Assembly: GCA_963665275.2 (NCBI GenBank)
Contig: CAXXIN010000014.1
Span: 146,028-210,027 of the forward strand
DNA from: Negativicutes bacterium
Lineage (GTDB): Bacteria > Bacillota > Negativicutes > UBA1444
DNA: 64,000 bases
Direction of reading: 5' to 3'
Numbering within the stretch: the stretch's first letter is position 1; the number at the start of each line of letters is the position of its first letter. Made by a program: the position numbers and the translations under genes. Shown in pieces: positions 1-64,000 of the stretch. Under the pieces are notes generated by a model, which made no database searches, was not told the origin of the DNA, and saw only the letters and a list, made by a program, of their open reading frames with translations.

Positions 1-555
1 CGGAGTGGAAAACTCCGCCAGCATCTGGCGGGAAGAGGCTCCGAACAGATCAGAAAATAGGGACTCATATTCCGGAAACACTTGATCCAAGAGGGCGATT
101 ACCTTGCGTTTGAGATCGGATATATTATCTACCAGTGAGAAACGATAGCGGCAAAGTTGACGCAACGCAATTAAATCGGGTTCGGCCAGGGTGGTTTGCG
201 TAAACCGACCGAAGCGAATGACCTCAGCGATGAGAAAGGAATCGACTGCATCCGTTTTAGTCTGGCGAATGTACAGATTGCGAAGGCTGTCGGACTGAAT
301 GGGATTGATCACATGGACGACATGGCCATCCTGTATCAGCCGGGAATAAAGGGGCAGCCAGTAATGACCGGTTGCTTCCATGCCGAACACAACAGGCAGC
401 AAAGTGGGATTGAGTTTTTGAACCTGCTTGAACAAAAGCTCAACTCCGGCGAGAGAATTGGGGAACGAAAATGGTTTTCCCAGCAAACCGCCTGATTCAT
501 TCATCAGACAGGCCTCATGACTGCGCTTGGCGATGTCGATGCCGACGATGATCAT
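1..555 (-). CDS. IS110-family DEDD recombinase/transposase, N-terminal part (runs off the window's left edge)
   Basis: Not in the ORF track. Manual translation from ATG at 555 (RBS AAGGGAGG): MIIVGIDIAKRSHEA...FGMEATGHYW...VINP...RQTKTDAVDSFLIA...LRQLCRYR. GIDIAK, MEATG and KTDxxD are IS110 RuvC-like motifs. Confidence 0.95.
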   Translation of the reverse strand, partial: MIIVGIDIAKRSHEACLMNESGGLLGKPFSFPNSLAGVELLFKQVQKLNPTLLPVVFGMEATGHYWLPLYSRLIQDGHVVHVINPIQSDSLRNLYIRQTKTDAVDSFLIAEVIRFGRFTQTTLAEPDLIALRQLCRYRFSLVDNISDLKRKVIALLDQVFPEYESLFSDLFGASSRQMLAEFSTP

Positions 556-574
556 GTGCGCACCTCCCTTTGGG

Positions 575-805
575 ACAGATAACCTCCAGCAGCTGCGGCA
601 CACAACCTCGTGAGACATGCGAAGTACCAGTCGTACCGGCCAACATCCAGCTCATTCGTGATGGACCGCAGGGCCAGAGGGATCACTCTCAATTTCGAGG
701 TTCAACCTCAAGGAGGAAGACGATCTCCTCTGTCCTCTGCTATTAGTATCTCCGATTGTTCCTCGGGAGACAAGCGGAGAGGTTCAACAGGTTTCCCTGT
801 TTATC
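575..805 (-). ncRNA. Putative IS110 bridge RNA
   Basis: Lies between the end-proximal -10 box and the recombinase. Hairpin GAGGTT-C-AACCTC (697-709) is flanked by a 9-mer (711-719, AGGAGGAAG) identical to the host flank (823-831). Boundaries approximate. Confidence 0.7.
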
Positions 806-837
806 CCGAACATAATTATACGAGGAGGAAGCTCATC

Positions 838-2385
838 ATGTTAACAGAGTATCGCAACGAACCGTTTACGAATTTCTCCATTCCCGAAAACAAGGCTGCC
901 ATGGAAGCGGCGCTGTCCTTGGTAGCGTCGCAGAAGGGCAGACATTATCCCCTGAAAATCGGTGGCGTTGCCATCGATACGGAAGCGAAGATCACTTCGG
1001 TCAATCCCTCTTATATCGAGGAAGTGGTCGGCACCGTGGCCCGCGCCAACATTGAGTTGGCGGACAAAGCTGTAAAAGCGGCCGCCGACGCCTTTAAAAC
1101 GTGGAAATTCATTGAGCCGGAAACCCGCGCTCGACTGATTTTCAAAGCGGCTGCCATTCTGCGCCGCCGCAAGTTCGAGTACTCCGCCTGGTTGGTGGAG
1201 GAAGCCGGCAAGAACTGGGCCGAAGCGGACGCCGATACGGCGGAAGCCATCGACTTCATGGAATATTATGGCCGCGAAATGCTGCGTTATGCCGCAGGGA
1301 TGACTGTGACATCCTACCCCGGAGAGCAGAATGAATGCGTCTATATTCCGTTGGGCGTGGGCGTGGTCATTCCGCCCTGGAACTTCCCTCTGGCAATCCT
1401 GGCAGGGATGACCGCGGCGGCTGTGGTTGCAGGCAACACCGTCATCATGAAGCCGGCCAGCAGCACACCGGTTATTGCGGCCAAACTGATGGAGCTGTTT
1501 GAAGAGGCCGGTGTTCCTGCCGGCGTTATCAACTATCTGCCTGGCAGTGGCGGCAGCATCGGCGACGCGCTGGTGTCCCATCCCCAGGTACGGTTTATCA
1601 ACTTCACCGGTTCCAGGGATGTCGGCCTGCGGATCAATAAATTGGCTGCAGACGTAGTGCCGGGACAGATCTGGATCAAACGGGTGATCGCTGAAATGGG
1701 CGGCAAGGATGCGATCATCGTGGATGATGAGGCTGATCTCGAAGAAGCGGCGACCGGCATTGTAACGTCGGCCTTCGGTTTCCAGGGGCAGAAGTGCTCG
1801 GCCTGCTCGCGCGCGATTGTCGTAAAAAGCGTTTACGATGAACTGGTAGCGAAAGTTGTGGCCAAAACAAAAGCGCTGAAAGTCGGACCGGCAGCCGAAT
1901 TTGGCGTAAACATGGGTCCGGTGGTGGATGAAAGCGCTTACAAGAAAGTGCTGGATTATATTGAAATCGGCAAAGGCGAAGCCCGTCTGGTCGCAGGCGG
2001 CAACAAAGCGGGCGACAAGGGCTGGTTCATCGAACCGACGGTATTCGCTGACGCGCCTGCCACTTCCCGCATCGCACAGGAAGAAATCTTCGGGCCGTTC
2101 GTAGCCATCATTCCGGCTGCTGATTTTTCCGAAGCTCTCGACATCGCCAATGGCACCGAATATGGTCTGACCGGCGCCGTATTTTCCAAGAACCGTGCCA
2201 AGTTGGAGCGGGCACGCCGCGAATTCCACGTCGGCAATCTTTATCTTAACCGCAAATGCACAGGGGCATTGGTCGGCGTGCAGCCCTTTGGCGGCTTCAA
2301 CATGTCAGGCACCGACTCCAAAGCTGGTGGCGCCGACTATATGCTGCTTTTCATGCAGGCCAAATCGGTTGCGGAAAAACTCTAA
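838..2385 (+). CDS. pruA: L-glutamate gamma-semialdehyde (P5C) dehydrogenase, RocA/PruA type, 515 aa
   Basis: ALDH motifs [42 protein letters not shown]. Start moved to ATG 838 after AGGAGG (823-828). Confidence 0.93.
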
Positions 2386-2527
2386 GATTGCATTTGAATT
2401 ACCTGTCTTGGATGACGATAATAAAGAAGGGGCTGTCTCAATAAGAATTTGATATGCTCCCTTCAAGGTAGACAGATGAAATAAAAAAACATTGGTATGC
2501 CACCCATTAAGTAGACAAGGGAAATAG

Positions 2528-3439
2528 TTAAATTGAACAGTAATGCATTTCAAACTGCCTTGGGGACTTGTATCCCAAGGCAGAATGTCTTCTCTGCCTA
2601 TTGTAGAATATTTCTATATACTCAAACACTGCCTTCTTGGCGATTTCTCGATTAGCGAACATTCCCATCCCTCGCATTAACTCGGTTTTTAATGTCTTAT
2701 GGAAAGCCTCAGCAACAGCATTATCATAAGGATTTCCGGGCCTGCTCATGCTGGCGATTAAGCCATGTTTGCTGAGCAAGTCCTTATATTTTTTGCCCAT
2801 GAATTGCGATCCCCGATCCGTATGGACCACCAGGCCAGGCATTGGACTTTCTGCCCAGACTGCCGCTTGAATTGCGGTGAGTGCCAATTGTTCTCTCATT
2901 TGTTTATCCATGGACCATCCTATAACTTTTCGGGTGTAAACATCCAAATACACCATCAGGTAAAGAAATCCTTCTCTAGTTTTTATATATGTAATATCTC
3001 CAACCCAAATTTTATTCTTATCCTCTGCCCTAAAGTATTGCCCAAGGATGTTTTCACTAGCAAGGGCCCCTGTGCTTTTCCGGTAAACCCCATGCTTCTT
3101 TCTCGGATATTCTGCAGTGAAGCCCAATTCTCTCATACGTAGAACAATCCGTTTATGATTTACCTTCCGTCCGCGCGATTCTAGCTCCGCCTTAATCCTT
3201 CGATAACCATAACGTTTCTTGTACTGAAAATAGATTTCCGTGATTTCCTCGTTGAGTACTTCGTTCTCTATGGCGCGCCGACTTTTCCTTGCATGAATGA
3301 ATTTGTAGTAGCCAGCGCGAGAGACTTTCAGCACGCTGCACATGAGTTTTGTGCTAAAGTGCTTTGAGTGTTGCTTAATGAACTCGAATTTCTTGTGTTT
3401 GAATGTGTTTATGCCTTGAGGAAGGCTTGAAACTTTTTT
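2528..3439 (-). CDS. IS3 transposase OrfB (DDE), reached by -1 frameshift
   Basis: WVGDITYI, HTDRGSQF, GNPYDNAVAEAF motifs. The frame is open upstream of the tracked ATG (3343) as far as an A6G slippery site at 3433-3439. Confidence 0.93.
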   Translation of the reverse strand, partial: KKVSSLPQGINTFKHKKFEFIKQHSKHFSTKLMCSVLKVSRAGYYKFIHARKSRRAIENEVLNEEITEIYFQYKKRYGYRRIKAELESRGRKVNHKRIVLRMRELGFTAEYPRKKHGVYRKSTGALASENILGQYFRAEDKNKIWVGDITYIKTREGFLYLMVYLDVYTRKVIGWSMDKQMREQLALTAIQAAVWAESPMPGLVVHTDRGSQFMGKKYKDLLSKHGLIASMSRPGNPYDNAVAEAFHKTLKTELMRGMGMFANREIAKKAVFEYIEIFYNRQRRHSALGYKSPRQFEMHYCSI

Positions 3440-3693
3440 AGGATATCGCGTTCCTGCTCCAATTGTTCAATTCTTTTTTGAAGTGTGCGAATTTCGAACT
3501 CTGGATCTCTGATAGGATTGCCAGAGCCAGTGAAGGCCTGTTCGCCAGACGTTTCGTATTCCTTGACCCAACGAGCAACCATGTTTCGTGATAGTTCTAG
3601 AGCGCTTGCAACTGACGCAGAACTTTTGCCTTCCTCAAGTACTTGTTTTACAACTTGAACTTTAAATTCCCGGTTAAATTTCTTTCGAGACAT
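3409..3693 (-). CDS. IS3 transposase OrfA (HTH)
   Basis: MSRKKFNREFKVQVV...LEQERDILKK pattern; overlaps orfB at the A6G site. Confidence 0.93.
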   Translation of the reverse strand: MSRKKFNREFKVQVVKQVLEEGKSSASVASALELSRNMVARWVKEYETSGEQAFTGSGNPIRDPEFEIRTLQKRIEQLEQERDILKKFQAFLKA

Positions 3694-3888
3694 AAAATCC
3701 CCCCCTTGTTAATCAGTTGTACGTTTTCACCATACTTCCTGTCTACCAAGAGGGGGTCATACCAAATTTTTCTTATTTCATTCGTCTACTTGACGGGGGG
3801 CAGTTCAATTGAGGCAGTCCCTTCTTTCGTCTAAAAATACGGGCAGCAGGTTCCGAAGAACCTGACTCTCGGTGTAAAATTAGACTAC

Positions 3889-4066
3889 ATGAAAAACTCT
3901 ACACGACTAAATTTTCGCCAAAAATAACTTCATATCAATTGGTGTTGTCGCTCAACATAGAAATGTTCATCCCTGAAAATAATTCAGTCCGGCTGCTAAG
4001 CGAAATCATGGATCAACTCGACTAACCCTCTACAAAGCCTACTCGCGCAAAGGAAAAAAACCGCCG
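3889..4066 (+). pseudogene. IS1182-family transposase 5' relic
   Basis: Manual translation across stops and frameshifts gives YQLVLSLNIEMFIPENNSVRLLSEIMDQLD*/LYKAYSRKGKKP, typical of IS1182 N-termini. ATG 3889 lies just after TAAAAT (3875-3880). Confidence 0.7.
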
Positions 4067-4339
4067 GAGTGCGCACTGCGGCTAAAAGCCGCCCCAGAGG
4101 CGTGGCAGGTATTGTTGCTTTGAATTCGGGGTCCAAGTTGTCCAGCGGAAAATCTGCCGCTGGGTTTAATTTTTCCATGGGCAGGAAATAAGAAATGATT
4201 GCGAGAAACAAGAGAAAGACCATCGCAAAAGCGGAGGAGCCGATAAGAAACGGAGTGTGTTGAATTGCTGCAAGTCATGTGCGAAAGTTGAGTATATAAT
4301 CAAAGTTACAGGAGTATTTAAAGAAGGAGTACCGATCAG

Positions 4340-5083
4340 TTGTCAGAAATCAATGTTTTAATTGTTGATGATGAAGTTGAAATTTGTGATCTGCTCACGA
4401 TGTATTTAAACCGAGAGGGATATCGGACTTGCTCTGTGTATGATGGAATTCGTGCGGTTGAGGAGGCTGTCCGCATTCAACCTAATATTATTTTGCTTGA
4501 TGTTTTATTGTTGGGGATGGATGGAATAGAAGTTTGTGCACAACTACGCCGCCATACGGAAGTGCCTATTCTTTTTATTAGCTGCAAAGGTGAAGATGAC
4601 GATAAAATTGTCGCATTGGGGGTAGGTGGTGACGATTATATTGTGAAACCATTTAGCCCGCGGGAAGTAGTAGCGAGAGTTAAAGCCCATCTGCGCCGTT
4701 ATTGCAAAAGTTCCCGTATCGATGAAATAAAATTTGACACTTTGAGAATCAATGAATTGAATCGCACTGTGCATATAGATAATGCTTTTATCAATCTCTC
4801 CAACACCGAGTTTGATATTTTGCTTTTGCTGGCGCAAAATCCAGGTGTAGTGTATAGTGCGGAAGAAATTTACCGGCGTTTATGGGTAATGGACGATATG
4901 GAAGATACGCGTACTGTATTAGTGCATATCAGCAACCTGCGCAAAAAAATTGATGTTGATTTGACGCAATCAAGATACATTCTAACTATTTGGGGTAAGG
5001 GATATAAATTTAATGATCGCTGGCTCAATGGTGAAAACATGCCAGATGCCGGAATGGACAGTCGGTTGAGAATGAAAAAATGA
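4340..5083 (+). CDS. OmpR/PhoB-family response regulator
   Basis: REC (IVDDE, LLD, KPFS) plus winged helix (RTVLVHISNLRKKI, TIWGKGYKF). TTG start after AAGGAG. Confidence 0.93.
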   Translation: MSEINVLIVDDEVEICDLLTMYLNREGYRTCSVYDGIRAVEEAVRIQPNIILLDVLLLGMDGIEVCAQLRRHTEVPILFISCKGEDDDKIVALGVGGDDYIVKPFSPREVVARVKAHLRRYCKSSRIDEIKFDTLRINELNRTVHIDNAFINLSNTEFDILLLLAQNPGVVYSAEEIYRRLWVMDDMEDTRTVLVHISNLRKKIDVDLTQSRYILTIWGKGYKFNDRWLNGENMPDAGMDSRLRMKK

Positions 5084-7152
5084 AAAAACATTCTCCGGCG
5101 CTTCTAGGGATAGTATTCTGTATTCTATTGGGATATTTAATTTATATGTTAAATATCATGGACACCCAGTCCGGCTTTTTCATCAGGGATGGCTGGCAAT
5201 ACCGCTGGGGGGATTCGCCGGTGGCCGCCGACGGCAAACCGACATGGGCAGTCGAAAAAAATGAGAATGGCGAATGGCGCGATTTTTCATTCCCCAGCCA
5301 GCCGCCGGGATGGGATGGCGCCAGCGTACTCTGGCTGCGTGGCAGACTTCCCGACACGAGGTATGAGCACCCGGTCTTGTTCATGGTTTTTGTTCGCCAG
5401 CATCTGGAGTGCTGGGTGGATGGCAGGTCGGTTTATCATTATGGAGAAATTCCAGTTCCAGCAGGCGATCGATATAACCCTTGGTTTCCCTGGCATATGG
5501 TGTTGTTACCTGAGGATTCGGCAGGCAAGGAAGTCTATCTGCGTGTTCATTCAATTGGACCGACTATCGGGATTGCGCATTTTCCGCGGTTGAGTTCTCT
5601 CAACGATTTACTGACAACACGTATAAAAATGGATTTTACCAAGAACGCTGTGACGGCGCTTTGCTTTTTTATCGGCGTGGTTGCGTTGGCCGTTGCCATG
5701 TACAGGCGGAATTTACAAAGTTATTACGCTCTTGCCGGCTGCGCATTTTGCAATGGAATCGTGGTGTTGAGCACTACGTTCGCGTTGAGTCGGCTATTTG
5801 AATCAGACCAGTTTGTGCTGCTTCTGGTGATGGTCGGATCGTCGTTTGGACAAGGTTTTTGGCTCTGGTTCCTGGAGTCAGGCGTTGAAACGAATTGCTG
5901 CCGGATTGTGCGCAAAGCACGCTATATTGCTTTTGGAATCGCCGCCGCAGGACTGCTCCTGGTGTTGCAGGATTCCAGCCAGGTGACGAGGATCCTCAAT
6001 GTTCTTTTCTTGCTGCTTCTGATTAACCTAAGCCTCATGATGTATGTATTTCGCGGTCAGCTTGTTGTGAACAGGGATGCGCAAATTTATGCATTCGGCA
6101 GCATCGTCTGGGCGATTGCCATGGGGATCGACGCACTAAGGTCAGCAGGAGTTGTCATGCTGACAACTCCCATCAGTGCTTTTGGCCAATTTATTGACAT
6201 TGCCTGTCTGATAGCCATTGTCAGTCGTCGGGTGGCGGCCTTGTACTTCCAGCGCGAACAGGATGCAAAACTAATCAGGGAAAACAATGAGCGCCTAAAC
6301 CAGATGAATACGATGGTCAACCAGATGAACAATCAATTGGAAAAAACGGTTGCTGCACGGACGCAAGAACTGACCGAAACAACAATCCTGCTGCAAGAAA
6401 AAGTTCAAAAACTGGATATGATGGAGAATGCTAGAAAACATTTGTTGAGCAATATCGCCCACGATTTGCGTACACCCATCACCATGATTGGCGGTCATGT
6501 GGAAGCCATTATAGATGGTGTGGCAAAAGAACCGGAACAGCAGCAAAAATCGCTGCGCATCGTTCACGCAAAAATTCTGCAGCTCAATCGGCGAATCGAA
6601 GATGTCTTTACCCTATCCAGACTGGAGTCGCGTTCCTTGATACTCAAGAAACAGAAAGTCAGGAGCGGGGATCTGCTGCAGGAGATTGCATCCTGCTATG
6701 AAGCGGATATCCTGGGAGCAGGCATTCATTTAGTGCATGCCGCCGGGGCAAATAGTCAAGATTGTATCATTGATATTGATCCCGGGCGCATGGATCAGGT
6801 TTTTGCCAATTTAATCTATAATGCACTCCGTTATACACCGCGCGGCGGAAAAATTATTTTGTCGGCGATGTACCGGAATGGGATGGATGAAGTCATCTTA
6901 TCGGTTCGGGATAACGGCTCCGGTATTGCCGCCGCTGAACTGGAACGAATCTTCCAGCGTTTTTATGTCGGAGACGATGTGCCGTATGAAACCGGTAGCG
7001 GTACTGGCTTGGGCCTGGCCATCGCCAGGGAGATTGTTGAAATGCACGGGGGACGAATTTGGGCTGAAAGTGTTATCGATCAGGGGAGTGTATTTCATAT
7101 CGCGCTTCCCGCGAGGCAGGGGAACTTGGCCGTGATGTCAGTAAGCGGCTAA
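5080..7152 (+). CDS. Membrane sensor histidine kinase with extracellular beta-rich domain and multi-TM (7TM-DISM-like) region
   Basis: H-box IAHDLRTP, N-box NLIYNA, DNGSGI, GTGLGL; several hydrophobic segments; overlaps the regulator's stop codon. Confidence 0.9.
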   Translation: MKKHSPALLGIVFCILLGYLIYMLNIMDTQSGFFIRDGWQYRWGDSPVAADGKPTWAVEKNENGEWRDFSFPSQPPGWDGASVLWLRGRLPDTRYEHPVLFMVFVRQHLECWVDGRSVYHYGEIPVPAGDRYNPWFPWHMVLLPEDSAGKEVYLRVHSIGPTIGIAHFPRLSSLNDLLTTRIKMDFTKNAVTALCFFIGVVALAVAMYRRNLQSYYALAGCAFCNGIVVLSTTFALSRLFESDQFVLLLVMVGSSFGQGFWLWFLESGVETNCCRIVRKARYIAFGIAAAGLLLVLQDSSQVTRILNVLFLLLLINLSLMMYVFRGQLVVNRDAQIYAFGSIVWAIAMGIDALRSAGVVMLTTPISAFGQFIDIACLIAIVSRRVAALYFQREQDAKLIRENNERLNQMNTMVNQMNNQLEKTVAARTQELTETTILLQEKVQKLDMMENARKHLLSNIAHDLRTPITMIGGHVEAIIDGVAKEPEQQQKSLRIVHAKILQLNRRIEDVFTLSRLESRSLILKKQKVRSGDLLQEIASCYEADILGAGIHLVHAAGANSQDCIIDIDPGRMDQVFANLIYNALRYTPRGGKIILSAMYRNGMDEVILSVRDNGSGIAAAELERIFQRFYVGDDVPYETGSGTGLGLAIAREIVEMHGGRIWAESVIDQGSVFHIALPARQGNLAVMSVSG

Positions 7153-7167
7153 AATACCGGTGGCAGA

Positions 7168-7227
7168 AGCAAACAAAAGGCAGGTTTGATTGGTCAAAGT
7201 GGCAATTAAATCTGTCTTTTGTTTGCT
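7168..7227 (+). terminator. Imperfect hairpin after the kinase gene
   Basis: AGCAAACAAAAGGCAGGTTTGATTG ... CAATTAAATCTGTCTTTTGTTTGCT. Confidence 0.5.
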
Positions 7228-7229
7228 AG

Positions 7230-7265
7230 GCAGTATTTTCTAAAGAATTCTTTAGAAAATACTGC
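7230..7265. repeat. Perfect 36-bp palindrome upstream of cheA
   Basis: GCAGTATTTTCTAAAGAATTCTTTAGAAAATACTGC, followed by a T-rich tract. Confidence 0.85.
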
Positions 7266-7333
7266 TGTTTTTTTTGATACACTGAGAAAAACATGGGTAT
7301 TTTTAGATTCTGCGAAAAGAAAGAGGGAACGTC

Positions 7334-9943
7334 TTGAGGCCCAATTCAGAGTTCATTAATGATTTTGTGGAAGAGGCTCTCTTGCATATTGCTACTGTTG
7401 AAGATGCACTACTGAAAGTAGAAACGGGCAATTATGCCGAAGAAACGGTCAATGAGATATTTCGGGCGGTTCACAGTATTAAGGGGGCTGCGGGGCTTTT
7501 TAATTTTGTTCGTATTGCCGAACTGGCGCATGCGGCTGAAACTCTTTTTGGGGCTATCAGAGATAAAACTGTCTCGCTGAACAGTCCGATTGTTGATGCT
7601 GTTCTTGCGGTAGCCGACTTGCTGAAGGAAATGATTGGTTGCCTCGAAACGAGCGATACATACGATATTAACGCGCAGGTGCAGCGCCTGAAAACTTTCT
7701 TGCCTGCCCCCCAAGGGTCTGTGGAGGAAAACAAAAACCTATGGGGTTTAGGGGACACGATTGCCAGTGATAAAAAGCCGGCGGAAATTTGCAATGAAAC
7801 AAAAGATAACCCTGATCGAGAAAACAACCGGGCGAAAGTGGAAAAAGAAAAAAGTATTCGGGTGGGGGTCGGCGTATTTGATGATTTGCTGGTTCTCGCC
7901 GGTGAAATGGTATTGCGGCGAAACCAGTTGATGTGTCTCGTGGGGATGGGGGTTACCCGAACGGAAGAACTGCAGATGGTGGCAAAAGACATTGATTTGG
8001 TAACGACCGCATTGCAGGAAAAAGTTCTGAAAGCCAGGATGCAGCCAGTCGCCAATCTGTTTAACAAGTTTCACCGAATTGTCCGCGACCTATCGCGGAA
8101 ACTGGGCAAAGAAATAGAATTAAGAATCGAAGGCGACCAGGTTGAACTGGATAAATCTACTATTGAGGCGCTTGGTGATCCGTTGATCCATATCGTCAGA
8201 AACGCGATTGACCACGGGATCGAACCGACGAATATCCGTGAAGAACGGAAGAAACCCTACATTGCACATGTGACCATCAGGGCTTACCATGAGGCTGGCA
8301 AGGTCACCATTGACGTGGAGGATGACGGCGTCGGGATCGATCCCGGCAAGATAGCGGCCAAAGCGCTGGAAAGAGGGCTTGTGACCGAACAGCAGTTGAC
8401 TGCCATGAATGAAAGCGAAATTATTTATTTAATAATGCGCCCCGGGTTTTCTACTGTCGACGAAGTCACCGCATTGTCGGGGCGGGGCGTCGGCATGGAT
8501 ATTGTAAAGAACAATATCGAGAAACTTGGCGGCAAGGTCGAACTCCTGTCCAGCGTCGGATACGGCTCCATCGTCCGGTTGGTCCTGCCTCTCACCCTGG
8601 CAATTATTCCTGCCGTGATCGTGCAGAGTGCCGACTTTACAGCCGCAATCCCGCAGGCGAACTTGCAGGAATTGGTATTGCTTCAACCGGATGATGAAAA
8701 GCGCTCCATCGAACTGGTCATGGGGTATCCGGTCCTGCGTCTCAGGGAGCGCTTATTCCCGCTGTTACGGCTTACGGATATCATCGGGGATACCCGGCTG
8801 GGAATTGACACCGGGAGTGCTGAATACTTCTGTGATCCGGAAAAAATCTTTCAAATCGTTGTGCTAAATTTTGGAAATCGAATTTTTGCGCTGGAAGTTG
8901 ATAAGGTATATGATCACGAAGAAATTCTGGTAAAACCACTGCCGCCAACTCTGATAAAATCCAATTATTATATGGGATTTGCCGTTTTGGGCGATGGTCG
9001 TATCGCATTCATTCTGAATCCCGAGGAAATCAGAAACCATGTCGGCTTGCGGCCGTTAGCGACTGAAGCGGCTGTAGACAGCATCAGGGGTAGCCAGTTG
9101 CCGGAAGAGGAACAGAGTTTGTTGCTGTTCTCTACCGCCGGTGGAGAAACCATCGGTATCGACATCACCCTGGTGAGCCGGGTTGAAACCCATGAGGCAG
9201 CGGCGATTCAGCGGATTCGGTCAAAAGAGTACGTCATATCACGTGGCAAGCCGCTGAGAATCATCAGGCCCGAATACTATTTGCCTGTTGCATCCCCGAA
9301 AGACGGGTCGGACTCCATTCATCTCATTATTCCTAAATTAGTAAAGCAATCGGTGGGGATCGTCGCAAGGGGAATCGGCGAGATTGTCAAGACTGCAGTG
9401 GCATTGAATGAGGAAGGGCCTGGCGGTTGCGGACTAATCGGGTCAACGCTGATTAACGACCGTATTGTCCTATTGCTGAATATCTATGAGTTGTTGGAAC
9501 AGGCCCTGCCTGAAACCTGTAAAGTAAGCACCTCCGTTATACGGAAACAGGAAAAAAGCCCGCTTGCACCGACTGCTGCACGTGTGTTACTGGTGGAAGA
9601 TCGGGCTTTTTTTTCCAAGGTGACAAAGGGCTATCTGGAGAGTGCCGGGATGGAAGTCAAATTGGCCGCTGATGGTCGGGAAGCTCTCGATATATTGGAG
9701 CAGGATGAAGTCGATTTGGTGATCAGCGATATCGAAATGCCGGTGATGAACGGCTACGAACTCATCAGGGCCATTCGGGCCAATGAACGGTTGCGCAAGT
9801 TGCCGGCGATAGCCCTGACCTCGCTTCTTGGAGAGGCAAACAAGGAAAAAGGGCTGCGGTCCGGATTCGACGCCTATGAGTATAAACTGGACCGGGATCG
9901 GTTGCTTAAAACTGCGCAGCGGTTTTTGGGCCGCTCCGAATAG
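7334..9943 (+). CDS. cheA: Hybrid CheA (Hpt-dimerisation-HATPase-CheW-CheW-REC)
   Basis: IFRAVHSIKG, HIVRNAIDHG, DDGVGID, SGRGVGMD, two CheW-like segments, C-terminal receiver (SDIEMP). Confidence 0.92.
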   Translation: MRPNSEFINDFVEEALLHIATVEDALLKVETGNYAEETVNEIFRAVHSIKGAAGLFNFVRIAELAHAAETLFGAIRDKTVSLNSPIVDAVLAVADLLKEMIGCLETSDTYDINAQVQRLKTFLPAPQGSVEENKNLWGLGDTIASDKKPAEICNETKDNPDRENNRAKVEKEKSIRVGVGVFDDLLVLAGEMVLRRNQLMCLVGMGVTRTEELQMVAKDIDLVTTALQEKVLKARMQPVANLFNKFHRIVRDLSRKLGKEIELRIEGDQVELDKSTIEALGDPLIHIVRNAIDHGIEPTNIREERKKPYIAHVTIRAYHEAGKVTIDVEDDGVGIDPGKIAAKALERGLVTEQQLTAMNESEIIYLIMRPGFSTVDEVTALSGRGVGMDIVKNNIEKLGGKVELLSSVGYGSIVRLVLPLTLAIIPAVIVQSADFTAAIPQANLQELVLLQPDDEKRSIELVMGYPVLRLRERLFPLLRLTDIIGDTRLGIDTGSAEYFCDPEKIFQIVVLNFGNRIFALEVDKVYDHEEILVKPLPPTLIKSNYYMGFAVLGDGRIAFILNPEEIRNHVGLRPLATEAAVDSIRGSQLPEEEQSLLLFSTAGGETIGIDITLVSRVETHEAAAIQRIRSKEYVISRGKPLRIIRPEYYLPVASPKDGSDSIHLIIPKLVKQSVGIVARGIGEIVKTAVALNEEGPGGCGLIGSTLINDRIVLLLNIYELLEQALPETCKVSTSVIRKQEKSPLAPTAARVLLVEDRAFFSKVTKGYLESAGMEVKLAADGREALDILEQDEVDLVISDIEMPVMNGYELIRAIRANERLRKLPAIALTSLLGEANKEKGLRSGFDAYEYKLDRDRLLKTAQRFLGRSE

Positions 9944-10010
9944 AGAGGCTTCAAAGCCGGCGAAGCAGCTGAACGGGGGTAGTATGGAAACGGGACTGGG
10001 GGGAGGAGCA

Positions 10011-10922
10011 ATGGAAAGGGTACTTGTTGTTGACGATTCTCTCGTTTTTCGCAAAGTGATCAAAGCAACGCTGGAAACTGCTGGCTACGAAGTTCTGACT
10101 GCTGAAAACGGTGGAAAAGCTATGCAGCTATTGCAGGAAGAGGGTTCGCCGGACATTATTCTGCTGGACAGGGTAATGCCCGATATGGATGGCGTCGAAG
10201 TTTGCAAATGGGCGAGGAATCATTTCTGCAATTTGTACGGAACCTCGTATAAATATTTTATCATCCTTACATCAAAAAATACCCAGGACGATGTTCTTGA
10301 AGGCTTTGGTATCGGGGCGGACGATTATGTGATAAAGCCGTTTTGCAATCAAGAGCTCCTTGCCAGACTGACAGTGGCATGCCGAGTGTTGAAAATGCAG
10401 CGCGAGCTTTTGAATGCCGCGATCAGGGACGCGCTTACCGGACTTTATAACAGGAGGTCCCTGTACGATTTGCTCGGGTTGGAGCTGTTGCGGGCCCGGA
10501 GGGAGCAGAGTAACGTTGCTGTCGCGCTGGTCGACGTAGACCGTTTTAAACAGATAAACGATACCTACGGGCATGCCATTGGCGATGAAATGTTGATAAT
10601 GCTTGCGGCAAAACTTCGCATGACCATGCGTGATTTTGATATTGTGGGGCGTTTAGGGGGCGAAGAGTTCGTTTTGGCATTTGGCTGCATGAGTGTCGGC
10701 GACGCTCTCGTTATTTGCGAACGCGTACGCCGGGGTGTGGCGGAAATATCAATAAATTGCGAGGAGACCGTATTGAGCATGACTATAAGTATTGGTGTTG
10801 CCATCGCTATAGGGGAAACAGAGCCAGCTAAGGTAATCCGTTATGCCGACAAAGCGATGTATCAGGCCAAAGAGAACGGCAGAAACTGTGTGGTTGCTTA
10901 TGAATATACCAAGGATGGATAA
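10011..10922 (+). CDS. REC-GGDEF diguanylate cyclase (PleD/WspR-like)
   Basis: Receiver plus D-x-LTG, GGEEF active site and RDFD I-site. Start moved to ATG 10011 after GGAGGAG. Confidence 0.92.
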   Translation: MERVLVVDDSLVFRKVIKATLETAGYEVLTAENGGKAMQLLQEEGSPDIILLDRVMPDMDGVEVCKWARNHFCNLYGTSYKYFIILTSKNTQDDVLEGFGIGADDYVIKPFCNQELLARLTVACRVLKMQRELLNAAIRDALTGLYNRRSLYDLLGLELLRARREQSNVAVALVDVDRFKQINDTYGHAIGDEMLIMLAAKLRMTMRDFDIVGRLGGEEFVLAFGCMSVGDALVICERVRRGVAEISINCEETVLSMTISIGVAIAIGETEPAKVIRYADKAMYQAKENGRNCVVAYEYTKDG

Positions 10923-10948
10923 GCTAAAGGCGATAGTGGGCCTAATTA

Positions 10949-13252
10949 ATGAAAGGAAGTGTTGCATTGAATTCGAAAAGCATTCAATTCAAACTGGTCG
11001 GAGTAATATTGTTGGTAATCGCTGTGGCGATTACCGGGTTGGCAGGCTCCACTTATCTATCCACCAGGGAGGTTGTCGTATCCAATATCGACCAGCAACT
11101 GCGCAAAGATGCCAACGGACTGGCGGATGATATAACCCTGTGGTTAAACATGAAAAAAGGGGAAGTAGCGGCTATTGCTGCGTCGCCTGTTCTGATGACG
11201 GGCGATAAAGCAGAAATATTGCGTTATATAACAGCGGAAGTCAAACGGCTTGATGACTATGAGCTGATTTTGGTGGGGGATGCAAAAGGAGATTATTACA
11301 CAAGCAACAATCAAGCCGCCAATAATGCCGACCGCGAATACTTCAAAAGTGTGATGTCATCCGGCGAAAATTATGTATCCGATCCGCTGAGCGCCCGCAC
11401 TACCCGAAATAAAGTGGTCATCGTGGCCGCCCCGATAGTTCTGGAGGGGAAAGTGATCGGCGTAGTTGGAGGCTCGGTCAAGATTGAGAGTATCGAAAAA
11501 AAAATGCAGGCCGTCAAATTGGGCAAGACCGGTTATGCCTATTTAGTTCAGGCAAACGGCCTGTTAATTGCCCATCCTGACCAGACATTGGCGATGAAAA
11601 AAAACTTATTGGATGACTCGGCCACGGATAATCGATTGAAAGCTACCCTGCAGGGAGCTGTCAAAGGGCAGGTCAGCGTAGGACGTTATCGCAGCGCCAA
11701 TACCGACAAAGAACAATTTGTTGGAGCTGCCGCTGTTGCCGGTACCAACAACTGGGTTGTCGGCATGACTGTACCGGTAGATGAAATATGGGAGCCAATT
11801 GATCGGCTTAATTGGATTTTCTGTCTTGCAACATTGATAATCCTTCTTATCACTGGCGCACTTACCCAGTGGTTTTTGTCCACTACAGTAATACGGCCGC
11901 TAGTGCAACTTGAAACGATGATCGAAAGCGTGGCCCAGGGCGATCTGACCGCCAGGGGGAAGGCCGTCGCGGATGATGAGCTGGGCCGGCTTACGTTATC
12001 CTTTAACCAGACGTTGGATACTATTTGCGAGATGATAGGAAAGATTCATGAAGCCAACTGTGAGTTGAAACCCGCATCGATGCGGCTCCAGGAAATCGCC
12101 AGGATGGGTGCCGACAACAGCCTGACGATGAACAACCGAGCCTGTGTCGCCGAAAATGCCGTGCGGGAAATCCTAACGAGAATTGATGGCACCAACCATG
12201 CCACAGAGGAGACGGGGGGGAACATAACCAACATTGCCGCAGCTGTCCAGGAGATGGCGGCCACGACATCCACGGTGGCCATGGTGGCTGAGGGTGTTTC
12301 GACAACAGTTAACAACGTACGCTTGGCGTTTGAAGGGATATCCGGCAATACCGACCGAGTGTCTCAAAATTCCGGCGATATGTCGAACTCAGTCGAGCAG
12401 GTGGTGAATTCGGTTCAGGACATTAATCGATCCATAGGCAACGTTAAGCTTAAGTGTGAACGGTCGGTGCAAATAACGCTTGAGGCCAACGATTTTGCAC
12501 AAGAGACATCACGGGTTATTTCCCAGCTCAGCGATTCTACCAAGAAGATCAACAAGATTGTCAGTATCATTAATAATATCGCCAGTCAGACCAATATGTT
12601 GGCCCTTAACGCCGCGATCGAAGCCGCCAGCGCCGGAGAAGCCGGAAAAGGGTTTGCAGTGGTGGCGGGAGAGGTCAAGGAATTGGCCCAACGTACCGCC
12701 AGGGCCACTGATGAAATCGGACAACAACTGGAAGAGATGCAGAATAATATGAGTCGGGCTGTTGAATCAGTCGGGAAGATTACTCAGGTTATCGTTGAGA
12801 TTACGGACATCACGGGAACCATAGGGAATGCCATCAATGAACAGTCGGCGACGCTCACTCAAATTACAGGCAACTCGGTGGCCGCTGGCGAGAGGGTCAA
12901 ATCCATCGCCGAAGAAATCATTACCGTCAATGCCAACTGCAAGAAGGCTTCCAAGGACGCTGCTGATGCTTCGCGTGGAGTTGCTGAAATTGCGCAGTCG
13001 ATTACTGAACTATCGGACGTTACTACCTCGATAGCCAGAAACGTTGAATCTGTATCCTCCATGATGGCGTCTATCGTTGAAGCCGGGCAGGAAATACTGA
13101 CCCGATCAAATGAAATTTCAACTAGTACAGGGCAGGTGACGGAGATTTCCGAGAATACATCCGCACTAGCGGCCGATACCATGAAAGCCGCCGATGGGTT
13201 GGCTGAAACGGCGACTAAATTGGACACGTCGGTTAAGGTGTTCAAAGTTTAA
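10949..13252 (+). CDS. Methyl-accepting chemotaxis protein (dCache-HAMP, extended signalling domain)
   Basis: Two TM segments, Cache motif (DREYF), [35 protein letters not shown]. Start may be TTG 10967. Confidence 0.93.
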
Positions 13253-13285
13253 TGATGTTTTCCGGCAAAGTATAACTCGGCAATG

Positions 13286-13311
13286 GTCAAGTCCAAATTT
13301 GTGTGTAAAAA
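13286..13311 (-). mobile_element. Possible isolated IS256-type terminal repeat
   Basis: Minus strand TTTTACACACAAATTTGGACTTGACC resembles IS256-family ends from memory; no transposase attached. Confidence 0.35.
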
Positions 13312-13382
13312 CCCGGTAGGGATCTCTGGTTTTACATGAGCCTGATTAGCTTGCTGGTAGGCGCTCCAGCGACCGCGCGCCA

Positions 13383-13538
13383 CAGCTACTTGGTGGGAGA
13401 AATAACGTCGCACATGGCGAATACATCAACGTTGATGAAAAGGAATTTTTTGCTTTATACAAAGAAATTACCCAAATTATGTATGAGATAAAAAATAACG
13501 TAAGCAATGCTGCAAGCCAAGGACAATACAAGAAGTAA
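13383..13538 (+). pseudogene. C-terminal remnant of a HEPN-domain protein (MAE_28990/MAE_18760-like)
   Basis: QLLGGRNNVAHGEYINVDEKEFFALYKEITQIMYEIKNNVSNAASQGQYKK*; contains RxxxxH. No start codon (in-frame stop at 13347). Confidence 0.6.
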
Positions 13539-13744
13539 GTGGTTAATGTTATTCAAATGAACGTTACAATAATGAGGCTTCATCATGCTGGGTAATGTAC
13601 TATAATGTGCTGATGTTCGTTCTACCTGGATTCGGTATACCTTTACAACCTGAGTTCCCGCTTACTCATAACGAGGTTTTCTCGAAAATCCAATAAAATC
13701 AGCTTATTGAGCGATTGTTCTACGAAAAATACATAGTTATGTGT

Positions 13745-14509
13745 TGGATGGGTTACCCTAAACTGGACAGAAAAGATACGGTCATGTAGCATAACACCAT
13801 AATAAAGAAAAGTTTTCACCGAAGAATTCAAAATTGAATTGGTCCAGCTTTATAACAACGGTAAGCGTCGAGTGGATATTTTGCGTGAATATGACTTGAC
13901 GGCAACGGCATTCGACATCTGGGTCAAACGAATTAACGCAACAGGTTCAGCCAAAGAAGCCAATAATCGGACTCCCCAGGAGCAGGAACTGCTCCAACTG
14001 CGCAAAAAAAACAAGCAACTCCGAATGGAAAATGATATTTTAAAGCAAGCGGCGCTGATACTCGGACAAAAATAATTGTCATCCGGCAAAATAGTGACAA
14101 ACATTCTGTATCAGCGATGTGTCGATGTTTGGAACTACCCAGAAGCACCTTCTACTATGAAGCGCAAGAGAAGAAATCTGAAAACTCTCTGCAGAAAACC
14201 ATCGTAGAAATCTTCCGCGCTAACCGCGATGCCTATGGAATCCGGAAAATCAAAGATGCACTAAGCAAAACCGAGCTACAAGTGTCGCGCCGACGAATCC
14301 GTCGCATTATGCAGGAAAGGGGGATTGTTTCCAAGTATACAGGGGCTCAATTTAAAGTCCATAAACAAACTTGCAACGAAGACAAAATCGGCAATAAACT
14401 GAACCGCCAGTTTTATAATCAGGAACCCTACGCCGTTGTCATCAGTGATTTAACCTTCGTTCGCGTGAAAAACAAATGGAATTACATCTGTTTGCTGGTG
14501 GATTTGTAG
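13745..14509 (+). pseudogene. Degraded IS3-family element (damaged orfA, truncated orfB)
   Basis: orfA LRMENDILKQAA; orfB YGIRKIK...SDLTFVRV...CLLVDL* stops before the rest of the DDE triad. Confidence 0.88.
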
Positions 14510-14885
14510 AACGCGCACAGGCTTTGCGTTCTGCAAGCTGCTGGACGCCGGGCTAAGGCCTGCGGGCGGCACCGACGTCACCGGCATCTATCTGGACAAT
14601 ATCAACCCGTTCCTGCACATCTACGCCGCGGTTACGCGCGAATCCGACAAGGGGATCTTCATGCCGGAAGAAGTGTTGACTGTGACGGAGGCGCTCAGCA
14701 TGTGGACGATCTGGGCGGCGGAGTCCATGGGCGAAGCTGCGCTGAAAGGCTCCCTCGAGCCTGGCAAGTTCGCCGACATGACCGTGTTTTCCGGGGATAT
14801 CTTCACGATTCCGAAGAAAAACATCAAGGATATCAAAACGGTGATGACGATTGTCGGCGGCAGGATCGTCTATCAGGCCAAGTAA
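14510..14885 (+). pseudogene. 3' fragment of an amidohydrolase-3 (YtcJ-like) gene
   Basis: LLDAGLRPAGGTD...NPFLHIYAAVTR...EALSMWTIWAA...KGSLEPGKFADMTVFSGD...TIVGGRIVY; 5' end lost at the IS3 junction. Confidence 0.85.
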
Positions 14886-14913
14886 AGTCAAATAGACAAG
14901 AGGAGTAACGGCG

Positions 14914-15840
14914 ATGAAACAAAGGGTTATATTTCCCATCCTGCTGGTATGCTGCCTCGTTTTGGGGCAACATAGCGTTCAAGCGACGGAGGGGGGATCG
15001 AGTGATTACTTCCCCGGCACCTTTGCCACTTTCGGCGTCGCTTTGCCGCCGGAGCCCGGGTTCATGGCCGTCAACCAGCTGCTGTATTACAACGGCAAAG
15101 CCGATAAGGCTGTGCTAAACGGCAGGGTCAATCTGGATATGAGTGCCAATGCCGTTTACAATTACATGGGTGGTTTCTATACCTACAAGGAGCCGGTGCT
15201 TGGCGGTCGGCTGCAGATCGGAGCGGTGGCACCGGTCGCATGGGTGAATACCGCGTACAGCATCGACACCTCTTTGGGTTCGCGAAGCAGCTCGGATGCC
15301 TCCAGTGGCGTTGGGGACTCCCTTGCACAGGCGGCCCTGTTTTGGAAGAAAGGCGATTTGCATTATAAACTGGTGCAGTCGGTCTTTGTCCCGACCGGCG
15401 TTTACAACGCCGCCAATTTAGCGAACCCCGGCATGAACCACTGGGCCTTCGATACCTCGCTGGCCATCACATGGATGAATAAGAGGGGTACGGAAATCTC
15501 CCTCGTGCCAGGCATCATGTTCAACACGATGAACAACGCCACCCAATATCAGTCGGGGAACGAGTTCCACCTGGATTTCGTGGTGAACCAGTTCCTTGCG
15601 AAAAATTTCGCTGTGGGCGTTCAAGGATACTACTACAGTCAGTTGAAGGGAGATAGCGGCAGCGGCGCCTTGCTCGGCAACTTCCAGGGGCAAGCGTTCG
15701 GAGTCGGACCGGCCGTTCTCTGGTTGCCTGAAGCCGGCAAGGGCAGACTGTCCGTGGTTGCCAAACTGATCAAGGACGTTTCGTATACGAACCGCATGCA
15801 CGGGGATTATGGCCAGTTCACCGTGACCTATAAATTTTGA
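14914..15840 (+). CDS. SphA / MetA-pathway (phenol degradation)-like outer-membrane beta-barrel
   Basis: Signal peptide, ATEGG, GVGD, VPTGVY..ANPGMN, YQSGNEFHLD, C-terminal YKF. Confidence 0.8.
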   Translation: MKQRVIFPILLVCCLVLGQHSVQATEGGSSDYFPGTFATFGVALPPEPGFMAVNQLLYYNGKADKAVLNGRVNLDMSANAVYNYMGGFYTYKEPVLGGRLQIGAVAPVAWVNTAYSIDTSLGSRSSSDASSGVGDSLAQAALFWKKGDLHYKLVQSVFVPTGVYNAANLANPGMNHWAFDTSLAITWMNKRGTEISLVPGIMFNTMNNATQYQSGNEFHLDFVVNQFLAKNFAVGVQGYYYSQLKGDSGSGALLGNFQGQAFGVGPAVLWLPEAGKGRLSVVAKLIKDVSYTNRMHGDYGQFTVTYKF

Positions 15841-15880
15841 CTTAATGGCGAGGAATAATAATTTAAGGGAGTGTAAGACT

Positions 15881-17050
15881 ATGTTGAGAAAGACCATGTT
15901 AATAAAAGTGTTTGTTCTACTGCTGGTATGTGTGATGTTCATCGGCACTACTGCGGAGGCGTGCACCAGCATCCGCTTGATAACGACGGATGGTAAGGTG
16001 TTTTACGCCCGTACTATGGAGTTTTATCCCTCGGAAGGAGACCCGGCACATCCTGACTCGTTATCGGTCGTTCCGGCCGGAACAATGTTTTTCGGCGTAC
16101 TGCCGGACGGGACGCAAAAAGGGCTGGTCTGGACGGCGAAATATGGTTTTGTAGGCATGAATTCCTCCGGCCGTCCGGTTGTGGCCGACGGCATGAATGA
16201 AAAGGGGCTGGTGGTCGGAGAGTTGGAATTTCCCGGGTACGCGGGATATCAGGAATATAAGGTCGAGTATGCGGATCGAACCCTCAGTCAGTATGAAGTG
16301 GCTACCTGGATATTGGGGAATTTCGCCAACATTCAGGAGGTACGGCAGGGCATTGAAAAAATCCGCGTTTCCAGTGCCAATAATATAAGATCAGGCAGTG
16401 TTGATCTCAATTTGAGTTTTCACTACGCGGTGCATGACAAGGACGGAGACAGCCTGGTGATCGAGTATGTCAACGGCGAGCTGAAGCTGTACGACAATCC
16501 TCTCGGCGTGTTGACCAATGCCCCGACGTTTGACTGGATGCAGACCAATTTAAAAAACTACATAAACATCAAGGCCTTTAATGCCCCCGCCGTCAAGATC
16601 GCCGACGTGACCGCCTCCGGCTTCGGGCAGGGAACCGGCATGCTGGGGCTGCCGGGCGACTTTACCCCGCCGAGCCGTTTTGTACGGATGATGGCGCTGA
16701 CGCAGTCGGCCTTGCCTGTGACAGGCAGCGCTGCCGGGCTGAATCTGGCGATGACCATCATCAACAATGTGGACATTCCGGTCGGTGCCGTGCGCGACAA
16801 CAGCAGTGGGAAGACGGCCTATGACCGGACTTTGTGGACGGTGGCGGCGGATTTGCAGCATCAGCGCTATTATTTCCGCAACTATGACAACAATGACTGG
16901 CGCTATGTCGACGTGGCACAGGCGCTCTCAGGCGCGACCCAGGTGATGACCATCCCAGTGTTTACGGCGCCGGAGTACAAAAACATCACCAACACCCGGG
17001 TCAATTTCACCAATTATGATCCTGCGCTCTATAAATACCAGGACCGGTGA
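15881..17050 (+). CDS. Exported choloylglycine hydrolase / penicillin V acylase family Ntn-hydrolase
   Basis: Signal peptide ending AEA then CTSI nucleophile; ARTMEF, DGMNEKGL, VLTNAPTFDW, GLPGDFTPPSRFVR. Confidence 0.9.
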   Translation: MLRKTMLIKVFVLLLVCVMFIGTTAEACTSIRLITTDGKVFYARTMEFYPSEGDPAHPDSLSVVPAGTMFFGVLPDGTQKGLVWTAKYGFVGMNSSGRPVVADGMNEKGLVVGELEFPGYAGYQEYKVEYADRTLSQYEVATWILGNFANIQEVRQGIEKIRVSSANNIRSGSVDLNLSFHYAVHDKDGDSLVIEYVNGELKLYDNPLGVLTNAPTFDWMQTNLKNYINIKAFNAPAVKIADVTASGFGQGTGMLGLPGDFTPPSRFVRMMALTQSALPVTGSAAGLNLAMTIINNVDIPVGAVRDNSSGKTAYDRTLWTVAADLQHQRYYFRNYDNNDWRYVDVAQALSGATQVMTIPVFTAPEYKNITNTRVNFTNYDPALYKYQDR

Positions 17051-17136
17051 TGGAGGCGACAACAGCCAGTTGAGCCGCAAATTGACTGGCAGGCGGGCCC
17101 TCCTGAGAGAAATCGACCGCGTTCTTCGGTAGCATG

Positions 17137-17493
17137 GCATATCCTGTACAAGGCCGGAGAAAAATTGTTTGTCGATGGGGCCAGCGATACCATGATCGTT
17201 ATTGACTCCTCCACCGGCGAAATCATTCCTGCCTACCTTTTCGTTTGCGCCTTGGGCCGTAGTTGTTACCCCTATGCGGAAGCCTTTCCGACCAAGGCAA
17301 ATGAACACTGGATTGCGGCACACCGCGCTTTCGAGTATTATGGCGGCCTGCCTTTGATCCTGGTGCCGGACAACGACAAAAGCGCCGTAACCCTGGCGGA
17401 TCAATACGACCCCGAGATCAATAAGACGTACCTAAGATGGCGAAACACTATGATGTTGCCATAATCCCTGCCCGTGTCCGCAAGCCCAAAGAT
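17137..17493 (+). pseudogene. IS21-family transposase (IstA) internal fragment
   Basis: YKAGEKLFVD...AYLFVCALGRS.YPYAEA...AFEYYGGLP..LVPDN.KSAV; frameshifted MAKHYDVAIIPARVRKPKD. Confidence 0.85.
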
Positions 17494-17830
17494 TATTCCG
17501 ACGTTTAACATATGCCGTAATCTTGATCTAGATCATTTCAAACAGCCTCCAATAAAGGTTTCATATGTAAAAACTTCGGAATAATCCAATGGCCTTCTTC
17601 CTCCGTTGAGTGCGTTGCGACGATAGAGCGCCGATAGTATTGAAATATATGGGTTCGTGAGATCGGGGATAATTTCATAATGGGCTTTATGTTCGCTTGG
17701 ACTTCGGTTCAGGCGTTTTTTACGAACCCCGGAGGTCGAACCTTACAGGGTAATCTCCGTCAAACGCCTCAATGAACTGTACAGTGTGAAGGCAGAGACT
17801 CGTCCCCGATAAAGCCAAGCCTCAGCAAGA

Positions 17831-18157
17831 GGTAGTGTCAGGATTTTTGCGCACATTTGTGGATGGGCTCCCGCGTAGGTCTCAAATCGCTTCGGATACG
17901 CCCTCGGCCTGATTCTCCTGGAGTAGCCCCATATTCAAGTATCGCTTCGTTCCCCAACTGGTTGTCGTAATATGCCGGAGTCGGGCTCCTACTAACATCA
18001 AAGCTGCTTTCCCGTCGGGAAAACTTCCGACCACTCTGGTTCTGCGACGGATTTCTCGCATGATTCGCTCCAATCCATTATTGGTCCGAATCTTAACCCA
18101 GTGTTCCCTGGGGAAATTCATGTAGGCAATAGTGTCTTCAATGCCTTTTTCAATTCG
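17831..18157 (-). pseudogene. IS256-family 3' remnant with terminal repeat
   Basis: IEDTIAYMNFPREHWVKIRTNNGLERIMREIRRRTRVVGSFPD; end sequence AAATGTGCGCAAAAATCCTGACACTACC finishing at 17831. Confidence 0.85.
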
Positions 18158-18245
18158 GCTGGCTCAAACAGGTTTAAAAACCTATTTTGAGCCAGCCCCT
18201 TCGCGCTCAGAATTCCAGGCTGAATTTGCAGAACTACGCTCAGCG

Positions 18246-19292
18246 TTACAGCAGTTGCAGATAATGCTGCATGGCGAGTGAAACGAGCGCGACGGCCAGC
18301 CAGCAGGAAAATCCGAGCAGGATCGGTTTGAATCCGTTGGCGATCAGCTGACGCAAATGGGTATTCAGGCCGATGGCGGTCATGGCCAGAATGATGCAAA
18401 ATTTGCCGGCCGAGCCGAGCAACTTGCAGGTAGCCGGCGTCAGCCAACCGAGAGTGCTGATGATGGAAGCGGCCAGGAACCCGAGAATGAACCAGGGAAA
18501 AATTTTCGCGAGGTTGAATGCGTTGCCTGCCGCCGCATTTTGGCGGGATACGAAAATTGCCAGAACCAGAGTGATGGGAACGATCATCAGCGTGCGGGTC
18601 AGTTTCACGATGGTGGCATAGTTGCCGGCGGCGTCGCTGAAGGAATAGCTGGCGGCGACGACGGAAGAGGTGTCGTTGATGGCTGTTCCTGCCCAGATGC
18701 CGAAGCCGATATCGCTCATCTCCAGCAGATGCCCGAAGAATGGGAAAATAAATACCGCGCAAATATTGAATAGAAATATCGTCGAGATGGAATACGCTAC
18801 ATCTTTGTCACTGGCGGAAATCACCGGTGCGGTGGCGGCGATAGCCGATCCGCCGCAAATGGAGGTGCCAACGCCGATCAGAATGCTGGTCTTTCCGGCC
18901 AGGTTCAGATAGCGACCGACCGCCCAGGCGGTGATGAATGCGGCGCTGAGAGTGAAGAGCATGATTGACAGCGACTGGCTGCCGACGGCAAAAACCTGAA
19001 AGAGGTTCATTTCAAAGCCGAGCAGGATGATGGAGCCCTGCAGGATTTTTTTGGCGGTGAACTTGATTCCGGGCTCGACGGCAGACGGGCGGGGCCAGAA
19101 GGCCAGCAGCATGCCGAACAATATGCCAAAGACCGGTCCGCCCACCAGCGGAAGTTTATAACCTGCAAACCAGGCCGGAACGGCGATGGCTGCGACCAGC
19201 AGCAGGCCGGGCAGGAGGGCGATCGTGGGATGGGTCGGCGCATTCGTTTTTATCAATATACCATGTGCCTCTTTTCCTCTATTTTTTTGCAT
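18246..19292 (-). CDS. YeiH-family putative sulfate exporter (start uncertain)
   Basis: GVGTSICGGSAIAA, GTAINDTSSVVAA, VKLTRTL; polytopic membrane protein. Confidence 0.9.
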   Translation of the reverse strand: MQKNRGKEAHGILIKTNAPTHPTIALLPGLLLVAAIAVPAWFAGYKLPLVGGPVFGILFGMLLAFWPRPSAVEPGIKFTAKKILQGSIILLGFEMNLFQVFAVGSQSLSIMLFTLSAAFITAWAVGRYLNLAGKTSILIGVGTSICGGSAIAATAPVISASDKDVAYSISTIFLFNICAVFIFPFFGHLLEMSDIGFGIWAGTAINDTSSVVAASYSFSDAAGNYATIVKLTRTLMIVPITLVLAIFVSRQNAAAGNAFNLAKIFPWFILGFLAASIISTLGWLTPATCKLLGSAGKFCIILAMTAIGLNTHLRQLIANGFKPILLGFSCWLAVALVSLAMQHYLQLL

Positions 19293-19349
19293 GGGATCAT
19301 TTTATCTCAATTATCCGCTTTCAGCAAAGCGGTTGTGAAAATATCGGGC

Positions 19350-19375
19350 AGGAAACTGGCCATTGTAGGTAGAAT
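19350..19375 (+). promoter_or_regulatory. Sigma-H-like promoter
   Basis: AGGA-N18-GAAT about 40 bp upstream of GTG 19416. Confidence 0.5.
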
Positions 19376-19415
19376 TAATATTTTAGAATCAAGAAATAAA
19401 CCGGGAGGGAACAAC

Positions 19416-19763
19416 GTGTTTGCACTCAATTTTCAATGGGCCCAGAATGAAGAATTGCTGATTGCACGTAAGAAGGATTGTACGGTTCATCTGGGTGACA
19501 TCCGGGACTCTTACCCCGAAAATTCGGTCGTCTGGATTACCGTTGGTCCCAAATACGGCACCAAGCGCAAACTCTACAGCGCGATGATCGACACTGTGTA
19601 CACCAAGGAATTCCATGCGCTGACCATGAACGATCTGCGCCATCAAAGTCCTGACATCAAAACGGTGGAAGATTTGCGCGAATACTTTCAAAAAAAATAT
19701 CAAAAACATATTCTGCCTGATGATATCGTTACAGTGATCTATTTTTCTGAAATCATCGAGTAA
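19416..19763 (+). CDS. ASCH/PUA-like domain protein
   Basis: GTG start after GGGAGGG; KKDCTVHLG and C-terminal DDIVTVIYF match the ASCH-like pattern. Confidence 0.65.
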   Translation: MFALNFQWAQNEELLIARKKDCTVHLGDIRDSYPENSVVWITVGPKYGTKRKLYSAMIDTVYTKEFHALTMNDLRHQSPDIKTVEDLREYFQKKYQKHILPDDIVTVIYFSEIIE

Positions 19764-19793
19764 TAAGCTGACCGATAAAATGGAGGCGAAAGC

Positions 19794-20141
19794 ATGATCA
19801 AAAAGGCGGACACTTTGCAGCCGGTAATGTTTCAAAACCGTTTCGGCGGCCAGGGCGAAGTAACGATGAAGCATCTGCTGACAGGTGAAGAGTTCTGCGG
19901 CAAAGGCCGGCTTTTTTCCCACAACGTGATTTTTCCCGGCTCATCCATCGGTTTTCATCAACATCATGGCGATTTTGAGACTTACTATATTCTAAAAGGC
20001 GAAGGCATAGCCGACGACAACGGCGTCAAGACTCCGGTCAAGGCTGGGGACGTCATTTATACGAAGGACGGGGAGAGTCATTCTATTGAAAATACTGGAA
20101 CAGAAAACCTGGAAATAATCGCCCTGGTTTTGTTCGCTTAG
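19794..20141 (+). CDS. Cupin domain protein
   Basis: PGSSIGFHQH..D.ETYYILKG, G.SHSIEN metal-binding motifs. Confidence 0.9.
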   Translation: MIKKADTLQPVMFQNRFGGQGEVTMKHLLTGEEFCGKGRLFSHNVIFPGSSIGFHQHHGDFETYYILKGEGIADDNGVKTPVKAGDVIYTKDGESHSIENTGTENLEIIALVLFA

Positions 20142-20156
20142 AACTGGAGGAGTTTA

Positions 20157-20813
20157 ATGAACAGGAAAATTTGGATTCAGGTGACCGCGTTACTCGCGGC
20201 CATTGTATTGCTTTTTGCGCTCTGGGGTTGTGGCAGCAGTGTTCCGGCAACGCATTCGGATAAAGCCTCTTCCGCTTCGCCAAAAATGTCGCAAGCCAAG
20301 GCGGCGACAACGCCCATGCCGCCCGGAATCAAGAAACCAAATACTGTGGAGGCCGTCGGCACCATCGAAGTTGCCTTCAGTCCAAATGGCGGAGGAGCTG
20401 CGCTGGTTGTCAAAGCAATCGGTGAGGCAAAGAAAACGATCAAGGTTCAGGCTTACAGTTTCACTAACACAGATATCGCCAAGGCGCTCGTCGATGCAGC
20501 AAAACGCGGCGTAACAGTGAGGGTCGTGCTGGACAAGAGCCAGGAAACCGAAAAATATACTTCGGCCACATTCCTGGCTAACGCAGGGGTGCCTGTCCGT
20601 ATTGATGATGAGTTTGCCATTGCTCACAGCAAAATCATGATCCTGGATGATGAGAATATCGTCACTGGCAGTTTCAACTTCACGAAGGCGGCGGAAGAAC
20701 GCAATGCCGAAAACGTGCTTGTGATCCGCGGCAACAAGGAACTGGCAAAACTCTATATGCGGAATTGGCAGTGGCGCTGGGATGCTTCCGAAGCCTACAA
20801 ACGGAAAGAATAG
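20157..20813 (+). CDS. Single-HKD phospholipase D family nuclease (Nuc-like), probable lipoprotein
   Basis: LWGC lipobox; VAFSP, AYSFT, HSKIMILD, TGSFNFT, NAEN. Confidence 0.88.
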   Translation: MNRKIWIQVTALLAAIVLLFALWGCGSSVPATHSDKASSASPKMSQAKAATTPMPPGIKKPNTVEAVGTIEVAFSPNGGGAALVVKAIGEAKKTIKVQAYSFTNTDIAKALVDAAKRGVTVRVVLDKSQETEKYTSATFLANAGVPVRIDDEFAIAHSKIMILDDENIVTGSFNFTKAAEERNAENVLVIRGNKELAKLYMRNWQWRWDASEAYKRKE

Positions 20814-20830
20814 GATGGAGCTTTAGACTG

Positions 20831-20875
20831 AAAATGAAAAGCGGCAGCTCTTTTGGAGTTGCCGCTTTTCATTTT
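20831..20875. terminator. Bidirectional intrinsic terminator
   Basis: AAAATGAAAAGCGGCAGCTC-TTTTG-GAGTTGCCGCTTTTCATTTT between convergent genes. Confidence 0.8.
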
Positions 20876-20908
20876 TCCAGATCGTTCACGCCAAACTGTG
20901 GCACCCGG

Positions 20909-22207
20909 TCAGAACAGTTTGGGCAGTGAGGGAACTTTCGGCAGCGATGGAAGTTGCGGTGGGGTTGGAACACCGGGAAGCGTGCCGGGTAACATGCCTG
21001 GCAGCGCGAGGTTCAGAAAAGGAATCTTGAGTGCTTCGAGACTGTCGGCGTCGCCGATATAGATCGTTATTCCCGCTATCGTAACCCTGATATTATAGTA
21101 ACGCGTGTAGCTTCCCCGCTTGGAGAAATTACCCGTCAGAGCTTCGAAGGCAACGCCCGAAATGGAGCCTGATCCCATCTGAAAAGCGCCGTCGGCGCTA
21201 ATGCCGGGTTGGGCGCCTTGCCCTTGCGCTTCGGCCTGGAAGTTGATCCGTCCATGGATATCCTTATCAGAGAGGTGGGCGCTGTCGATATTCTGTCCGG
21301 AGACTTTTTGCACATAACGCAGCGTATCCAGATAGATCGGACCGCTGGTGGTCAGGGAGCCCCCGAGGGAGTTCATCCTGGTATTGGAAAGTGAGAGAGT
21401 ACTGCCTGAAAGTGAAAAATCACCTGCGGCATCTGTGAAGGCGATAGCTCCCGCACTGCCCGACGGATTCTGAAAAGTACCTGTAGCTGTGGGTTTGTCA
21501 GTGGTGCCTGACAACACGAAATTGGTGGTCAGTGCGCCTGTCAACGGGATATTGGGCGAGTAGGACGCAGGTTCGACCCGGTCGATGCCCACCTGGATAT
21601 TCCCGCCGCCGCTGAAATTCCACAGTCCTTTGGCGGTGATGCCGGCAGAGCCGGACTTGGCTTTCAGGTCCAGGGAAAGGTCCGGGTGTTTGGCGAAATC
21701 GACAGTGCCATCCACATTTTTGAATTCATAGCGGTTTTCCACCATTAATACAGTGACTGTAGTATTGGTGGAAACCAGCATTCCCCGGAAGATGGCGAGA
21801 GGAGCGGCGCTGGCTTTGGGCAGCGCTTCGGTGACATTCCAACGGTTCTCCTTGTCGCGGCTGAGATTGAGGATCAAGCCGTCGAAGCTGACTTTGCGGA
21901 TGCGGCTGATATCGAAGCTTCGGCTCAGCAGGTCGGACACATCCAGGTCAAGCGTCAAGGCTTTGGCAGCAGCGATCAGGGCGCCAGATTTATCTTTGAG
22001 TTCGACTTGCCTGACGACCAGGGCGCCCGGCAGGGAAAACTCGACATCGCCGACTGAAAGTGTTCCGTTGATTGAACTGGAGGCTGTCTGCAGCAGGAAC
22101 TGCTTTGCTGCTCCAGTTGCGGAGGCGCCGAACATCTTCCAGGCCGCCGTGATGGCCAATAAACCGACGATCAAGCCGAGTACCAGATATTTTGCTTTCA
22201 GGTTCAT
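20909..22207 (-). CDS. AsmA/TamB-like envelope protein with Pro-rich tail
   Basis: N-terminal TM anchor, LSRDKENRWN, beta-rich Gly repeats; ATG 22207 after AAGGTG. Confidence 0.6.
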   Translation of the reverse strand: MNLKAKYLVLGLIVGLLAITAAWKMFGASATGAAKQFLLQTASSSINGTLSVGDVEFSLPGALVVRQVELKDKSGALIAAAKALTLDLDVSDLLSRSFDISRIRKVSFDGLILNLSRDKENRWNVTEALPKASAAPLAIFRGMLVSTNTTVTVLMVENRYEFKNVDGTVDFAKHPDLSLDLKAKSGSAGITAKGLWNFSGGGNIQVGIDRVEPASYSPNIPLTGALTTNFVLSGTTDKPTATGTFQNPSGSAGAIAFTDAAGDFSLSGSTLSLSNTRMNSLGGSLTTSGPIYLDTLRYVQKVSGQNIDSAHLSDKDIHGRINFQAEAQGQGAQPGISADGAFQMGSGSISGVAFEALTGNFSKRGSYTRYYNIRVTIAGITIYIGDADSLEALKIPFLNLALPGMLPGTLPGVPTPPQLPSLPKVPSLPKLF

Positions 22208-22439
22208 ACGAACACCTTCTTTCGGGCTGCGCATATTGGGTAGCTATATTTTCATTATGACATATTTGGAGGACCTTATCCTATAGGTCCGCAGTCTTGC
22301 CACAAAAATATTTTCTGAATTGAGCAAAAAAACTTATGGGAGGAGATTGGCTGCTAGCTAGCGAAATTAAGAACCAAAATTCGGTACAAATTTTCGGCGA
22401 AAACGGTCAATTATTCAGGTATGGAGGGAAGCGAAAATT

Positions 22440-22784
22440 ATGAATGGGTTGGATTGGGTCGCGGAATTTCCGGGTGCAGTCACGGTCAGCAATACGCAGG
22501 GCGTCATCGTGTATATGAATCAAAAAGCGGAGAAGGGTTATGGCGGCAGTCTCGTCGGGCAAAATATGCTGGAGTGTCACCCTGAACCTGCCCGGACCAA
22601 GTTGATGAAGCTGATGGAAACGCAGGCAATCAACACATATACGATCGAAAAAAACGGCATTAAGAAACTGATTCATCAGGCGCCGTGGTTTACTGACGCT
22701 CAATACGCCGGGTTTGTCGAACTATCGATTGAAATCCCCTTTGAGATGCAGCACTTTGTCCGGGCGCCGCAACCGGCGAAATAA
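22440..22784 (+). CDS. Stand-alone PAS-domain protein
   Basis: GVIVYMN, LVGQNMLECHP, NTYTIEKNG.KKLIHQAPW. Confidence 0.75.
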   Translation: MNGLDWVAEFPGAVTVSNTQGVIVYMNQKAEKGYGGSLVGQNMLECHPEPARTKLMKLMETQAINTYTIEKNGIKKLIHQAPWFTDAQYAGFVELSIEIPFEMQHFVRAPQPAK

Positions 22785-22851
22785 AATTTTACGCATCAAA
22801 AAAACAAGGAGGAGTGCATCGTCAATATTCTTGCATGAAACCCGGCAATAC

Positions 22852-22881
22852 AAAGGGGCGCCAATTGCATGGCGCCCCTTT
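22852..22881. terminator. Bidirectional hairpin terminator
   Basis: AAAGGGGCGCCA-ATTGCA-TGGCGCCCCTTT between convergent genes. Confidence 0.75.
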
Positions 22882-22894
22882 AAAATATTTGCAG

Positions 22895-23707
22895 TTAAAT
22901 GGGAGTTGAGGGGGCGTGCCTTTTTTTCGCCGCCTCCAGCATATCCGGCAATGAAACCTCCGGGTTATGGTAACGTTCTTTACCTGCCGTTTTTTTGGCA
23001 AACTGGATCGCTTCCTGCGGGCACCATTGTAGGCAGGCCAGGCACTGTTCGCAGTGGTGGAGCCAGAGGGGGCGTCCCGATTCCAAACGGATATTGGCGG
23101 CCGGGCAAACCTGAGAGCAGATGCCGCAGCTGTTGCATTTTTCATTGGCCCAGAAGTCCTTGTCCATTGCCGCGACCCGCGGCGCGGCCAGGGCGTTGAT
23201 AGCCGAAAGAACAGCGTTTTGCCACCAGGGTCCTTTTTCGATCGATCCCGCTTTTTTATAAGATACAATAGTGGCGATTCGGTCCAGTTTCTGCGCGGCA
23301 TCTGTGAATAATTTCTGTTGCTTTTCGGTTGGTTGGGCGCCATTCCAAATGATATAGTTTGATGGCGTCAGCATTCCGAAGCCGGCGGAGAGAAAAATTC
23401 CCCGTTCGGATAAACGCGCCCGAAGCTGCAGCAGCGTAGCTGCAACTTGCCCGGCATTCACCGCCAATGCGAAAAAGTAGCAATTCGGTCGGGTTTTCAG
23501 CTGTCGGACAAACTCTTTGACGCGTTGCGGTAAGCCCCACATGTGAACGGGAAAGATGAGGCCGATCCGGTCGCAATCGTCGCCTGGAAGCTCATAGTCG
23601 GCACCCAGGGAATAAAGTTCGACGGGCTCATCGAGCCGTGCTGCCAACTGGCGGGCCACCCAGAGCGAGTTGCCGGTCCCGGTATAGTAATATAAGCGGG
23701 TTGACAT
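22895..23707 (-). CDS. EFR1-family flavodoxin-fold/4Fe-4S ferredoxin
   Basis: YYTGTGNSL; CNSCGICSQVCP and CEQCLACLQWCP; ATG 23707 after GGAGG. Confidence 0.9.
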   Translation of the reverse strand: MSTRLYYYTGTGNSLWVARQLAARLDEPVELYSLGADYELPGDDCDRIGLIFPVHMWGLPQRVKEFVRQLKTRPNCYFFALAVNAGQVAATLLQLRARLSERGIFLSAGFGMLTPSNYIIWNGAQPTEKQQKLFTDAAQKLDRIATIVSYKKAGSIEKGPWWQNAVLSAINALAAPRVAAMDKDFWANEKCNSCGICSQVCPAANIRLESGRPLWLHHCEQCLACLQWCPQEAIQFAKKTAGKERYHNPEVSLPDMLEAAKKRHAPSTPI

Positions 23708-23784
23708 AGCGATAACCTCCCTGATGCATTGCATGGCGCAATCATTGGTTTACTGTTTTTGATCAAGACCCTCATACCGTCATT

Positions 23785-23809
23785 ATTCGCCAATGTTCCG
23801 TGTTTTCCT
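23785..23809 (-). promoter_or_regulatory. Sigma-H-like promoter (EFR1 gene)
   Basis: Minus strand AGGA-N17-GAAT. Confidence 0.5.
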
Positions 23810-23884
23810 TGCCGCGTGAGATTCGTCCTGCCCCAAAGCAGTTTGCAGTAGGCTGATTTTTCTCGGGACGATCCAATTCGTGGC

Positions 23885-23909
23885 AGGATTGTCCGGTTTC
23901 AAAACGAAT
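23885..23909 (+). promoter_or_regulatory. Sigma-H-like promoter (SDR gene)
   Basis: GCAGGA-N17-GAAT. Confidence 0.5.
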
Positions 23910-23997
23910 AAAGTAGGGATAACATAGTCTCGATCCTAATCACTTGAACAATAGAAAGATGCATGAACCATCAAAAATTGACAGGAGGGTTTCGTTT

Positions 23998-24774
23998 ATG
24001 CAACCACTTCAAGGAAAGATCGCTTTTATCAGCGGCGCAAGCAGTGGTATCGGTAAAGCCAGCGCCGAGGCCTTCGCCAAGGCCGGTGCCAAATTGATCC
24101 TGTGCGCCAGAAGCATCGACAAAATCAAGGCGCTGTCTGCCGCTCTGAAAGAGCAATATCAGACCGAGAGCATTCCTGTCGAACTCGATGTGCGCAACCG
24201 AGCCAGCGTGACTGAAGCGATTGAGTCGTTGCCGGAGCCCTGGAAACACATCGACATTTTGGTGAATAACGCCGGCGGCGCATTGGGCATGGACAAGCTG
24301 CAAGAAGGGAATCCAGATGACTGGGACACGATGATCGATACGAATATCAAGGGCTTGCTGTACCTGACGCGTCAGGTCGTGCCGCTCATGCTGAAATATC
24401 AGCTCAACGGCCATGTGGTGAATATTGGTTCGACCGCCGGGATGCACGCTTATCCCAACGGTGCGGTCTATTGCGCGACAAAAGCCGCCGTGCAGTTCAT
24501 CAGCGATGGGCTGCGGATGGATGTCGTGGATACGCCGATCCGGGTCACCAACATCCAGCCGGGAATGACACAAACTAACTTCAGCAATGTACGGTTCCAC
24601 GGCGACGAGCAAAAAGCGGCCAACGTCTATGAAGGAATTACCCCGTTGTCGCCTGAGGATATCGCGGATATCATCGTTTACGCCACCAGCGCGCCGGCGC
24701 ACGTGCAGATCTGCGAAGTGACAGTTACACCGACTCATCAGGCCACCGGCCGCGTCATGTATAAAACAAAGTAA
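23998..24774 (+). CDS. NADP-dependent SDR oxidoreductase (YdfG-like)
   Basis: SGASSGIG, NNAG, YCATK; ATG 23998 after AGGAGG. Confidence 0.9.
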   Translation: MQPLQGKIAFISGASSGIGKASAEAFAKAGAKLILCARSIDKIKALSAALKEQYQTESIPVELDVRNRASVTEAIESLPEPWKHIDILVNNAGGALGMDKLQEGNPDDWDTMIDTNIKGLLYLTRQVVPLMLKYQLNGHVVNIGSTAGMHAYPNGAVYCATKAAVQFISDGLRMDVVDTPIRVTNIQPGMTQTNFSNVRFHGDEQKAANVYEGITPLSPEDIADIIVYATSAPAHVQICEVTVTPTHQATGRVMYKTK

Positions 24775-24851
24775 CAATTGACAAAACGCAGCAGCTCCCG
24801 GAGCTTGAAACGCGGAGTGCTGTAAAAGTGAAAAGGAAAGAAGTTTAGCGG

Positions 24852-25205
24852 ATGGAAAAAATAAAAGCGCTGCTCATCGGGTTCACAGGAGGCATTGTTG
24901 GGGGCTTGCTGGGTATCGGCGGCGCCATCGTTCTCGTTCCCCTCATGGTCAATTGTCTGGGTGTGAGTCAGCATATGGCGCACGCCACCAGTCTGGCGGT
25001 GATCATCCCGGGAGCCGCCATCAGCGCGCTCGTTTATCAGGGATTCGGGCAGCTTGACCTCGGGCTTGCCGGCATGTTTGCAGTCGGTGGAATCGGCGGC
25101 GCCTATATTGGCGCATCCCTTATGCCCTATGTCAAACCTTATATTCTCAAACGGATTTTTGCGGTTGTCGCTCTTGCGCTCGCCATCCGGATGGGGGTGA
25201 GCTAA
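24852..25205 (+). CDS. TauE/SafE (TSUP) exporter half-protein 1
   Basis: GLLGIGGAIVLVP, QHMAHATSL; 117 aa hydrophobic. Confidence 0.82.
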   Translation: MEKIKALLIGFTGGIVGGLLGIGGAIVLVPLMVNCLGVSQHMAHATSLAVIIPGAAISALVYQGFGQLDLGLAGMFAVGGIGGAYIGASLMPYVKPYILKRIFAVVALALAIRMGVS

Positions 25206-25207
25206 CG

Positions 25208-25639
25208 ATGCTGATCATCGCAATTCTAACAGGCATGGTCACAGGCGTGCTCAGTGGACTGCTCGGAATCGGCGGCGGTGCAATTCTGGTGGTTTCCGCC
25301 GTGGTGTTCATGGGTGTCGGGCAACATGCGGCGCAGGCCGCCGCACTGGTCGCGATGATACCGACCGCATTGGTCGGCGTGGCCAAGCATCACCGCAACA
25401 AGATGATCAACTATCAGGTGGCTCCTTATCTGGCGCTGGGTCTCGTCCTCGGGGGCATGATCGGGGCTTATGCCGCCAACAATATCTCAGACACGCTTCT
25501 TCGCAAAATTTTCAGCGTGTTCTTCAGCCTAATGAGCGTGCAAATGTTCTGGACCTCCTATAAACAGGAGAAACTGGCGAAAGCGGCAGAGCGGCAGAGC
25601 GGCAGGCAGCGGCTGAAAAAGGGACAAAATGAAAATTGA
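25208..25639 (+). CDS. TauE/SafE (TSUP) exporter half-protein 2
   Basis: GLLGIGGGAILV, QHAAQA; paralogous to the upstream half. Confidence 0.82.
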   Translation: MLIIAILTGMVTGVLSGLLGIGGGAILVVSAVVFMGVGQHAAQAAALVAMIPTALVGVAKHHRNKMINYQVAPYLALGLVLGGMIGAYAANNISDTLLRKIFSVFFSLMSVQMFWTSYKQEKLAKAAERQSGRQRLKKGQNEN

Positions 25640-26261
25640 ACGGTCAATCATGAACCCGAACTTGCTTGAAGTAGTGGACGAAAACACACAGAATAAATTT
25701 TACGGCTGCAATCAGGAATGGTATACGACCGAGTGGCAAAGGCGCGCCGGCTGCGGTCCTTCGGTCGCCTGCAACATCATACGTTATCTGAGCAGCGCGC
25801 CTGAAGCAACCAACAGCAAAGCAGATTGGCTGTCCCTGATGGAGGAATCTTGGGAACATGTGACGCCAACGACCAGAGGGATGCCCACGACCCAGTTGTT
25901 CTATGACTCGGTGCTTGCATATGCCCGGGCCAAGGGGCTGAATATCGAATGCCACTGCTGCGACATCCCGGAAGATGCGGCCTGCCGACCTGATTTGCCG
26001 ACTATACTGCACTTTGTTGAAAGCGGCCTGCTGAACGATGCTCCCATCGCTTTTTTGAACCTATGCAATGGCGAGGAGAAAAATTTGTACCGCTGGCATT
26101 GGGTGACGATCATTTCTCTGGATTATGTTGCAGGTGGCAACCAGGCTTTGGTGAAGATTCTCGATGAAGGATTGGTGAAAGAAATCGATCTCGCGTTGTG
26201 GCATGAAACGACAACGCTGGGCGGTGGGTTCGTATATTTTACCGAAAATGAAGGGAAGTAG
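25629..26261 (+). CDS. Hypothetical protein, possible C39-like/papain-fold peptidase
   Basis: Q...GCGP near the N-terminus, HWVTI and a downstream Asp suggest a Cys-His-Asp triad. Confidence 0.5.
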   Translation: MKIERSIMNPNLLEVVDENTQNKFYGCNQEWYTTEWQRRAGCGPSVACNIIRYLSSAPEATNSKADWLSLMEESWEHVTPTTRGMPTTQLFYDSVLAYARAKGLNIECHCCDIPEDAACRPDLPTILHFVESGLLNDAPIAFLNLCNGEEKNLYRWHWVTIISLDYVAGGNQALVKILDEGLVKEIDLALWHETTTLGGGFVYFTENEGK

Positions 26262-29200
26262 ATGAGCATGGCGAAACGAAAAATGAAAACAATGGACGGG
26301 AATACAGCGGCCGCATATGTTTCTTATGCGTTTACCGAGGTCGCCGCTATCTATCCGATCACGCCGTCGTCCCAAATGGCGGAGCTGGCTGATGAATGGT
26401 CGGCATTGGGAAAGAAAAACATTTTTGGACAGCCGGTCCGCGTCGTGCAGATGCAGTCGGAAGGCGGCGCGGCGGGAGCATTGCACGGCTCTCTGCAGGC
26501 CGGGGCCTTGTCGACTACCTACACGGCTTCACAAGGTCTGTTGCTCATGATCCCCAATATGTACAAAATCGCCGGCGAGTTGCTGCCCGCTGTTTTCCAT
26601 GTCAGCGCCCGGGCTCTGGCGGCCAATGCGCTCAGTATATTCGGCGACCATCAGGATGTCATGGCCACTAGGCAAACGGGGTTTGCCCTACTGGCCTCGA
26701 GCAGTGTTCAGGAAGCCATGGACCTGGCGGCAGTCGCTCATTTGTCAGCTATCCGGGGACGCTTGCCCTTTCTTCATTTCTTTGATGGATTCCGCACGAG
26801 CCATGAGGTCCAGAAAATTGAAGTGCTGGAATATGACGAACTGGCGGCGCTGCTTGATACCGAAGCGGTCAGGGAATTCCGCGACCGGTCGCTCAGCCCC
26901 AATCATCCGGTGACTCGAGGTACGACGCAAAACCCTGATATTTATTTTCAGACGCGTGAGGCCGTCAATAAGTTTTACGCGGCTCTGCCTGGCATCGTCG
27001 AAGAAAGCATGCGACAGATCAACGAACTGACCGGCCGAAACTACCAGCTGTTCAATTACTATGGCGCACCTGATGCCGAGCGGGTCGTTGTCGCCATGGG
27101 GTCGGCCTGTGATGCGATCAGGGAAACCATCGATTATTTGAGCGCCAAAGGCGACAAGGTCGGCTTGCTGGAAGTTCATCTGTACCGGCCTTTTGCCATC
27201 GAACGTTTTCTGGCTGCGATTCCGCCTGGCGTCCGCAAGATCGCCGTTCTGGACCGGACCAAAGAGCCGGGCGCGGCAGGAGATCCGCTGTACCTGGACG
27301 TCCGCAACGCCTATTGCGGAAAAGACGGCGCGCCTCTTATCGTGGGCGGCCGCTACGGCCTGGGTTCCAAGGACTTCACGCCGGCGGACATTGCCGCAGT
27401 TTATGAAAACCTGAAACTGGAAAACCCGAAAAACGGGTTTACAGTGAGCATTGTGGATGACGTGACTTTTGCTTCGCTGCCGGAATACGGACAGGACATT
27501 GATACCACCCCCGCAGGAACCACCTGCTGCAAATTCTGGGGTCTGGGGTCGGACGGAACGGTCAGCGCCAACAAGAGCGCCATCAAGATCATCGGCGATC
27601 ATACCGACATGTACGCACAGGCTTATTTTGCCTACGATGCGAAAAAATCCGGCGGCATCACCGTGTCGCACCTGCGGTTCGGAAAATCACCCATCCGATC
27701 ATCCTACCTCATTAACAAGGCCGACTTCGTGGCCTGCCACAATCAGTCCTATGTCAACAAATACAATGTTCTCGCCGGACTGAAACCGGGCGGCAAGTTC
27801 CTGCTTAATTGCGAATGGAGTGAACAGGAACTGGAGGCCACCCTGCCAGGATTCATGAAGCGTTTCATCGCCCGTAACGGCATCCAGTTCTACACCATCG
27901 ACGCCCTGAAACTCGCGGCGGAGATCGGGCTGGGCGGACGGATCAACATGATCATGCAGTCGGCATTCTTCAAACTGGCCGAAATCATCCCGATGGCTGA
28001 TGCCGTCAGCTATCTGAAGGAAGCGCTGGCCGAAGATTACGGCAAACAGGGGCAGAAGGTCATCGACATGAACTATGCGGCCGTGGAACAGGGCATGAAT
28101 GCGGTCGTGAAGATCGCCGTGCCGGAAGCCTGGAACAACGCAGTCGACAAAGAATCCGACATTCAGCACGTCGCGTGCGCCTGCTCGAGTGATATCGCGC
28201 TCAGCGGGATGCCTGCCTTTGTCAATGAAATGCTGGTTCCGATGAACCGCCAGGAAGGCGACCAGCTGCCTGTCAGCATGTTCAACGGCCGCGAGGACGG
28301 GACTTTCCCCTCCGGCACAACCGCCTATGAAAAACGAGGTGTCGCAGTAGAAGTGCCGGAATGGCAGTCTGACAAGTGTATTCAGTGCAATCAGTGCGCG
28401 TTCGTATGTCCGCATGCCGTCATCCGCCCGCTGCTGATCGACAGCGGGGAAATGGCTGCCGCGCCTGCAGGGTTTGCGGTCAGGCCCGCCACCGGCTATC
28501 CGGGACAACATTTCCATCTCGCCATTTCCGCACTGGATTGCACCGGTTGCGGCAGTTGCGTCGAGGTCTGTCCGGTCAAAGGGAAAGCGCTCGAGATGAA
28601 GTCGCTGGCCAGCCAGCTTCCCCGGGGCGAAGAATGGTGGGCTTTTGCCGGCAGCATTGCGGTCAAGCCGATTGACGCGAAACAGAAACTGACAGTCAAA
28701 GGCAGTCAGTTCGCCCAGCCTTTGCAGGAATTCTCCGGCGCCTGTGCTGGCTGCGGCGAAACGCCGTATGCGAAACTCATTACCCAACTGGTGGGCGACC
28801 GGATGATGATTTCCAACGCCGCGGGCTGCTCCACCGTGTGGGGGGCCAGCGCCCCGTCCATGTCCTATTGCAAAAACGCAGACGGATGCGGCCCGGCTTG
28901 GGCCTTCTCGCTGTTCGAAGACAATGCCGAATACGGCTTCGGCATGCATGTGGGGGTAGCGCAGCTGCGCCGGACCTTGCAGGGAAAACTGGAGGAAGCT
29001 CTGACGCACAATCCGCCTTCCCAGCTGCGGGACGCCATCACCGACTGGATGGCGCACATGGCGGAAGGAAATGGCACCCGCGAACGGGCCGGCCGCCTGA
29101 TCGCAGCGCTGGAGTCCGCCAAGGGCAACGATGCGTTGCTGAACGAAATCTATGACCAACGCGATTATCTGGTGAAACGTTCCCAATGGATTTTCGGCGG

Positions 29201-29825
29201 CGACGGCTGGGCTTACGACATCGGCTACGGCGGCCTCGACCATGTGATGGCCTCCGGCGAAGACGTCAATGTACTGGTCTTTGACACCGAAGTTTATTCC
29301 AACACCGGCGGGCAGTCGTCCAAGGCTACGCCGACGGCGGCAGTCGCCCAGTTCGCGTCCAGCGGCAAGAAAACACGCAAAAAAGATCTGGGAGTCATGG
29401 CGATGTCCTATGGTTATGTGTATGTGGCCCAAATTGCCATGGGAGCTGACAGGAACCAGACCTTGAAAGCCATTACCGAGGCGGAAGCATATCCCGGCCC
29501 CTCGCTCGTCATCGCTTACGCTCCCTGCGTCAGCCACGGTATTCAGGGCGGGATGCGCTACAGTCAGGAACAGGCGAAAAAAGCAGTGGAATCGGGTTAC
29601 TGGCATCTGTATCGGTACAATCCGGAATTAAAAGAGCAAGGGGCCAATCCCTTTATGCTGGATTCGAAAGAACCAACCGCCAGTTTCCAGGAATTCCTGA
29701 AAACCGAAGTCCGGTATTCGGGGCTGATGCGACAATTCCCGGCAACGGCGCAGGCCCTCTTCGACAAAGCGGAACGGGATGCCCGGGATCGCCTGGACAC
29801 TTACAAACGGCTGGCCTCACACTAA
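26262..29825 (+). CDS. nifJ: Pyruvate:ferredoxin (flavodoxin) oxidoreductase
   Basis: MDGNTAAA, IYPITPSS, two CxxCxxC clusters, FSGACAGCGET, GGDGWAYDIG, DTEVYSNTGGQ; 1187 aa. Confidence 0.97.
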   Translation: MSMAKRKMKTMDGNTAAAYVSYAFTEVAAIYPITPSSQMAELADEWSALGKKNIFGQPVRVVQMQSEGGAAGALHGSLQAGALSTTYTASQGLLLMIPNMYKIAGELLPAVFHVSARALAANALSIFGDHQDVMATRQTGFALLASSSVQEAMDLAAVAHLSAIRGRLPFLHFFDGFRTSHEVQKIEVLEYDELAALLDTEAVREFRDRSLSPNHPVTRGTTQNPDIYFQTREAVNKFYAALPGIVEESMRQINELTGRNYQLFNYYGAPDAERVVVAMGSACDAIRETIDYLSAKGDKVGLLEVHLYRPFAIERFLAAIPPGVRKIAVLDRTKEPGAAGDPLYLDVRNAYCGKDGAPLIVGGRYGLGSKDFTPADIAAVYENLKLENPKNGFTVSIVDDVTFASLPEYGQDIDTTPAGTTCCKFWGLGSDGTVSANKSAIKIIGDHTDMYAQAYFAYDAKKSGGITVSHLRFGKSPIRSSYLINKADFVACHNQSYVNKYNVLAGLKPGGKFLLNCEWSEQELEATLPGFMKRFIARNGIQFYTIDALKLAAEIGLGGRINMIMQSAFFKLAEIIPMADAVSYLKEALAEDYGKQGQKVIDMNYAAVEQGMNAVVKIAVPEAWNNAVDKESDIQHVACACSSDIALSGMPAFVNEMLVPMNRQEGDQLPVSMFNGREDGTFPSGTTAYEKRGVAVEVPEWQSDKCIQCNQCAFVCPHAVIRPLLIDSGEMAAAPAGFAVRPATGYPGQHFHLAISALDCTGCGSCVEVCPVKGKALEMKSLASQLPRGEEWWAFAGSIAVKPIDAKQKLTVKGSQFAQPLQEFSGACAGCGETPYAKLITQLVGDRMMISNAAGCSTVWGASAPSMSYCKNADGCGPAWAFSLFEDNAEYGFGMHVGVAQLRRTLQGKLEEALTHNPPSQLRDAITDWMAHMAEGNGTRERAGRLIAALESAKGNDALLNEIYDQRDYLVKRSQWIFGGDGWAYDIGYGGLDHVMASGEDVNVLVFDTEVYSNTGGQSSKATPTAAVAQFASSGKKTRKKDLGVMAMSYGYVYVAQIAMGADRNQTLKAITEAEAYPGPSLVIAYAPCVSHGIQGGMRYSQEQAKKAVESGYWHLYRYNPELKEQGANPFMLDSKEPTASFQEFLKTEVRYSGLMRQFPATAQALFDKAERDARDRLDTYKRLASH

Positions 29826-29834
29826 AAGAACCAG

Positions 29835-29860
29835 AACCCCGGTTTGCGCCGGGGTTTTTT
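29835..29860 (+). terminator. Intrinsic terminator
   Basis: AACCCCGG-TTTGCG-CCGGGGTT-TTTT. Confidence 0.85.
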
Positions 29861-29980
29861 CATGGGGAGGACACGGGTCTTAATGTGTCGAAGAATTAAA
29901 ATACGGGAAGGGGTAGTATATAGACTAAAAAAGTTATCAGACTCCACGATCCTGAATAACTCAAGGGCAGGAGCAAACAA

Positions 29981-30925
29981 ATGAAATTGATTGATTTACA
30001 TTGCGATACAATTATGCAGTTCATGGAAGCTACCGAAGAAACGGGTCTCTGGGAAAATAAATTCAGTGTTGACATACAGAAGCTGCGCCGTGGCAATGTG
30101 GCGGCCCAGTTTTTCGCGTTGTATGTTGATTTGGGTAAAACGGATACTCCGATGGAAACCTGCCTGGCAATGCTGGACCGGTTTTATCTGGAAATGGAAA
30201 AAAACAAGGAACACATCCGTCTGGCCACTTGTGCCAGCGACCTGATGGGTAATGCCGCGGCAGGAAAAATTTCGGCGTTTCTGACAATCGAAGAAGGGGC
30301 GGCGTTGCAAGGTAAGCTGGCGAATCTGCGCAATTTCTATCGTTTGGGGGTGCGGCTGATCACGCTCAGTTGGAACTACCCCAACGAAATTGGTTTCCCC
30401 AACGCTCTGGAAGAATGTCGCGACAAAGGGCTGACCGAGTTCGGCCGCGAAGTCGTGAGCGAGATGAACCGGCTAGGTATGGTGATTGATGTATCCCATC
30501 TTTCTGATGCTGGTTTTTATGATGTAGCGAGATTTTCGCAACATCCGTTTGTGGCATCTCACTCCAACGCCCGCGCCGTAACCGGCCATTCACGAAATTT
30601 GACCGATGACATGATTCGTGTTCTGGCCGAAAAAGGAGGCGTAACCGGGATAAATTTCGCCCAGGATTTTTTGGGCGACGACCCTGAGCTTAGCCATATC
30701 GCCGATATGGTGCGGCATATCATCCACATCAAGAAAATTGGCGGCATTGACGTTATCGCTATCGGTACTGACTTTGATGGCATAGATCCCCGGCAGGAAA
30801 TTGCCGACAGCGGGGAGATGGGCAAGTTGGCGGATGCTTTGGCTACGGCTGGGTTCGCGGAAACAGAAATCGAAAAAATCTTTTATCAAAATTCGTTTCG
30901 CGTCATTCAGGACGTGCTCGGTTAG
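29981..30925 (+). CDS. Membrane-dipeptidase family (M19) dipeptidase
   Basis: IDLHCD, LTIEEG, IDVSH, ASHSN, IGTDFDG. Confidence 0.92.
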   Translation: MKLIDLHCDTIMQFMEATEETGLWENKFSVDIQKLRRGNVAAQFFALYVDLGKTDTPMETCLAMLDRFYLEMEKNKEHIRLATCASDLMGNAAAGKISAFLTIEEGAALQGKLANLRNFYRLGVRLITLSWNYPNEIGFPNALEECRDKGLTEFGREVVSEMNRLGMVIDVSHLSDAGFYDVARFSQHPFVASHSNARAVTGHSRNLTDDMIRVLAEKGGVTGINFAQDFLGDDPELSHIADMVRHIIHIKKIGGIDVIAIGTDFDGIDPRQEIADSGEMGKLADALATAGFAETEIEKIFYQNSFRVIQDVLG

Positions 30926-30970
30926 TTTTGCGTCGATCAATTCCAAAATACTTCTGGGAGGATGAAGTAT

Positions 30971-31246
30971 ATGCAAAAACGGCCTAACGTCTATGTCACC
31001 CGAATGATACCGGAGGCGCCCATCATACTTCTGAAATCGCCTGGGCTTTGTTATTTGCAGTAGCCCGGCGGGTGGCCGATGATGTTTCTCGGTCAGGAGA
31101 TTATGGGCAAGACGCTAGGTGTTATCGGAACAGGCCGCATCGGCAGTTAAATGGCCCGCGGGGCGCAAGGGTTCGGCATGAGGGTGCTGTGCTGCGATGA
31201 ATTCAAGAAATCCGAACTGGAAAAAGACCTGGGAACTACTTACTGA
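30971..31246 (+). pseudogene. Internally deleted D-2-hydroxyacid (glyoxylate reductase-like) dehydrogenase
   Basis: MQKRPNVYVTRMIPE is joined within about 60 bp to MFLGQEIMGKTLGVIGTGRIGS*MARGAQGFGMRVL; in-frame stop and 3' truncation. Confidence 0.85.
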
Positions 31247-31310
31247 AAAATAATCGGACATCGCATGGGTGAAAACTGGATCGACGTCCAATAATTGAAT
31301 TCGTTCCTGA

Positions 31311-31365
31311 GAAAACAGCAGCAGAGATTTTGTAACAATGTTATAAAATCTCTGCTGCTGTTTTC
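31311..31365. repeat. 55-bp inverted repeat centred on operator box 1
   Basis: 26-bp arms with one mismatch and a 3-nt loop. Confidence 0.85.
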
Positions 31366-31418
31366 GATAAAGTTCGTTTCGTTGTTCTAATGTGCTAAAA
31401 GCGAATTAAGCATAGACT
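31330..31418 (+). promoter_or_regulatory. Conserved bipartite promoter, copy 1
   Basis: TTGTAAC-AAT-GTTATAA (31330-46); half-site GTTCTAA ending 31390; -35 ATGTGC; -10 TAGACT (31413-18). Confidence 0.75.
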
Positions 31419-31484
31419 TAGAAATAGGCTGGTGGGTTTGCATGGACTTCACCAGGCAAAAACCTGAGAGGGGGAAGTGGCAGA

Positions 31485-32879
31485 ATGAAAAATATGAGGC
31501 ATGCTTTCACCCATTTCGTTTTCGCGGTTCTCTTGCTGGTTTTCCTGCCGGCTGCCGCTGGCCCTGCGGAAGATTACAAGGAAGCCCGCTTGCTATATCT
31601 GAGTGCTGCGGCTAGTTTGGCAGCTTATCCCGGTATGGATGGCGATATTGTCATGGGCGCGGTCGGGCGCGATGGCTGGGAGATAGTACCGTATATCCAA
31701 AAAGACACAGCTGCCAAGGCAAAGTTTTTCTTTGCCAGCAAGGAAGTGCCGTCTAAGCCTACGGAATATTTGTTGGCGATTGCCGGAACTTCTACCCGCA
31801 CAGATCTCAAGTTGGATTTGCAAATTGGCAAAGTGTTTTTTGCCGGCAAAACCTTTGATGAGTTTCAGGCTAATGCAACAATTAAACCGGCATTTCCTGA
31901 ACAGGTGCCCATGGTTCATGAAGGCTTCAATCGACATGTTCAAACCGCTTTTTCGGCGGAGACACAGTCGGATGGCAGTAAGCCGGGACGTAAAATAGTG
32001 GAGTTAATGTTGGAGCATCCAGACAGCGTTGTGTATTTGGCAGGACATAGTGCCGGGGGCAGTGCGGCCACGCTGCTCGGAGCCCGTCTCGTCAGCATGG
32101 GAGTAAAGCCCGGGCAAATAAAAATTATCACGTTCGGTGCTCCGGCCGTTGGTAATAAAGTGTTTGCTGAGAAGTATGAGCAAGATTTGGAGCAGATTCG
32201 CGTAGTGGTTGCAGGCGATCCGATCCCCGATCTGCTGAAAGTGTTTACCCGCGGATATCAGCACTTTGGTCGGGAAATCCGCTGGACTACCTCAGGGTAT
32301 ACATTCGACGAAAAGCACTATCCAAATATTTATTTGGATTGCGCTATCAAAAATTACTATGACAAGCGTTTAGCGGCAGCTGCAGCAGGGGACTCCGATG
32401 CCGTATTGCCTAATGAAACACCTGCCGTCGAAGGTGCACGTCTATATATTGCAGAGATCAACAACAGTTTGACTAAATCGCTGGGCGAGGAATTCGAGTA
32501 CATGCGTGAAGTATTGTTGGATCAATATCGGATAGCGATACCGGCCTATGTCATTGGAACTCCCGTTGAAAATGACTCGTCACATTTCGAAGCGCTGCGA
32601 GCCAAAGCGGCAGAGGCGTCCTGCGATCGAATGGTGATTGTGAACATTTGGGGGAGTACGCAGAATGATCCGGCCGTCTATGATAAAGGCCTGATGTCCA
32701 AACCGGACGAGCCCTACGACCTGATTGTGCTTGAACAAACTGTATTTCGTGTTTCAGACGGAGCTCTGTTAGGCGGAAGAACTTATCAAAAAGGATCAAA
32801 ATATTTTACACCGCTGGGTGCGTTAGCATCAGCAGCAGTTGCCATGGGCAGCGACAGTGCCGCTTGGAGCGGACAATAA
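31485..32879 (+). CDS. Exported class-3 lipase family protein
   Basis: Signal peptide, LAIAGT, VHEGF, LAGHSAGG, ITFGAP.VGN, GDPIP. Confidence 0.85.
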   Translation: MKNMRHAFTHFVFAVLLLVFLPAAAGPAEDYKEARLLYLSAAASLAAYPGMDGDIVMGAVGRDGWEIVPYIQKDTAAKAKFFFASKEVPSKPTEYLLAIAGTSTRTDLKLDLQIGKVFFAGKTFDEFQANATIKPAFPEQVPMVHEGFNRHVQTAFSAETQSDGSKPGRKIVELMLEHPDSVVYLAGHSAGGSAATLLGARLVSMGVKPGQIKIITFGAPAVGNKVFAEKYEQDLEQIRVVVAGDPIPDLLKVFTRGYQHFGREIRWTTSGYTFDEKHYPNIYLDCAIKNYYDKRLAAAAAGDSDAVLPNETPAVEGARLYIAEINNSLTKSLGEEFEYMREVLLDQYRIAIPAYVIGTPVENDSSHFEALRAKAAEASCDRMVIVNIWGSTQNDPAVYDKGLMSKPDEPYDLIVLEQTVFRVSDGALLGGRTYQKGSKYFTPLGALASAAVAMGSDSAAWSGQ

Positions 32880-32906
32880 ATGATTGTGGAAGGAGTAATG
32901 AAAAAA

Positions 32907-33374
32907 ATGAAAGGTGACACGAAACTGATTGAAACGTTGAATGGATTGCTGTCGGGAGAACTTACGGCCGTCAACCAATACATTGTTCACGCAGAGATGT
33001 GCGCTAACTGGGGTTATGGTAAGCTACACGATCATTTCGAGACGAGGGCAATTGATGAAATGAAACACGTTGGCCTGCTCATTTCCCGGATTCTATTCCT
33101 GGAAGGCATACCCATCGTTAGTGAACTCAATAAAATTCATATTGGCGAAGACGTGGCTAATATGTTCCAAAATGACCACAGGCATGAAAAAAAGACCATT
33201 GAAGACTACAACGAGGCGATCGAAGTAGCCGGCAAGGCCAAAGATTTTGCAACGCGTGAAATATTGGAAGGCATCCTCAGCGATGAGGATGGACACATTA
33301 ACGCCATCGAAGAGAATCAGGTGCAAATTGTTCAAATAACGTTAGAAATGTATCTGTCGACAAAGGTTGGATAA
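32907..33374 (+). CDS. bfr: Bacterioferritin
   Basis: MKGD start, ELTAVNQY, IDEMKH (haem-ligating Met), DEDGH. Confidence 0.92.
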   Translation: MKGDTKLIETLNGLLSGELTAVNQYIVHAEMCANWGYGKLHDHFETRAIDEMKHVGLLISRILFLEGIPIVSELNKIHIGEDVANMFQNDHRHEKKTIEDYNEAIEVAGKAKDFATREILEGILSDEDGHINAIEENQVQIVQITLEMYLSTKVG

Positions 33375-33411
33375 TTTACCGCTGAAAAATAAATTATGGG
33401 AGAGTGTAATG

Positions 33412-33612
33412 ATGAACGAAGATATTCTGGAAGGGAAATGGCATGAACTGAAAGGCGGAGTCAAAGCGAAGTGGGGAAAACTAACCGAAGACGATCTCAC
33501 CTTGGTGAACGGAGAATCCGAAAAACTCATGGGAGTTCTCCAAACACGATATGGGTATACCCGGGACAAAGCCAAAGAGGAATATGATCAATTTATCAAC
33601 AACCAAAAATAA
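33412..33612 (+). CDS. CsbD/YjbJ-family stress protein
   Basis: MNEDILEGKWHELKG.VK.KWGKLT.DDL...G.LQ.RYG. Confidence 0.9.
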   Translation: MNEDILEGKWHELKGGVKAKWGKLTEDDLTLVNGESEKLMGVLQTRYGYTRDKAKEEYDQFINNQK

Positions 33613-33654
33613 GCCTTTATCAGGGTAAAGGCATTTGTTAGAGGAGAAAAAAAT

Positions 33655-33975
33655 ATGTCATTTATGGATTTGTTGCCAAAAAGCAATGTGGAACGCAAGC
33701 GCAATGCGCGTGAACAAGCTGCAGTTGGAGCCGCGATTGGCGTGACAGTCGGCGCCGTTGCCGGGATATTGCTGGCGCCAAAAGCTGGCAGAGAAACCAG
33801 GGCGGAACTTGTAACAAACATTCAGGAATTGCCGGAAAAAGTCCGGGAGTTGTCTGAAAAAACCAAAGAACTGGCTGGTGAAGCGAGGGGAAAAATCGCC
33901 GCAAAAATTAAAAAAGATCTATGTGGTTGCCCAGAAGCAGAGCCAGTTGAAAAAGAAGACTTTTCAACTGAATGA
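33655..33975 (+). CDS. YtxH-domain protein
   Basis: GAAIG.TVGAVAGILLAPKAGRETR. Confidence 0.9.
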   Translation: MSFMDLLPKSNVERKRNAREQAAVGAAIGVTVGAVAGILLAPKAGRETRAELVTNIQELPEKVRELSEKTKELAGEARGKIAAKIKKDLCGCPEAEPVEKEDFSTE

Positions 33976-33997
33976 TTAAAGAAGGGGGGCAGTTATT

Positions 33998-34771
33998 GTG
34001 CTTAATAAAGCGAAAAATTTAGCAGGTTATACTTTGCTCGCGCGCGACGGAGAAGTGGGTAAGGTCAAAGAATTCTATTTCGATGATCATCACTGGACCG
34101 TTCGCTATCTGGTCGTCGATACAGGAAACTGGATTTCTGGTCGACAAGTTTTAATTTCGCCGTATGTGATCACAGCGGTGAATACACTCGAGAAAAACTT
34201 CGAGGTCGCCCTGACGAAAAAACAAATTGAGAACAGTCCGTCATTAGAAACGGACAAGCCCGTTTCACGGCAATTTGAGGAAGTGTACAACGGGTACTAT
34301 GAATTGCCGATGTATTGGAATGGTCCATTTGTATGGGGAGAACATCCTTTCATTGATCGCAACCATCAAAAATCGCAGCCCATAAACCCGGGTGGAAAAA
34401 CTTGGGACCCGAATCTGCGCAGTACAGCCGCCGTAACCGGCTACAACATTGAAGCGGCAGATGGCGATATAGGGAATGTCGACGATTTTATCATTGATGA
34501 TGAGACGTGGAGCATTCGTTATATGGTTGTCGACACTGTGAACTGGTGGCCGGGGAAAAAGGTTCTGGTTTCGCCACTCTGGATTGAACGCGTGAGTTGG
34601 GCCCAGTCGAAAGTATTCGTTACTCTTTCCCGCGATGCCATTAAGAAGTCGCCAGAATACACTGAGAAGTTGCTGTTGAATCGCGAATATGAGACAGCAC
34701 TGCATAAACATTACCGTCGTACGGGATACTGGGATGATGAGCAGGCTTTCAGAGAGCATACTACCTTATAG
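33998..34771 (+). CDS. Tandem PRC-barrel protein
   Basis: Two repeats of A.DG..G.V..F..DD..W..RY.VVDT.NW..G..VL.SP. Confidence 0.88.
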   Translation: MLNKAKNLAGYTLLARDGEVGKVKEFYFDDHHWTVRYLVVDTGNWISGRQVLISPYVITAVNTLEKNFEVALTKKQIENSPSLETDKPVSRQFEEVYNGYYELPMYWNGPFVWGEHPFIDRNHQKSQPINPGGKTWDPNLRSTAAVTGYNIEAADGDIGNVDDFIIDDETWSIRYMVVDTVNWWPGKKVLVSPLWIERVSWAQSKVFVTLSRDAIKKSPEYTEKLLLNREYETALHKHYRRTGYWDDEQAFREHTTL

Positions 34772-34793
34772 ATAAATCCGTCAGTCTGGATAA

Positions 34794-34837
34794 ATGACAA
34801 GCCGTGTTCCGATGAAGTTCGGAACACGGCTTGTCAT
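34794..34837. terminator. Bidirectional hairpin between convergent genes
   Basis: Perfect 19-bp arms ATGACAAGCCGTGTTCCGA / TCGGAACACGGCTTGTCAT. Confidence 0.8.
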
Positions 34838-34855
34838 GAGTACGTCGGGTTTCGG

Positions 34856-37822
34856 TTAAGGCTTGACTATATCTGAAGTGATATCATCAATGGTCATGTA
34901 TACCTGATACGGTTTGTTTTCTCCAGGCCAGAACTGCGGAATTGCGTTGACGCGAATCCAGATGAGGTTTTTTTTAAGCGGGGGCCGTAATCCCATGACG
35001 ACCTCGTGAACTTTTTGACCGGTTGTCAGGGCCGTGATGGCGGGTTGCTCTTCTCTTGGGAAGTCGGTCCCGTCTTTGCGCAAGGTTTTGCCCAGGGGAT
35101 TAAAGGGATCGCGTTTCTTCATCTTGTCGACCGTTAGTCCCAGTATTCTTTCTGCCGCAGAATTGGCATCAAGAATCTGGCCTTTATCATTCAGAAAAAT
35201 TACTCCCTGCGGCATCGTTTCAAATAAGATACGGTATTTGGACTCGGTTTCACGCAGTGCCGACTGGGTTCGTTTCATCTGGGAAATATTGAAGAAAGAA
35301 ATGACGCCGCCTTCAATTACGTTTTCCAGGGTGCGATAGGGCGATATATGAAGCAAAAACCACTCTCCCAGCTTGCTTTGAACTTCCACCTCGAGAGGAA
35401 TGAGCGTTTCCAATACGGACTGCAAGTCTTCAACAAGGGAATTATAAGCGACCAGATTGGACGCGATATGTTCCACGGGCCTGCCAATATCTGACTGGAT
35501 CAGGTTAATGACCTGGGTGGCCGCCGGGGTGAAACGCCGGATGCGAAGTTGGTGGTCAACAAAAACAGTTCCAACACCGGTGCCGGCCAACAAATTGTTC
35601 ATATCGTTATTGACCCAGGTGAGATCCGTTACTTTGGCCTGAAGTTCGGCGTTGACGGTGTATAGTTCCTCGTTGACGGATTGCAGTTCCTCCTTGGATG
35701 TTTCCATTTCTTCGTTCGTCGACTGCAACTCCTCATTGACGGCCTGCATTTCGTCATTGGAAGTTTCCCTGGCTTCGTTGGCTCGTTGTAGATATTCTTC
35801 CTTGAGTTTCAATTCTCGTTTCAATTCTTCGATAAAAGGGGAAGTGCTTTCATTTTCAGCAAATTCTTTTGAGTTCGCAAGGGCGGGGATGCTTTGACAA
35901 GGGTGATTTATATCTTGTGCGCGCTCCAGGATGACGAGGAACAGGGTCGTTCCTGTGCCTGACGAGGAGTCAATCCCGACAGGTTTGACTGTCAGGTCAA
36001 TGACGGATAGGGTCTCTTTCATTTTGACCGTTAGACCTTTACGGACGATCTTCTCATTCTGCTTCACCGCTTTTTGCAGCGCGCGGGTAATCTCTTTTTG
36101 CAGGACTCCGTGCGCCATTTTCAGGAGACTATTCAGCCGCTGTTCGCCTTGCGCAGGTTCCAGGTATTGACCGGCATACCCCTCGAGATAGAGCAGGTCG
36201 CCATGTTCGTTGACCAGAGCGCCGACCGCAGCATAATGTTCAAGCAGGGCCTGTTCGGTTAATTCGCGCAAGGAGATTCTCGGTTTATCGAAATTTCTGC
36301 CGGAATTTTGGAACGTAGCCGGAGAATCAGGCCGCGGTGACGGATACTTCATGCGAGTAGGACGGGCAGACCCCAAAAGATCTTCTTTGCGTTGATAAAG
36401 TTTTGCCTGTGGGTCGATGGTGGTGAATACATCAGCATATTCGCCGACAGTCTCCGACGTTCCCAAAAATAGTATTCCGCAGGAGTTCAAAGCAAAGTGG
36501 AACAAGCGGAGGATTCTTTTTTGCAAATCAGGCTCCAGATAAATCAGCAAATTGCGGCAACTGATCAGATTGAGCTTCGAAAAAGGCGGATCTTTTATCA
36601 AGTCATGTTCAGAAAATATCAGGAGGTCTCGAATTGTTTTGTGTACCCGATAACTGCCGTCAGTACTCGGAACAAAAAAGCGCGCCAACCGTTCCGGGGT
36701 CAAATCTGCTGCAACCGTTTCGGGATAGAGGGCGGATCGCCCCCGCGCAATGGCTTTGCTGTCGATGTCGGTTGCAAACACCTGTAGTTTGAAGTGCTGT
36801 TTCAGCGCATCCATCCGTTCTTGCAGCAAAATGGCGATTGAATAGGCTTCTTCACCGGTTGAACAGGCAGGCACCCAGACCCGGATCGCCGAACCGGGCA
36901 TTTTGCCCTCGAATAAGGAGGGGATCACTTGGGACTCGAGAACAGCAAAGGCTTCTTTGTCGCGAAAAAAACTGGTGACACCGATCAACAGATCTTTGAA
37001 TAGAAGATCCAGCTCTGCTGGCGTCTGCTGCAAATAACGGAGGTATTCTTCCGGACCCGACAGCTTGTGAACAGCCATTCGCCTTGCTACCCGACGACTG
37101 ATGGTATTGGGCTTGTATAGGGAAAAATCATGTCCGGTGTGGGCAAGCAGCAGGGTGAATATTTTTTTCATCGTATCGTCAGGGCGTGCGGAGGGCGGTG
37201 GCGCGTGGGTGACAAAATCAATTAGTGCCGCCGGCATTTCAGCGGGTGGCAGGACATAATCCACCACCCCGGCAGCGATGACGCTGCGCGGCATGCCGTC
37301 ATATTCCGCGGATTCAGTGTTTTGCGACATTACCATGCCGCCTTCGTCTTTGATCGCAATCGCTCCCAAAGTACCATCATTGCCAGTTCCTGAAAGTATG
37401 ACGCCGATGGCGAGTTCGTGTTGGGCAGCTGCAAGTGAAAGAAAGAACATGTCGATTGGTAGTCGTTGCCCCCTGGGCGAGGACGGTTTCGATAATTGCA
37501 AAGACCCATTTACCAGCGTCATGTCCCGGTTGGGGGGGATGACATAAACATGATTGGTCTGGATGATTGTCCCATCTTCGACTTCCGTGACTGGCATGCT
37601 GGTATGTTTTTGAATCAGTTCACAGAGAAGGCTTTTGTGGTCGGGAGCTAAATGTTGAATCAAAACAAAGGCCATGCCGGTATCGAGGGCAGCAGGCATG
37701 GCCGAAAAGAAAGCGTCAAACGCTGCAAGACCACCAGCGGAGGCGCCGATGGCTACGATGGGAACCGGCGTAAGTACGCCAGACGGTTTTTTTGAAGGAA
37801 TCCGTTTTTTATTCATTGTCAT
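34856..37822 (-). CDS. CheB/CheR fusion with coiled coil and two PAS domains; no kinase domain
   Basis: Che[17 protein letters not shown]; Che[30 protein letters not shown]; [10 protein letters not shown] helix; PAS-PAS. Confidence 0.93.
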
Positions 37823-38067
37823 GGCAGCCTCCAGTATATATGCGTTGTAGTAAGGGCTACCCCTTTGATCGGTGCGTAATACATCATTATATCACTTTTA
37901 AAAGAAAAATGATGAATAATTATAAATTTTCAGACTAATATGGCGGTGATGATAGGAACACTGATAATATCTGTGTTATATTATAATTGACAGATGAATA
38001 TTGAGAGTGGACTTTCGGACTCAAGGAGCGCCGGGTCTATATTGAAATATCAGGGAGGACTAAGGGG

Positions 38068-39435
38068 ATGCCAAAGAAAAAAAACGCGCTAGAGGCAATC
38101 AATGACGCGGTAGAAGTCGCCGGTGAGGAACGTCGGCGACTGGCGGAGACTATAGTTCGGGAAACTATGGAGCAGGCGCCGGACGAGCCGGGAGAGCTCA
38201 CCGTAGATACGGCGAGTCGGTTGCTTCATGAACTGCGAGTGCATCAAATCGAGCTGGAAATGCAGAACAATGAGCTGCGTCGGTCCCAACAGGGACTGGA
38301 AAAGTCCCGCACGCTATTTTTCGAGTTATATAATCTGGCGCCAGTAGGTTATGTTACGCTAAACGAAAAAGGCATGATCGTGGGGGCGAATTTTACATTT
38401 GCCGCGATGGTGGATGCAACGATGAGTACGATTCTGGCAAAGCCGTTTTCTCAATTTGTCTGTCATGACGACCAAGATATTTACTATTGCTGGGAAAAGA
38501 AACTCAGGAAAAAGAATGCTTCGCACACGTGTGAGTTGCGGTTGGAAAAGAAAGATGGCACGCAATTTTGGATACATCTGGTGGCCAACCTAACACAGGA
38601 TGCTGATGGGAAAAGAGTCATTCGCGTCGTGGTGAGCGATATTTCTGAATTGAAAAAAACGGAGCACGAACTGGCTGCAGCCAATCGTACCATCGAGGAA
38701 ACGTCCAAGGCGAAGTCGATTTTCCTGGCCAACATGTCCCATGAATTACGGACTCCGCTCAACACGATCATCGGATTTTCTGAAGTGATGCAGGATGAAT
38801 TGTTTGGGCCTCTGAATGCGAAGCAGATGACATTTGTGGAGAACATCCTGAACAGCGGACGACACCTGCTCAGTCTCATCAACGATATTCTCGATATCAG
38901 CAAAGTGGAAGCGCAAAAAATGACTCTGGAGCTGGACCGTATAAACCTGGCGGATATATGCAAAGGAACTGTGGCTGCATTCAGCGAAAAAGCACGCAAA
39001 AAAGAGGTCACATTGGCCTATTCGTTTGATCCAAACCTAGTCGACGTGCCGATAGTTGCTGACGGGCGTAAAATCAAACAAATCCTCTATAACCTTGTCG
39101 ATAACGGCATTAAATTCAATCACTCACAGGGGTCTGTAAGCATATCGGTTCAAAAAGACAGTGACCTCGCGATCCCTGCAGGGATAAAAATTATCGTGGA
39201 AGACACTGGAATCGGAATAGCAGACGAGGATCAAGAGAAGCTGTTCCTGCCGTTCAGCCAGCTGGCGCAGTCGTATTACGATCGACAAACGGAGGGGACC
39301 GGATTGGGACTGGCCCTGACCAAGCATCTGGTTGAACTGCACGGTGGCAAGATCTTTCTTCAGAGTGACCCAGGGCAAGGGTCTCGGTTCACTATTGTAT
39401 TACCGTTGAATCGGCATGAATCCGGCAACGTCTAA
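38068..39435 (+). CDS. Cytoplasmic PAS histidine kinase
   Basis: LHELRVHQIELEMQN coiled coil, PAS, MSHELRTPL, NLVDNGIKF, DTGIGI, GTGLGL. Confidence 0.93.
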   Translation: MPKKKNALEAINDAVEVAGEERRRLAETIVRETMEQAPDEPGELTVDTASRLLHELRVHQIELEMQNNELRRSQQGLEKSRTLFFELYNLAPVGYVTLNEKGMIVGANFTFAAMVDATMSTILAKPFSQFVCHDDQDIYYCWEKKLRKKNASHTCELRLEKKDGTQFWIHLVANLTQDADGKRVIRVVVSDISELKKTEHELAAANRTIEETSKAKSIFLANMSHELRTPLNTIIGFSEVMQDELFGPLNAKQMTFVENILNSGRHLLSLINDILDISKVEAQKMTLELDRINLADICKGTVAAFSEKARKKEVTLAYSFDPNLVDVPIVADGRKIKQILYNLVDNGIKFNHSQGSVSISVQKDSDLAIPAGIKIIVEDTGIGIADEDQEKLFLPFSQLAQSYYDRQTEGTGLGLALTKHLVELHGGKIFLQSDPGQGSRFTIVLPLNRHESGNV

Positions 39436-39446
39436 GGAGAGAACAC

Positions 39447-39851
39447 ATGGCCAAAACAATTCTGGTTGTAGAAGATAATGAAATGAATCGACTATTAATG
39501 GTCGAAGTATTGAGACATTACGGGTATGAGGTTCTGGAAGCCAGCAATGGCGCCCAGGCTTTGCTATTGACCCGTGAGCAGCCAATCGACCTGATCATAA
39601 TGGACATGCAAATGCCGATTATGAATGGGTATGAAACGATCAAAGTTCTTCGGTCCGATGCAAGAACCGCCGGGATCAAGATTATTGCGGTCACCTCCTT
39701 TGCACTCGACGAGGAAAAGAACCGCATCCTCGCGACGGGTATCGATGTATTTGTGCCTAAACCGATTGATACCCGTACATTCTCCAAACTGGTAAAACAA
39801 ATTCTTGATCAGAGCAATAACGCGCCGTTTAAAGGCGGGAGGGAACAATGA
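39447..39851 (+). CDS. Single-domain response regulator (DivK/CheY-like)
   Basis: VVEDN, IMDMQMP, AVTS, KPID. Confidence 0.92.
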   Translation: MAKTILVVEDNEMNRLLMVEVLRHYGYEVLEASNGAQALLLTREQPIDLIIMDMQMPIMNGYETIKVLRSDARTAGIKIIAVTSFALDEEKNRILATGIDVFVPKPIDTRTFSKLVKQILDQSNNAPFKGGREQ

Positions 39852-41452
39852 AACGTCAGGTCACAGTCATGGTAGTGGATGATAACCCATTAAACCTCAG
39901 CTTAATGGAAGCAATGCTCACGCCAGAAGGTTACTTTGTGATTATGCACGAGTCAGGGGAAGCTTGCCTGGCGGCCGTTCGGCAAAAGGCGCCAGATGTT
40001 ATCCTGCTTGATGCCATGATGCCTAATCTGGATGGGTTTCAAGTTCTCAGGCAATTGAAAGCGGATGAAGCAACCCGGATGATTCCCGTGGTCATGGTGA
40101 CGTCGCTCTCAGGCATGAAAGACCGGGTTGAAGCTTTGGATGCGGGTGCAGACGACTTCCTGACCAAACCGGTGACGCGCATAGAGCTGCTGGCCAGAGT
40201 GCGGTCGCTTCTCAAAATAAAATCATACAATGATCAACTTATCGAAAGTGAGCAACGTTATCGTGAGTTGGTGCATGATGCCAATGTCATCATCTTCGTT
40301 ACAGACAGCCAAGGCAAGATCACATTTATGAATGAATACGGCCTGTCGTTTTTTGGCTATGCTGCAGAGGAAGTGATTGGCAAGACGGAAATCGATACCA
40401 TCTTGCCTGAGTATGAATCAACGGGGCGGAATCTGAAAAAAAACGCTGAGGAGGTCAAAACCAATATTGCGCTGTATCAGCGATACAGGCATGAAAACAT
40501 CACCAAGGCCCACCGGCGGGTTTGGGTGGACTGGACGAACCGATGCGTGATGGATAAAGAAACTGGCAAAATGGGACTGTTATGCGTGGGCGCCGATGTT
40601 ACCGCCGCTAAATGGGCGGAGCAGGAAAAGCTGCGGCAACATGCCCGGTATAAGAGACGGGACATTTTGAATGATGGGATGAATCGGCGAATTTCTCAAA
40701 CCGAGTTGCTCGATCAACTCAGACAGTTGGGGTTGGCAGTCGAGGCGCCTTTTGTTGTGACTGTGCTGAAGATTCCTGCGCAATATACTCCAGAGGCCGC
40801 CGGCGACGCCGAAGGGATGGAGCGACAGCATCATATCGATCGGCTGATTGATTTTCTGCATGACTCAGATGTCGGCGTTGTCTGGCAAACGCCTGCAGGT
40901 ATCGCTGTTGCCCAGTCTTTTCCTATTTCCCGCAACTGCGCTGCATCTATCGATGGTTCGAAGGCGGCGGCCGCCGAGCTGATAAAAACAGTATCGCGCT
41001 ATTGGCTGGGCGAGGAGATCAGCGCCGGAGTTGCCCATTCCACGGATGAACCCCAAGATTTGGCGGAGCTGTTTGAAGAGGCACGTGCGGCATTGCAGTA
41101 TGCGTCGATACTGGAGGCAGACAAGACTGTGCATCATTGGAACGATCTGGGATGTCTTCAGTTTGTCGTCAAAGATCTCAGATCTTCGCAGGTACGACGA
41201 TTTATCCAGGAACATTTGGGACCGGTGCTCAACAAAAAAAATGCGGGGAATTCCGCAGAAACACTGGCCACACTGAATGCGATTGTATCGGGTGACTCGC
41301 TCCAGGTGATTGCAGATCGACTTTACGTGCATAAACAGACCATTGTATTTCGCAAAAGAAAGCTCGAGGAAACCTTGGGTGTGGATCTGGATGTGCTCGA
41401 AACACGGATGAATCTGGCAGTTGCGATGAAGCTTTTAACCTTGTTGTCTTAG
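39848..41452 (+). CDS. REC-PAS-(degenerate GGDEF-like)-PucR/CdaR HTH transcriptional regulator
   Basis: Receiver, PAS, SAGV...L..LFEEA..AL, HHWNDLG, C-terminal IADRLYVHKQTIVFRKRKLEETLGVDL. Confidence 0.88.
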   Translation: MKRQVTVMVVDDNPLNLSLMEAMLTPEGYFVIMHESGEACLAAVRQKAPDVILLDAMMPNLDGFQVLRQLKADEATRMIPVVMVTSLSGMKDRVEALDAGADDFLTKPVTRIELLARVRSLLKIKSYNDQLIESEQRYRELVHDANVIIFVTDSQGKITFMNEYGLSFFGYAAEEVIGKTEIDTILPEYESTGRNLKKNAEEVKTNIALYQRYRHENITKAHRRVWVDWTNRCVMDKETGKMGLLCVGADVTAAKWAEQEKLRQHARYKRRDILNDGMNRRISQTELLDQLRQLGLAVEAPFVVTVLKIPAQYTPEAAGDAEGMERQHHIDRLIDFLHDSDVGVVWQTPAGIAVAQSFPISRNCAASIDGSKAAAAELIKTVSRYWLGEEISAGVAHSTDEPQDLAELFEEARAALQYASILEADKTVHHWNDLGCLQFVVKDLRSSQVRRFIQEHLGPVLNKKNAGNSAETLATLNAIVSGDSLQVIADRLYVHKQTIVFRKRKLEETLGVDLDVLETRMNLAVAMKLLTLLS

Positions 41453-41478
41453 AATCAGATTGATCATTTTCATCAATT

Positions 41479-41536
41479 AGGAAGCAGGCAAGAGGGGGCT
41501 TATGCTATGGCATAAGCCCCCTCTTGCCTGCTTCCT
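41479..41536 (+). terminator. Long perfect hairpin after the regulator gene
   Basis: 27-bp perfect arms, 4-nt loop. Confidence 0.8.
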
Positions 41537-41572
41537 TTGAGGATTGAACGGGAATATGACAGCGGCAAAATT

Positions 41573-41660
41573 TTGTAACAACGTAATAAATCAGCCCAGA
41601 TTTATTGCCTAAATTTCATTTCGTCGTTCTAATGTACTCCGTGTGACTTTAGCGTAATCT
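41573..41660 (+). promoter_or_regulatory. Conserved bipartite promoter, copy 2
   Basis: TTGTAAC-AAC-GTAATAA (41573-89); GTTCTAA ending 41632; -35 ATGTAC; -10 TAATCT (41655-60). Confidence 0.75.
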
Positions 41661-41779
41661 ATAACTATAGAAAGACTCGTGTCTGAATAACGCTGCGGAT
41701 TAACTGAACGGTTTGGCGGAGCACCGGAGAAGTTTACGGGTTGAAGCTATTTGTTTAAAAATGGAGGGAGTGCATTCTG

Positions 41780-42346
41780 ATGAAAATGAAATCGATCGTC
41801 AAAACTTTTGCCGTCCTATTGGTGTTTGTGTTCAGCATTTCGGTGGCCAGTGCCGCCAGCTTGACCGAGCAACGTCAACACATCCGGGATATTTCACGTA
41901 CAACGCTATTGAAGCTCTACGACTTGCAGCCAGCTGCGCGAGGCTACGTTGAAAATGCCGCCGGGTATGGCGTGTTCGGAAATTGGGGCGTGAAGCTCCT
42001 GTTCATCGGTGGCGGAACCGGCAAGGGAATGGCTGTGAACAATAGCAACAATCATGAAACCTTCATGGATATGGTTGCCGGCACAGTCGGGTTTGGACTC
42101 GGTGCAAAAACTTACAACGTCGTATTCATCTTTGAAACCGAACAGGCATTGGAAGACTTTACGAACAATGGCTGGCAGTTTGGCGGGCAAGTTTCGGCGG
42201 TGGCTACAGATAGCGTGGCGGGCGGCGGCTATCAGGGAGCTTTCTCCGTATCGCCTGGCGTGTGGATGTATGAAATGACTGACACGGGGCTAGCGTTGGA
42301 AGTTACGCTCAAAGGCACCAAATTTTCGAAGAATGACTTGAACTGA
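41780..42346 (+). CDS. Exported YSC84/SYLF-like lipid-binding protein
   Basis: Signal peptide, AAGYGVF, GGGTGKG, GFGLGAK, GWQFGG, GLALE.TLKGTK. Confidence 0.8.
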   Translation: MKMKSIVKTFAVLLVFVFSISVASAASLTEQRQHIRDISRTTLLKLYDLQPAARGYVENAAGYGVFGNWGVKLLFIGGGTGKGMAVNNSNNHETFMDMVAGTVGFGLGAKTYNVVFIFETEQALEDFTNNGWQFGGQVSAVATDSVAGGGYQGAFSVSPGVWMYEMTDTGLALEVTLKGTKFSKNDLN

Positions 42347-42410
42347 ACAAAGATAAGGTGCTCGTCAGATTGCCAAATAAAATCCCCAATAAAGTAAGGA
42401 GTGAGGTTAG

Positions 42411-42734
42411 ATGTCTAAATGGGTTATTCGATTGGGTGTTTGCCTATTGATGATGGCTTTGCAGGAGGGGTTGTGTTTCACGGCGTCGGCGGCGCCGATA
42501 TATGATGATCGCCAACAGACGGTACAACCGGCATTGACGGTGCAGGAACAGGAATTGCTTGAACGAAAACAGCAGGAGATCCGTCGACATGAACAAGCGA
42601 TGCTGCAGCGAGGCGATGAGAGTGTATCAGACTGGGAGTGGCGACAATATCAGGAACGTGAACAACATATCCTGAATATGCAGCAAATTCAAGATGATGG
42701 AATGAAGGTTGTCGGTACGCCTGTTAACTGGTGA
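42411..42734 (+). CDS. Exported hypothetical Gln/Glu-rich helical protein
   Basis: RBS AGGAGTGAGG, signal peptide ending ASA, RRHEQAMLQR..ES..DWEWRQ. Confidence 0.7.
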   Translation: MSKWVIRLGVCLLMMALQEGLCFTASAAPIYDDRQQTVQPALTVQEQELLERKQQEIRRHEQAMLQRGDESVSDWEWRQYQEREQHILNMQQIQDDGMKVVGTPVNW

Positions 42735-42773
42735 ATTACAGGAGGCTGTAAACGATGAAAGGAGTTGCATTAG

Positions 42774-42893
42774 ATGATACTCAAGCAGATGACTGCTGTC
42801 ATATTCGTCCTGGTGTTGACTTCACTGCTTCCTTTCTTCAGACCCTTCTATGAACCGGTTAAAATCATATATCGCTACATCTATCCGTTTTAG
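42774..42893 (+). CDS. Candidate 39-aa membrane peptide
   Basis: AAAGGAG RBS; MILKQMTAVIFVLVLTSLLPFFRPFYEPVKIIYRYIYPF. Overlaps an alternative 32-aa ORF (42755-42853). Confidence 0.35.
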   Translation: MILKQMTAVIFVLVLTSLLPFFRPFYEPVKIIYRYIYPF

Positions 42894-42993
42894 ACAAGAG
42901 GATGCAGCCCTCGACAAAAGTATGACAATAGCCAGTTTCGTAGGATTTGAAGCTGGGGATCAAAAAATAAAATATGAAATGAGGGAAAACAGT

Positions 42994-44415
42994 ATGCGAA
43001 ATAAGGTTTTGTCCATGATGATGACGTTTATCTTTCTGGCAGCGATGGGATCTTCCGCACTAGCGGCCACAATATATCAGAATAGGCCGACGGGATCCGA
43101 TCCGGCTGCTTCCGCCAGCTACTATATTTGGCAGGACGGCGATCGCTGGCATGTACAGACAGTCAATACCGGAGCGCGCCATTTGTTTACAGGAACGGTT
43201 GAGACGGACGGAGCGTTTTCCGATGTGTCAGCCATGGCATCGGAGAATTCCGAACGAATTGCGATGAAAGTGCGTAACCAGAAAATAGAATTCAGCTTCA
43301 ATTCTCTGGCGAGAACCGATGGGTTTTCTTTCACCGTTTCAGGCAGTCAGAACGCGACGTTCACACTCTACATCGATGACCGGCCCGTCGATCCGGCCAA
43401 TATCTATCTCGGTCGACAGAATCGGCATCCAAACAGTTATTCCTTTCCTCTCAACAATTCAACCAATTATTCCTATAATAATGATCCCGTCAACCTGTTG
43501 CGCTTCCAAGGGCAGCCGACGGCCCTGAATACGGGTAATATTCTCGGCTACTTCATTTGGCAGGAAGGTGACCGTTGGTTTCTGAAAACGACGACCCAAG
43601 GAGCACAGCGCCAATTCGCTGGGACTATCAGAACGGGCGGTACTTTTGTCAATGTGACCCGGAACAGCCTGGAGGACAATGATATCGTCAAACTCAACGA
43701 AGCTAGCAACGAGATTGGCTTTACCCTGAGGACGGAAAACGATCAGGATGGGATATCTTTTCAACTAAACAACACAATGGATGCAACTTTCATGCTTTTC
43801 CTCGACGGCCAGGCCATCAATCCGTTGAATGTTTATCTGGGATCACAAAATCTCCATCCAAGTGTTAATCCTTTCAGCATGAATACTCGCGACGACCAAT
43901 ACAATCAATACAACATGAACGATAGCCAGGTTCTTCCCTCTGCTTCGTATGACCAGACATTTCCAGAACCGACGACCTATCAGACGATTGTCTCTTCCTA
44001 TGCGCAGGGACAACCTGATGAACTAAACCCCGGTGAAGTGTTTGGCTACTTTATCTGGCAGGATGATCAAAACCGTTGGACGTTGCAAACTACGACAAAA
44101 GGTGCGCAGCGGAACTTTACCGGTACGATTGAAACGGGCGGGACGTTTTCCGATGTGAGGATACTGCAGTCAATGCGGCCGTCGGGAACCTGGGTGGACA
44201 CAACCGTAAGCAACCGAATCAACTTTTCTTTCAAGCCCGGTGATTCTGATCAAACCGACAAGATGGGCGGGTTATCGTTCCTGGTGACCGATGGATCGGA
44301 CATCCGATTCAAGCTGTCTGTCGATGGCAGGCCTATCGATCCGACTAAAATATATCTCGGCAAAGCAGGCTATCACCCGACAAACAGCGCAGTGAAAATT
44401 TACTCCAGCAATTAA
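42994..44415 (+). CDS. Exported protein with three tandem ~125-aa beta-rich repeats
   Basis: Signal peptide; three copies of Y.IWQ..RW..T..GA..F.GT..T.G.F..V ... F.L..D..P..IYLG..HP. Confidence 0.75.
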   Translation: MRNKVLSMMMTFIFLAAMGSSALAATIYQNRPTGSDPAASASYYIWQDGDRWHVQTVNTGARHLFTGTVETDGAFSDVSAMASENSERIAMKVRNQKIEFSFNSLARTDGFSFTVSGSQNATFTLYIDDRPVDPANIYLGRQNRHPNSYSFPLNNSTNYSYNNDPVNLLRFQGQPTALNTGNILGYFIWQEGDRWFLKTTTQGAQRQFAGTIRTGGTFVNVTRNSLEDNDIVKLNEASNEIGFTLRTENDQDGISFQLNNTMDATFMLFLDGQAINPLNVYLGSQNLHPSVNPFSMNTRDDQYNQYNMNDSQVLPSASYDQTFPEPTTYQTIVSSYAQGQPDELNPGEVFGYFIWQDDQNRWTLQTTTKGAQRNFTGTIETGGTFSDVRILQSMRPSGTWVDTTVSNRINFSFKPGDSDQTDKMGGLSFLVTDGSDIRFKLSVDGRPIDPTKIYLGKAGYHPTNSAVKIYSSN

Positions 44416-44465
44416 TGTGAAGACAGTCTTAGCAGGCGAATAATGAATCAAAGAAGGTGATAATT

Positions 44466-44615
44466 ATGTTAGAAACGATTGTTGTTATTCTCGTGGTGCT
44501 GTGGCTTCTTGGCATGGTTAGCGCTTACACGATGGGCGGATTGATCCACCTACTGCTCGTAATTGCGATAGTTGTAGTTCTGTTGCGAGTAATCAGAGGC
44601 AGACGGGTACTGTAG
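44466..44615 (+). CDS. lmo0937-family (DUF5670) small membrane protein
   Basis: Below the ORF-track cut-off: MLETIVVILVVLWLLGMVSAYTMGGLIHLLLVIAIVVVLLRVIRGRRVL; RBS AAGGTG. Confidence 0.88.
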   Translation: MLETIVVILVVLWLLGMVSAYTMGGLIHLLLVIAIVVVLLRVIRGRRVL

Positions 44616-44696
44616 TCGACGTTCGATATAGGTACAGGCTCACCTGGGCGCAGGTGAGCCTGGGGTGAAAATGAATTTTGGTTGGAGATGTATAAA

Positions 44697-45080
44697 ATGG
44701 AAGAAATGATCAAACAAAGGGAAACTCTCAATACGAGTCAACAAGGGGACACTGTTCAACGCATTGTTGGTATCGTCTTTGGCGCGATCGAAATTACTCT
44801 GGCATTTCGATTGGTGTTTAAACTATTGGGGGCAAACCCGGAAAATGGATTTGTCCAGGGAATCTATGCTTTTACGCATTATTTCGTGGTAGCATTTGTC
44901 GGTATTTTTTCACGCAGCACCACACAGGGGTCACAGACCCTGGCGGTCTTTGAACCGGCAACCGTAATCGCGATGGTGGTCGTCGCCTTGATTGCCTGGG
45001 CTGTACTTAAGATGAGCAAACCACATACCGGCAACCATGTTGAAAGAACTGAATACACAAACATGCCCAGTAGCAAATAA
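44697..45080 (+). CDS. YggT-like membrane protein
   Basis: FGAIE..LAFR..FKLLGANP.NGFV..IY, FEPATVIAMVV. Confidence 0.7.
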   Translation: MEEMIKQRETLNTSQQGDTVQRIVGIVFGAIEITLAFRLVFKLLGANPENGFVQGIYAFTHYFVVAFVGIFSRSTTQGSQTLAVFEPATVIAMVVVALIAWAVLKMSKPHTGNHVERTEYTNMPSSK

Positions 45081-45112
45081 AGAACAAGAGCCTCAGCGAG
45101 GCGGGAGGAAAC

Positions 45113-45913
45113 ATGAAACAGCAAACCACAATCATGGTGGTAGATGACAATTCGTTAAACCTCAGCCTAATGGAGGCCATGCTTACGTCCGCAGGATACG
45201 GAGTGACCCTGTGCGAGTCAGGGGACGCTTGTCTGGAAGCGGTCCGGGAAAATGCGCCTGATATTATTTTGGTTGATGCGATGTTGCCAGACTTAAAGGG
45301 GTTTCAAGTCCTCCGGCAGCTGAAGGCGAATGAAACAACACTGATGATTCCCGTGATTATGGTGACTTCCCAGTTGGACCTGAATGACCGGATTGAAGCG
45401 ATAAACGCTGGAGCGGACGATTTCCTGACCAAACCGATAACTCGAATTGAACTTCTGGCTCGAGTACGAGCAATACTTAAAGTCAAAGCGTGCAATGATC
45501 AAGTCATCGAAAGCGAGCAACGCTACCGTGAACTGGTACAGAGCGCCAACGTCATCATCTTCGCTACAGACAGCGAAGGCAAGATCAGCTTCATGAATGA
45601 ATATGGACTGGATTTTTTCGGCTACGAACCCGGAGAAATTATTGGCAAGACGGAGCTTGAAACCATCCTGCCTGAGTATGAATCAACGGGGCGGAATTTA
45701 AACATAAATGCCGAAGCGGTCAAAAATAATATTAATCTGTATCAACGATACAATCATGAAAATATCACCAAGTCGGGCCGAAGGGTATGGGTGGATTGGA
45801 CAAACCGCTGTGTCGCCGATAAGAACACCGGGAAAATGGGTCTGCTATCCGTTGGGGTCGATTTTACCGCTGCAAGAGGAATGCAACAAAAAAGTGAAGT
45901 AAAGGATGCGTGA
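45113..45913 (+). CDS. REC-PAS protein; paralog of the 39848 regulator lacking the DNA-binding half
   Basis: Colinear with the first ~255 aa of 39848..41452; own RBS GGGAGG; phosphoacceptor Asp retained (ILVD). Confidence 0.88.
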   Translation: MKQQTTIMVVDDNSLNLSLMEAMLTSAGYGVTLCESGDACLEAVRENAPDIILVDAMLPDLKGFQVLRQLKANETTLMIPVIMVTSQLDLNDRIEAINAGADDFLTKPITRIELLARVRAILKVKACNDQVIESEQRYRELVQSANVIIFATDSEGKISFMNEYGLDFFGYEPGEIIGKTELETILPEYESTGRNLNINAEAVKNNINLYQRYNHENITKSGRRVWVDWTNRCVADKNTGKMGLLSVGVDFTAARGMQQKSEVKDA

Positions 45914-46209
45914 AGTGTACTGTGGAAAAGCGAAACGAATTCATCAAAAAATTTGAAGAAAATCTCAATGATTATAATGCAAAAGTAGCTGAACTAAAAG
46001 CCAGAGCTGTCGAAGATAAAGCCGAGTTGAAGGCGGAATATCTTTCCCAGATCGAAAAAATAGATCATAAACGAGATGAGTTTGTAATGAAGTTCGGGAA
46101 ACTCAAAAATGCCAACGGACAAGCATGGACAGATCTTCAAGGCGGAACTGAAAAAGCTTGGCATGAGCTTGAACATTCTTATGAAATGGCAGCTTCCCGT
46201 TTCAAATAG
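45910..46209 (+). CDS. Small coiled-coil stress-type protein (sll1863-like)
   Basis: R.EFI.K.E..L.......ELKA.A...LK.A...AW.DL..G.EKAW.EL...A.SRFK. Confidence 0.7.
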   Translation: MKCTVEKRNEFIKKFEENLNDYNAKVAELKARAVEDKAELKAEYLSQIEKIDHKRDEFVMKFGKLKNANGQAWTDLQGGTEKAWHELEHSYEMAASRFK

Positions 46210-46291
46210 GATCAGTTCTTTTGCGACAGTCCGATGAACCGGAGAGGCAATCCTTGCCGGCGCATCGGACTTATTTTTTTAAAGGAGGCCT

Positions 46292-47395
46292 GTGAGGATG
46301 CAAAAGATCATGCTGCAAGTTATCCAAAAAAAATGGTGGCTGCTTGGAGCGGCTGTTTTGATTGCTGCGGCCATTTATGGATATCAGACATATCAGACCG
46401 CCAACACGCCTGCACCCACAGGGCGGCCATACAAAGTGGAACGCGGCGACGTAGTTGCAGTCGTATCGGCGACAGGAACCCTATCGCCAGTCAATAGTGT
46501 TGATGTCAGCTCACGCATCACAGGCCGGATTACCGAGGTGCGCGTCAATGAAAATGATATGGTCAAGGCGGCCCAAATTATCATTGTGCTGGATGACCGG
46601 CAATTGAAGGCACAAGTAGCCCAGGCTGGGGCCAAGCTGGAAAACGCACTGGTCACCTACCAGCGATCACAACGACTGGCAGATGTTGGTGCGATTGCGT
46701 TGCAGCAGCTGGATGCTGACCGGACCAACTATTCAGTGACTAAAGCCGCTTATGATGATATTGCGTCCAGCCTCGATGATACGATCATCCGTGCGCCGAT
46801 CGATGGAATGGTCATCGGCAAACCGATTCCCGCCGGTCAGACCGTGGCTCCCGGTATCTCTAATCCAATGGTTCTGTTGACGGTGGCCGATATGGCTCAG
46901 ATGCAGATCCAGGCGCTTGTTGACGAATCGGATATCGGTCAAATCAAGCTGGGGCAAAAAGTTAGATTTACTGTGGACTCCTACCCCTCCAAAATTTTCA
47001 GCGGCAGTGTGCAAGTCATCTCCAACAAGGCTAACATCACGCAAAACGTGGTGTATTATACCGTTTATATTGATGTAGAATCGCCAGAGGGTCTACTCAA
47101 ACCTACAATGACGGCACGGGTATCCTTCAACGTCGGAGAACGCAATAATGTCTTGGTGATTCCTCTTCTGGCAGTCAAAGACAACAAGGGACAACGGGTA
47201 GTCCAGTTGGTGGGGGCGGATGGAAAGCCCCAATCGAAGAACATCACCACCGGATTGGCCAGTGAGGATCAGATCGAAGTTGTGAGCGGATTGGCAGATG
47301 GTGATGTGCTGATGTTGCCGCAGACCAAAGGAACGACAGGAACCGGCGCTGCGGCAGGCGGCATGAATATTTTCCGGCAGACACCGGGCCGATAG
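46292..47395 (+). CDS. Efflux membrane fusion protein (MacA/YknX-like)
   Basis: TM anchor, SATGTL.P...V.V.S, IRAPIDG, VDESDIG. Confidence 0.9.
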   Translation: MRMQKIMLQVIQKKWWLLGAAVLIAAAIYGYQTYQTANTPAPTGRPYKVERGDVVAVVSATGTLSPVNSVDVSSRITGRITEVRVNENDMVKAAQIIIVLDDRQLKAQVAQAGAKLENALVTYQRSQRLADVGAIALQQLDADRTNYSVTKAAYDDIASSLDDTIIRAPIDGMVIGKPIPAGQTVAPGISNPMVLLTVADMAQMQIQALVDESDIGQIKLGQKVRFTVDSYPSKIFSGSVQVISNKANITQNVVYYTVYIDVESPEGLLKPTMTARVSFNVGERNNVLVIPLLAVKDNKGQRVVQLVGADGKPQSKNITTGLASEDQIEVVSGLADGDVLMLPQTKGTTGTGAAAGGMNIFRQTPGR

Positions 47396-47408
47396 GAGTG
47401 ATGGCGTA

Positions 47409-48122
47409 ATGCAGGATACTATTGTTTTGAAGGACATTGTAAAAACTTACCTGATGGGAGATACTACGGTTCGGGCTCTTGCCGGAATAGATTTGACGAT
47501 TGGAGCTGGCGAATTTACCGCTATCATGGGGCCTTCCGGTTCCGGTAAGTCGACATTGATGAATATTCTCGGCTGTCTGGACCGACCGACCAGCGGATCC
47601 TATCAACTGGACGGCAGAGAAGTGGCGCAGCTGGGTGATGATGAACTCGCCGTGACCCGCAACAAGAAAATCGGTTTCGTATTTCAGAACTTCAACCTGC
47701 TGGCCCGGATGTCTTCACTGCAGAATGTGGCGCTGCCGATGACCTATGCGGGGGTAAACAAGCAACAGCGACTGGAAAGCGCCAGCAATGCATTGGAACA
47801 AGTGGGTTTGAAAGACCGAATGAACCATCTCCCGACTGAATTGTCCGGTGGTCAGCGCCAACGGGTGGCGATCGCACGGGCGCTGGTCAATAAACCGGCG
47901 ATTTTGCTGGCGGACGAACCGACAGGCAACCTTGACACCAAAGCCGGCGACGAAATTATGGCCATTTTTTGCGATCTCAACAAGCAGGGACGAACGGTTG
48001 TCATCGTGACTCATGAACCGGATATTGCCGAATATACCCGGAGGGTCATCCGTTTCCGCGACGGCCTCATGGTCAGCGATGAGAGGAGGGAAAGCAAATG
48101 TTTTGGGAAAGTGTCTCCATAG
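47409..48122 (+). CDS. ABC transporter ATP-binding protein (MacB/YknY-like)
   Basis: GPSGSGKST, LSGGQRQR, LADEPTGNLD. Confidence 0.95.
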   Translation: MQDTIVLKDIVKTYLMGDTTVRALAGIDLTIGAGEFTAIMGPSGSGKSTLMNILGCLDRPTSGSYQLDGREVAQLGDDELAVTRNKKIGFVFQNFNLLARMSSLQNVALPMTYAGVNKQQRLESASNALEQVGLKDRMNHLPTELSGGQRQRVAIARALVNKPAILLADEPTGNLDTKAGDEIMAIFCDLNKQGRTVVIVTHEPDIAEYTRRVIRFRDGLMVSDERRESKCFGKVSP

Positions 48123-49312
48123 CTTTTGAAGGGCTGCGGGCCAATAAAATGCGTTCTCTCCTCACCATGCTTGGCATTATCATCGGCGTGGGCGCGGTCA
48201 TCGCCATGGTTTCTATCGGCATGGGCGTTCGGGATAAGGTGCAGAAATCCATTGCCAGCCTGGGCAGCAACCTGCTTATCGTCATGCCTGGCTCCACAGC
48301 ACCGTCTGGGGTGCGGGTGGCGGCAGGCGGGACGACGACTCTTACCTACGACGATTCACAGGCGATTGCCCGGGAAATCAGCGGAGTAACTTTTGTTGCG
48401 CCGCAGGTTCAGCGGCAATACCAATCAGTATTCGGCGGCAATAACTGGATTACATCCATGCAGGGTGTAACGCCGGATTTTATGACCGTCCGCAATTTTG
48501 AGGTTAGTGATGGAGCGTTCATTACACAACAACAACTGGAGGGGCGTGAGCGGGTTGCTGTTTTGGGCAAGACAGTGGTGGATAATTTGTTCGGTGGCAT
48601 CAGCCCGGTCGGTCAGGTCATCCGAATTAACAAATCCACTTTTCGGGTGATCGGTGTGCTGGCTACGAAAGGTCAGTCTGCTGGCGGACAGGATCAGGAC
48701 GATATGATTCTGGTCCCTCTGAAGACGGCGCAGGAACGGATGATGGGGATTAACTATGTGCAGTCAATCAGCGTTCAGGCGGAGAATGCCGAGGTAGTCG
48801 ATCAAGTATTGCGCGATATCACAACGCTGCTAAAGTCCAGGCATCGACTTCAACCGGGAGAGGCCGACGATTTCAGTGTCCGTAACCTGACGGCACTAAT
48901 GGCGACAGCTACTGAAACGACAGATACAATCACGCTGCTGCTGGGCAACACAGCAGCCATTTCGCTACTGGTCGGTGGGATAGGGATCATGAACATCATG
49001 CTGGTATCGGTTACCGAACGGACGCGAGAAATCGGTGTCCGTAAAGCGTTGGGAGCAACTTTTGCCAACATTCTTCTGCAGTTTCTCATCGAATCGATTG
49101 TTATCGGCGTAACTGGCGGCCTGATCGGCATCTTGCTCGGTACGGGAGCTTCTTACGCGATCTCCAGCATATTTGGCTGGTCCACGGTTATGTCGGGTTT
49201 TACGATTGCGCTGGCTTTTGGGTTCTCAGTCCTTATCGGGGTCATCTTTGGTCTGTATCCTGCCCGCAAAGCGGCCAAACTTGATCCAATCGACGCGCTG
49301 CGCTACGAGTGA
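48098..49312 (+). CDS. ABC transporter permease (MacB/YknZ-like)
   Basis: RSLLTMLGIIIG, VGGIGIMNIMLVSVTERTREIG, PARKAAKLDPIDALRYE. Confidence 0.95.
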   Translation: MFWESVSIAFEGLRANKMRSLLTMLGIIIGVGAVIAMVSIGMGVRDKVQKSIASLGSNLLIVMPGSTAPSGVRVAAGGTTTLTYDDSQAIAREISGVTFVAPQVQRQYQSVFGGNNWITSMQGVTPDFMTVRNFEVSDGAFITQQQLEGRERVAVLGKTVVDNLFGGISPVGQVIRINKSTFRVIGVLATKGQSAGGQDQDDMILVPLKTAQERMMGINYVQSISVQAENAEVVDQVLRDITTLLKSRHRLQPGEADDFSVRNLTALMATATETTDTITLLLGNTAAISLLVGGIGIMNIMLVSVTERTREIGVRKALGATFANILLQFLIESIVIGVTGGLIGILLGTGASYAISSIFGWSTVMSGFTIALAFGFSVLIGVIFGLYPARKAAKLDPIDALRYE

Positions 49313-49376
49313 TGCAAACCAAAGAGGTTGGCGAAAGATTGGCGCAGCAAATGAACGTTGTAATTCCTGGGCGATA

Positions 49377-49465
49377 TTATAACAACGTTCTAATATCGTC
49401 GGTGTTTTAGGGTATAAACTTCAATTCATCATACTAATGTGCTTTATGTGACTTTGGCGTATTCT
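49377..49465 (+). promoter_or_regulatory. Conserved bipartite promoter, copy 3
   Basis: TTATAAC-AAC-GTTCTAA (49377-93); ATACTAA ending 49437; -35 ATGTGC; -10 TATTCT (49460-65). Confidence 0.72.
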
Positions 49466-49593
49466 ATAGATAGACGCGAACAACGCATTCGTTGGGCCAA
49501 ATAAACAATACATACGCTGACTCGTGATGAGCGAACTGAAAATCAGCGCCCGCACCCCATAAGATGGACCTGACTAAAGGGGGAAAGAACGCA

Positions 49594-49659
49594 ATGCTAT
49601 ACACAATTTTGGCTGTTATTCTTGCAGTAGTGATCATGCAATATTTCGGCATCATGTAA
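49594..49659 (+). CDS. Candidate 21-aa single-TM peptide
   Basis: MLYTILAVILAVVIMQYFGIM after AAAGGGGG; first ORF downstream of promoter copy 3. Confidence 0.5.
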   Translation: MLYTILAVILAVVIMQYFGIM

Positions 49660-49707
49660 AGGAACCTTGACGGAACAGGAAACTTCGAAACGTGAAGGGA
49701 TAAAAAG

Positions 49708-49992
49708 ATGAACATTCATCATCTATCGTTGGCATTCATAGTTGCGCTTCTCTTGAGTTTTGGTTCGGTTGAAGCCCGGGAGTACAAAATAATAGCCTAT
49801 ACTGTGGATGCTGACGACACGATGGATAGTATTACGCGAACCTACCTTCCTTCAGATCGAGGGGATTCGATCGAGGCTTTTGCCGAGTTTAAAGAAGGGA
49901 TTTTCGAGTACAATTACGATCGGGTTTTCAGCGCCCGCATTCCGTATGAGGTGCGGGCAGGAGACTGCCTATATATAACCTTTTGGGAATGA
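49708..49992 (+). CDS. Small exported protein with LysM-like pattern
   Basis: Signal peptide; YTV..DDT..SI...Y ... I.E.N ... VRAGD.LYI. Confidence 0.5.
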   Translation: MNIHHLSLAFIVALLLSFGSVEAREYKIIAYTVDADDTMDSITRTYLPSDRGDSIEAFAEFKEGIFEYNYDRVFSARIPYEVRAGDCLYITFWE

Positions 49993-50039
49993 AGTTGCTG
50001 GCATAGCACAAGATTATCTGGATAAGTGAATCGGTTTTT

Positions 50040-50136
50040 TTGTAATAAAGTTATGAAAAAAGCCAGACTCACTTGTCCAGAATTCGTTTTGCTGCTCGGT
50101 TGCGCTATTGCGCTATAAATGTTTTTAACGTAATCT
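50040..50136 (+). promoter_or_regulatory. Degenerate fourth copy of the bipartite promoter (8-bp insertion)
   Basis: TTGTAAT-AAA-GTTATGA (50040-56); TTCGTTT at the same 27-bp offset as copy 1; -35 TTGCGC (50108-13); -10 TAATCT (50131-36). Confidence 0.5.
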
Positions 50137-50262
50137 ATTCTCAAATAGGGTAACCTTGAAGGCTTGAGGCAGTTTGGTGTGACGGAAAAACGACCTTTCC
50201 CGGCAGAACCTTCTGCTAAGGAACTGACACGGAAAAAGTTTGTGCGAAAAGGAGTGAAGACC

Positions 50263-52845
50263 TTGCAGAATAATACTTTTACGATCGTTGTATCGGGAGA
50301 TATCTGTATCAATTCTCTCTATTGGATAACAGAACCGCAGATTAAAAAAGAATTAAACTGGCAAAACAACACCAATGTGCATAGTTTTTTGTTCCCGGGC
50401 GAAGCCTTGTTGCTGGCCAAATTTTTAACTCTGGCGATCGGACCTGGCATCATCTCTCCGAGAATGCCAGAGCTCACAGTAGTCAAATTAAATGAGTTTA
50501 TCAGCGCAACTGCGGAAGTTGAACTTTTTTCGGTTTTTGGCAATGGAAAAAATGCGGATAAAGTATATAGGGTGAAGCGTTTTCTGGGATTCTCGGGACC
50601 GGCGATGGAGACCCCCAAGTTGCTGCCCATTGCCAATGATGATGCGGATGCCAAGATGGTGATTATCGACGATGAAAATAACGGGTTTCATTCCAATGAA
50701 GAGTTTTGGCCGCTAGCTTTAAAAACACCCGGAAAAAAACCTATCGTTCTATATAAAATGGGCAATCCGGATAACTTGAATATTCTATGGGACCGCTTGG
50801 GCAAACACCATATTGATCAAACCGTGGTCATTATCAATAGTGATGATTTGCGTTCAAAAGGTGCCAATATCAGTAAAAGTCTTTCCTGGGAAAGAACGGC
50901 ACAAGATTTTGAGTGGCAGATCAATAACAATCCCAACCTTTCGTTTCTTTCCCAATGTCATCATTTGATCGTTCTTTTTGGTATGGAAGGCGCCATCTAC
51001 TATAAAAATGACGAGGCTCTCGAATCAAGGTTGTACTTTTTGCCTTATGAGTTCGAAGGCGGTTCTGTCGCAGATAATCAGGGGAAAATGGCGGGTATTA
51101 CTTCTTGTTTTGTGGCGGGTATTGCTCGCAGTATTGTTTTGGGCAATGATAACAGTGAAGACTTTGCAGCCTCTATTGGTGACGGGATTCGGGAAGGAAT
51201 CGTTGCGACCCAGCGATACTTTATTGCCGGGTTTGGCAAAAACATTGGCGAAGAATCCTTCCCCGGCTCTGGAATATTCTCCGAAGGGCAAAATGATTTT
51301 ATCTACAAAGAGTACGTGCAGGATGTAGCAATCCCACGCTACGAGGATGCCGGTCTTAAATCATATTGGTATATTCTTCGCGATATGAGCTCGAATAATT
51401 TAGCAGATATCGCCTACAACATCGTCAAAAGCGGTGTGCAACATGCTTTGAAATTCATACCCATAGCACAGTTTGGCAATCTAAAAACGGTAGACCGCGG
51501 TGAAATTGAAAGCTATAGAAGCATTAAAAAACTGATGGGTGAGTATATTTCCACCACCAATACTGTCCGGCCGCTTTGTATTGCCGCTTTTGGGACGCCG
51601 GGGTCTGGAAAATCCTTTGGGATAACCGAGATTGCTGCCAGCATCGCCCCTATGCTAATCCAGAAATTGAATTTTAATTTATCTCAACTGCACACAACAT
51701 CGGAATTGATTACTGCCTTTCATAAAGTCAGGGATATTTGCCTCGAAGGAAAACTGCCTCTCGTATTCTTTGATGAATTTGACGCTGGGTTTGAAGGCGA
51801 ATTGGGATGGCTGAAATACTTTTTAGCACCCATGCAGGACGGAGTTTTTCGGGAAGGTGATTCCCTGCATTCTGTGGGAAAAGCCATTTTTGTGTTTGCT
51901 GGCGGAACCAGCAGTACTTTGAAAGAATTTTGCGGCGAAAATATTGAGGCTGAGGAAGACTATAATAAGTTTTTAGTGGGATTCAAAAAAGCTAAAGGTC
52001 CGGATTTTTTAAGCCGGCTACGCGGCTATGTGAATATTTTGGGTCCCAATCAGACAAGTATAGAGAAGGATCAGCTGTTTATTGTGCGTCGGGCCATGCT
52101 GCTGCGGGCATTGTTGGAGAAAAAAGCCCCACATCTGATAAACGATAGGGGAGAGGCGCAAATCGATAACGGAGTTTTGCGCGCATTACTCAAAATCCCG
52201 CGGTATAAACATGAATCCAGATCCATGGAAGCCATCTTGGACATGAGTTTGTTGGCTGATGCAAAAAAATGGGAACAATCTTATCTACCATCCAAAGAAC
52301 AACTTAAATTACATGTGGATGAGGAAGCTTTTTTGCGCCATTTAATGCACGATACATTCTTTAGTGAAAAGATTGAAAGTCTGGCCATCGCTATTCATGA
52401 AAAAGACAGGGAACTAAATGCGCATGATATCAATGTCGATCCAGAATTGCTGAAAAAGTGGGAAGAACTTGCGGAGGATTTCAAAGAATGCGTGCGTGAT
52501 CAGGCTCGGAGAATTCCCGATTCCTTGCGTACCATAAACTATGATGTCGTTTCTGTAAAAGAGCGGCCAAATTTTATCGAGTTTACCGAGAATGAGTTAA
52601 ACGTACTGGCTGCCTATGAACATGCCAACTGGTGTCGTTATCAAAAAAAAGCCGGTTGGAAAAAGGGCGCCGCGAAGGATAAACGGGCAAAATTTGATCC
52701 TGCGCTTGTTACTTGGAATGGATTGCCCCAGGGCAATAAATATCGAGTGTATCAGATCGTTGCCATTTGGCCGGAAATATTGGCAAATGCGAATTTCAAA
52801 ATAGAGCGGTCGAAGTTTTCGTGCGACAATGAAAATATCTGTTGA
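50263..52845 (+). CDS. P-loop (AAA-like) ATPase with N-terminal ribokinase-like region and C-terminal RyR repeats
   Basis: VVSGD start; Walker A GTPGSGKS; Walker B VFFDEFD; KGPDFLSRL; RyR-like LAIAIHE..WEEL and LAAYEHANW...GW..G..KD.....P.LV.W..LP. TTG 50263 after AAGGAG. Confidence 0.8.
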   Translation: MQNNTFTIVVSGDICINSLYWITEPQIKKELNWQNNTNVHSFLFPGEALLLAKFLTLAIGPGIISPRMPELTVVKLNEFISATAEVELFSVFGNGKNADKVYRVKRFLGFSGPAMETPKLLPIANDDADAKMVIIDDENNGFHSNEEFWPLALKTPGKKPIVLYKMGNPDNLNILWDRLGKHHIDQTVVIINSDDLRSKGANISKSLSWERTAQDFEWQINNNPNLSFLSQCHHLIVLFGMEGAIYYKNDEALESRLYFLPYEFEGGSVADNQGKMAGITSCFVAGIARSIVLGNDNSEDFAASIGDGIREGIVATQRYFIAGFGKNIGEESFPGSGIFSEGQNDFIYKEYVQDVAIPRYEDAGLKSYWYILRDMSSNNLADIAYNIVKSGVQHALKFIPIAQFGNLKTVDRGEIESYRSIKKLMGEYISTTNTVRPLCIAAFGTPGSGKSFGITEIAASIAPMLIQKLNFNLSQLHTTSELITAFHKVRDICLEGKLPLVFFDEFDAGFEGELGWLKYFLAPMQDGVFREGDSLHSVGKAIFVFAGGTSSTLKEFCGENIEAEEDYNKFLVGFKKAKGPDFLSRLRGYVNILGPNQTSIEKDQLFIVRRAMLLRALLEKKAPHLINDRGEAQIDNGVLRALLKIPRYKHESRSMEAILDMSLLADAKKWEQSYLPSKEQLKLHVDEEAFLRHLMHDTFFSEKIESLAIAIHEKDRELNAHDINVDPELLKKWEELAEDFKECVRDQARRIPDSLRTINYDVVSVKERPNFIEFTENELNVLAAYEHANWCRYQKKAGWKKGAAKDKRAKFDPALVTWNGLPQGNKYRVYQIVAIWPEILANANFKIERSKFSCDNENIC

Positions 52846-53059
52846 TTGCTTAGGGCAAGGCTTAAATACGCCAAACTAATAACTTGATATCCGACCCAGC
52901 CTTTGCAGTGCTTTTTGTTTACAGTCTGAATTGAGCCTTCCGATCTTCAGGATCGGGAGGCTTTGCTGTATATTTTTTGCTTATTATTGTATTATGGGAA
53001 GGGCATCAGCAAAACCAAAAATCAGAGCCCAACATAGCCGGGGGAGGAACACAATTCAG

Positions 53060-55153
53060 TTGAACACAATAAAGAGTTGGAAAGTTGCCGGTGACTCGCC
53101 GGACTATCGGAATCCAAGTGCGGTGATTGTCTTATTTGGCATGCTGTTGCTTTGCTTTATCTGGATCAGCCTTTTCTATAAAATTCAGGCTGAACGGCAA
53201 TTGGAACTTAACGGAGCATTGAAAGACACAGCAAGATTCACCCGTGCATTTGAAGAACATACGGTGCGAACGATTAAAGGGGCGGATCAGGCATTATTAT
53301 CCCTGAAATATCAATATGAGAAAGAAGGCCGAGCAATTGACATTCCCCGATATGTAAGCGAGCAGAGGCTTCTTAGCCAGCCGGTGCTGCAACTGACTCT
53401 CGTTGACGAAAACGGCGAATCGGTTGCCAGCAGTTACGTTCCGTTTGTGCCAGCCAATATTCAAGATCGTGAACATTTTTTGGTGCATAAAGGCTTTGAC
53501 GAAGGAAAACTCTTTGTTAGCCAGCCGGTTTTAGGTAGGGCTTCCGGCAGATGGTCCCTTCAGATGACCCGTCGCGTCAATAAGCCGGATGGCTCCTTCG
53601 CGGGAGTTGCGGTTGTTTCTGTGGACCCGTTTTATTTCAGCGATTTCTACAAGCAAGTCGATCTCGGCGAGAATTCATCCATCGCATTAATTGGCCGCGA
53701 TGGCATCGTACGGGTGCGGCAGGATGGCAAAGTGGCCAATTTTGGGCAAGATTTCACCAATAGCGTGGTAATGAAAAAACTATCATCCAACGATACCGGA
53801 TATTTCATTACCCAAAGTATGGTGGATGGAATCAAGCGGATATATGCTTATCGTGCGCTGACCGACTACCCGCTCGTGGTGGTGGTGGGAGTTGACGAAG
53901 AGATGGTCTACCAGGACTTGAACAACCGTATCATCGGTTACTATTGGGCAGCTGGAACGAGCACCTTCGTGATCGTAATTTTTATTGTGATGCTTCTCTC
54001 CATTACGGTACGGCAAAAAAATACCGCACAAGCATTGAAGCAAGCCCGGGATGGACTATCTGCGCAGGTAGAGCAGAGGACTCGGGAACTGTATGCTGCC
54101 AATGAGAAACTCACGGCTATGAACGAAGAATCCAGCACAATGAACAGCGAATTGCGGTTCGCCAATCTGGAACTTGAGAACGAAATTGCCGAACGCAACC
54201 GAATGGAAAGCAGATTGATTTTATCGGAAGAAGAACTGAGGCGGAAGAATACACAACTTGCGAAAGCTTTACAGGATATCAGGCGGGTGCAGGCCAGCCT
54301 GATTCAGCAGGAAAAGCTGGCGGGCATCGGGCAACTGGCGGCGGGAGTGGCGCACGAAATCAATAACCCCCTGGGGTTTATTACAGGCAATATTGAGGCA
54401 TTGGAACAGTATTTCAATGCCCTGAGTCTTGTTTTTGCGCAATATCGCGAGTTGCGGGCGGAAATTGCTGCTGGAGCTACTATGCAGAGTATAATTGCAA
54501 GGGTTGATCAGATTGGCCGGCTGGAAACAAAACAGGATCTGGACTATGTTTTTGCCGATATTCCGGATGTTTTCCGCGACACAAGCGGCGGCCTTTCCCG
54601 CATGAGCAAGATCGTTAAGGGGATGCGACTGTTTTCCCGAGTCGATCAGCAGCAGATTTTTGAACGGTATGACCTGAATCTGGGACTGGAAAATACCTTA
54701 TTGGTTGCTCACAATGAGATTAAACATAGTGCGATCGTAGAGAGGAACTACGGTCAGATTCCATTGATTGAGGCGATCGGTGGCGAAATCAACCAGGTGT
54801 TGCTGAACCTGGTTTTCAATGCGGTGTATGCCATTCGGGAAAAGCATCGCGGTCAGAATGGCTTAATGAAACTGTCTACGTGGCATGACGAAGAATTTGT
54901 TTACTGTGCCATTGAAGATAATGGCGTCGGAATCTCCACTGAAAATATTAATCATATCTTCAACCCTTTCTTCACGACCAAACCGGTCGGGCAGGGAACG
55001 GGGATGGGGCTTAGCATTTCCTATGAAATTATCGTGAATCACCACCACGGGGAGATCAAGATGGAAAGCCACTTGGGCGAAGGAACCACATTCATCGTCA
55101 AATTGCCGATAAAACACGATTTGCTCGAAACACTCAAACAAGCTGCGGGATAG
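53060..55153 (+). CDS. dCache sensor histidine kinase (NtrB-like)
   Basis: Two TMs, DREHF, EKLAGIGQLAAGVAHEINNP, FFTTKPVGQGTGMGL; TTG 53060 after GGAGG. Confidence 0.92.
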   Translation: MNTIKSWKVAGDSPDYRNPSAVIVLFGMLLLCFIWISLFYKIQAERQLELNGALKDTARFTRAFEEHTVRTIKGADQALLSLKYQYEKEGRAIDIPRYVSEQRLLSQPVLQLTLVDENGESVASSYVPFVPANIQDREHFLVHKGFDEGKLFVSQPVLGRASGRWSLQMTRRVNKPDGSFAGVAVVSVDPFYFSDFYKQVDLGENSSIALIGRDGIVRVRQDGKVANFGQDFTNSVVMKKLSSNDTGYFITQSMVDGIKRIYAYRALTDYPLVVVVGVDEEMVYQDLNNRIIGYYWAAGTSTFVIVIFIVMLLSITVRQKNTAQALKQARDGLSAQVEQRTRELYAANEKLTAMNEESSTMNSELRFANLELENEIAERNRMESRLILSEEELRRKNTQLAKALQDIRRVQASLIQQEKLAGIGQLAAGVAHEINNPLGFITGNIEALEQYFNALSLVFAQYRELRAEIAAGATMQSIIARVDQIGRLETKQDLDYVFADIPDVFRDTSGGLSRMSKIVKGMRLFSRVDQQQIFERYDLNLGLENTLLVAHNEIKHSAIVERNYGQIPLIEAIGGEINQVLLNLVFNAVYAIREKHRGQNGLMKLSTWHDEEFVYCAIEDNGVGISTENINHIFNPFFTTKPVGQGTGMGLSISYEIIVNHHHGEIKMESHLGEGTTFIVKLPIKHDLLETLKQAAG

Positions 55154-55174
55154 ACGTTTCAAAGGGGGGCTACT

Positions 55175-56341
55175 ATGGGAAACAGGATTCTGCTTGTTGA
55201 TGATGAACTGCCGGTTCTCAAGTCCTTGCAACGACTGTTGCGGCAGGATTTTGACATTAGCATTGCCGAAAGCGGACAGGCGGCCTTGGAAATTCTGGCG
55301 GACCAAGAGATCGACATCATCATTTCCGATATGCGAATGCCTTATATGGATGGGCATCAGCTTCTTCGCAAGGTGAAAGAACTTTACCCTGCGACAACCC
55401 GGTTGATTCTCAGCGGCTATGCCGATGAAAAAGAGATTACCCAAACGATGCTCGATGGGTCAAGCAGGATGTATTTGATGAAGCCCTGGGATAGTCTGCT
55501 GTTGGTTAAAACGATCCAGCAACTGCTGGATGTCAGGGAGAAACTCCGCAACTATGATTTGCTTGAAATTATCAGTAAAATTGAAGGCCTGAGTGCGTTG
55601 CCCCGTATTTATCATAAGTTGGTGGAATTGATCAACGAGGATGCTGACGTCGCGCGTATTGCTTCCGTGGTCGAAGAAGATCCGGCGATAGTGTCTCAAT
55701 TGCTGCGTGTCGCCAACTCTGCATTTTATGGCATCAAGACAGGATCTGTCAGTCAGGCCGTTACCTACCTAGGGCTAACCGCCGTCAAAAGCATTGTGCT
55801 GTCGACCAATCTGTGTGGAGTAAAGCGGGAGATAGGTATGACGGCGATTAATCGGGACTTGCTTTGGCTCCATGCAAGCAGGACCAACCATTTGGTCGGT
55901 GAATTGCACCGAACTTTGATGGGCAAGCCTATCCCGGCGACAGCTGCTTCAGTGGGCCTGTTGCATAATATCGGGATAATGGCCATGCTGGGGCAGTTTC
56001 CTGACAAATACGATCAAATGGACCAGGTGTTGAAAATGCAACCGGAGGCGTCGCTGTCTGAAATGGAGCAAGAGTTAATCGGCGTGACCCACCAGGAGGT
56101 AGGCGGCTATCTGCTGGAATGGTGGGATTTGCCACATCAGATCGTTGAAAGCGCCATGTTCCACCATGATCCGTTCAATGAAAGCGTAAATGATCGTCAA
56201 CTGGTGTCGATCGTTCATGTAGCCAGCCATTACGCTGCGCAGGAAGTGTTTGATGGCATGAATGGATTTCTGGATGAACGCGTATTCAGTTTGCTGCATA
56301 CAACCAGGGAAGAATGTGAACGGATAATTCACGCCAAGTGA
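55175..56341 (+). CDS. REC-HDOD response regulator
   Basis: SDMRMP; DPAIVSQLLRVANSAFYG, GLLHNIG, HQEVGGYLLEWW.LP. Confidence 0.9.
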   Translation: MGNRILLVDDELPVLKSLQRLLRQDFDISIAESGQAALEILADQEIDIIISDMRMPYMDGHQLLRKVKELYPATTRLILSGYADEKEITQTMLDGSSRMYLMKPWDSLLLVKTIQQLLDVREKLRNYDLLEIISKIEGLSALPRIYHKLVELINEDADVARIASVVEEDPAIVSQLLRVANSAFYGIKTGSVSQAVTYLGLTAVKSIVLSTNLCGVKREIGMTAINRDLLWLHASRTNHLVGELHRTLMGKPIPATAASVGLLHNIGIMAMLGQFPDKYDQMDQVLKMQPEASLSEMEQELIGVTHQEVGGYLLEWWDLPHQIVESAMFHHDPFNESVNDRQLVSIVHVASHYAAQEVFDGMNGFLDERVFSLLHTTREECERIIHAK

Positions 56342-56452
56342 GTCGTCAACAGCAGGATATGAGATAAAAAACCGCGTGAGGACGCGGTTTTTTCATTTCT
56401 ATATTGAGTTTTTCGTTAAGGTAATGCTGTCTATATGGAAGGGCGGGAATGA

Positions 56453-57130
56453 TTACTGGCGGAGATGCTTGATCAGACCTAGCTCTATTCCTTTGGCAAC
56501 AACTTTAGCGCGGCTGTTGACATCCATTTTCCCAAAAAGGTTGTTCAAATGGCATTTTACCGTGCCTACAGTGATATTCAGATCGCTGGAAATTTCATCA
56601 TTGGAAAATCCTTTGGCCAGTAAAGCGAGGACTTCCAGCTCTTTTAGGGTTAAGGGTGCAAATAACTCAGAAGCACGTAGCATTTCCTGGGACTGGATGG
56701 CAGCGATCGAGGGCTCGTGCTCCTGGGCGGGACTGTCCAAGCTTTGGTTATAAGCCTGGATAGCATCAAGGACAACCGCACGAATCGAGGCAGCCGGCGT
56801 AGGTTTGGTCAAAAACGCGGTAATCTTGCCATGGTTAACGGCATCAATCGCCATTTGGAGATCTGCATGACCGGTAAGCATTATCCTTTGGGCAAACTTA
56901 TCGATAGTCACTATCCGGGAAAAAAGCTGAATGCCATTCATAAAAGGCATTTGAAAATCCGAAATAACAACCGCAAAAGGCCCTTGAAGCTCGAAAATCT
57001 TTAATGCCTGTACCGGATCATTAGTTGTTACAATTTCAAAATGACCCCGAAATGTGCGGCGCATTGAAGCTAGGAAACTTTCATCATCATCAACGACCAA
57101 TATGCGAGAGGAGCTTTTGTTTTTATCCAT
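56453..57130 (-). CDS. REC-LuxR response regulator
   Basis: SDFQMP; LTLKELEVL..LAKGFSN.EI...TVKCH. Confidence 0.9.
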   Translation of the reverse strand: MDKNKSSSRILVVDDDESFLASMRRTFRGHFEIVTTNDPVQALKIFELQGPFAVVISDFQMPFMNGIQLFSRIVTIDKFAQRIMLTGHADLQMAIDAVNHGKITAFLTKPTPAASIRAVVLDAIQAYNQSLDSPAQEHEPSIAAIQSQEMLRASELFAPLTLKELEVLALLAKGFSNDEISSDLNITVGTVKCHLNNLFGKMDVNSRAKVVAKGIELGLIKHLRQ

Positions 57131-57403
57131 TTTTCACACCTTATCATCCAGCAACTATTAGACAGTTAGAATAATTACTTTGATTAGACATTCAAACGAA
57201 CTTTTCCTCTATCTTTAGGTATGTTTTGCGAATTGAAATAAATAATGGCGATGAACCCCGAATTTAGGCGGTTTTCAAGCAAAAATAATAGTTTTTGCCT
57301 ATATATCTTTTAGGCGATGTTCGAAACGTATTTTTTCTCTAAACTAACGATAAGAATACAAGTGAGTTCATCAAGAATAGAACCTGTAAGGAGGGCTGCA
57401 TCT

Positions 57404-57776
57404 ATGGATACAGTTGCGAGTCGCGGTGAGTGATAAAGAATTGTTGCGATTCCGGTGGGGAAAAAGCGAGTATGGAGTTGCGATAGAAGATGTCGTTGGA
57501 ATGATTGGGGCCCCACAGCTAAATGATCCGGCCAATAAAAAAGGCAATTCGCTTGCCATATTGGGATTGCAGACGGGTTGCGAAATTGGTGGCAATCAGC
57601 AGGCAATAATCCTGAACACTGACGGGATTGGGCTTGTATTGATCGTAGATGAGGTTATCAAAATAGGCAGCCTAAGCCGTGACCCAGCACAGGGAGGAAA
57701 ACAGGCTTCGTTAACAATCTGGAAGTTTGATGATGCGCACGCTTGTATTGAAACTATTATAGACATAAAGCCTTAA
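57404..57776 (+). pseudogene. Degenerate CheW-like ORF, possibly frameshifted
   Basis: LLRF..G..EYGV.IEDV and GLVLIVDEV resemble CheW. ATG 57404 with the good RBS is out of frame with the body (57414..57776). Confidence 0.5.
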
Positions 57777-57824
57777 TCGACTACTTGAGACTAGATCAAT
57801 GATAAATAGAGGGGGAGAGTTTTT

Positions 57825-59558
57825 ATGAAGGTTGGAGTTAAAATAGCACTTGGGTTTTGTCTGGTGATTGTGGTTTTACTGTCTATGGGCGGGTCATCTT
57901 ATTATTCCGCCGGCAATGTGGAAACGCAAATGACGGCGATTCAGCGGAGTAGTCAACGGGTGGAACTGGTGAGTGCAGTAGACCAGGCATATACGGAAGG
58001 CGTTCTTGCGACGCGTGGCTACATGGTTTACGGCAAAGACAATTTTGCAAAACAGGCTATTGAAAAATACGATGCGGCCGAAAAAAATGCCGCAGATTTG
58101 CTGCAGGTGGCGCGCCCGGAAAAAAAGGCGCAAGTTGAAAAATTAATTGTCGATATCAAACATTATAAAGATAGCATTAAAGACACGTTGTTTCCAGTTG
58201 TGCAACAATACCACAGGGAAAAGAATGCCGCTACAGTAAACGCAACGGCTCTAAAATCTTTGGAAGACAAGTTTGTTGAAATCGGCACTGGCTTGGTCAA
58301 GGTTACGGAAGATATCAATAAAACAACCCATGCACAAGTTGTGGACAATCGAAAAGCAATCAGCGATCAGATGGCAGCTTCCGCCGCAACAGTAAGCGCA
58401 GTGAAGATCACGACTCTCTCCCTCAGTTTGGTTGCACTGCTTATCGTGATCGTTGTCAGCTTCTTCCTGACGCGCATGATCACCAAACCACTGGTAACTG
58501 TAAGCGCCAGACTAGACGACATGGCCCAGGGGCATTTTGACAAGGACATTGATGCGGGGTATATGAGTCGGCGTGACGAATTCGGTGATATGGGCAGATC
58601 CTTCGACCGGATGTTGCGCAGTATGAGGCAGCTGATCGGTCAGGTATCGCAGAGCTCGCAGCAACTGGCGGCAGCCTCGGAAGAACTGACAGCCAACGCA
58701 GAACAGTCTGCAGAGGCGTCCTCCAGCATCGCAGCCTCGATTACCCAGGTAGCTCACGGCAGCGAAAAACAGGTTGCTGCAGTCAATGATACCTCAGCCA
58801 TCGTCGAGGAAATATCCGCGACCATGCAAGAAGTTTCCGCTACTGCGGCGGAAATGGCGACAATGTCCGAGCAGACTGCCAAGGCAGCACTGACAGGAAA
58901 AACATCGGTTGACCAGGCAGTGACCCAGATGGGGGCTGTCAGCGCAGGTGCAAAACAGGCGCAAACTGCAGCGGTAGAACTCAAGGCCAGTTCCGCACAA
59001 ATTGGTGAAATTGTGAGTCTGATCTCGACCATTGCCGGACAGACGAACCTACTGGCGCTGAATGCAGCCATTGAAGCGGCGCGAGCCGGAGAGCAGGGAC
59101 GAGGCTTTGCCGTTGTAGCTGAAGAAGTCCGCAAACTGGCCGAGCAGTCGGAAACAGCGGCGCATCAGATTAAAAAACTTGTCGAACAAAATCATAACAG
59201 TATCGGTAATGTGGTTGGGGCGATCGACATCGCCATCCGCGATATAACGCAGGGAGTGGAGTTGGTCAACGTAGCAGGCGCCAATTTCGGTGCGATCAAT
59301 GGACAGGTTCGTCAGGTCACTGACCAAGTCAACCTTATCGCCACAGCGATCAATGAAGCTGCTGTCGGCAGTCAGCGTATCGTCAGCTCCATCAAGGAAG
59401 TGGAGAGTGTCAGCCGCGATTCGGCCGCTGAAGCGCAGACTGTTTCGGCAGCAACCGAAGAGCAGGCTGCATCCATGGAAGAAATCGCATCCGCCAGTCA
59501 AGCATTGGCGCAATTGGCAACTGAACTGCAGAGCGCGTTGTCCAAGTTCAGGATTTAG
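57825..59558 (+). CDS. Methyl-accepting chemotaxis protein (four-helix-bundle sensor, HAMP)
   Basis: [35 protein letters not shown]. Confidence 0.95.
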
Positions 59559-59570
59559 GAGGGAGTGAAT

Positions 59571-60026
59571 ATGGCATCCGATATACAACTGGTAATTTTT
59601 AAGCTGGCTAATGAAGACTATGGACTTCCCATCAGCAAAGTGCAGGAAATCAATCGGATGGTGGCGGTGACAAAGTTGCCCAACTCCCCGGAATTCATGG
59701 AAGGAATCATCAATCTGCGCGGCAGAATTATCCCGGTACTGGACCTTCGCAAGCGATTCGGGTTCAATACCCGGGAACATCAGGAAGATACCCGTATCAT
59801 TGTAGTGGATGTATCAGGACAGACGGTGGGGCTCATCGTGGACGCCGTCCACGAGGTGGCAAAGATAGCAGGCGACTGCGTAGAGCCGCCACCGCCATCG
59901 TTTGTAATGGATGCCCAGTTCGTCCAGGGAATCGGCAAGCTCGCTGACGCGTTGGTGGTTATATTGGATATCGACCACATCATTACCTTACAGGAACGAG
60001 TTGTTCTGAATAATATTGTGACTTAA
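59571..60026 (+). CDS. cheW: Chemotaxis coupling protein CheW
   Basis: QLVIFKL..EDYG..I..VQEI, GIINLRGRIIPVLDLR, GLIVDAV.EV. Confidence 0.95.
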   Translation: MASDIQLVIFKLANEDYGLPISKVQEINRMVAVTKLPNSPEFMEGIINLRGRIIPVLDLRKRFGFNTREHQEDTRIIVVDVSGQTVGLIVDAVHEVAKIAGDCVEPPPPSFVMDAQFVQGIGKLADALVVILDIDHIITLQERVVLNNIVT

Positions 60027-60086
60027 TATTTCGGTGGGTGTTTTGCCAAAATCATGAGAAAATTACTTTATGAAAGGAGATTAAGC

Positions 60087-61787
60087 GTGATGGTTGCCTG
60101 GTTCAGGGGAAAAGTTGCCGCTATTTGGTTTGACTTGAATTTGCGAAAAAAGTTCAGTCTGCTTTTCCTGCTTACAGCCGTCATGCCTCTTCTCTTTACA
60201 ACTTTTGTCGCCGGTGTACTTGGCGAACAAAACGAAGTAAAGGCCGTGTTTGAGCAAAACCAGGTTTTGGCAAATAACATCGCCAAAGATGTTGACCAGA
60301 TGTTCAGTGAAAAAATTAACATGCTTGAGATTATTGCCAATACGGATGAAATAAATTCGATGCATCCGGATGCACAGTCGCGGCTTCTCAAGGTCTTGGC
60401 TGACAGGGATGAGGATATACATATTGTGCTTGTCGCCGATCTTGACGGCAACCTGATAACCCGATCCGATGGACTGTCGGCGGATGCACTGATCAATTAT
60501 GCGGACCGGGAATATTTCCAGACCGCCCAAAGCACAAAAAAGACTGCCATATCCGATACTCTAATCTCGCGTAGTACTGGCAAACTAGGCATTGTAATAG
60601 CTGCGCCAATAAAAAATGATGCCCAGGCAGTCGTTGGGTTTCTTATTGCCAATATAGGTATGGACAGGATTGTCGCACACATCAGTCAAATCAGCATCGG
60701 GAAAACCGGCTATGCGTTTCTTGTCAATGCCAAGGGACTGGTACTGCTTCATCCCCAGCTTCAGATTGGTCAAGACATTTCTGATTTTCCGCCAGTGAAG
60801 GCGGCGATGTCAAAACAAACCGGGTGGGTTGAGTATGAATTCGAGCAACAGAAACAACTGGCAGGGTTCAGTCATATCGGGCATACCGGTTGGGGCTTGG
60901 TTGTACAACAGCCTTTTGATGAAGCCATGACAGGTATTTGGCAAGTCAGACGGGTAGGGTTGCTTCTTGTGCTATTGACAGCGGTTCTTGCAGGCTTCAT
61001 CGGAATAATGAAGGCTAGGGCGTTGGCCAGACCGATTACAGCCATGTCGGTAATGGCGGAAAATTTGGCGGCAGGCAAAATGAACGCCAGCATCTGGCCC
61101 GATACCGGCGATGAACTGGGCCAGTTGGCCTTCTCTTTTAACAATATGGCCCTCCAGCTGCAAAAACGCGAGTCGGAACTGCGTCAAGCTTATGAAGTGT
61201 TGGAAGTCAGAGTACAGGAACGAACCTATGAGCTGGAATTGCTGAATGAAAAATTGGAAAGACTCTCCTTGTCTGATGGACTAACCGGCATTGCCAATCG
61301 CCGCTATTTCGACGATTTTTTGGCGAGGGAATGGGGGCGGGCCAAACGGGATCAGACGCCCATTTCACTGCTTATGCTGGATGTCGATAATTTCAAATTA
61401 TATAACGATACCTACGGCCATATCGCCGGCGATGAATGTCTGAAGAAAATCGCGACTATCTTGGGCGGCGTGACCAAACGATCCACGGATCTCGCGGCCC
61501 GTTACGGGGGCGAGGAATTCGCCCTGATATTGCCAAACACCACGCAGGAGAATTCCTTACTCATCGGAAACAAGATCCTCGCCAGTATTGAAGAATTGAG
61601 GCTGGAGCACAGCGCTTCTTCAGTCAGCCGGTTTGTTACGGTTAGCATCGGCAGCGCCAGTTTTGTTCCGACCAGAGGTTCATCGCCTGAAATTATCCTC
61701 CTGGCTGCGGATCAGGTTCTTTATCAAGCCAAACAGACCGGGCGCAACCAGTTAAAATGGAATTTCAATTTGCCAACAGACTTATGA
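60087..61787 (+). CDS. dCache-HAMP-GGDEF diguanylate cyclase
   Basis: DREYF, HAMP, DGLTGIANRR, RSTD I-site, YGGEEF. Confidence 0.93.
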   Translation: MMVAWFRGKVAAIWFDLNLRKKFSLLFLLTAVMPLLFTTFVAGVLGEQNEVKAVFEQNQVLANNIAKDVDQMFSEKINMLEIIANTDEINSMHPDAQSRLLKVLADRDEDIHIVLVADLDGNLITRSDGLSADALINYADREYFQTAQSTKKTAISDTLISRSTGKLGIVIAAPIKNDAQAVVGFLIANIGMDRIVAHISQISIGKTGYAFLVNAKGLVLLHPQLQIGQDISDFPPVKAAMSKQTGWVEYEFEQQKQLAGFSHIGHTGWGLVVQQPFDEAMTGIWQVRRVGLLLVLLTAVLAGFIGIMKARALARPITAMSVMAENLAAGKMNASIWPDTGDELGQLAFSFNNMALQLQKRESELRQAYEVLEVRVQERTYELELLNEKLERLSLSDGLTGIANRRYFDDFLAREWGRAKRDQTPISLLMLDVDNFKLYNDTYGHIAGDECLKKIATILGGVTKRSTDLAARYGGEEFALILPNTTQENSLLIGNKILASIEELRLEHSASSVSRFVTVSIGSASFVPTRGSSPEIILLAADQVLYQAKQTGRNQLKWNFNLPTDL

Positions 61788-61838
61788 TTTTTAGATCGAG
61801 CTATTAAAAGTTTTGATCATGACAAAGGAGAGTTTCTC

Positions 61839-62477
61839 GTGACGGTGCATTACAGAGCGGCAAAAAATAAAAAAGCAGACTCCCTTTCTCTGTGGACAGA
61901 AGATTTGCTGAGCTCGAGAAGATTTTGCAGTGCTACCACCACTACAATGGACAGACTGCTGAAAGCACAGGACACCAACACGGAGCAACATTCTTTCCGC
62001 TCTCAGGAGATTGCCGTCCAGTTGGCGTTCAATATTGGGTTGCCGGAGAGCTGTGTGGATAGTATAAGGTTGTTGGGGCGGTTCCATGATATAGGCAAAA
62101 TTGGCATTCCTGACAGTCTGCTTTTGAAGGCAGAGCCATTAACAACAGAGGAATTTCAATTCATAACCAAGCATAGCGAAATAGGATACCATATTGCCTT
62201 ATCATTACCTGAAATTACGCATATTGCCGAATTAATTCTCAAACATCATGAGCGATGGGACGGGGCGGGCTATCCACTGAAGCATAAAGAGGAACAGATC
62301 CCAATCGAGTGCCGCATCATGGCGATTGTGGATGCCTATGACTCCATGACCAATGATCGACCTTACCGAAAAGCCATTAGCCACGATGAAGCAATTGAAG
62401 AGCTTCAAAGATGCGCTGGCAGTCAATTCGATCCCGTACTATCCCAAAAATTTGTTGAGCTGACTATGCTCAAATAG
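61839..62477 (+). CDS. Stand-alone HD-GYP phosphodiesterase
   Basis: HDIGK, HHERWDGAGYP, DAYDSMT.DRPYR, GSQFDP. Confidence 0.9.
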   Translation: MTVHYRAAKNKKADSLSLWTEDLLSSRRFCSATTTTMDRLLKAQDTNTEQHSFRSQEIAVQLAFNIGLPESCVDSIRLLGRFHDIGKIGIPDSLLLKAEPLTTEEFQFITKHSEIGYHIALSLPEITHIAELILKHHERWDGAGYPLKHKEEQIPIECRIMAIVDAYDSMTNDRPYRKAISHDEAIEELQRCAGSQFDPVLSQKFVELTMLK

Positions 62478-62538
62478 CGTTCATTCGAATTAAAGTTCAA
62501 AGTACTGACATTGGCCTAAAACAAAAACGTCGGCGAAA

Positions 62539-62588
62539 TAATACCAATAAGGCATCTGACAATTTTGTCAGATGCCTTATTGGTATTA
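62539..62588. terminator. Long perfect hairpin between convergent genes
   Basis: 24-bp arms TAATACCAATAAGGCATCTGACAA / TTGTCAGATGCCTTATTGGTATTA. Confidence 0.8.
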
Positions 62589-62677
62589 AGTGCAGTTGAT
62601 GTCGAAGAACTACAGAGAGAATTAAGGCGATTTGGCAGGTTCAACATTGCCGGATATAGACTCTGATAGGTGAAAAA

Positions 62678-64000
62678 CTAATATTCCATTTGCAGTTTTT
62701 GCATTCTCCGCCGCAAAGTCATGCGGTGGATGCCTAATATTTGGGCGGCCGCAGAATAATTTCCCTTGGTCTCTTTTAATGCTGCCGCAATTTCTCGTAT
62801 CTGCCGATCCTCTCGATGAGATAACACCGGTGTGCTTGCCCTTTTCAATTTAAACATTCCCATTAATATAGCACTGTTAATGGCATCAATTTTAGAGGTT
62901 GCAGCAATTCGTTGCATCAAATTTCTAAGCTCACGAACATTGCCCGGCCAGGGATATTCCTCTAAAAATTGAATGGCGTCGTGACTTAACTTGAAACTCC
63001 GACCGGATCCAGAAGACAATTCATTCAGGAACTCTTCTATATATAATCGAATATCTGGCTGGCGTTCTCTGAGCGGAGGAAGCTCCAAACTGAGTACATT
63101 CAAACGGTAATACAAATCCTCCCGAAATTTATTTTCGCGAATTAATGACTCCAAGTCCTTATTGGTAGCCGCAATCACTCTGACATCAATCGGCAATACC
63201 TTGTAACTGCCCAACCTTACTACCGTTCTTTCCTGTAGCACACGCAACAATCTGCCTTGGTTGATATAGTCCATTTCCCCTATTTCATCCAAAAAAATCG
63301 TCCCGCCATGGGCAACTTCAAACAGCCCCGCTTTCCCGTCCTTGCTGGCGCCGGTGAACGCGCCGCCAACATAGCCGAACAACTCGCTTTCCAAAATATG
63401 CGCTGGTAACGCCGCACAGTTTATCGCCACAAAGGGCCCTTGGGAACGGATGCTCGCATTGTGGATGCTTTGAGAAAAAATCTCCTTACCCGTCCCTGTT
63501 TCACCCAAGATCAAGATGTTATAACTCGTTGCTGCAAAGTCCTTGGCTGTTTCAATCGCATTTTTAATTTCGGTGCTTTCGCCAATCACATCTGAAAAGT
63601 TGAACTTTGCAATATGTCCGCGAGCGTAAATTTCCTGACGAATTATGGCTTCCATTTGCTGTATTTTGCTGATTTCCTGAAAGGTCGCGACGGCTCCAAA
63701 CGATTTGTCGTTGACAATGATCGGTATTTTATTGCACATAACTCTCACACCATTAAGACTAATGATGCTATGGATGTCATCCTGCTTGCTGTTGGAAATT
63801 TTATCTAGATGAAGTTGGGGGATTATTTTTGCAATCGGTTGCCCCATTACTTTTGCTTTACTGATTTTTATAATGTTTTGCGCGGCCGGATTAAAGGCGG
63901 TGATGTTGTGATCCTTGTCAATCGTGACGATTCCGTCATAAGAGTAATCTAAAATTGTGCTGAAAAATCCGCGTTTGGCTGTTTCGATTTCGATAGCCTG
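62678..64000 (-). CDS. PAS sigma-54-interacting activator (PrpR-like); start lies outside the window
   Basis: GETGTGKE, ESELFG..GAFTGA, FLDEIG, WPGNVREL, Fis-type HTH; frame open to the window end. Confidence 0.93.
   Translation of the reverse strand, partial: QAIEIETAKRGFFSTILDYSYDGIVTIDKDHNITAFNPAAQNIIKISKAKVMGQPIAKIIPQLHLDKISNSKQDDIHSIISLNGVRVMCNKIPIIVNDKSFGAVATFQEISKIQQMEAIIRQEIYARGHIAKFNFSDVIGESTEIKNAIETAKDFAATSYNILILGETGTGKEIFSQSIHNASIRSQGPFVAINCAALPAHILESELFGYVGGAFTGASKDGKAGLFEVAHGGTIFLDEIGEMDYINQGRLLRVLQERTVVRLGSYKVLPIDVRVIAATNKDLESLIRENKFREDLYYRLNVLSLELPPLRERQPDIRLYIEEFLNELSSGSGRSFKLSHDAIQFLEEYPWPGNVRELRNLMQRIAATSKIDAINSAILMGMFKLKRASTPVLSHREDRQIREIAAALKETKGNYSAAAQILGIHRMTLRRRMQKLQMEY

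What the first reader, a model, noticed from the sequence alone, without database searches (positions are those of the whole stretch)
575..840. IS110 bridge-RNA guide appears to match a Shine-Dalgarno sequence
Seen: the element's non-coding left end contains AGGAGGAAG (711-719) beside a small hairpin (697-709). The same 9-mer (823-831) is the host sequence at the element end and is the RBS of pruA (ATG 838). On the recombinase strand the loop reads CTTCCTCCT-[hairpin]-GAAATTGAGAG. Established: IS110 bridge RNAs (IS621 paradigm) have a target-binding loop whose two guides flank a hairpin and pair around a 2-nt core, which is CT in IS621. Inference: the target is about 5'-AAATTG[AG]GAGGAAG-3', a generic Firmicute RBS context, so the element would home to gene starts and regenerate AGGAGG after insertion. 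ACGAGG further along the RNA (minus strand of 606-611) is complementary to the core plus element end and may be a donor guide.
Basis: partly seen in the sequence, partly recalled or inferred. Interest (0 to 1): 0.8.

Follow-up and report, generated by a model that had tools for sequence, protein, structure and literature searches.

The report
Bridge-RNA insertion sequence homing to ribosome-binding sites
A small mobile element of the IS110 family carries a guide RNA whose target loop reads the ribosome-binding site of host genes, which explains why all three copies in this genome sit just in front of a gene start; the mechanism is a known one and only the target is unusual.

Summary
Window 1-822 (minus strand) is the left part of a 1,483-bp IS110-family element, flanked on both sides by a CT core. 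It has three near-identical copies in the genome.

Its 5' non-coding end encodes a two-loop bridge RNA (window 572-740). The first loop carries CTTCCTC-CT and AAATTG-AG on either side of a hairpin.

All three copies lie at sites with 1-2 mismatches to the 14-nt target these guides specify. Each sits directly 5' of a Shine-Dalgarno sequence plus start codon, antisense to the gene. A related strain has the empty site.

Across about 100 homologous elements:
- Left guide and left flank covary: 5.29 of 7 positions against 3.86 permuted.
- Right guide and right flank covary.
- Both donor guides track the element ends: 106 of 110 and 82 of 93.
- 102 of 130 distinct guide sets are Shine-Dalgarno-complementary.

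The mechanism follows the IS621 paradigm. Targeting of translation signals is known for IS900 and IS901. I file it as a new member of a known kind. RNA expression and the circular form were not observed.

The parts
1..822 (-). Left-end-proximal 822 nt of an IS110-family insertion sequence. The element proper is 1,483 bp (1,485 with one core copy). The rest, including the right end, lies upstream of the window start, at G000:C14 from about 145364.
   Evidence: Three copies at 99.9-100% identity. Length from first LE base to core T is 1,485 in all three. A contig of run X6 skips exactly 1,485 nt.
1..555 (-). First 185 codons of the 393-aa transposase/recombinase. It starts at 555 and runs off the window.
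   Evidence: PF01548 plus PF02371. NF033542 'IS110 family RNA-guided transposase', 249.8 bits against a cut-off of 140. IS621 transposase 8wt6 at E=1.1e-24. D7, E60, D102, D105, S312 and G313 are invariant in A1.
572..740 (-). Bridge RNA core: target-binding loop followed by donor-binding loop.
   Evidence: The only hit of covariance model R1 in the window, 126.5 bits (the window's sequence was in the seed). The structure is supported by 21 of 21 pairs with compensatory change.
722..731 (-). 5' arms of the two helices closing the target-binding loop (731-728 and 725-722).
711..719 (-). Left target guide CTTCCTC plus core-binding CT. It is identical to the top strand of left target plus core.
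   Evidence: 9/9, 8/9 and 7/9 identity to the left flanks of the three copies. Family covariation.
697..709 (-). Cap hairpin of the target-binding loop.
   Evidence: helix 3.
688..695 (-). Right target guide AAATTG plus core-binding AG. It is complementary to core plus right target.
   Evidence: 0-2 mismatches of 6 to the right flanks of the three copies. Family covariation.
676..684 (-). 3' arms of the helices closing the target-binding loop (684-681 and 679-676).
647..652 (-). Left donor guide hexamer AGCTGG. It is identical to right-end positions -9 to -4 from the crossover.
   Evidence: Guide hexamer equals right-end hexamer in 106 of 110 homologues, with four covarying variants.
606..611 (-). 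Right donor guide ACGAG (611-607) plus G606. The guide is complementary to core plus the first 3 bases of the left end. G606 could pair with the last target base after strand exchange (handshake-like; inferred).
   Evidence: 82 of 93 homologues, several variants. Handshake concept from PMC11208158 passages.
593..603 (-). 3' arms of the helices closing the donor-binding loop. They pair with 658-660 and 666-671.
   Evidence: Helices 4 and 5.
815..820 (-). TATAAT -10 box, 2 nt inside the left end. With TTGACT in the right end it would give a 17-nt-spaced promoter if the ends are joined at the core.
   Evidence: Sequence. The same arrangement recurs in homologues. The junction itself was not observed.
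823..824 (.). Core dinucleotide: AG on the plus strand, CT on the transposase strand. It is present at both junctions.
825..831 (+). Left target: the rest of the Shine-Dalgarno sequence and the start of the spacer of pruA (host DNA).
   Evidence: Present in the empty site of run X6 and in relatives.
838..2385 (+). pruA (L-glutamate gamma-semialdehyde dehydrogenase), the gene whose ribosome-binding site was targeted.

Best explanation
This is an active or recently active insertion sequence of the IS110 group. It is 1,483 bp long, has no inverted repeats, and is flanked by a CT core on each side. It uses a bridge RNA encoded in its 267-nt left end to choose its insertion site.

The first internal loop of the RNA is the target-binding loop:
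- On its 5' side it carries CUUCCUC-CU, identical to the top strand of left target plus core, so it pairs with the bottom strand.
- On its 3' side it carries AAAUUG-AG, complementary to core plus right target.

The second, conserved loop is the donor-binding loop. It carries AGCUGG, which matches the right end, and ACGAG, which is complementary to core plus the first left-end bases.

By analogy with IS621, the DEDD/Ser recombinase exchanges strands just 3' of the CT core. On the strand of the host gene the specified site has three parts: an A/T-rich stretch, then AG, then GAGGAAG. The element therefore lands at the 5' edge of a Shine-Dalgarno sequence. It is always antisense to the gene, and the core repeat leaves AGGAGG and the start codon intact on the gene side.

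Shown here: complementarity, site occupancy, an empty site, family-wide covariation of all four guides, a conserved RNA structure and conserved catalytic residues.

Inferred: transcription of the RNA, a circular intermediate with a junction promoter, and the chemistry.
For: Element and copies:
- Three copies at 99.9-100% identity, with CT at both junctions.
- Across the 14 guide-specified positions, the occupied sites have 1, 2 and 2 mismatches.
- The rest of the genome holds 0 perfect sites, 1 one-mismatch site and 36 two-mismatch sites.

Empty site:
- One contig of run X6 joins L001 297 to 1783 and skips 1,485 nt, with 3 ambiguous letters.
- In 4 relatives whose loci matched my pattern (of 8 loci examined), the upstream gene, a short spacer, the Shine-Dalgarno sequence and pruA are contiguous.

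RNA structure:
- RNAalifold on a plain MAFFT alignment of 45 homologues predicts the target-loop helices; 11 of 12 pairs have compensatory change.
- On the model-fitted alignment of 95 distinct rows, 95.6% of cells pair against 71.1% shuffled and 40-49% slid, and 21 of 21 pairs show compensatory change.

Guide covariation:
- Left guide against left flank: 5.29 of 7 against 3.86 +/- 0.09 permuted, reached by 0 of 2,000 permutations (n=99). With one row per distinct guide (n=76) it is still 5.21 against 3.79.
- Right guide against right flank, first 4 bases: 2.97 against 1.32, reached by 0 of 3,000 permutations (n=97).
- Donor guides: 106 of 110 and 82 of 93.

Protein:
- PF01548 plus PF02371 and NF033542.
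- Aligns to the IS621 transposase, with S312-G313 opposite its catalytic S241-G242.
- The catalytic residues are invariant in 23 homologues.
Against: - No RNA data. No listed sequencing run is RNA, so expression and the RNA ends are unknown.
- No circular junction was seen. The junction promoter is inferred from two hexamers and their spacing.
- The left donor guide hexamer is followed by AU where the donor has T plus CT. Pairing of that guide with the core, as described for IS621, is therefore not evident.
- The closest relative with DNA on hand (L087, 71% protein identity) matches its left flank at only 3 of 7 positions, although its right flank matches 6 of 6.
- Homologous insertions are not fully independent, so the permutation figures overstate significance.
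- 56 of 156 rows were dropped from the left-flank test because no left boundary could be called or it lay too close to the locus edge.
- No Rfam family matches the RNA.
Confidence: 0.9

Rival explanations
1. The match is chance. Shine-Dalgarno-like purine runs are common in this genome, so an internal AGGAGGAAG and a flanking one need not be related.
For: CCTCCT occurs 1,461 times in the genome. 6 of 100 shuffles of the window give two or more copies of the 9-mer somewhere.
Against: The variable positions of the loop track the flank across homologues beyond every permutation. The second half of the loop predicted the far flank, which lies outside the window. The loop sits in a conserved, covarying RNA structure.
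Confidence: 0.02
2. The internal AGGAGGAAG is a ribosome-binding site for a gene on the antisense strand of the element, comparable to the host-expression-dependent hed ORF described for IS900.
For: A plus-strand frame is open from 610 through the left end and continues in frame into pruA. IS900 is reported to carry an antisense ORF that depends on host signals (passages of PMC8141618).
Against: No ATG, GTG or TTG follows 711-716 at ribosome-binding distance. The 9-mer varies among homologues in step with the flank, not as a ribosome-binding site would. It lies in an internal loop of a conserved RNA on the other strand.
Confidence: 0.03
3. Target choice is made mainly by the protein recognising Shine-Dalgarno DNA or local structure, and the RNA is dispensable or only auxiliary.
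For: A 2026 preprint abstract (10.64898/2026.03.19.712850, seen in the listing only) reports a further sequence-structure layer of target recognition for ISPpu10. Positions 3-6 of the left target are nearly invariant in the family, so they carry little covariation signal.
Against: Positions 7-9 of the left target and 1-5 of the right target vary and covary with the loops. The family paradigm shows RNA-programmed targeting experimentally (PMC11208160 passages).
Confidence: 0.05

Closest known systems
IS621 of Escherichia coli (IS110 family; bridge RNA paradigm; Durrant et al. 2024 PMC11208160 and Hiraizumi et al. 2024 PMC11208158, passages read)
   Same: - The recombinase has a DEDD RuvC-like domain plus a Tnp domain with a catalytic Ser-Gly.
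- The non-coding RNA lies 5' of the gene.
- The variable target loop comes first and the conserved donor loop second.
- The 9-nt left target guide is identical to the top strand and includes the core.
- The right guide is complementary to core plus right target.
- The core is CT, with 7 nt of left target.
- The -35 box lies in the right end and the -10 box in the left end.
   Different: - The proteins are distant: phmmer E=1e-24, and the N-terminal domain scores only 23 bits.
- The right target guide reads about 5 bases beyond the core, against 2 in IS621.
- About 82 nt of left end precede the modelled RNA.
- Pairing of the left donor guide with the core is not evident.
- The target is a Shine-Dalgarno region, not a REP element.
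IS900 and IS901 of Mycobacterium avium (IS110 family)
   Same: They insert in one orientation at translation initiation signals. Plague 2010 (PMC2942039, passage) cites Doran 1997 and Inglis 2003 for insertion between the Shine-Dalgarno sequence and the start codon. PMC8141618 (passage) gives the motif CATGNNNNNNTCTCCTT. As here, the start codon lies as CAT to the left on the transposase strand.
   Different: - The IS900 crossover falls between the ribosome-binding site and the start codon, which separates them. Here it falls at the 5' edge of the Shine-Dalgarno sequence and leaves both with the gene.
- The hosts are Actinobacteria.
- No bridge-RNA explanation of IS900 targeting stood in the passages I read, and I did not test IS900 itself.
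CazIS110-1 of Caloranaerobacter azorensis (bioRxiv 10.1101/2025.10.25.684509, passages read)
   Same: An IS110 element of a member of the Clostridia, with a bridge RNA, shown active in excision and integration.
   Different: Its relationship to this clade was not tested. The text has 0 occurrences of Shine-Dalgarno, ribosome binding or RBS.
IS1111-type elements with seekRNA (Siddiquee et al. 2024, PMC11187229, passages read)
   Same: DEDD transposase, and an RNA with short matches to both strands of the target.
   Different: In IS1111 elements the non-coding region lies downstream of the gene, the guide order is reversed and there are subterminal inverted repeats. Here the region lies upstream and the order is that of the IS110 type.

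Membership tests
IS110 family, IS110 group (bridge recombinase elements) | Recombinase with an N-terminal DEDD RuvC-like domain (PF01548) and a C-terminal Tnp domain (PF02371) | tested here: met
   PF01548 at 6.8e-45 and PF02371 at 4e-27. NF033542 at 249.8 bits against a cut-off of 140.
IS110 family, IS110 group (bridge recombinase elements) | Catalytic D, E, D, D and Ser(-Gly) residues present | tested here: met
   D7, E60, D102, D105, S312 and G313 are invariant in 23 homologues. S312-G313 align with IS621 chain S243-G244, which is S241-G242 in the paper's numbering once the chain's 2-residue offset is allowed for.
IS110 family, IS110 group (bridge recombinase elements) | No terminal inverted repeats; a short core repeated at both junctions; simple insertion | tested here: met
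   CT at both junctions of 3 copies. The right end ends in GGTCT in 110 homologous rows. The empty site differs by exactly 1,485 nt. Inverted repeats were not searched for with the repeat finder; the two ends as read differ.
IS110 family, IS110 group (bridge recombinase elements) | Long non-coding end upstream of the recombinase gene, encoding a structured RNA with two internal loops | tested here: met
   The left end is 267 nt. Helices are supported by covariation. The model hit lies at 572-740.
IS110 family, IS110 group (bridge recombinase elements) | First loop pairs with both halves of the target, the second with both ends of the element, and each pairing includes the core | tested here: met
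   LTG, RTG and RDG include the core and covary with their DNA. The LDG hexamer covaries (106 of 110), but its pairing with the core is not evident, so that one detail is inconclusive.
IS110 family, IS110 group (bridge recombinase elements) | Circular intermediate whose right-left junction forms a promoter for the RNA | tested here: inconclusive
   TTGACT in the right end and TATAAT in the left end would be 17 nt apart once joined at the core. No junction-spanning contig was reported, and contigs cannot show absence.
IS110 family, IS110 group (bridge recombinase elements) | The RNA is expressed and bound by the recombinase | not testable with these tools
   No RNA run is listed for this sequence.
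IS1111 group (seekRNA downstream, subterminal inverted repeats) | Non-coding region and guide RNA downstream of the transposase gene | tested here: not met
   Only about 40 nt follow the stop codon. The RNA lies upstream.
Rfam RNA families | Match to a curated covariance model | tested here: not met
   In window 1-3000 at E up to 10 there were three weak matches, none in 572-740 and none near its gathering score.

The most novel reading that the evidence does not exclude
Homing to the Shine-Dalgarno sequence is not a quirk of this one element. It is a trait of a large clade of IS110 elements, mostly from Bacillota. Their target loops combine two parts. A nearly fixed part reads the Shine-Dalgarno core and so resembles the 3' tail of 16S rRNA. 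A freely evolving 'private' part reads the spacer and the upstream bases. This makes gene starts a safe landing place, because the crossover regenerates the ribosome-binding site and no ORF is broken, and it forces an antisense orientation that shields the transposase from host read-through. The same logic would give the RNA-level explanation of the older finding that IS900 and IS901 target translation initiation signals.
Probability: 0.55. Interest if true: 0.6.

Novelty: new member of a known kind. Interest (0 to 1): 0.48.

Why it matters
- It shows from sequence alone that a natural bridge RNA can be read. The two guide halves in the window correctly predicted DNA that lies outside it.
- It shows that one of the most common functional motifs in bacterial genomes, the ribosome-binding site, is a natural bridge-RNA target.
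- For genome annotation, it explains why these elements pile up directly in front of genes and inside operons. Here the sites are between a nifH-like gene and its P-II gene, and between an upstream gene and pruA. Polar effects on the downstream genes are possible there.
- For bridge-recombinase engineering, the clade offers natural guides with a longer right target guide, and over a hundred guide-target pairs for learning pairing rules.
- It makes the older IS900/IS901 observation testable at the RNA level.

Tried and rejected
- Rfam scan of window 1-3000 at E up to 10: no family on the RNA.
- Copies in the 12 other genomes of the taxonomic family: none at E up to 1e-60 with this protein, so they could not supply copy comparisons.
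- RNA evidence: no RNA holder listed.
- Read laying on four DNA-contig runs gave the empty site in X6 but reported no contig across a right-left junction. Contigs cannot show absence.
- Outward promoter from the left end towards the host gene: none on the plus strand of 500-900.
- Promoter-like and terminator-like sites over the whole element were not above the shuffled expectation: 2 against 1.5, and 4 against 2.7. Nothing can therefore be said about read-through to pruA.
- RNAalifold on the plain alignment did not find the donor-loop helices. I placed them by hand from pair counts, and they then held on the model-fitted alignment, which leans towards the given structure.
- My pattern for the pruA start matched only 4 of 8 relatives' loci. 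The other 4 were not examined further.
- Supplementary data of Durrant et al., which list natural target motifs, could not be seen. They may already list Shine-Dalgarno-like targets.
- Literature searches for IS110 with Shine-Dalgarno and bridge RNA found only an unrelated use of the term. Searches found no report linking bridge-RNA guides to ribosome-binding sites.

Full report
**1. What is there**

The minus strand of window 1-555 encodes the start of a 393-aa protein that runs off the window.
- It has the two IS110 domains, PF01548 and PF02371.
- It passes NCBIfam NF033542, 'IS110 family RNA-guided transposase', at 249.8 bits against a cut-off of 140.
- It aligns to the IS621 transposase at E=1.1e-24.
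- The residues corresponding to the IS621 catalytic D11, E60, D102, D105 and S241-G242 are D7, E60, D102, D105 and S312-G313. All are invariant in an alignment of 23 homologues.

The window's genome holds three copies of the element, on contigs C14 (this one), C18 and C7, at 99.9-100% identity.

**2. Boundaries**

On the transposase strand all three copies begin CGTATAAT and end GCTGGT-CT. The right end ...AGCTGGTCT is conserved in homologues and is followed by unrelated sequence. That places the core at CT.

One contig of a different sample (run X6, about 4% diverged) runs from L001 297 straight to 1783 and skips 1,485 nt. Three letters fit on either side. That equals the element of 1,483 bp plus one core copy.

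In four relatives of the same genus whose loci matched my pattern (4 of 8 loci examined), the upstream gene, a short spacer, the Shine-Dalgarno sequence and pruA are contiguous.

In window coordinates the element ends at 822, the core is 823-824, and 825-831 is host DNA.

**3. The observation**

AGGAGGAAG occurs at 711-719 and 823-831 and nowhere else in the window.

**4. The RNA**

I collected 160 loci encoding homologous recombinases (46-71% identity).
- A plain MAFFT alignment of 45 upstream regions gave an RNAalifold consensus with the helices that close and cap the first loop. 11 of 12 pairs show compensatory change.
- I added the helices that close the second loop by hand from pair counts and built a covariance model of 160 positions and 21 pairs.
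- The model matched 98 and 61 places in two batches, making 158 distinct rows because L003 was included in both. It gave one hit in the window, at 572-740 on the minus strand.
- On the first batch (95 distinct rows) 95.6% of cells pair, against 71.1% when shuffled and 40-49% when slid. All 21 pairs have compensatory changes. That alignment is fitted to the structure, so the plain-alignment result is the more independent one.

The layout matches the published consensus: a variable first internal loop and a conserved second one (PMC11208160 passage).

**5. Guides against DNA in this genome**

According to Durrant et al. (passages):
[quoted passage not shown] - The core is included in each pairing.

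The loop therefore specifies left target CTTCCTC, core CT and right target CAATT(T).

| Copy | Left guide identity (of 9) | Right-target mismatches (of 6) |
|---|---|---|
| C14 | 9 | 1 |
| C18 | 8 | 2 |
| C7 | 7 | 0 |

Counted over 14 positions, the three sites have 1, 2 and 2 mismatches. The rest of the genome has no perfect site, one site with 1 mismatch and 36 with 2 mismatches. The three copies therefore occupy some of the roughly 40 best sites in 4 Mb.

**6. Guides against DNA across the family**

Left boundaries were called from a CT-NN-TATAAT-like pattern that had to agree with the donor guide, so the call is independent of the target guide. That gave 100 of 156 rows and 99 unique guide-flank pairs.

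- **Left target.** Identity over the 7 positions is 5.29, against 3.86 +/- 0.09 when flanks are permuted; 0 of 2,000 permutations reach it. With one row per distinct guide (n=76) it is 5.21 against 3.79. The signal spans positions 3-9 from the crossover and is gone by position 10.
- **Right target.** There are 97 unique pairs. The match rates at the first five flank bases are:

| Position | 1 | 2 | 3 | 4 | 5 |
|---|---|---|---|---|---|
| Observed (%) | 92 | 88 | 65 | 53 | 51 |
| Permuted (%) | 43 | 33 | 27 | 30 | 27 |

  Position 6 is at background. The right guide therefore reads about 5 bases beyond the core, more than the 2 of IS621. This agrees with the paper's remark that some orthologues have longer right guides.
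- **Donor loop.** The hexamer in the 5' side equals right-end positions -9 to -4 in 106 of 110 rows, in four covarying variants. The complement of the 3'-side pentamer equals core plus the first 3 left-end bases in 82 of 93 rows, in several variants. The final G would pair with the last left-target base in the integrated junction, as the handshake guides of IS621 do. That last point is inference.

Homologous insertions are not fully independent, so the permutation counts should be read as strong but not exact.

**7. Ribosome-binding sites**

In this genome all three copies lie between the stop codon of an upstream co-directional gene and the Shine-Dalgarno sequence of the next gene. The transposase is antisense to both genes. 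The downstream genes are:
- pruA.
- A P-II gene (PF00543), which lies behind a nifH-like gene.
- A 28-codon ORF with two CxxC pairs.

Across the family:
- 102 of 130 distinct guide sets have a Shine-Dalgarno-complementary left guide, and 38 of them end in CCTCCT.
- The left-flank consensus is CCTC-CT.
- 48 of 82 flanks long enough to judge have a start codon 5-21 nt from the crossover that opens 60 or more codons.
- The same test gives 21% at random positions and 52% at all CCTCCT sites of this genome.

The element therefore homes to Shine-Dalgarno-like DNA, and gene starts follow from that. Because the core forms the first two bases of AGGAGG, the motif is regenerated next to the gene.

**8. 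What is not shown**

- No RNA run is listed.
- No circle junction was seen.
- The promoter TTGACT-17-TATAAT across the joined ends is inferred from sequence.
- The left donor guide shows no obvious pairing with the core.
- The closest relative with DNA (L087) matches its right flank at 6 of 6 positions but its left flank at only 3 of 7.

**9. Comparison and novelty**

The mechanism is the IS621 paradigm. Targeting of translation signals by IS110-family elements has been known for IS900 and IS901 since 1997 and 2003 (passage in PMC2942039; motif in PMC8141618). There, however, the crossover falls between the ribosome-binding site and the start codon.

- The main texts of Durrant et al., Siddiquee et al. 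and the CazIS110 preprint do not mention ribosome-binding sites as targets.
- Full-text searches found no paper that links bridge-RNA guides to Shine-Dalgarno sequences.
- Supplementary tables were closed and may hold such motifs.

I rate this a new member of a known kind. The clade-wide pattern is the part worth following up.

Noticed in passing
window 815-844 (minus strand): At this copy the host flank supplies TTAACA, which overlaps the first codons of pruA, 18 nt upstream of the element's TATAAT. This is an 11-of-12 match to a sigma-70 promoter. It could drive the bridge RNA and transposase from the integrated copy.
   Followed up: partly
G000:C18 about 78250-79765 (L002): The second copy sits inside a nitrogen-fixation gene cluster, between the stop codon of a nifH-like gene and the ribosome-binding site of a P-II regulator gene. 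A polar effect on the downstream nif genes is possible.
   Followed up: partly
G000:C7 about 311100-311190 (L003): The third copy precedes a 28-codon ORF with two CxxC pairs (zinc-ribbon-like), followed by a 152-codon ORF in another frame. Whether the small ORF is a real gene was not tested.
   Followed up: no
window 2528-3343 and 3409-3693 (minus strand): A second, unrelated insertion sequence lies just downstream of pruA. Its orfB has rve integrase-core domains plus HTH_21, and its orfA has HTH_Tnp_1. The layout is IS3-like; the family name is recalled, the domains are.
   Followed up: partly
L039, L040, L041, L053 (loci): In one subclade the right target guide ends AAGGAG, so the Shine-Dalgarno complement straddles the core. 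The first bases of the left end (CC) repeat the first bases of the right target, so the motif would still be rebuilt next to the gene.
   Followed up: no
30 nt upstream of the model hit in the homologues: 110 of 125 distinct upstream segments carry a -10-like hexamer (GATAAT in 54, TATAAT in 28) just before the bridge RNA. This suggests an internal promoter in integrated copies. No control was run. The window's own copy has none of the eight hexamers searched in the comparable stretch, read by eye.
   Followed up: partly
L013, L017, L093, L103, L116; G000 16S rRNA genes: 5 of 119 distinct left target guides end in the same 9 nt as the 3' tail of this genome's 16S rRNA (TCACCTCCT). The window's guide shares CCTCCT with that tail. 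Such guides would also match the 3' end of 16S rRNA genes as DNA.
   Followed up: partly
L015 2810 and 4706; L010 2577-2697; L146 169-317: One metagenome-assembled genome has two copies 1.9 kb apart at different ribosome-binding-like sites. Two loci show a second, weaker bridge-RNA-like hit upstream of the main one.
   Followed up: no
window 610-2385 (plus strand): The pruA reading frame stays open upstream through the element's left end, giving a GTG-started 591-codon ORF. This is probably coincidental.
   Followed up: no

Follow-up and report, generated by a model that had tools for sequence, protein, structure and literature searches.

The 64-kb stretch of DNA analysed here (the window) carries four copies of a palindrome followed by a promoter-like sequence, and a histidine kinase and a PucR-family regulator are encoded between the first and the second. 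The locus raises the question of whether these copies are promoters, which protein reads them, and how the same sequence came to stand before different genes.

Architecture and distribution of the element

A 17-bp palindrome (box 1, or box A) is found exactly at 31330, 41573 and 49377, and with 2 mismatches at 50040. A half-site ends 44, 43, 44 and 52 bp past box 1 in the respective copies, and a TAnnnT −10 box starts 23 bp past the half-site in all four. The −35 hexamers of the first three copies are ATGTGC, ATGTAC and ATGTGC. The motif positions and spacings given by the first-pass annotation are all real, and the 8-bp insertion that it noted at 50040 is a tandem duplication. The second half-site of that annotation belongs to another, degenerate 17-mer (box B), of which it forms the right half. 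Box 1 has 7 strand-matches in the window compared with 1.0 ± 1.2 in shuffled sequence (at least 7 in 0/100 shuffles), an excess that is overstated because the pattern was derived from these very sites. The features of the island are as follows.

31311–31365, +: copy 1 hairpin, 26-bp stem, terminator-like, with box A at its apex
31330–31346, +: copy 1 box A, 17-bp palindrome, predicted PucR-family operator at about −87
31374–31418, +: copy 1 putative promoter, with box B (31374–31390), weak −35 (31390–31395) and −10 TAGACT (31413–31418)
31485–34771, +: predicted copy 1 targets: lipase, bacterioferritin, CsbD, YtxH and PRC-barrel protein
34856–37822, −: CheB-CheR-PAS fusion (from its domains), divergent from the kinase; possible sensory input
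38068–39435, +: PAS-HisKA-HATPase histidine kinase (from its domains)
39447–39851, +: single-domain receiver protein (from its domain)
39848–41452, +: REC-PAS-GGDEF_2-HTH_30 (PucR/CdaR-family) regulator (from its domains), helix HKQTIVFRK
41484–41531, +: additional, strong terminator-like hairpin 3′ of the regulator gene
41573–41660, +: copy 2, with box A (41573–41589), box B (41616–41632), −35 (41632–41637) and −10 TAATCT (41655–41660)
41780–49312, +: predicted copy 2 targets, possibly a single transcript: SYLF/Ysc84 lipoprotein, ORFs without assignment, REC-PAS protein and MacAB-type ABC exporter
44466–44615, +: lmo0937-family protein, predicted copy 2 target
45113–45913, +: REC-PAS paralog of the regulator without the DNA-binding half (from domains and alignment)
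45910–46209, +: sll1863-family stress protein, predicted copy 2 target
49370–49465, +: copy 3, with short hairpin, box A (49377–49393), box B (49421–49437) and −10 TATTCT (49460–49465)
49594–49992, +: predicted copy 3 targets: 21-aa hydrophobic peptide (49594–49659) and 94-aa protein without assignment (49708–49992)
50017–50136, +: copy 4, with long hairpin (50017–50081, stem of ~30 bp with G·T pairs), box A (50040–50056), box B split by the 8-bp duplication and −10 TAATCT (50131–50136)
50164–52845, +: RyR-domain protein with a Walker-A-like motif, predicted copy 4 target

The copies were originally described as a self-contained regulon inside one island, lying in otherwise unrelated intergenic regions. 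Neither description is supported, as the conserved unit of ~100–130 bp is present in 15 copies in the genome (14 in one scan plus C5:88130), 11 of them outside the window and spread over seven other contigs, and the window copies are homologous, 44–70% identical over ~98 bp with a shared terminator-like hairpin. In a test with a cross-genome profile derived from 22 copies in other genomes, 14 copies were recovered at E<1e-4, while the 50040 copy had E=0.41; the reversed genome gave 0 matches. This test is only partly independent because the 22 copies were first located with the model from this genome. Spacing is fixed in 33/35 copies. The box A consensus is TTTTRT-N9-AYAAAA, and relative to the predicted start box A lies at about −87 and box B at about −43, where it abuts the poor −35. 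A co-oriented ORF follows 33 of 36 copies by a loose test with no control. The promoter tail gives no strong score anywhere without box A, the sites C3:60507 and C3:37436 scoring at control level. Contigs of one public RNA run, which has a small share of words in common with this sequence, include short pieces behind copies 1–3; as contigs, these cannot show starts or strand and do not count as evidence.

The reach of the element is narrow, with 4 of 151 genomes of the class carrying it. The nearest neighbour of a copy lies in the same genome in 11/36 cases against 10 expected, and concerted evolution within genomes was rejected on this count. Upstream of other copies no trace of the regulator gene was found, and no flanks beyond the element are shared, except between orthologous loci. 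Homologous upstream sequences before unrelated genes of one genome have been described as putative mobile promoters (Nijveen et al., 2012; PMC3575422). Those are at least 80% identical over 50 nt upstream of non-paralogous genes and are mostly pairs without a known reader, whereas the element is 44–70% identical over its whole core, has up to 15 copies, a candidate regulator and a built-in terminator-like hairpin.

Gene order shifts directly 3′ of the element, reading regulator–element–SYLF here, regulator–element–lipase–element–SYLF in G011 and regulator–element–amylase–lipase–element in G006; a kinase with an element stands between glyS and ppdK in G007 and not here, and one copy lies 65 bp past a tRNA-Leu. 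These arrangements could reflect a hairpin-bearing site of site-specific recombination or cassette capture, integron-like or dif-like, at which genes are shuffled. Such a site is nevertheless improbable, as 0/10 tyrosine-recombinase matches adjoin a copy (the nearest is ~20 kb off), inserted genes have no site at their own 3′ end, and no joints fall at the element among those listed for 4 public runs. The tail does not match the one chromosomal dif-like site, on C9, and viral contigs gave 0 matches to one strict pattern. An integron attC or dif-like site as such was rejected, there being no nearby cognate recombinase and no site at each cassette boundary.

The hairpin and the predicted terminator

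A feature absent from the first-pass annotation is that box A forms the apex of a long inverted repeat, an extended hairpin followed by a T-tract in the manner of an intrinsic terminator. Perfect arms reach 26–28 bp, with an AT-rich top and a 3-nt loop. Over 51 copies 330/561 arm positions form Watson–Crick pairs compared with 215 ± 10 in shuffled sets (0/5000 shuffles), statistics that ignore the relatedness of the copies. In well-paired arms G·T outnumbers A·C by 15 to 3 (p=0.008). Of 36 copies that follow a co-oriented gene and have no further terminator detected, 22 have kept their arms, against 2/10 in other settings (p=0.0003); arms decay where the upstream neighbour is another terminator or a divergent gene, the tail staying intact. 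A GC-based hairpin with a sense-strand U-tract after a gene is found in most copies. Copy 2 (41573) lacks it; its own arms are decayed, and the separate hairpin at 41484–41531 follows the regulator gene. The top terminator-like matches of L010 are all three of its element copies. Template switching could be an alternative cause of the perfect arms.

Covariation extends into box A itself, where 94/153 inner pairs are retained compared with 74 ± 5. This counts against a protein-only reading, because an operator read purely by protein needs no covariation. Together with the long perfect arms and the fixed spacing between loop and promoter, it would suit a structured RNA or DNA cruciform switch beyond a constitutive terminator, acting by regulator antitermination or by supercoiling-dependent extrusion that hides box A. 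A switch of this type is very improbable. The characterized PucR proteins considered here bind double-stranded DNA, the arms decay freely in the settings given above with the tail preserved, and the element has no Rfam family: there was no match at gathering score, and the 9 weak matches, far below threshold, were only miRNA-hairpin-like. A known structured RNA family was rejected on this last result.

The right half of box A is retained even in copies that have lost the hairpin. This bears on the proposal that the tail is the promoter of an alternative sigma factor and box A merely terminator sequence. The C at −14 and the C at −8 are highly conserved, which is unusual for sigma-A, and CRTAnnCT resembles sporulation-type −10 boxes. 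Against this, the assembly holds only sigma-A, FliA, SigH and one frameshifted ECF factor, and every sigma group of the element-bearing genomes is also present in element-free G005 or G010. An alternative-sigma promoter is very improbable, the least likely of the explanations weighed here.

The REC-PAS-PucR regulator as candidate reader

ORF 39848 has a PucR HTH domain (PF13556, 40.4 bits against a cut-off of 27) preceded by a GGDEF-like domain (PF17853, 33.8 bits against 24.5). The acidic pair (within D10–D12), D55, T85 and K107 of its receiver are invariant in 19 homologs; with the adjacent kinase, these residues mark it as a two-component protein with predicted phosphotransfer. A kinase gene is also upstream of the regulator in L069, L070, L072 and L074. 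A PDB sequence search with the C-terminal half gave 0 matches.

The element lies 3′ of the regulator gene in 12/12 loci, comprising 3/3 genomes with an ortholog and 9/9 metagenomic loci in which the regulator C-terminus is at least 60% identical. It starts 40–44 bp past the stop codon, or 120 bp in this genome and L069. These loci are not independent: the L069 protein is 98% identical to that of this genome, L070 closely resembles G006, and one assembly supplied five of the nine metagenomic loci. The remaining 71 loci of the metagenomic scan gave one partial weak match. G010 (100% complete) has neither element nor ortholog, and its FliA is 96% identical to that of element-bearing G011. G007 (100% complete, 70 contigs) has no ortholog and yet 3 copies, of which two are degenerate and two are close to contig ends. 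The expected co-occurrence of motif and regulator is borne out by the 12 loci and the co-absence in G010, and partly contradicted by G007. Likewise, the claim that ORF 39848 reads an activator-type promoter gains from the linkage, the family motif and the two-site layout, and is weakened by the G007 motif without its regulator. From sequence, ORF 39848 is the prime candidate reader of the element.

This genome encodes 13 PucR proteins, and the module might instead be read mainly by another paralog or by several, with ORF 39848 as one reader or linked cargo. The outer box bases are common to several PucR paralogs, and in G007 a paralog with helix HYQT has an element-like apex, TTATAAT-TTT-GTTATAA, downstream. 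Because of this resemblance cross-talk among the 13 proteins is possible. Paralogs of HYQT size also occur in element-free G003 and G010 (orthology judged by length only), and high copy numbers (12, 11 and 9) are found only with the ortholog, compared with 3 without it. Given also the constant position of the element behind the ortholog, a paralog as main reader is unlikely, though less so than the other alternatives.

A sister PucR with helix HPQT (C18:175382) likewise has a downstream hairpin, with apex TTTTATCG-N5-CGATAAAA; this exact palindrome occurs once each in 5/13 genomes, always just behind the gene for an HPQT-helix PucR. Helix and palindrome centre vary together between paralogs, which makes PucR recognition directly testable. 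By a strict test, an operator-capped terminator follows 1/11 PucR genes of this genome (an overlap filter having dropped 2) against 3/2195 other genes, and by pattern it follows 3/10 paralog loci, with one more by eye. The idea that all PucR genes are followed by such terminators was rejected, since only a subset has them.

Most of the characterized PucR/CdaR regulators considered here act locally and are ligand-gated, and how the family binds DNA is described as undefined. Among them, PutR/PrcR and AdeR of Bacillus subtilis and GabR of Corynebacterium glutamicum are activators acting on 17–24 bp inverted repeats; boxes A and B lie likewise just upstream of a −35, and the literature confirms the 17-bp length of the inverted repeat that the first-pass annotation had cited for PutR. 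GabR occupies a pair of 21-bp inverted repeats in the −87 to −23 interval, beside the −35, a layout matched by boxes A and B. It is described as local and metabolite-responsive and has no GGDEF-like domain, whereas here a receiver domain is joined to 15 dispersed predicted targets. MabR (Rv2242) of mycobacteria and Rhodococcus shares the GGDEF-like and HTH_30 C-terminal module, and is described as binding TTTTGT-N9-ACAAAT upstream of the −35, which matches the outer bases of box A; it forms dimers and tetramers. MabR carries a globin-like sensor and has fasII under its control, whereas the input here is REC plus PAS behind a kinase; unlike MabR, the present system has a second site, and its box A caps a terminator-like hairpin. 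No description of the element–regulator system was found in the open-access literature searched.

The best reading is a terminator–operator–promoter module through which a two-component PucR activator governs a lineage-specific regulon. The ~130-bp module with its 15 genomic copies is probably a promoter that the REC-PAS-PucR protein encoded beside one copy switches on, and its hairpin probably also serves the preceding gene as an intrinsic terminator. The PAS kinase (38068) would phosphorylate the aspartate of the receiver, either directly or with the single receiver protein as intermediate. An oligomeric regulator would then occupy box A and, four helical turns downstream, the weaker box B, and bring sigma-A polymerase to the TAnnCT −10. 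When the upstream gene is transcribed, box A and the GC-rich arms would fold in the RNA and end transcription before the T-tract, which would shield the promoter. The module is likely to have arisen as an operator-capped terminator behind the regulator gene, and then to have been copied as a unit before acquired genes, many of general-stress types.

Predicted targets and relation to the general stress response

The element is often upstream of stress-type genes, with csbD, ytxH, yflT and bfr among the predicted targets. Within 5 kb behind a copy lie 2/2 csbD, 2/2 sll1863-family, 1/2 ytxH, 1/3 bfr and 1/3 SYLF genes, counts that are partly circular because the queries came from the island. The lmo0937-family target adds weak support, because lmo0937 is described as a PrfA-regulated gene whose link to SigB is new.

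The csbD, ytxH, yflT and bacterioferritin families are shared with the SigB general stress regulon (B. subtilis, B. cereus). In B. cereus, the RsbK-RsbM-RsbY input (kinase, methyltransferase and receiver) parallels the CheB-CheR-PAS protein, kinase and REC domain here. The output of SigB is a released sigma factor, whereas here it would be a DNA-binding activator; the promoter consensus differs from the SigB type, and sigB was not found in the six genomes checked.

A wider reading can be put forward only tentatively, and is on balance doubtful. It holds that the lineage has a sigB-free general stress response under a phosphorylated PucR-family activator; that a single self-insulating cassette of terminator, operator and promoter, originally the terminator of the regulator gene, was copied before acquired stress genes (csbD, ytxH, yflT, bacterioferritin, the sll1863 family, kaiBC and an alternative ATP synthase); and that sister paralogs follow the same design, their paralog-specific central bases forming a readable recognition code. 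The lineage has a receiver-controlled PucR member with 15 predicted sites. If the targets prove to be co-induced, it would add another way of mounting a general stress response, in bacteria in which sigB was not found, and would be a clear case of regulon growth by copying of an insulated promoter that is portable and could serve as a synthetic part.

The REC-PAS paralog encoded among the predicted copy 2 targets (45113–45913) is 74% identical to the regulator over 260 aa, and is a possible feedback inhibitor of it.

Architecture of the element

The anatomy of the element, a repeated unit of about 130 bp, was derived from an alignment of 37 copies, later 51. A GC-rich left arm is followed by box A (consensus ttTTRT-N9-AYAAaa), a right arm, a T-tract, box B, 18 bp and finally GCRTAnnCTA. 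Box B is a second, degenerate 17-mer that ends CTAA and is followed by TG. The spacing between the two boxes is fixed within one base in 33/35 copies, and a matrix of the tail alone gave no strong site lacking box A. By a loose criterion, a co-oriented ORF lies 3' of 33/36 copies. The four copies in the window have box A at 31330, 41573, 49377 and 50040, as the first-pass annotation had claimed; on remeasurement its half-site ends 44, 43, 44 and 52 bp past box A, with a TAnnnT hexamer 23 bp past the half-site in all four. With TAnnCT taken as a sigma-A −10, the centre of box B would fall at about −43, at the poor −35, and box A at about −87. Two borderline tail-like sites in the host genome (G000), C3:60507 and C3:37436 (− strand), score at the control level; the former is upstream of an Hsp20-like gene and an 80-aa gene.

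To the earlier description can be added a terminator-like hairpin, box A being the apex of an inverted repeat:

Inverted repeats at three copies of the host genome
Window 31311-31365: copy 1, 26 bp
Window 50017-50081: copy 4, about 30 bp, G.T pairs included
Contig C18: 28 bp, perfect

The arms vary between copies yet remain complementary (330/561 positions vs 215±10 with arms swapped, 0/5000 swaps, a statistic that ignores relatedness), and their mismatches on the sense strand are G.T in 15 cases vs A.C in 3. Where the upstream gene is co-oriented and no other terminator was detected, 22/36 copies retain their arms, against 1/4 with another terminator and 1/6 with a divergent gene; this count leaves out five context-less copies and uses a detector that missed some terminators. 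In copy 2, the arms of which have decayed, a separate hairpin (41484-41531) lies 3' of the regulator gene. The three copies of L010, a locus of the related genome G006, are its top terminator-like matches. From these sequence features we infer that the hairpin would end transcription of the upstream gene, as intrinsic terminators do. In G011, another relative, an inverted duplicate of the left arm lies further upstream (L063:1-60, contig C158), which suggests that template switching can rebuild arms.

Distribution and spread

Iterated profile searches of the host assembly (3.97 Mb, 92.6% complete), in which the window spans C14:146028-210027, gave 14 copies, with a 15th at C5:88130. As 11 of these 15 lie outside the window, on seven other contigs, the regulon is not self-contained as had been proposed. 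A profile from 22 other-genome copies, themselves originally found with a model derived from the host, recovered 14 host copies at E<1e-4 and gave a weak match to the copy at 50040; the reversed host genome yielded 0 matches. Core identity among copies is 44-70%. By sequence model the element is present in 4/13 genomes of the family (12, 11, 9 and 3 matches), and a class-wide scan of 151 genomes, with 27 candidates scored per genome, returned the same four. Its presence in few genomes and on many contigs indicates restriction to a lineage, not to an island. Neither element nor regulator ortholog was found in G010, which is 96% identical to G011 in FliA; the distribution is therefore patchy and does not follow one clade.

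The arm and spacer consensus common to the copies points to descent from one ancestor, and reuse of promoters is known in general (PMC3575422). Gene order directly 3' of the element differs between genomes, and the glyS-ppdK gap is filled by a kinase and an element in G007 only. The most distant regulator homologs have a single element 5' of a small 80-aa gene, which would be consistent with an ancestral local arrangement. A recombination or mobile site at the element is unlikely: there is no adjacent recombinase, no match to the one chromosomal dif-like site and, by one strict pattern, no viral match; among the joints listed for contigs of public runs none was at the element, and comparison of the flanks gave no homology marking a breakpoint.

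Several remnants and sites were also observed. A dif-like chromosomal site lies on host contig C9, about 138 kb from its 3' end (− strand). In G007 a right-arm-like remnant (L066:5357-5390, contig C19) directly follows glyS and lies at the other end of the kinase and element insert; at L068:18454-18739 (contig C5) an element with a degenerate −10 is followed by a repeat that is common to G000:C19:85007 and resembles an insertion-sequence end. Just 5' of copy 1, a decayed gene remnant (window 30971-31290; paralog matches about 45%), which we take to resemble a 2-hydroxyacid dehydrogenase, bounds the accessory block on its left.

The candidate regulator and its paralogs

ORF 39848, the gene 5' of copy 2, contains REC, PAS, GGDEF_2 and HTH_30 domains, all above cut-off, and its receiver is intact. 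Its C-terminal half as query gave 26 proteins, 24 at ≥50% identity. Among the 13 genomes orthologs occur only in G000, G006 and G011, every other match being ≤45% identical. The element lies 3' of the regulator stop codon in all three, and in 9/9 metagenomic loci with a C-terminus ≥60% identical; these linked loci are non-independent (two near-duplicates of G000 and G006, five from one assembly). The remaining 71 loci of that scan gave one partial weak match.

A sister paralog with the helix HPQT has a 3' hairpin with the apex TTTTATCG-N5-CGATAAAA, both in the host and in element-free genomes; this palindrome occurs exactly once each in 5/13 genomes, behind the HPQT-paralog gene. In the host it is located at:

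G000:C18:176257-176314: hairpin with CG-centred palindrome, weak element-profile match (E 0.46)

The HPQT paralog is an independent control on linking the box to a PucR reader. At 10 loci of other paralogs, further palindrome variants were found in 3/10 by pattern and in one by eye. A strict test for an apex palindrome was passed by 1/11 PucR genes of the host, two having been removed by a filter, vs 3/2195 other genes. An unannotated 80-aa protein family (starting MFVV..), with no Pfam or NCBIfam match, is repeatedly found 3' of PucR genes and operators (L010:7225-7473; G000:C3:59541-59780).

There is family precedent for such sites. MabR is described as binding TTTTGT(N)9ACAAAT 5' of the −35 (10.1101/2025.09.25.678588) and as forming dimers and tetramers (PMC11617747); GabR is reported to bind between −87 and −23, at two inverted repeats of 21 bp, and PutR to bind one 17-bp inverted repeat (PMC7652997). 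One account calls the DNA-binding mode of the family undefined (PMC13599513). Searches of open-access papers turned up no account of a regulon under a receiver-PucR protein, of a PucR-family operator sited at the apex of a terminator, or of the stress response of this lineage.

The linkage, the paralog control and this precedent make the earlier proposal of activation by ORF 39848 likely to be right. Against it, G007 (100% complete) has three copies, two degenerate and two near contig ends, and no ortholog was found there; the motif thus occurs in a genome lacking the regulator. Conversely, G010 lacks both, a co-absence in favour of the proposal. Behind one of the other PucR genes of G007 is an element-like apex, so cross-talk or another reader is possible. 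A terminator-operator-promoter module read by the PucR-family activator ORF 39848 is nevertheless the reading that we consider probable.

A REC-PAS copy of the regulator missing the DNA-binding half lies within the predicted target run (window 45113-45913) and is possibly a feedback sink. In G011 a REC fragment lies between a lipase and an element.

Predicted targets

Host genes behind copies include lipase-bacterioferritin-csbD-ytxH-PRC, a SYLF lipoprotein, the lmo0937 and sll1863 families, csbD, glucose/sorbosone dehydrogenase with rubrerythrin, kaiC-kaiB-kinase and P-type ATPases. Behind one of the copies there is no gene in the same orientation, and a Mutator transposase interrupts another. 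In the related genomes the list extends to yflT, phosphoketolase, ppk2, alpha-amylase, an alternative ATP synthase and hybrid kinases. Genes reported in SigB regulons also stand behind copies, namely csbD, ytxH and yflT of B. subtilis (PMC7824861) and CsbD, YflT and bacterioferritin of B. cereus, where the described activation route is the kinase RsbK, the methyltransferase RsbM and the receiver RsbY (PMC9912610). Neither a SigB-like sigma nor a sigma factor specific to element-bearing genomes was found in the six genomes compared. The only ECF sigma of the host assembly (G000:C18:404701-405296) is frameshifted relative to its relatives, which may be an assembly error.

A copy precedes csbD in 2/2 cases, sll1863 in 2/2, ytxH in 1/2, bfr in 1/3 and SYLF in 1/3, a partly circular count. 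As this enrichment is partial, csbD of the element-free G005 and G008 has an ordinary sigma-A-like promoter upstream, and several targets are non-stress genes, the stress-regulon reading is a lead. A dense signalling block (window 52931-63847: Cache kinase, REC-HDOD, REC-LuxR, MCP, CheW, GGDEF, HD and sigma-54 activator) contains no detected element copy. The first ORF behind copy 3 encodes a hydrophobic peptide of 21 aa and has a ribosome-binding site (window 49594-49659).
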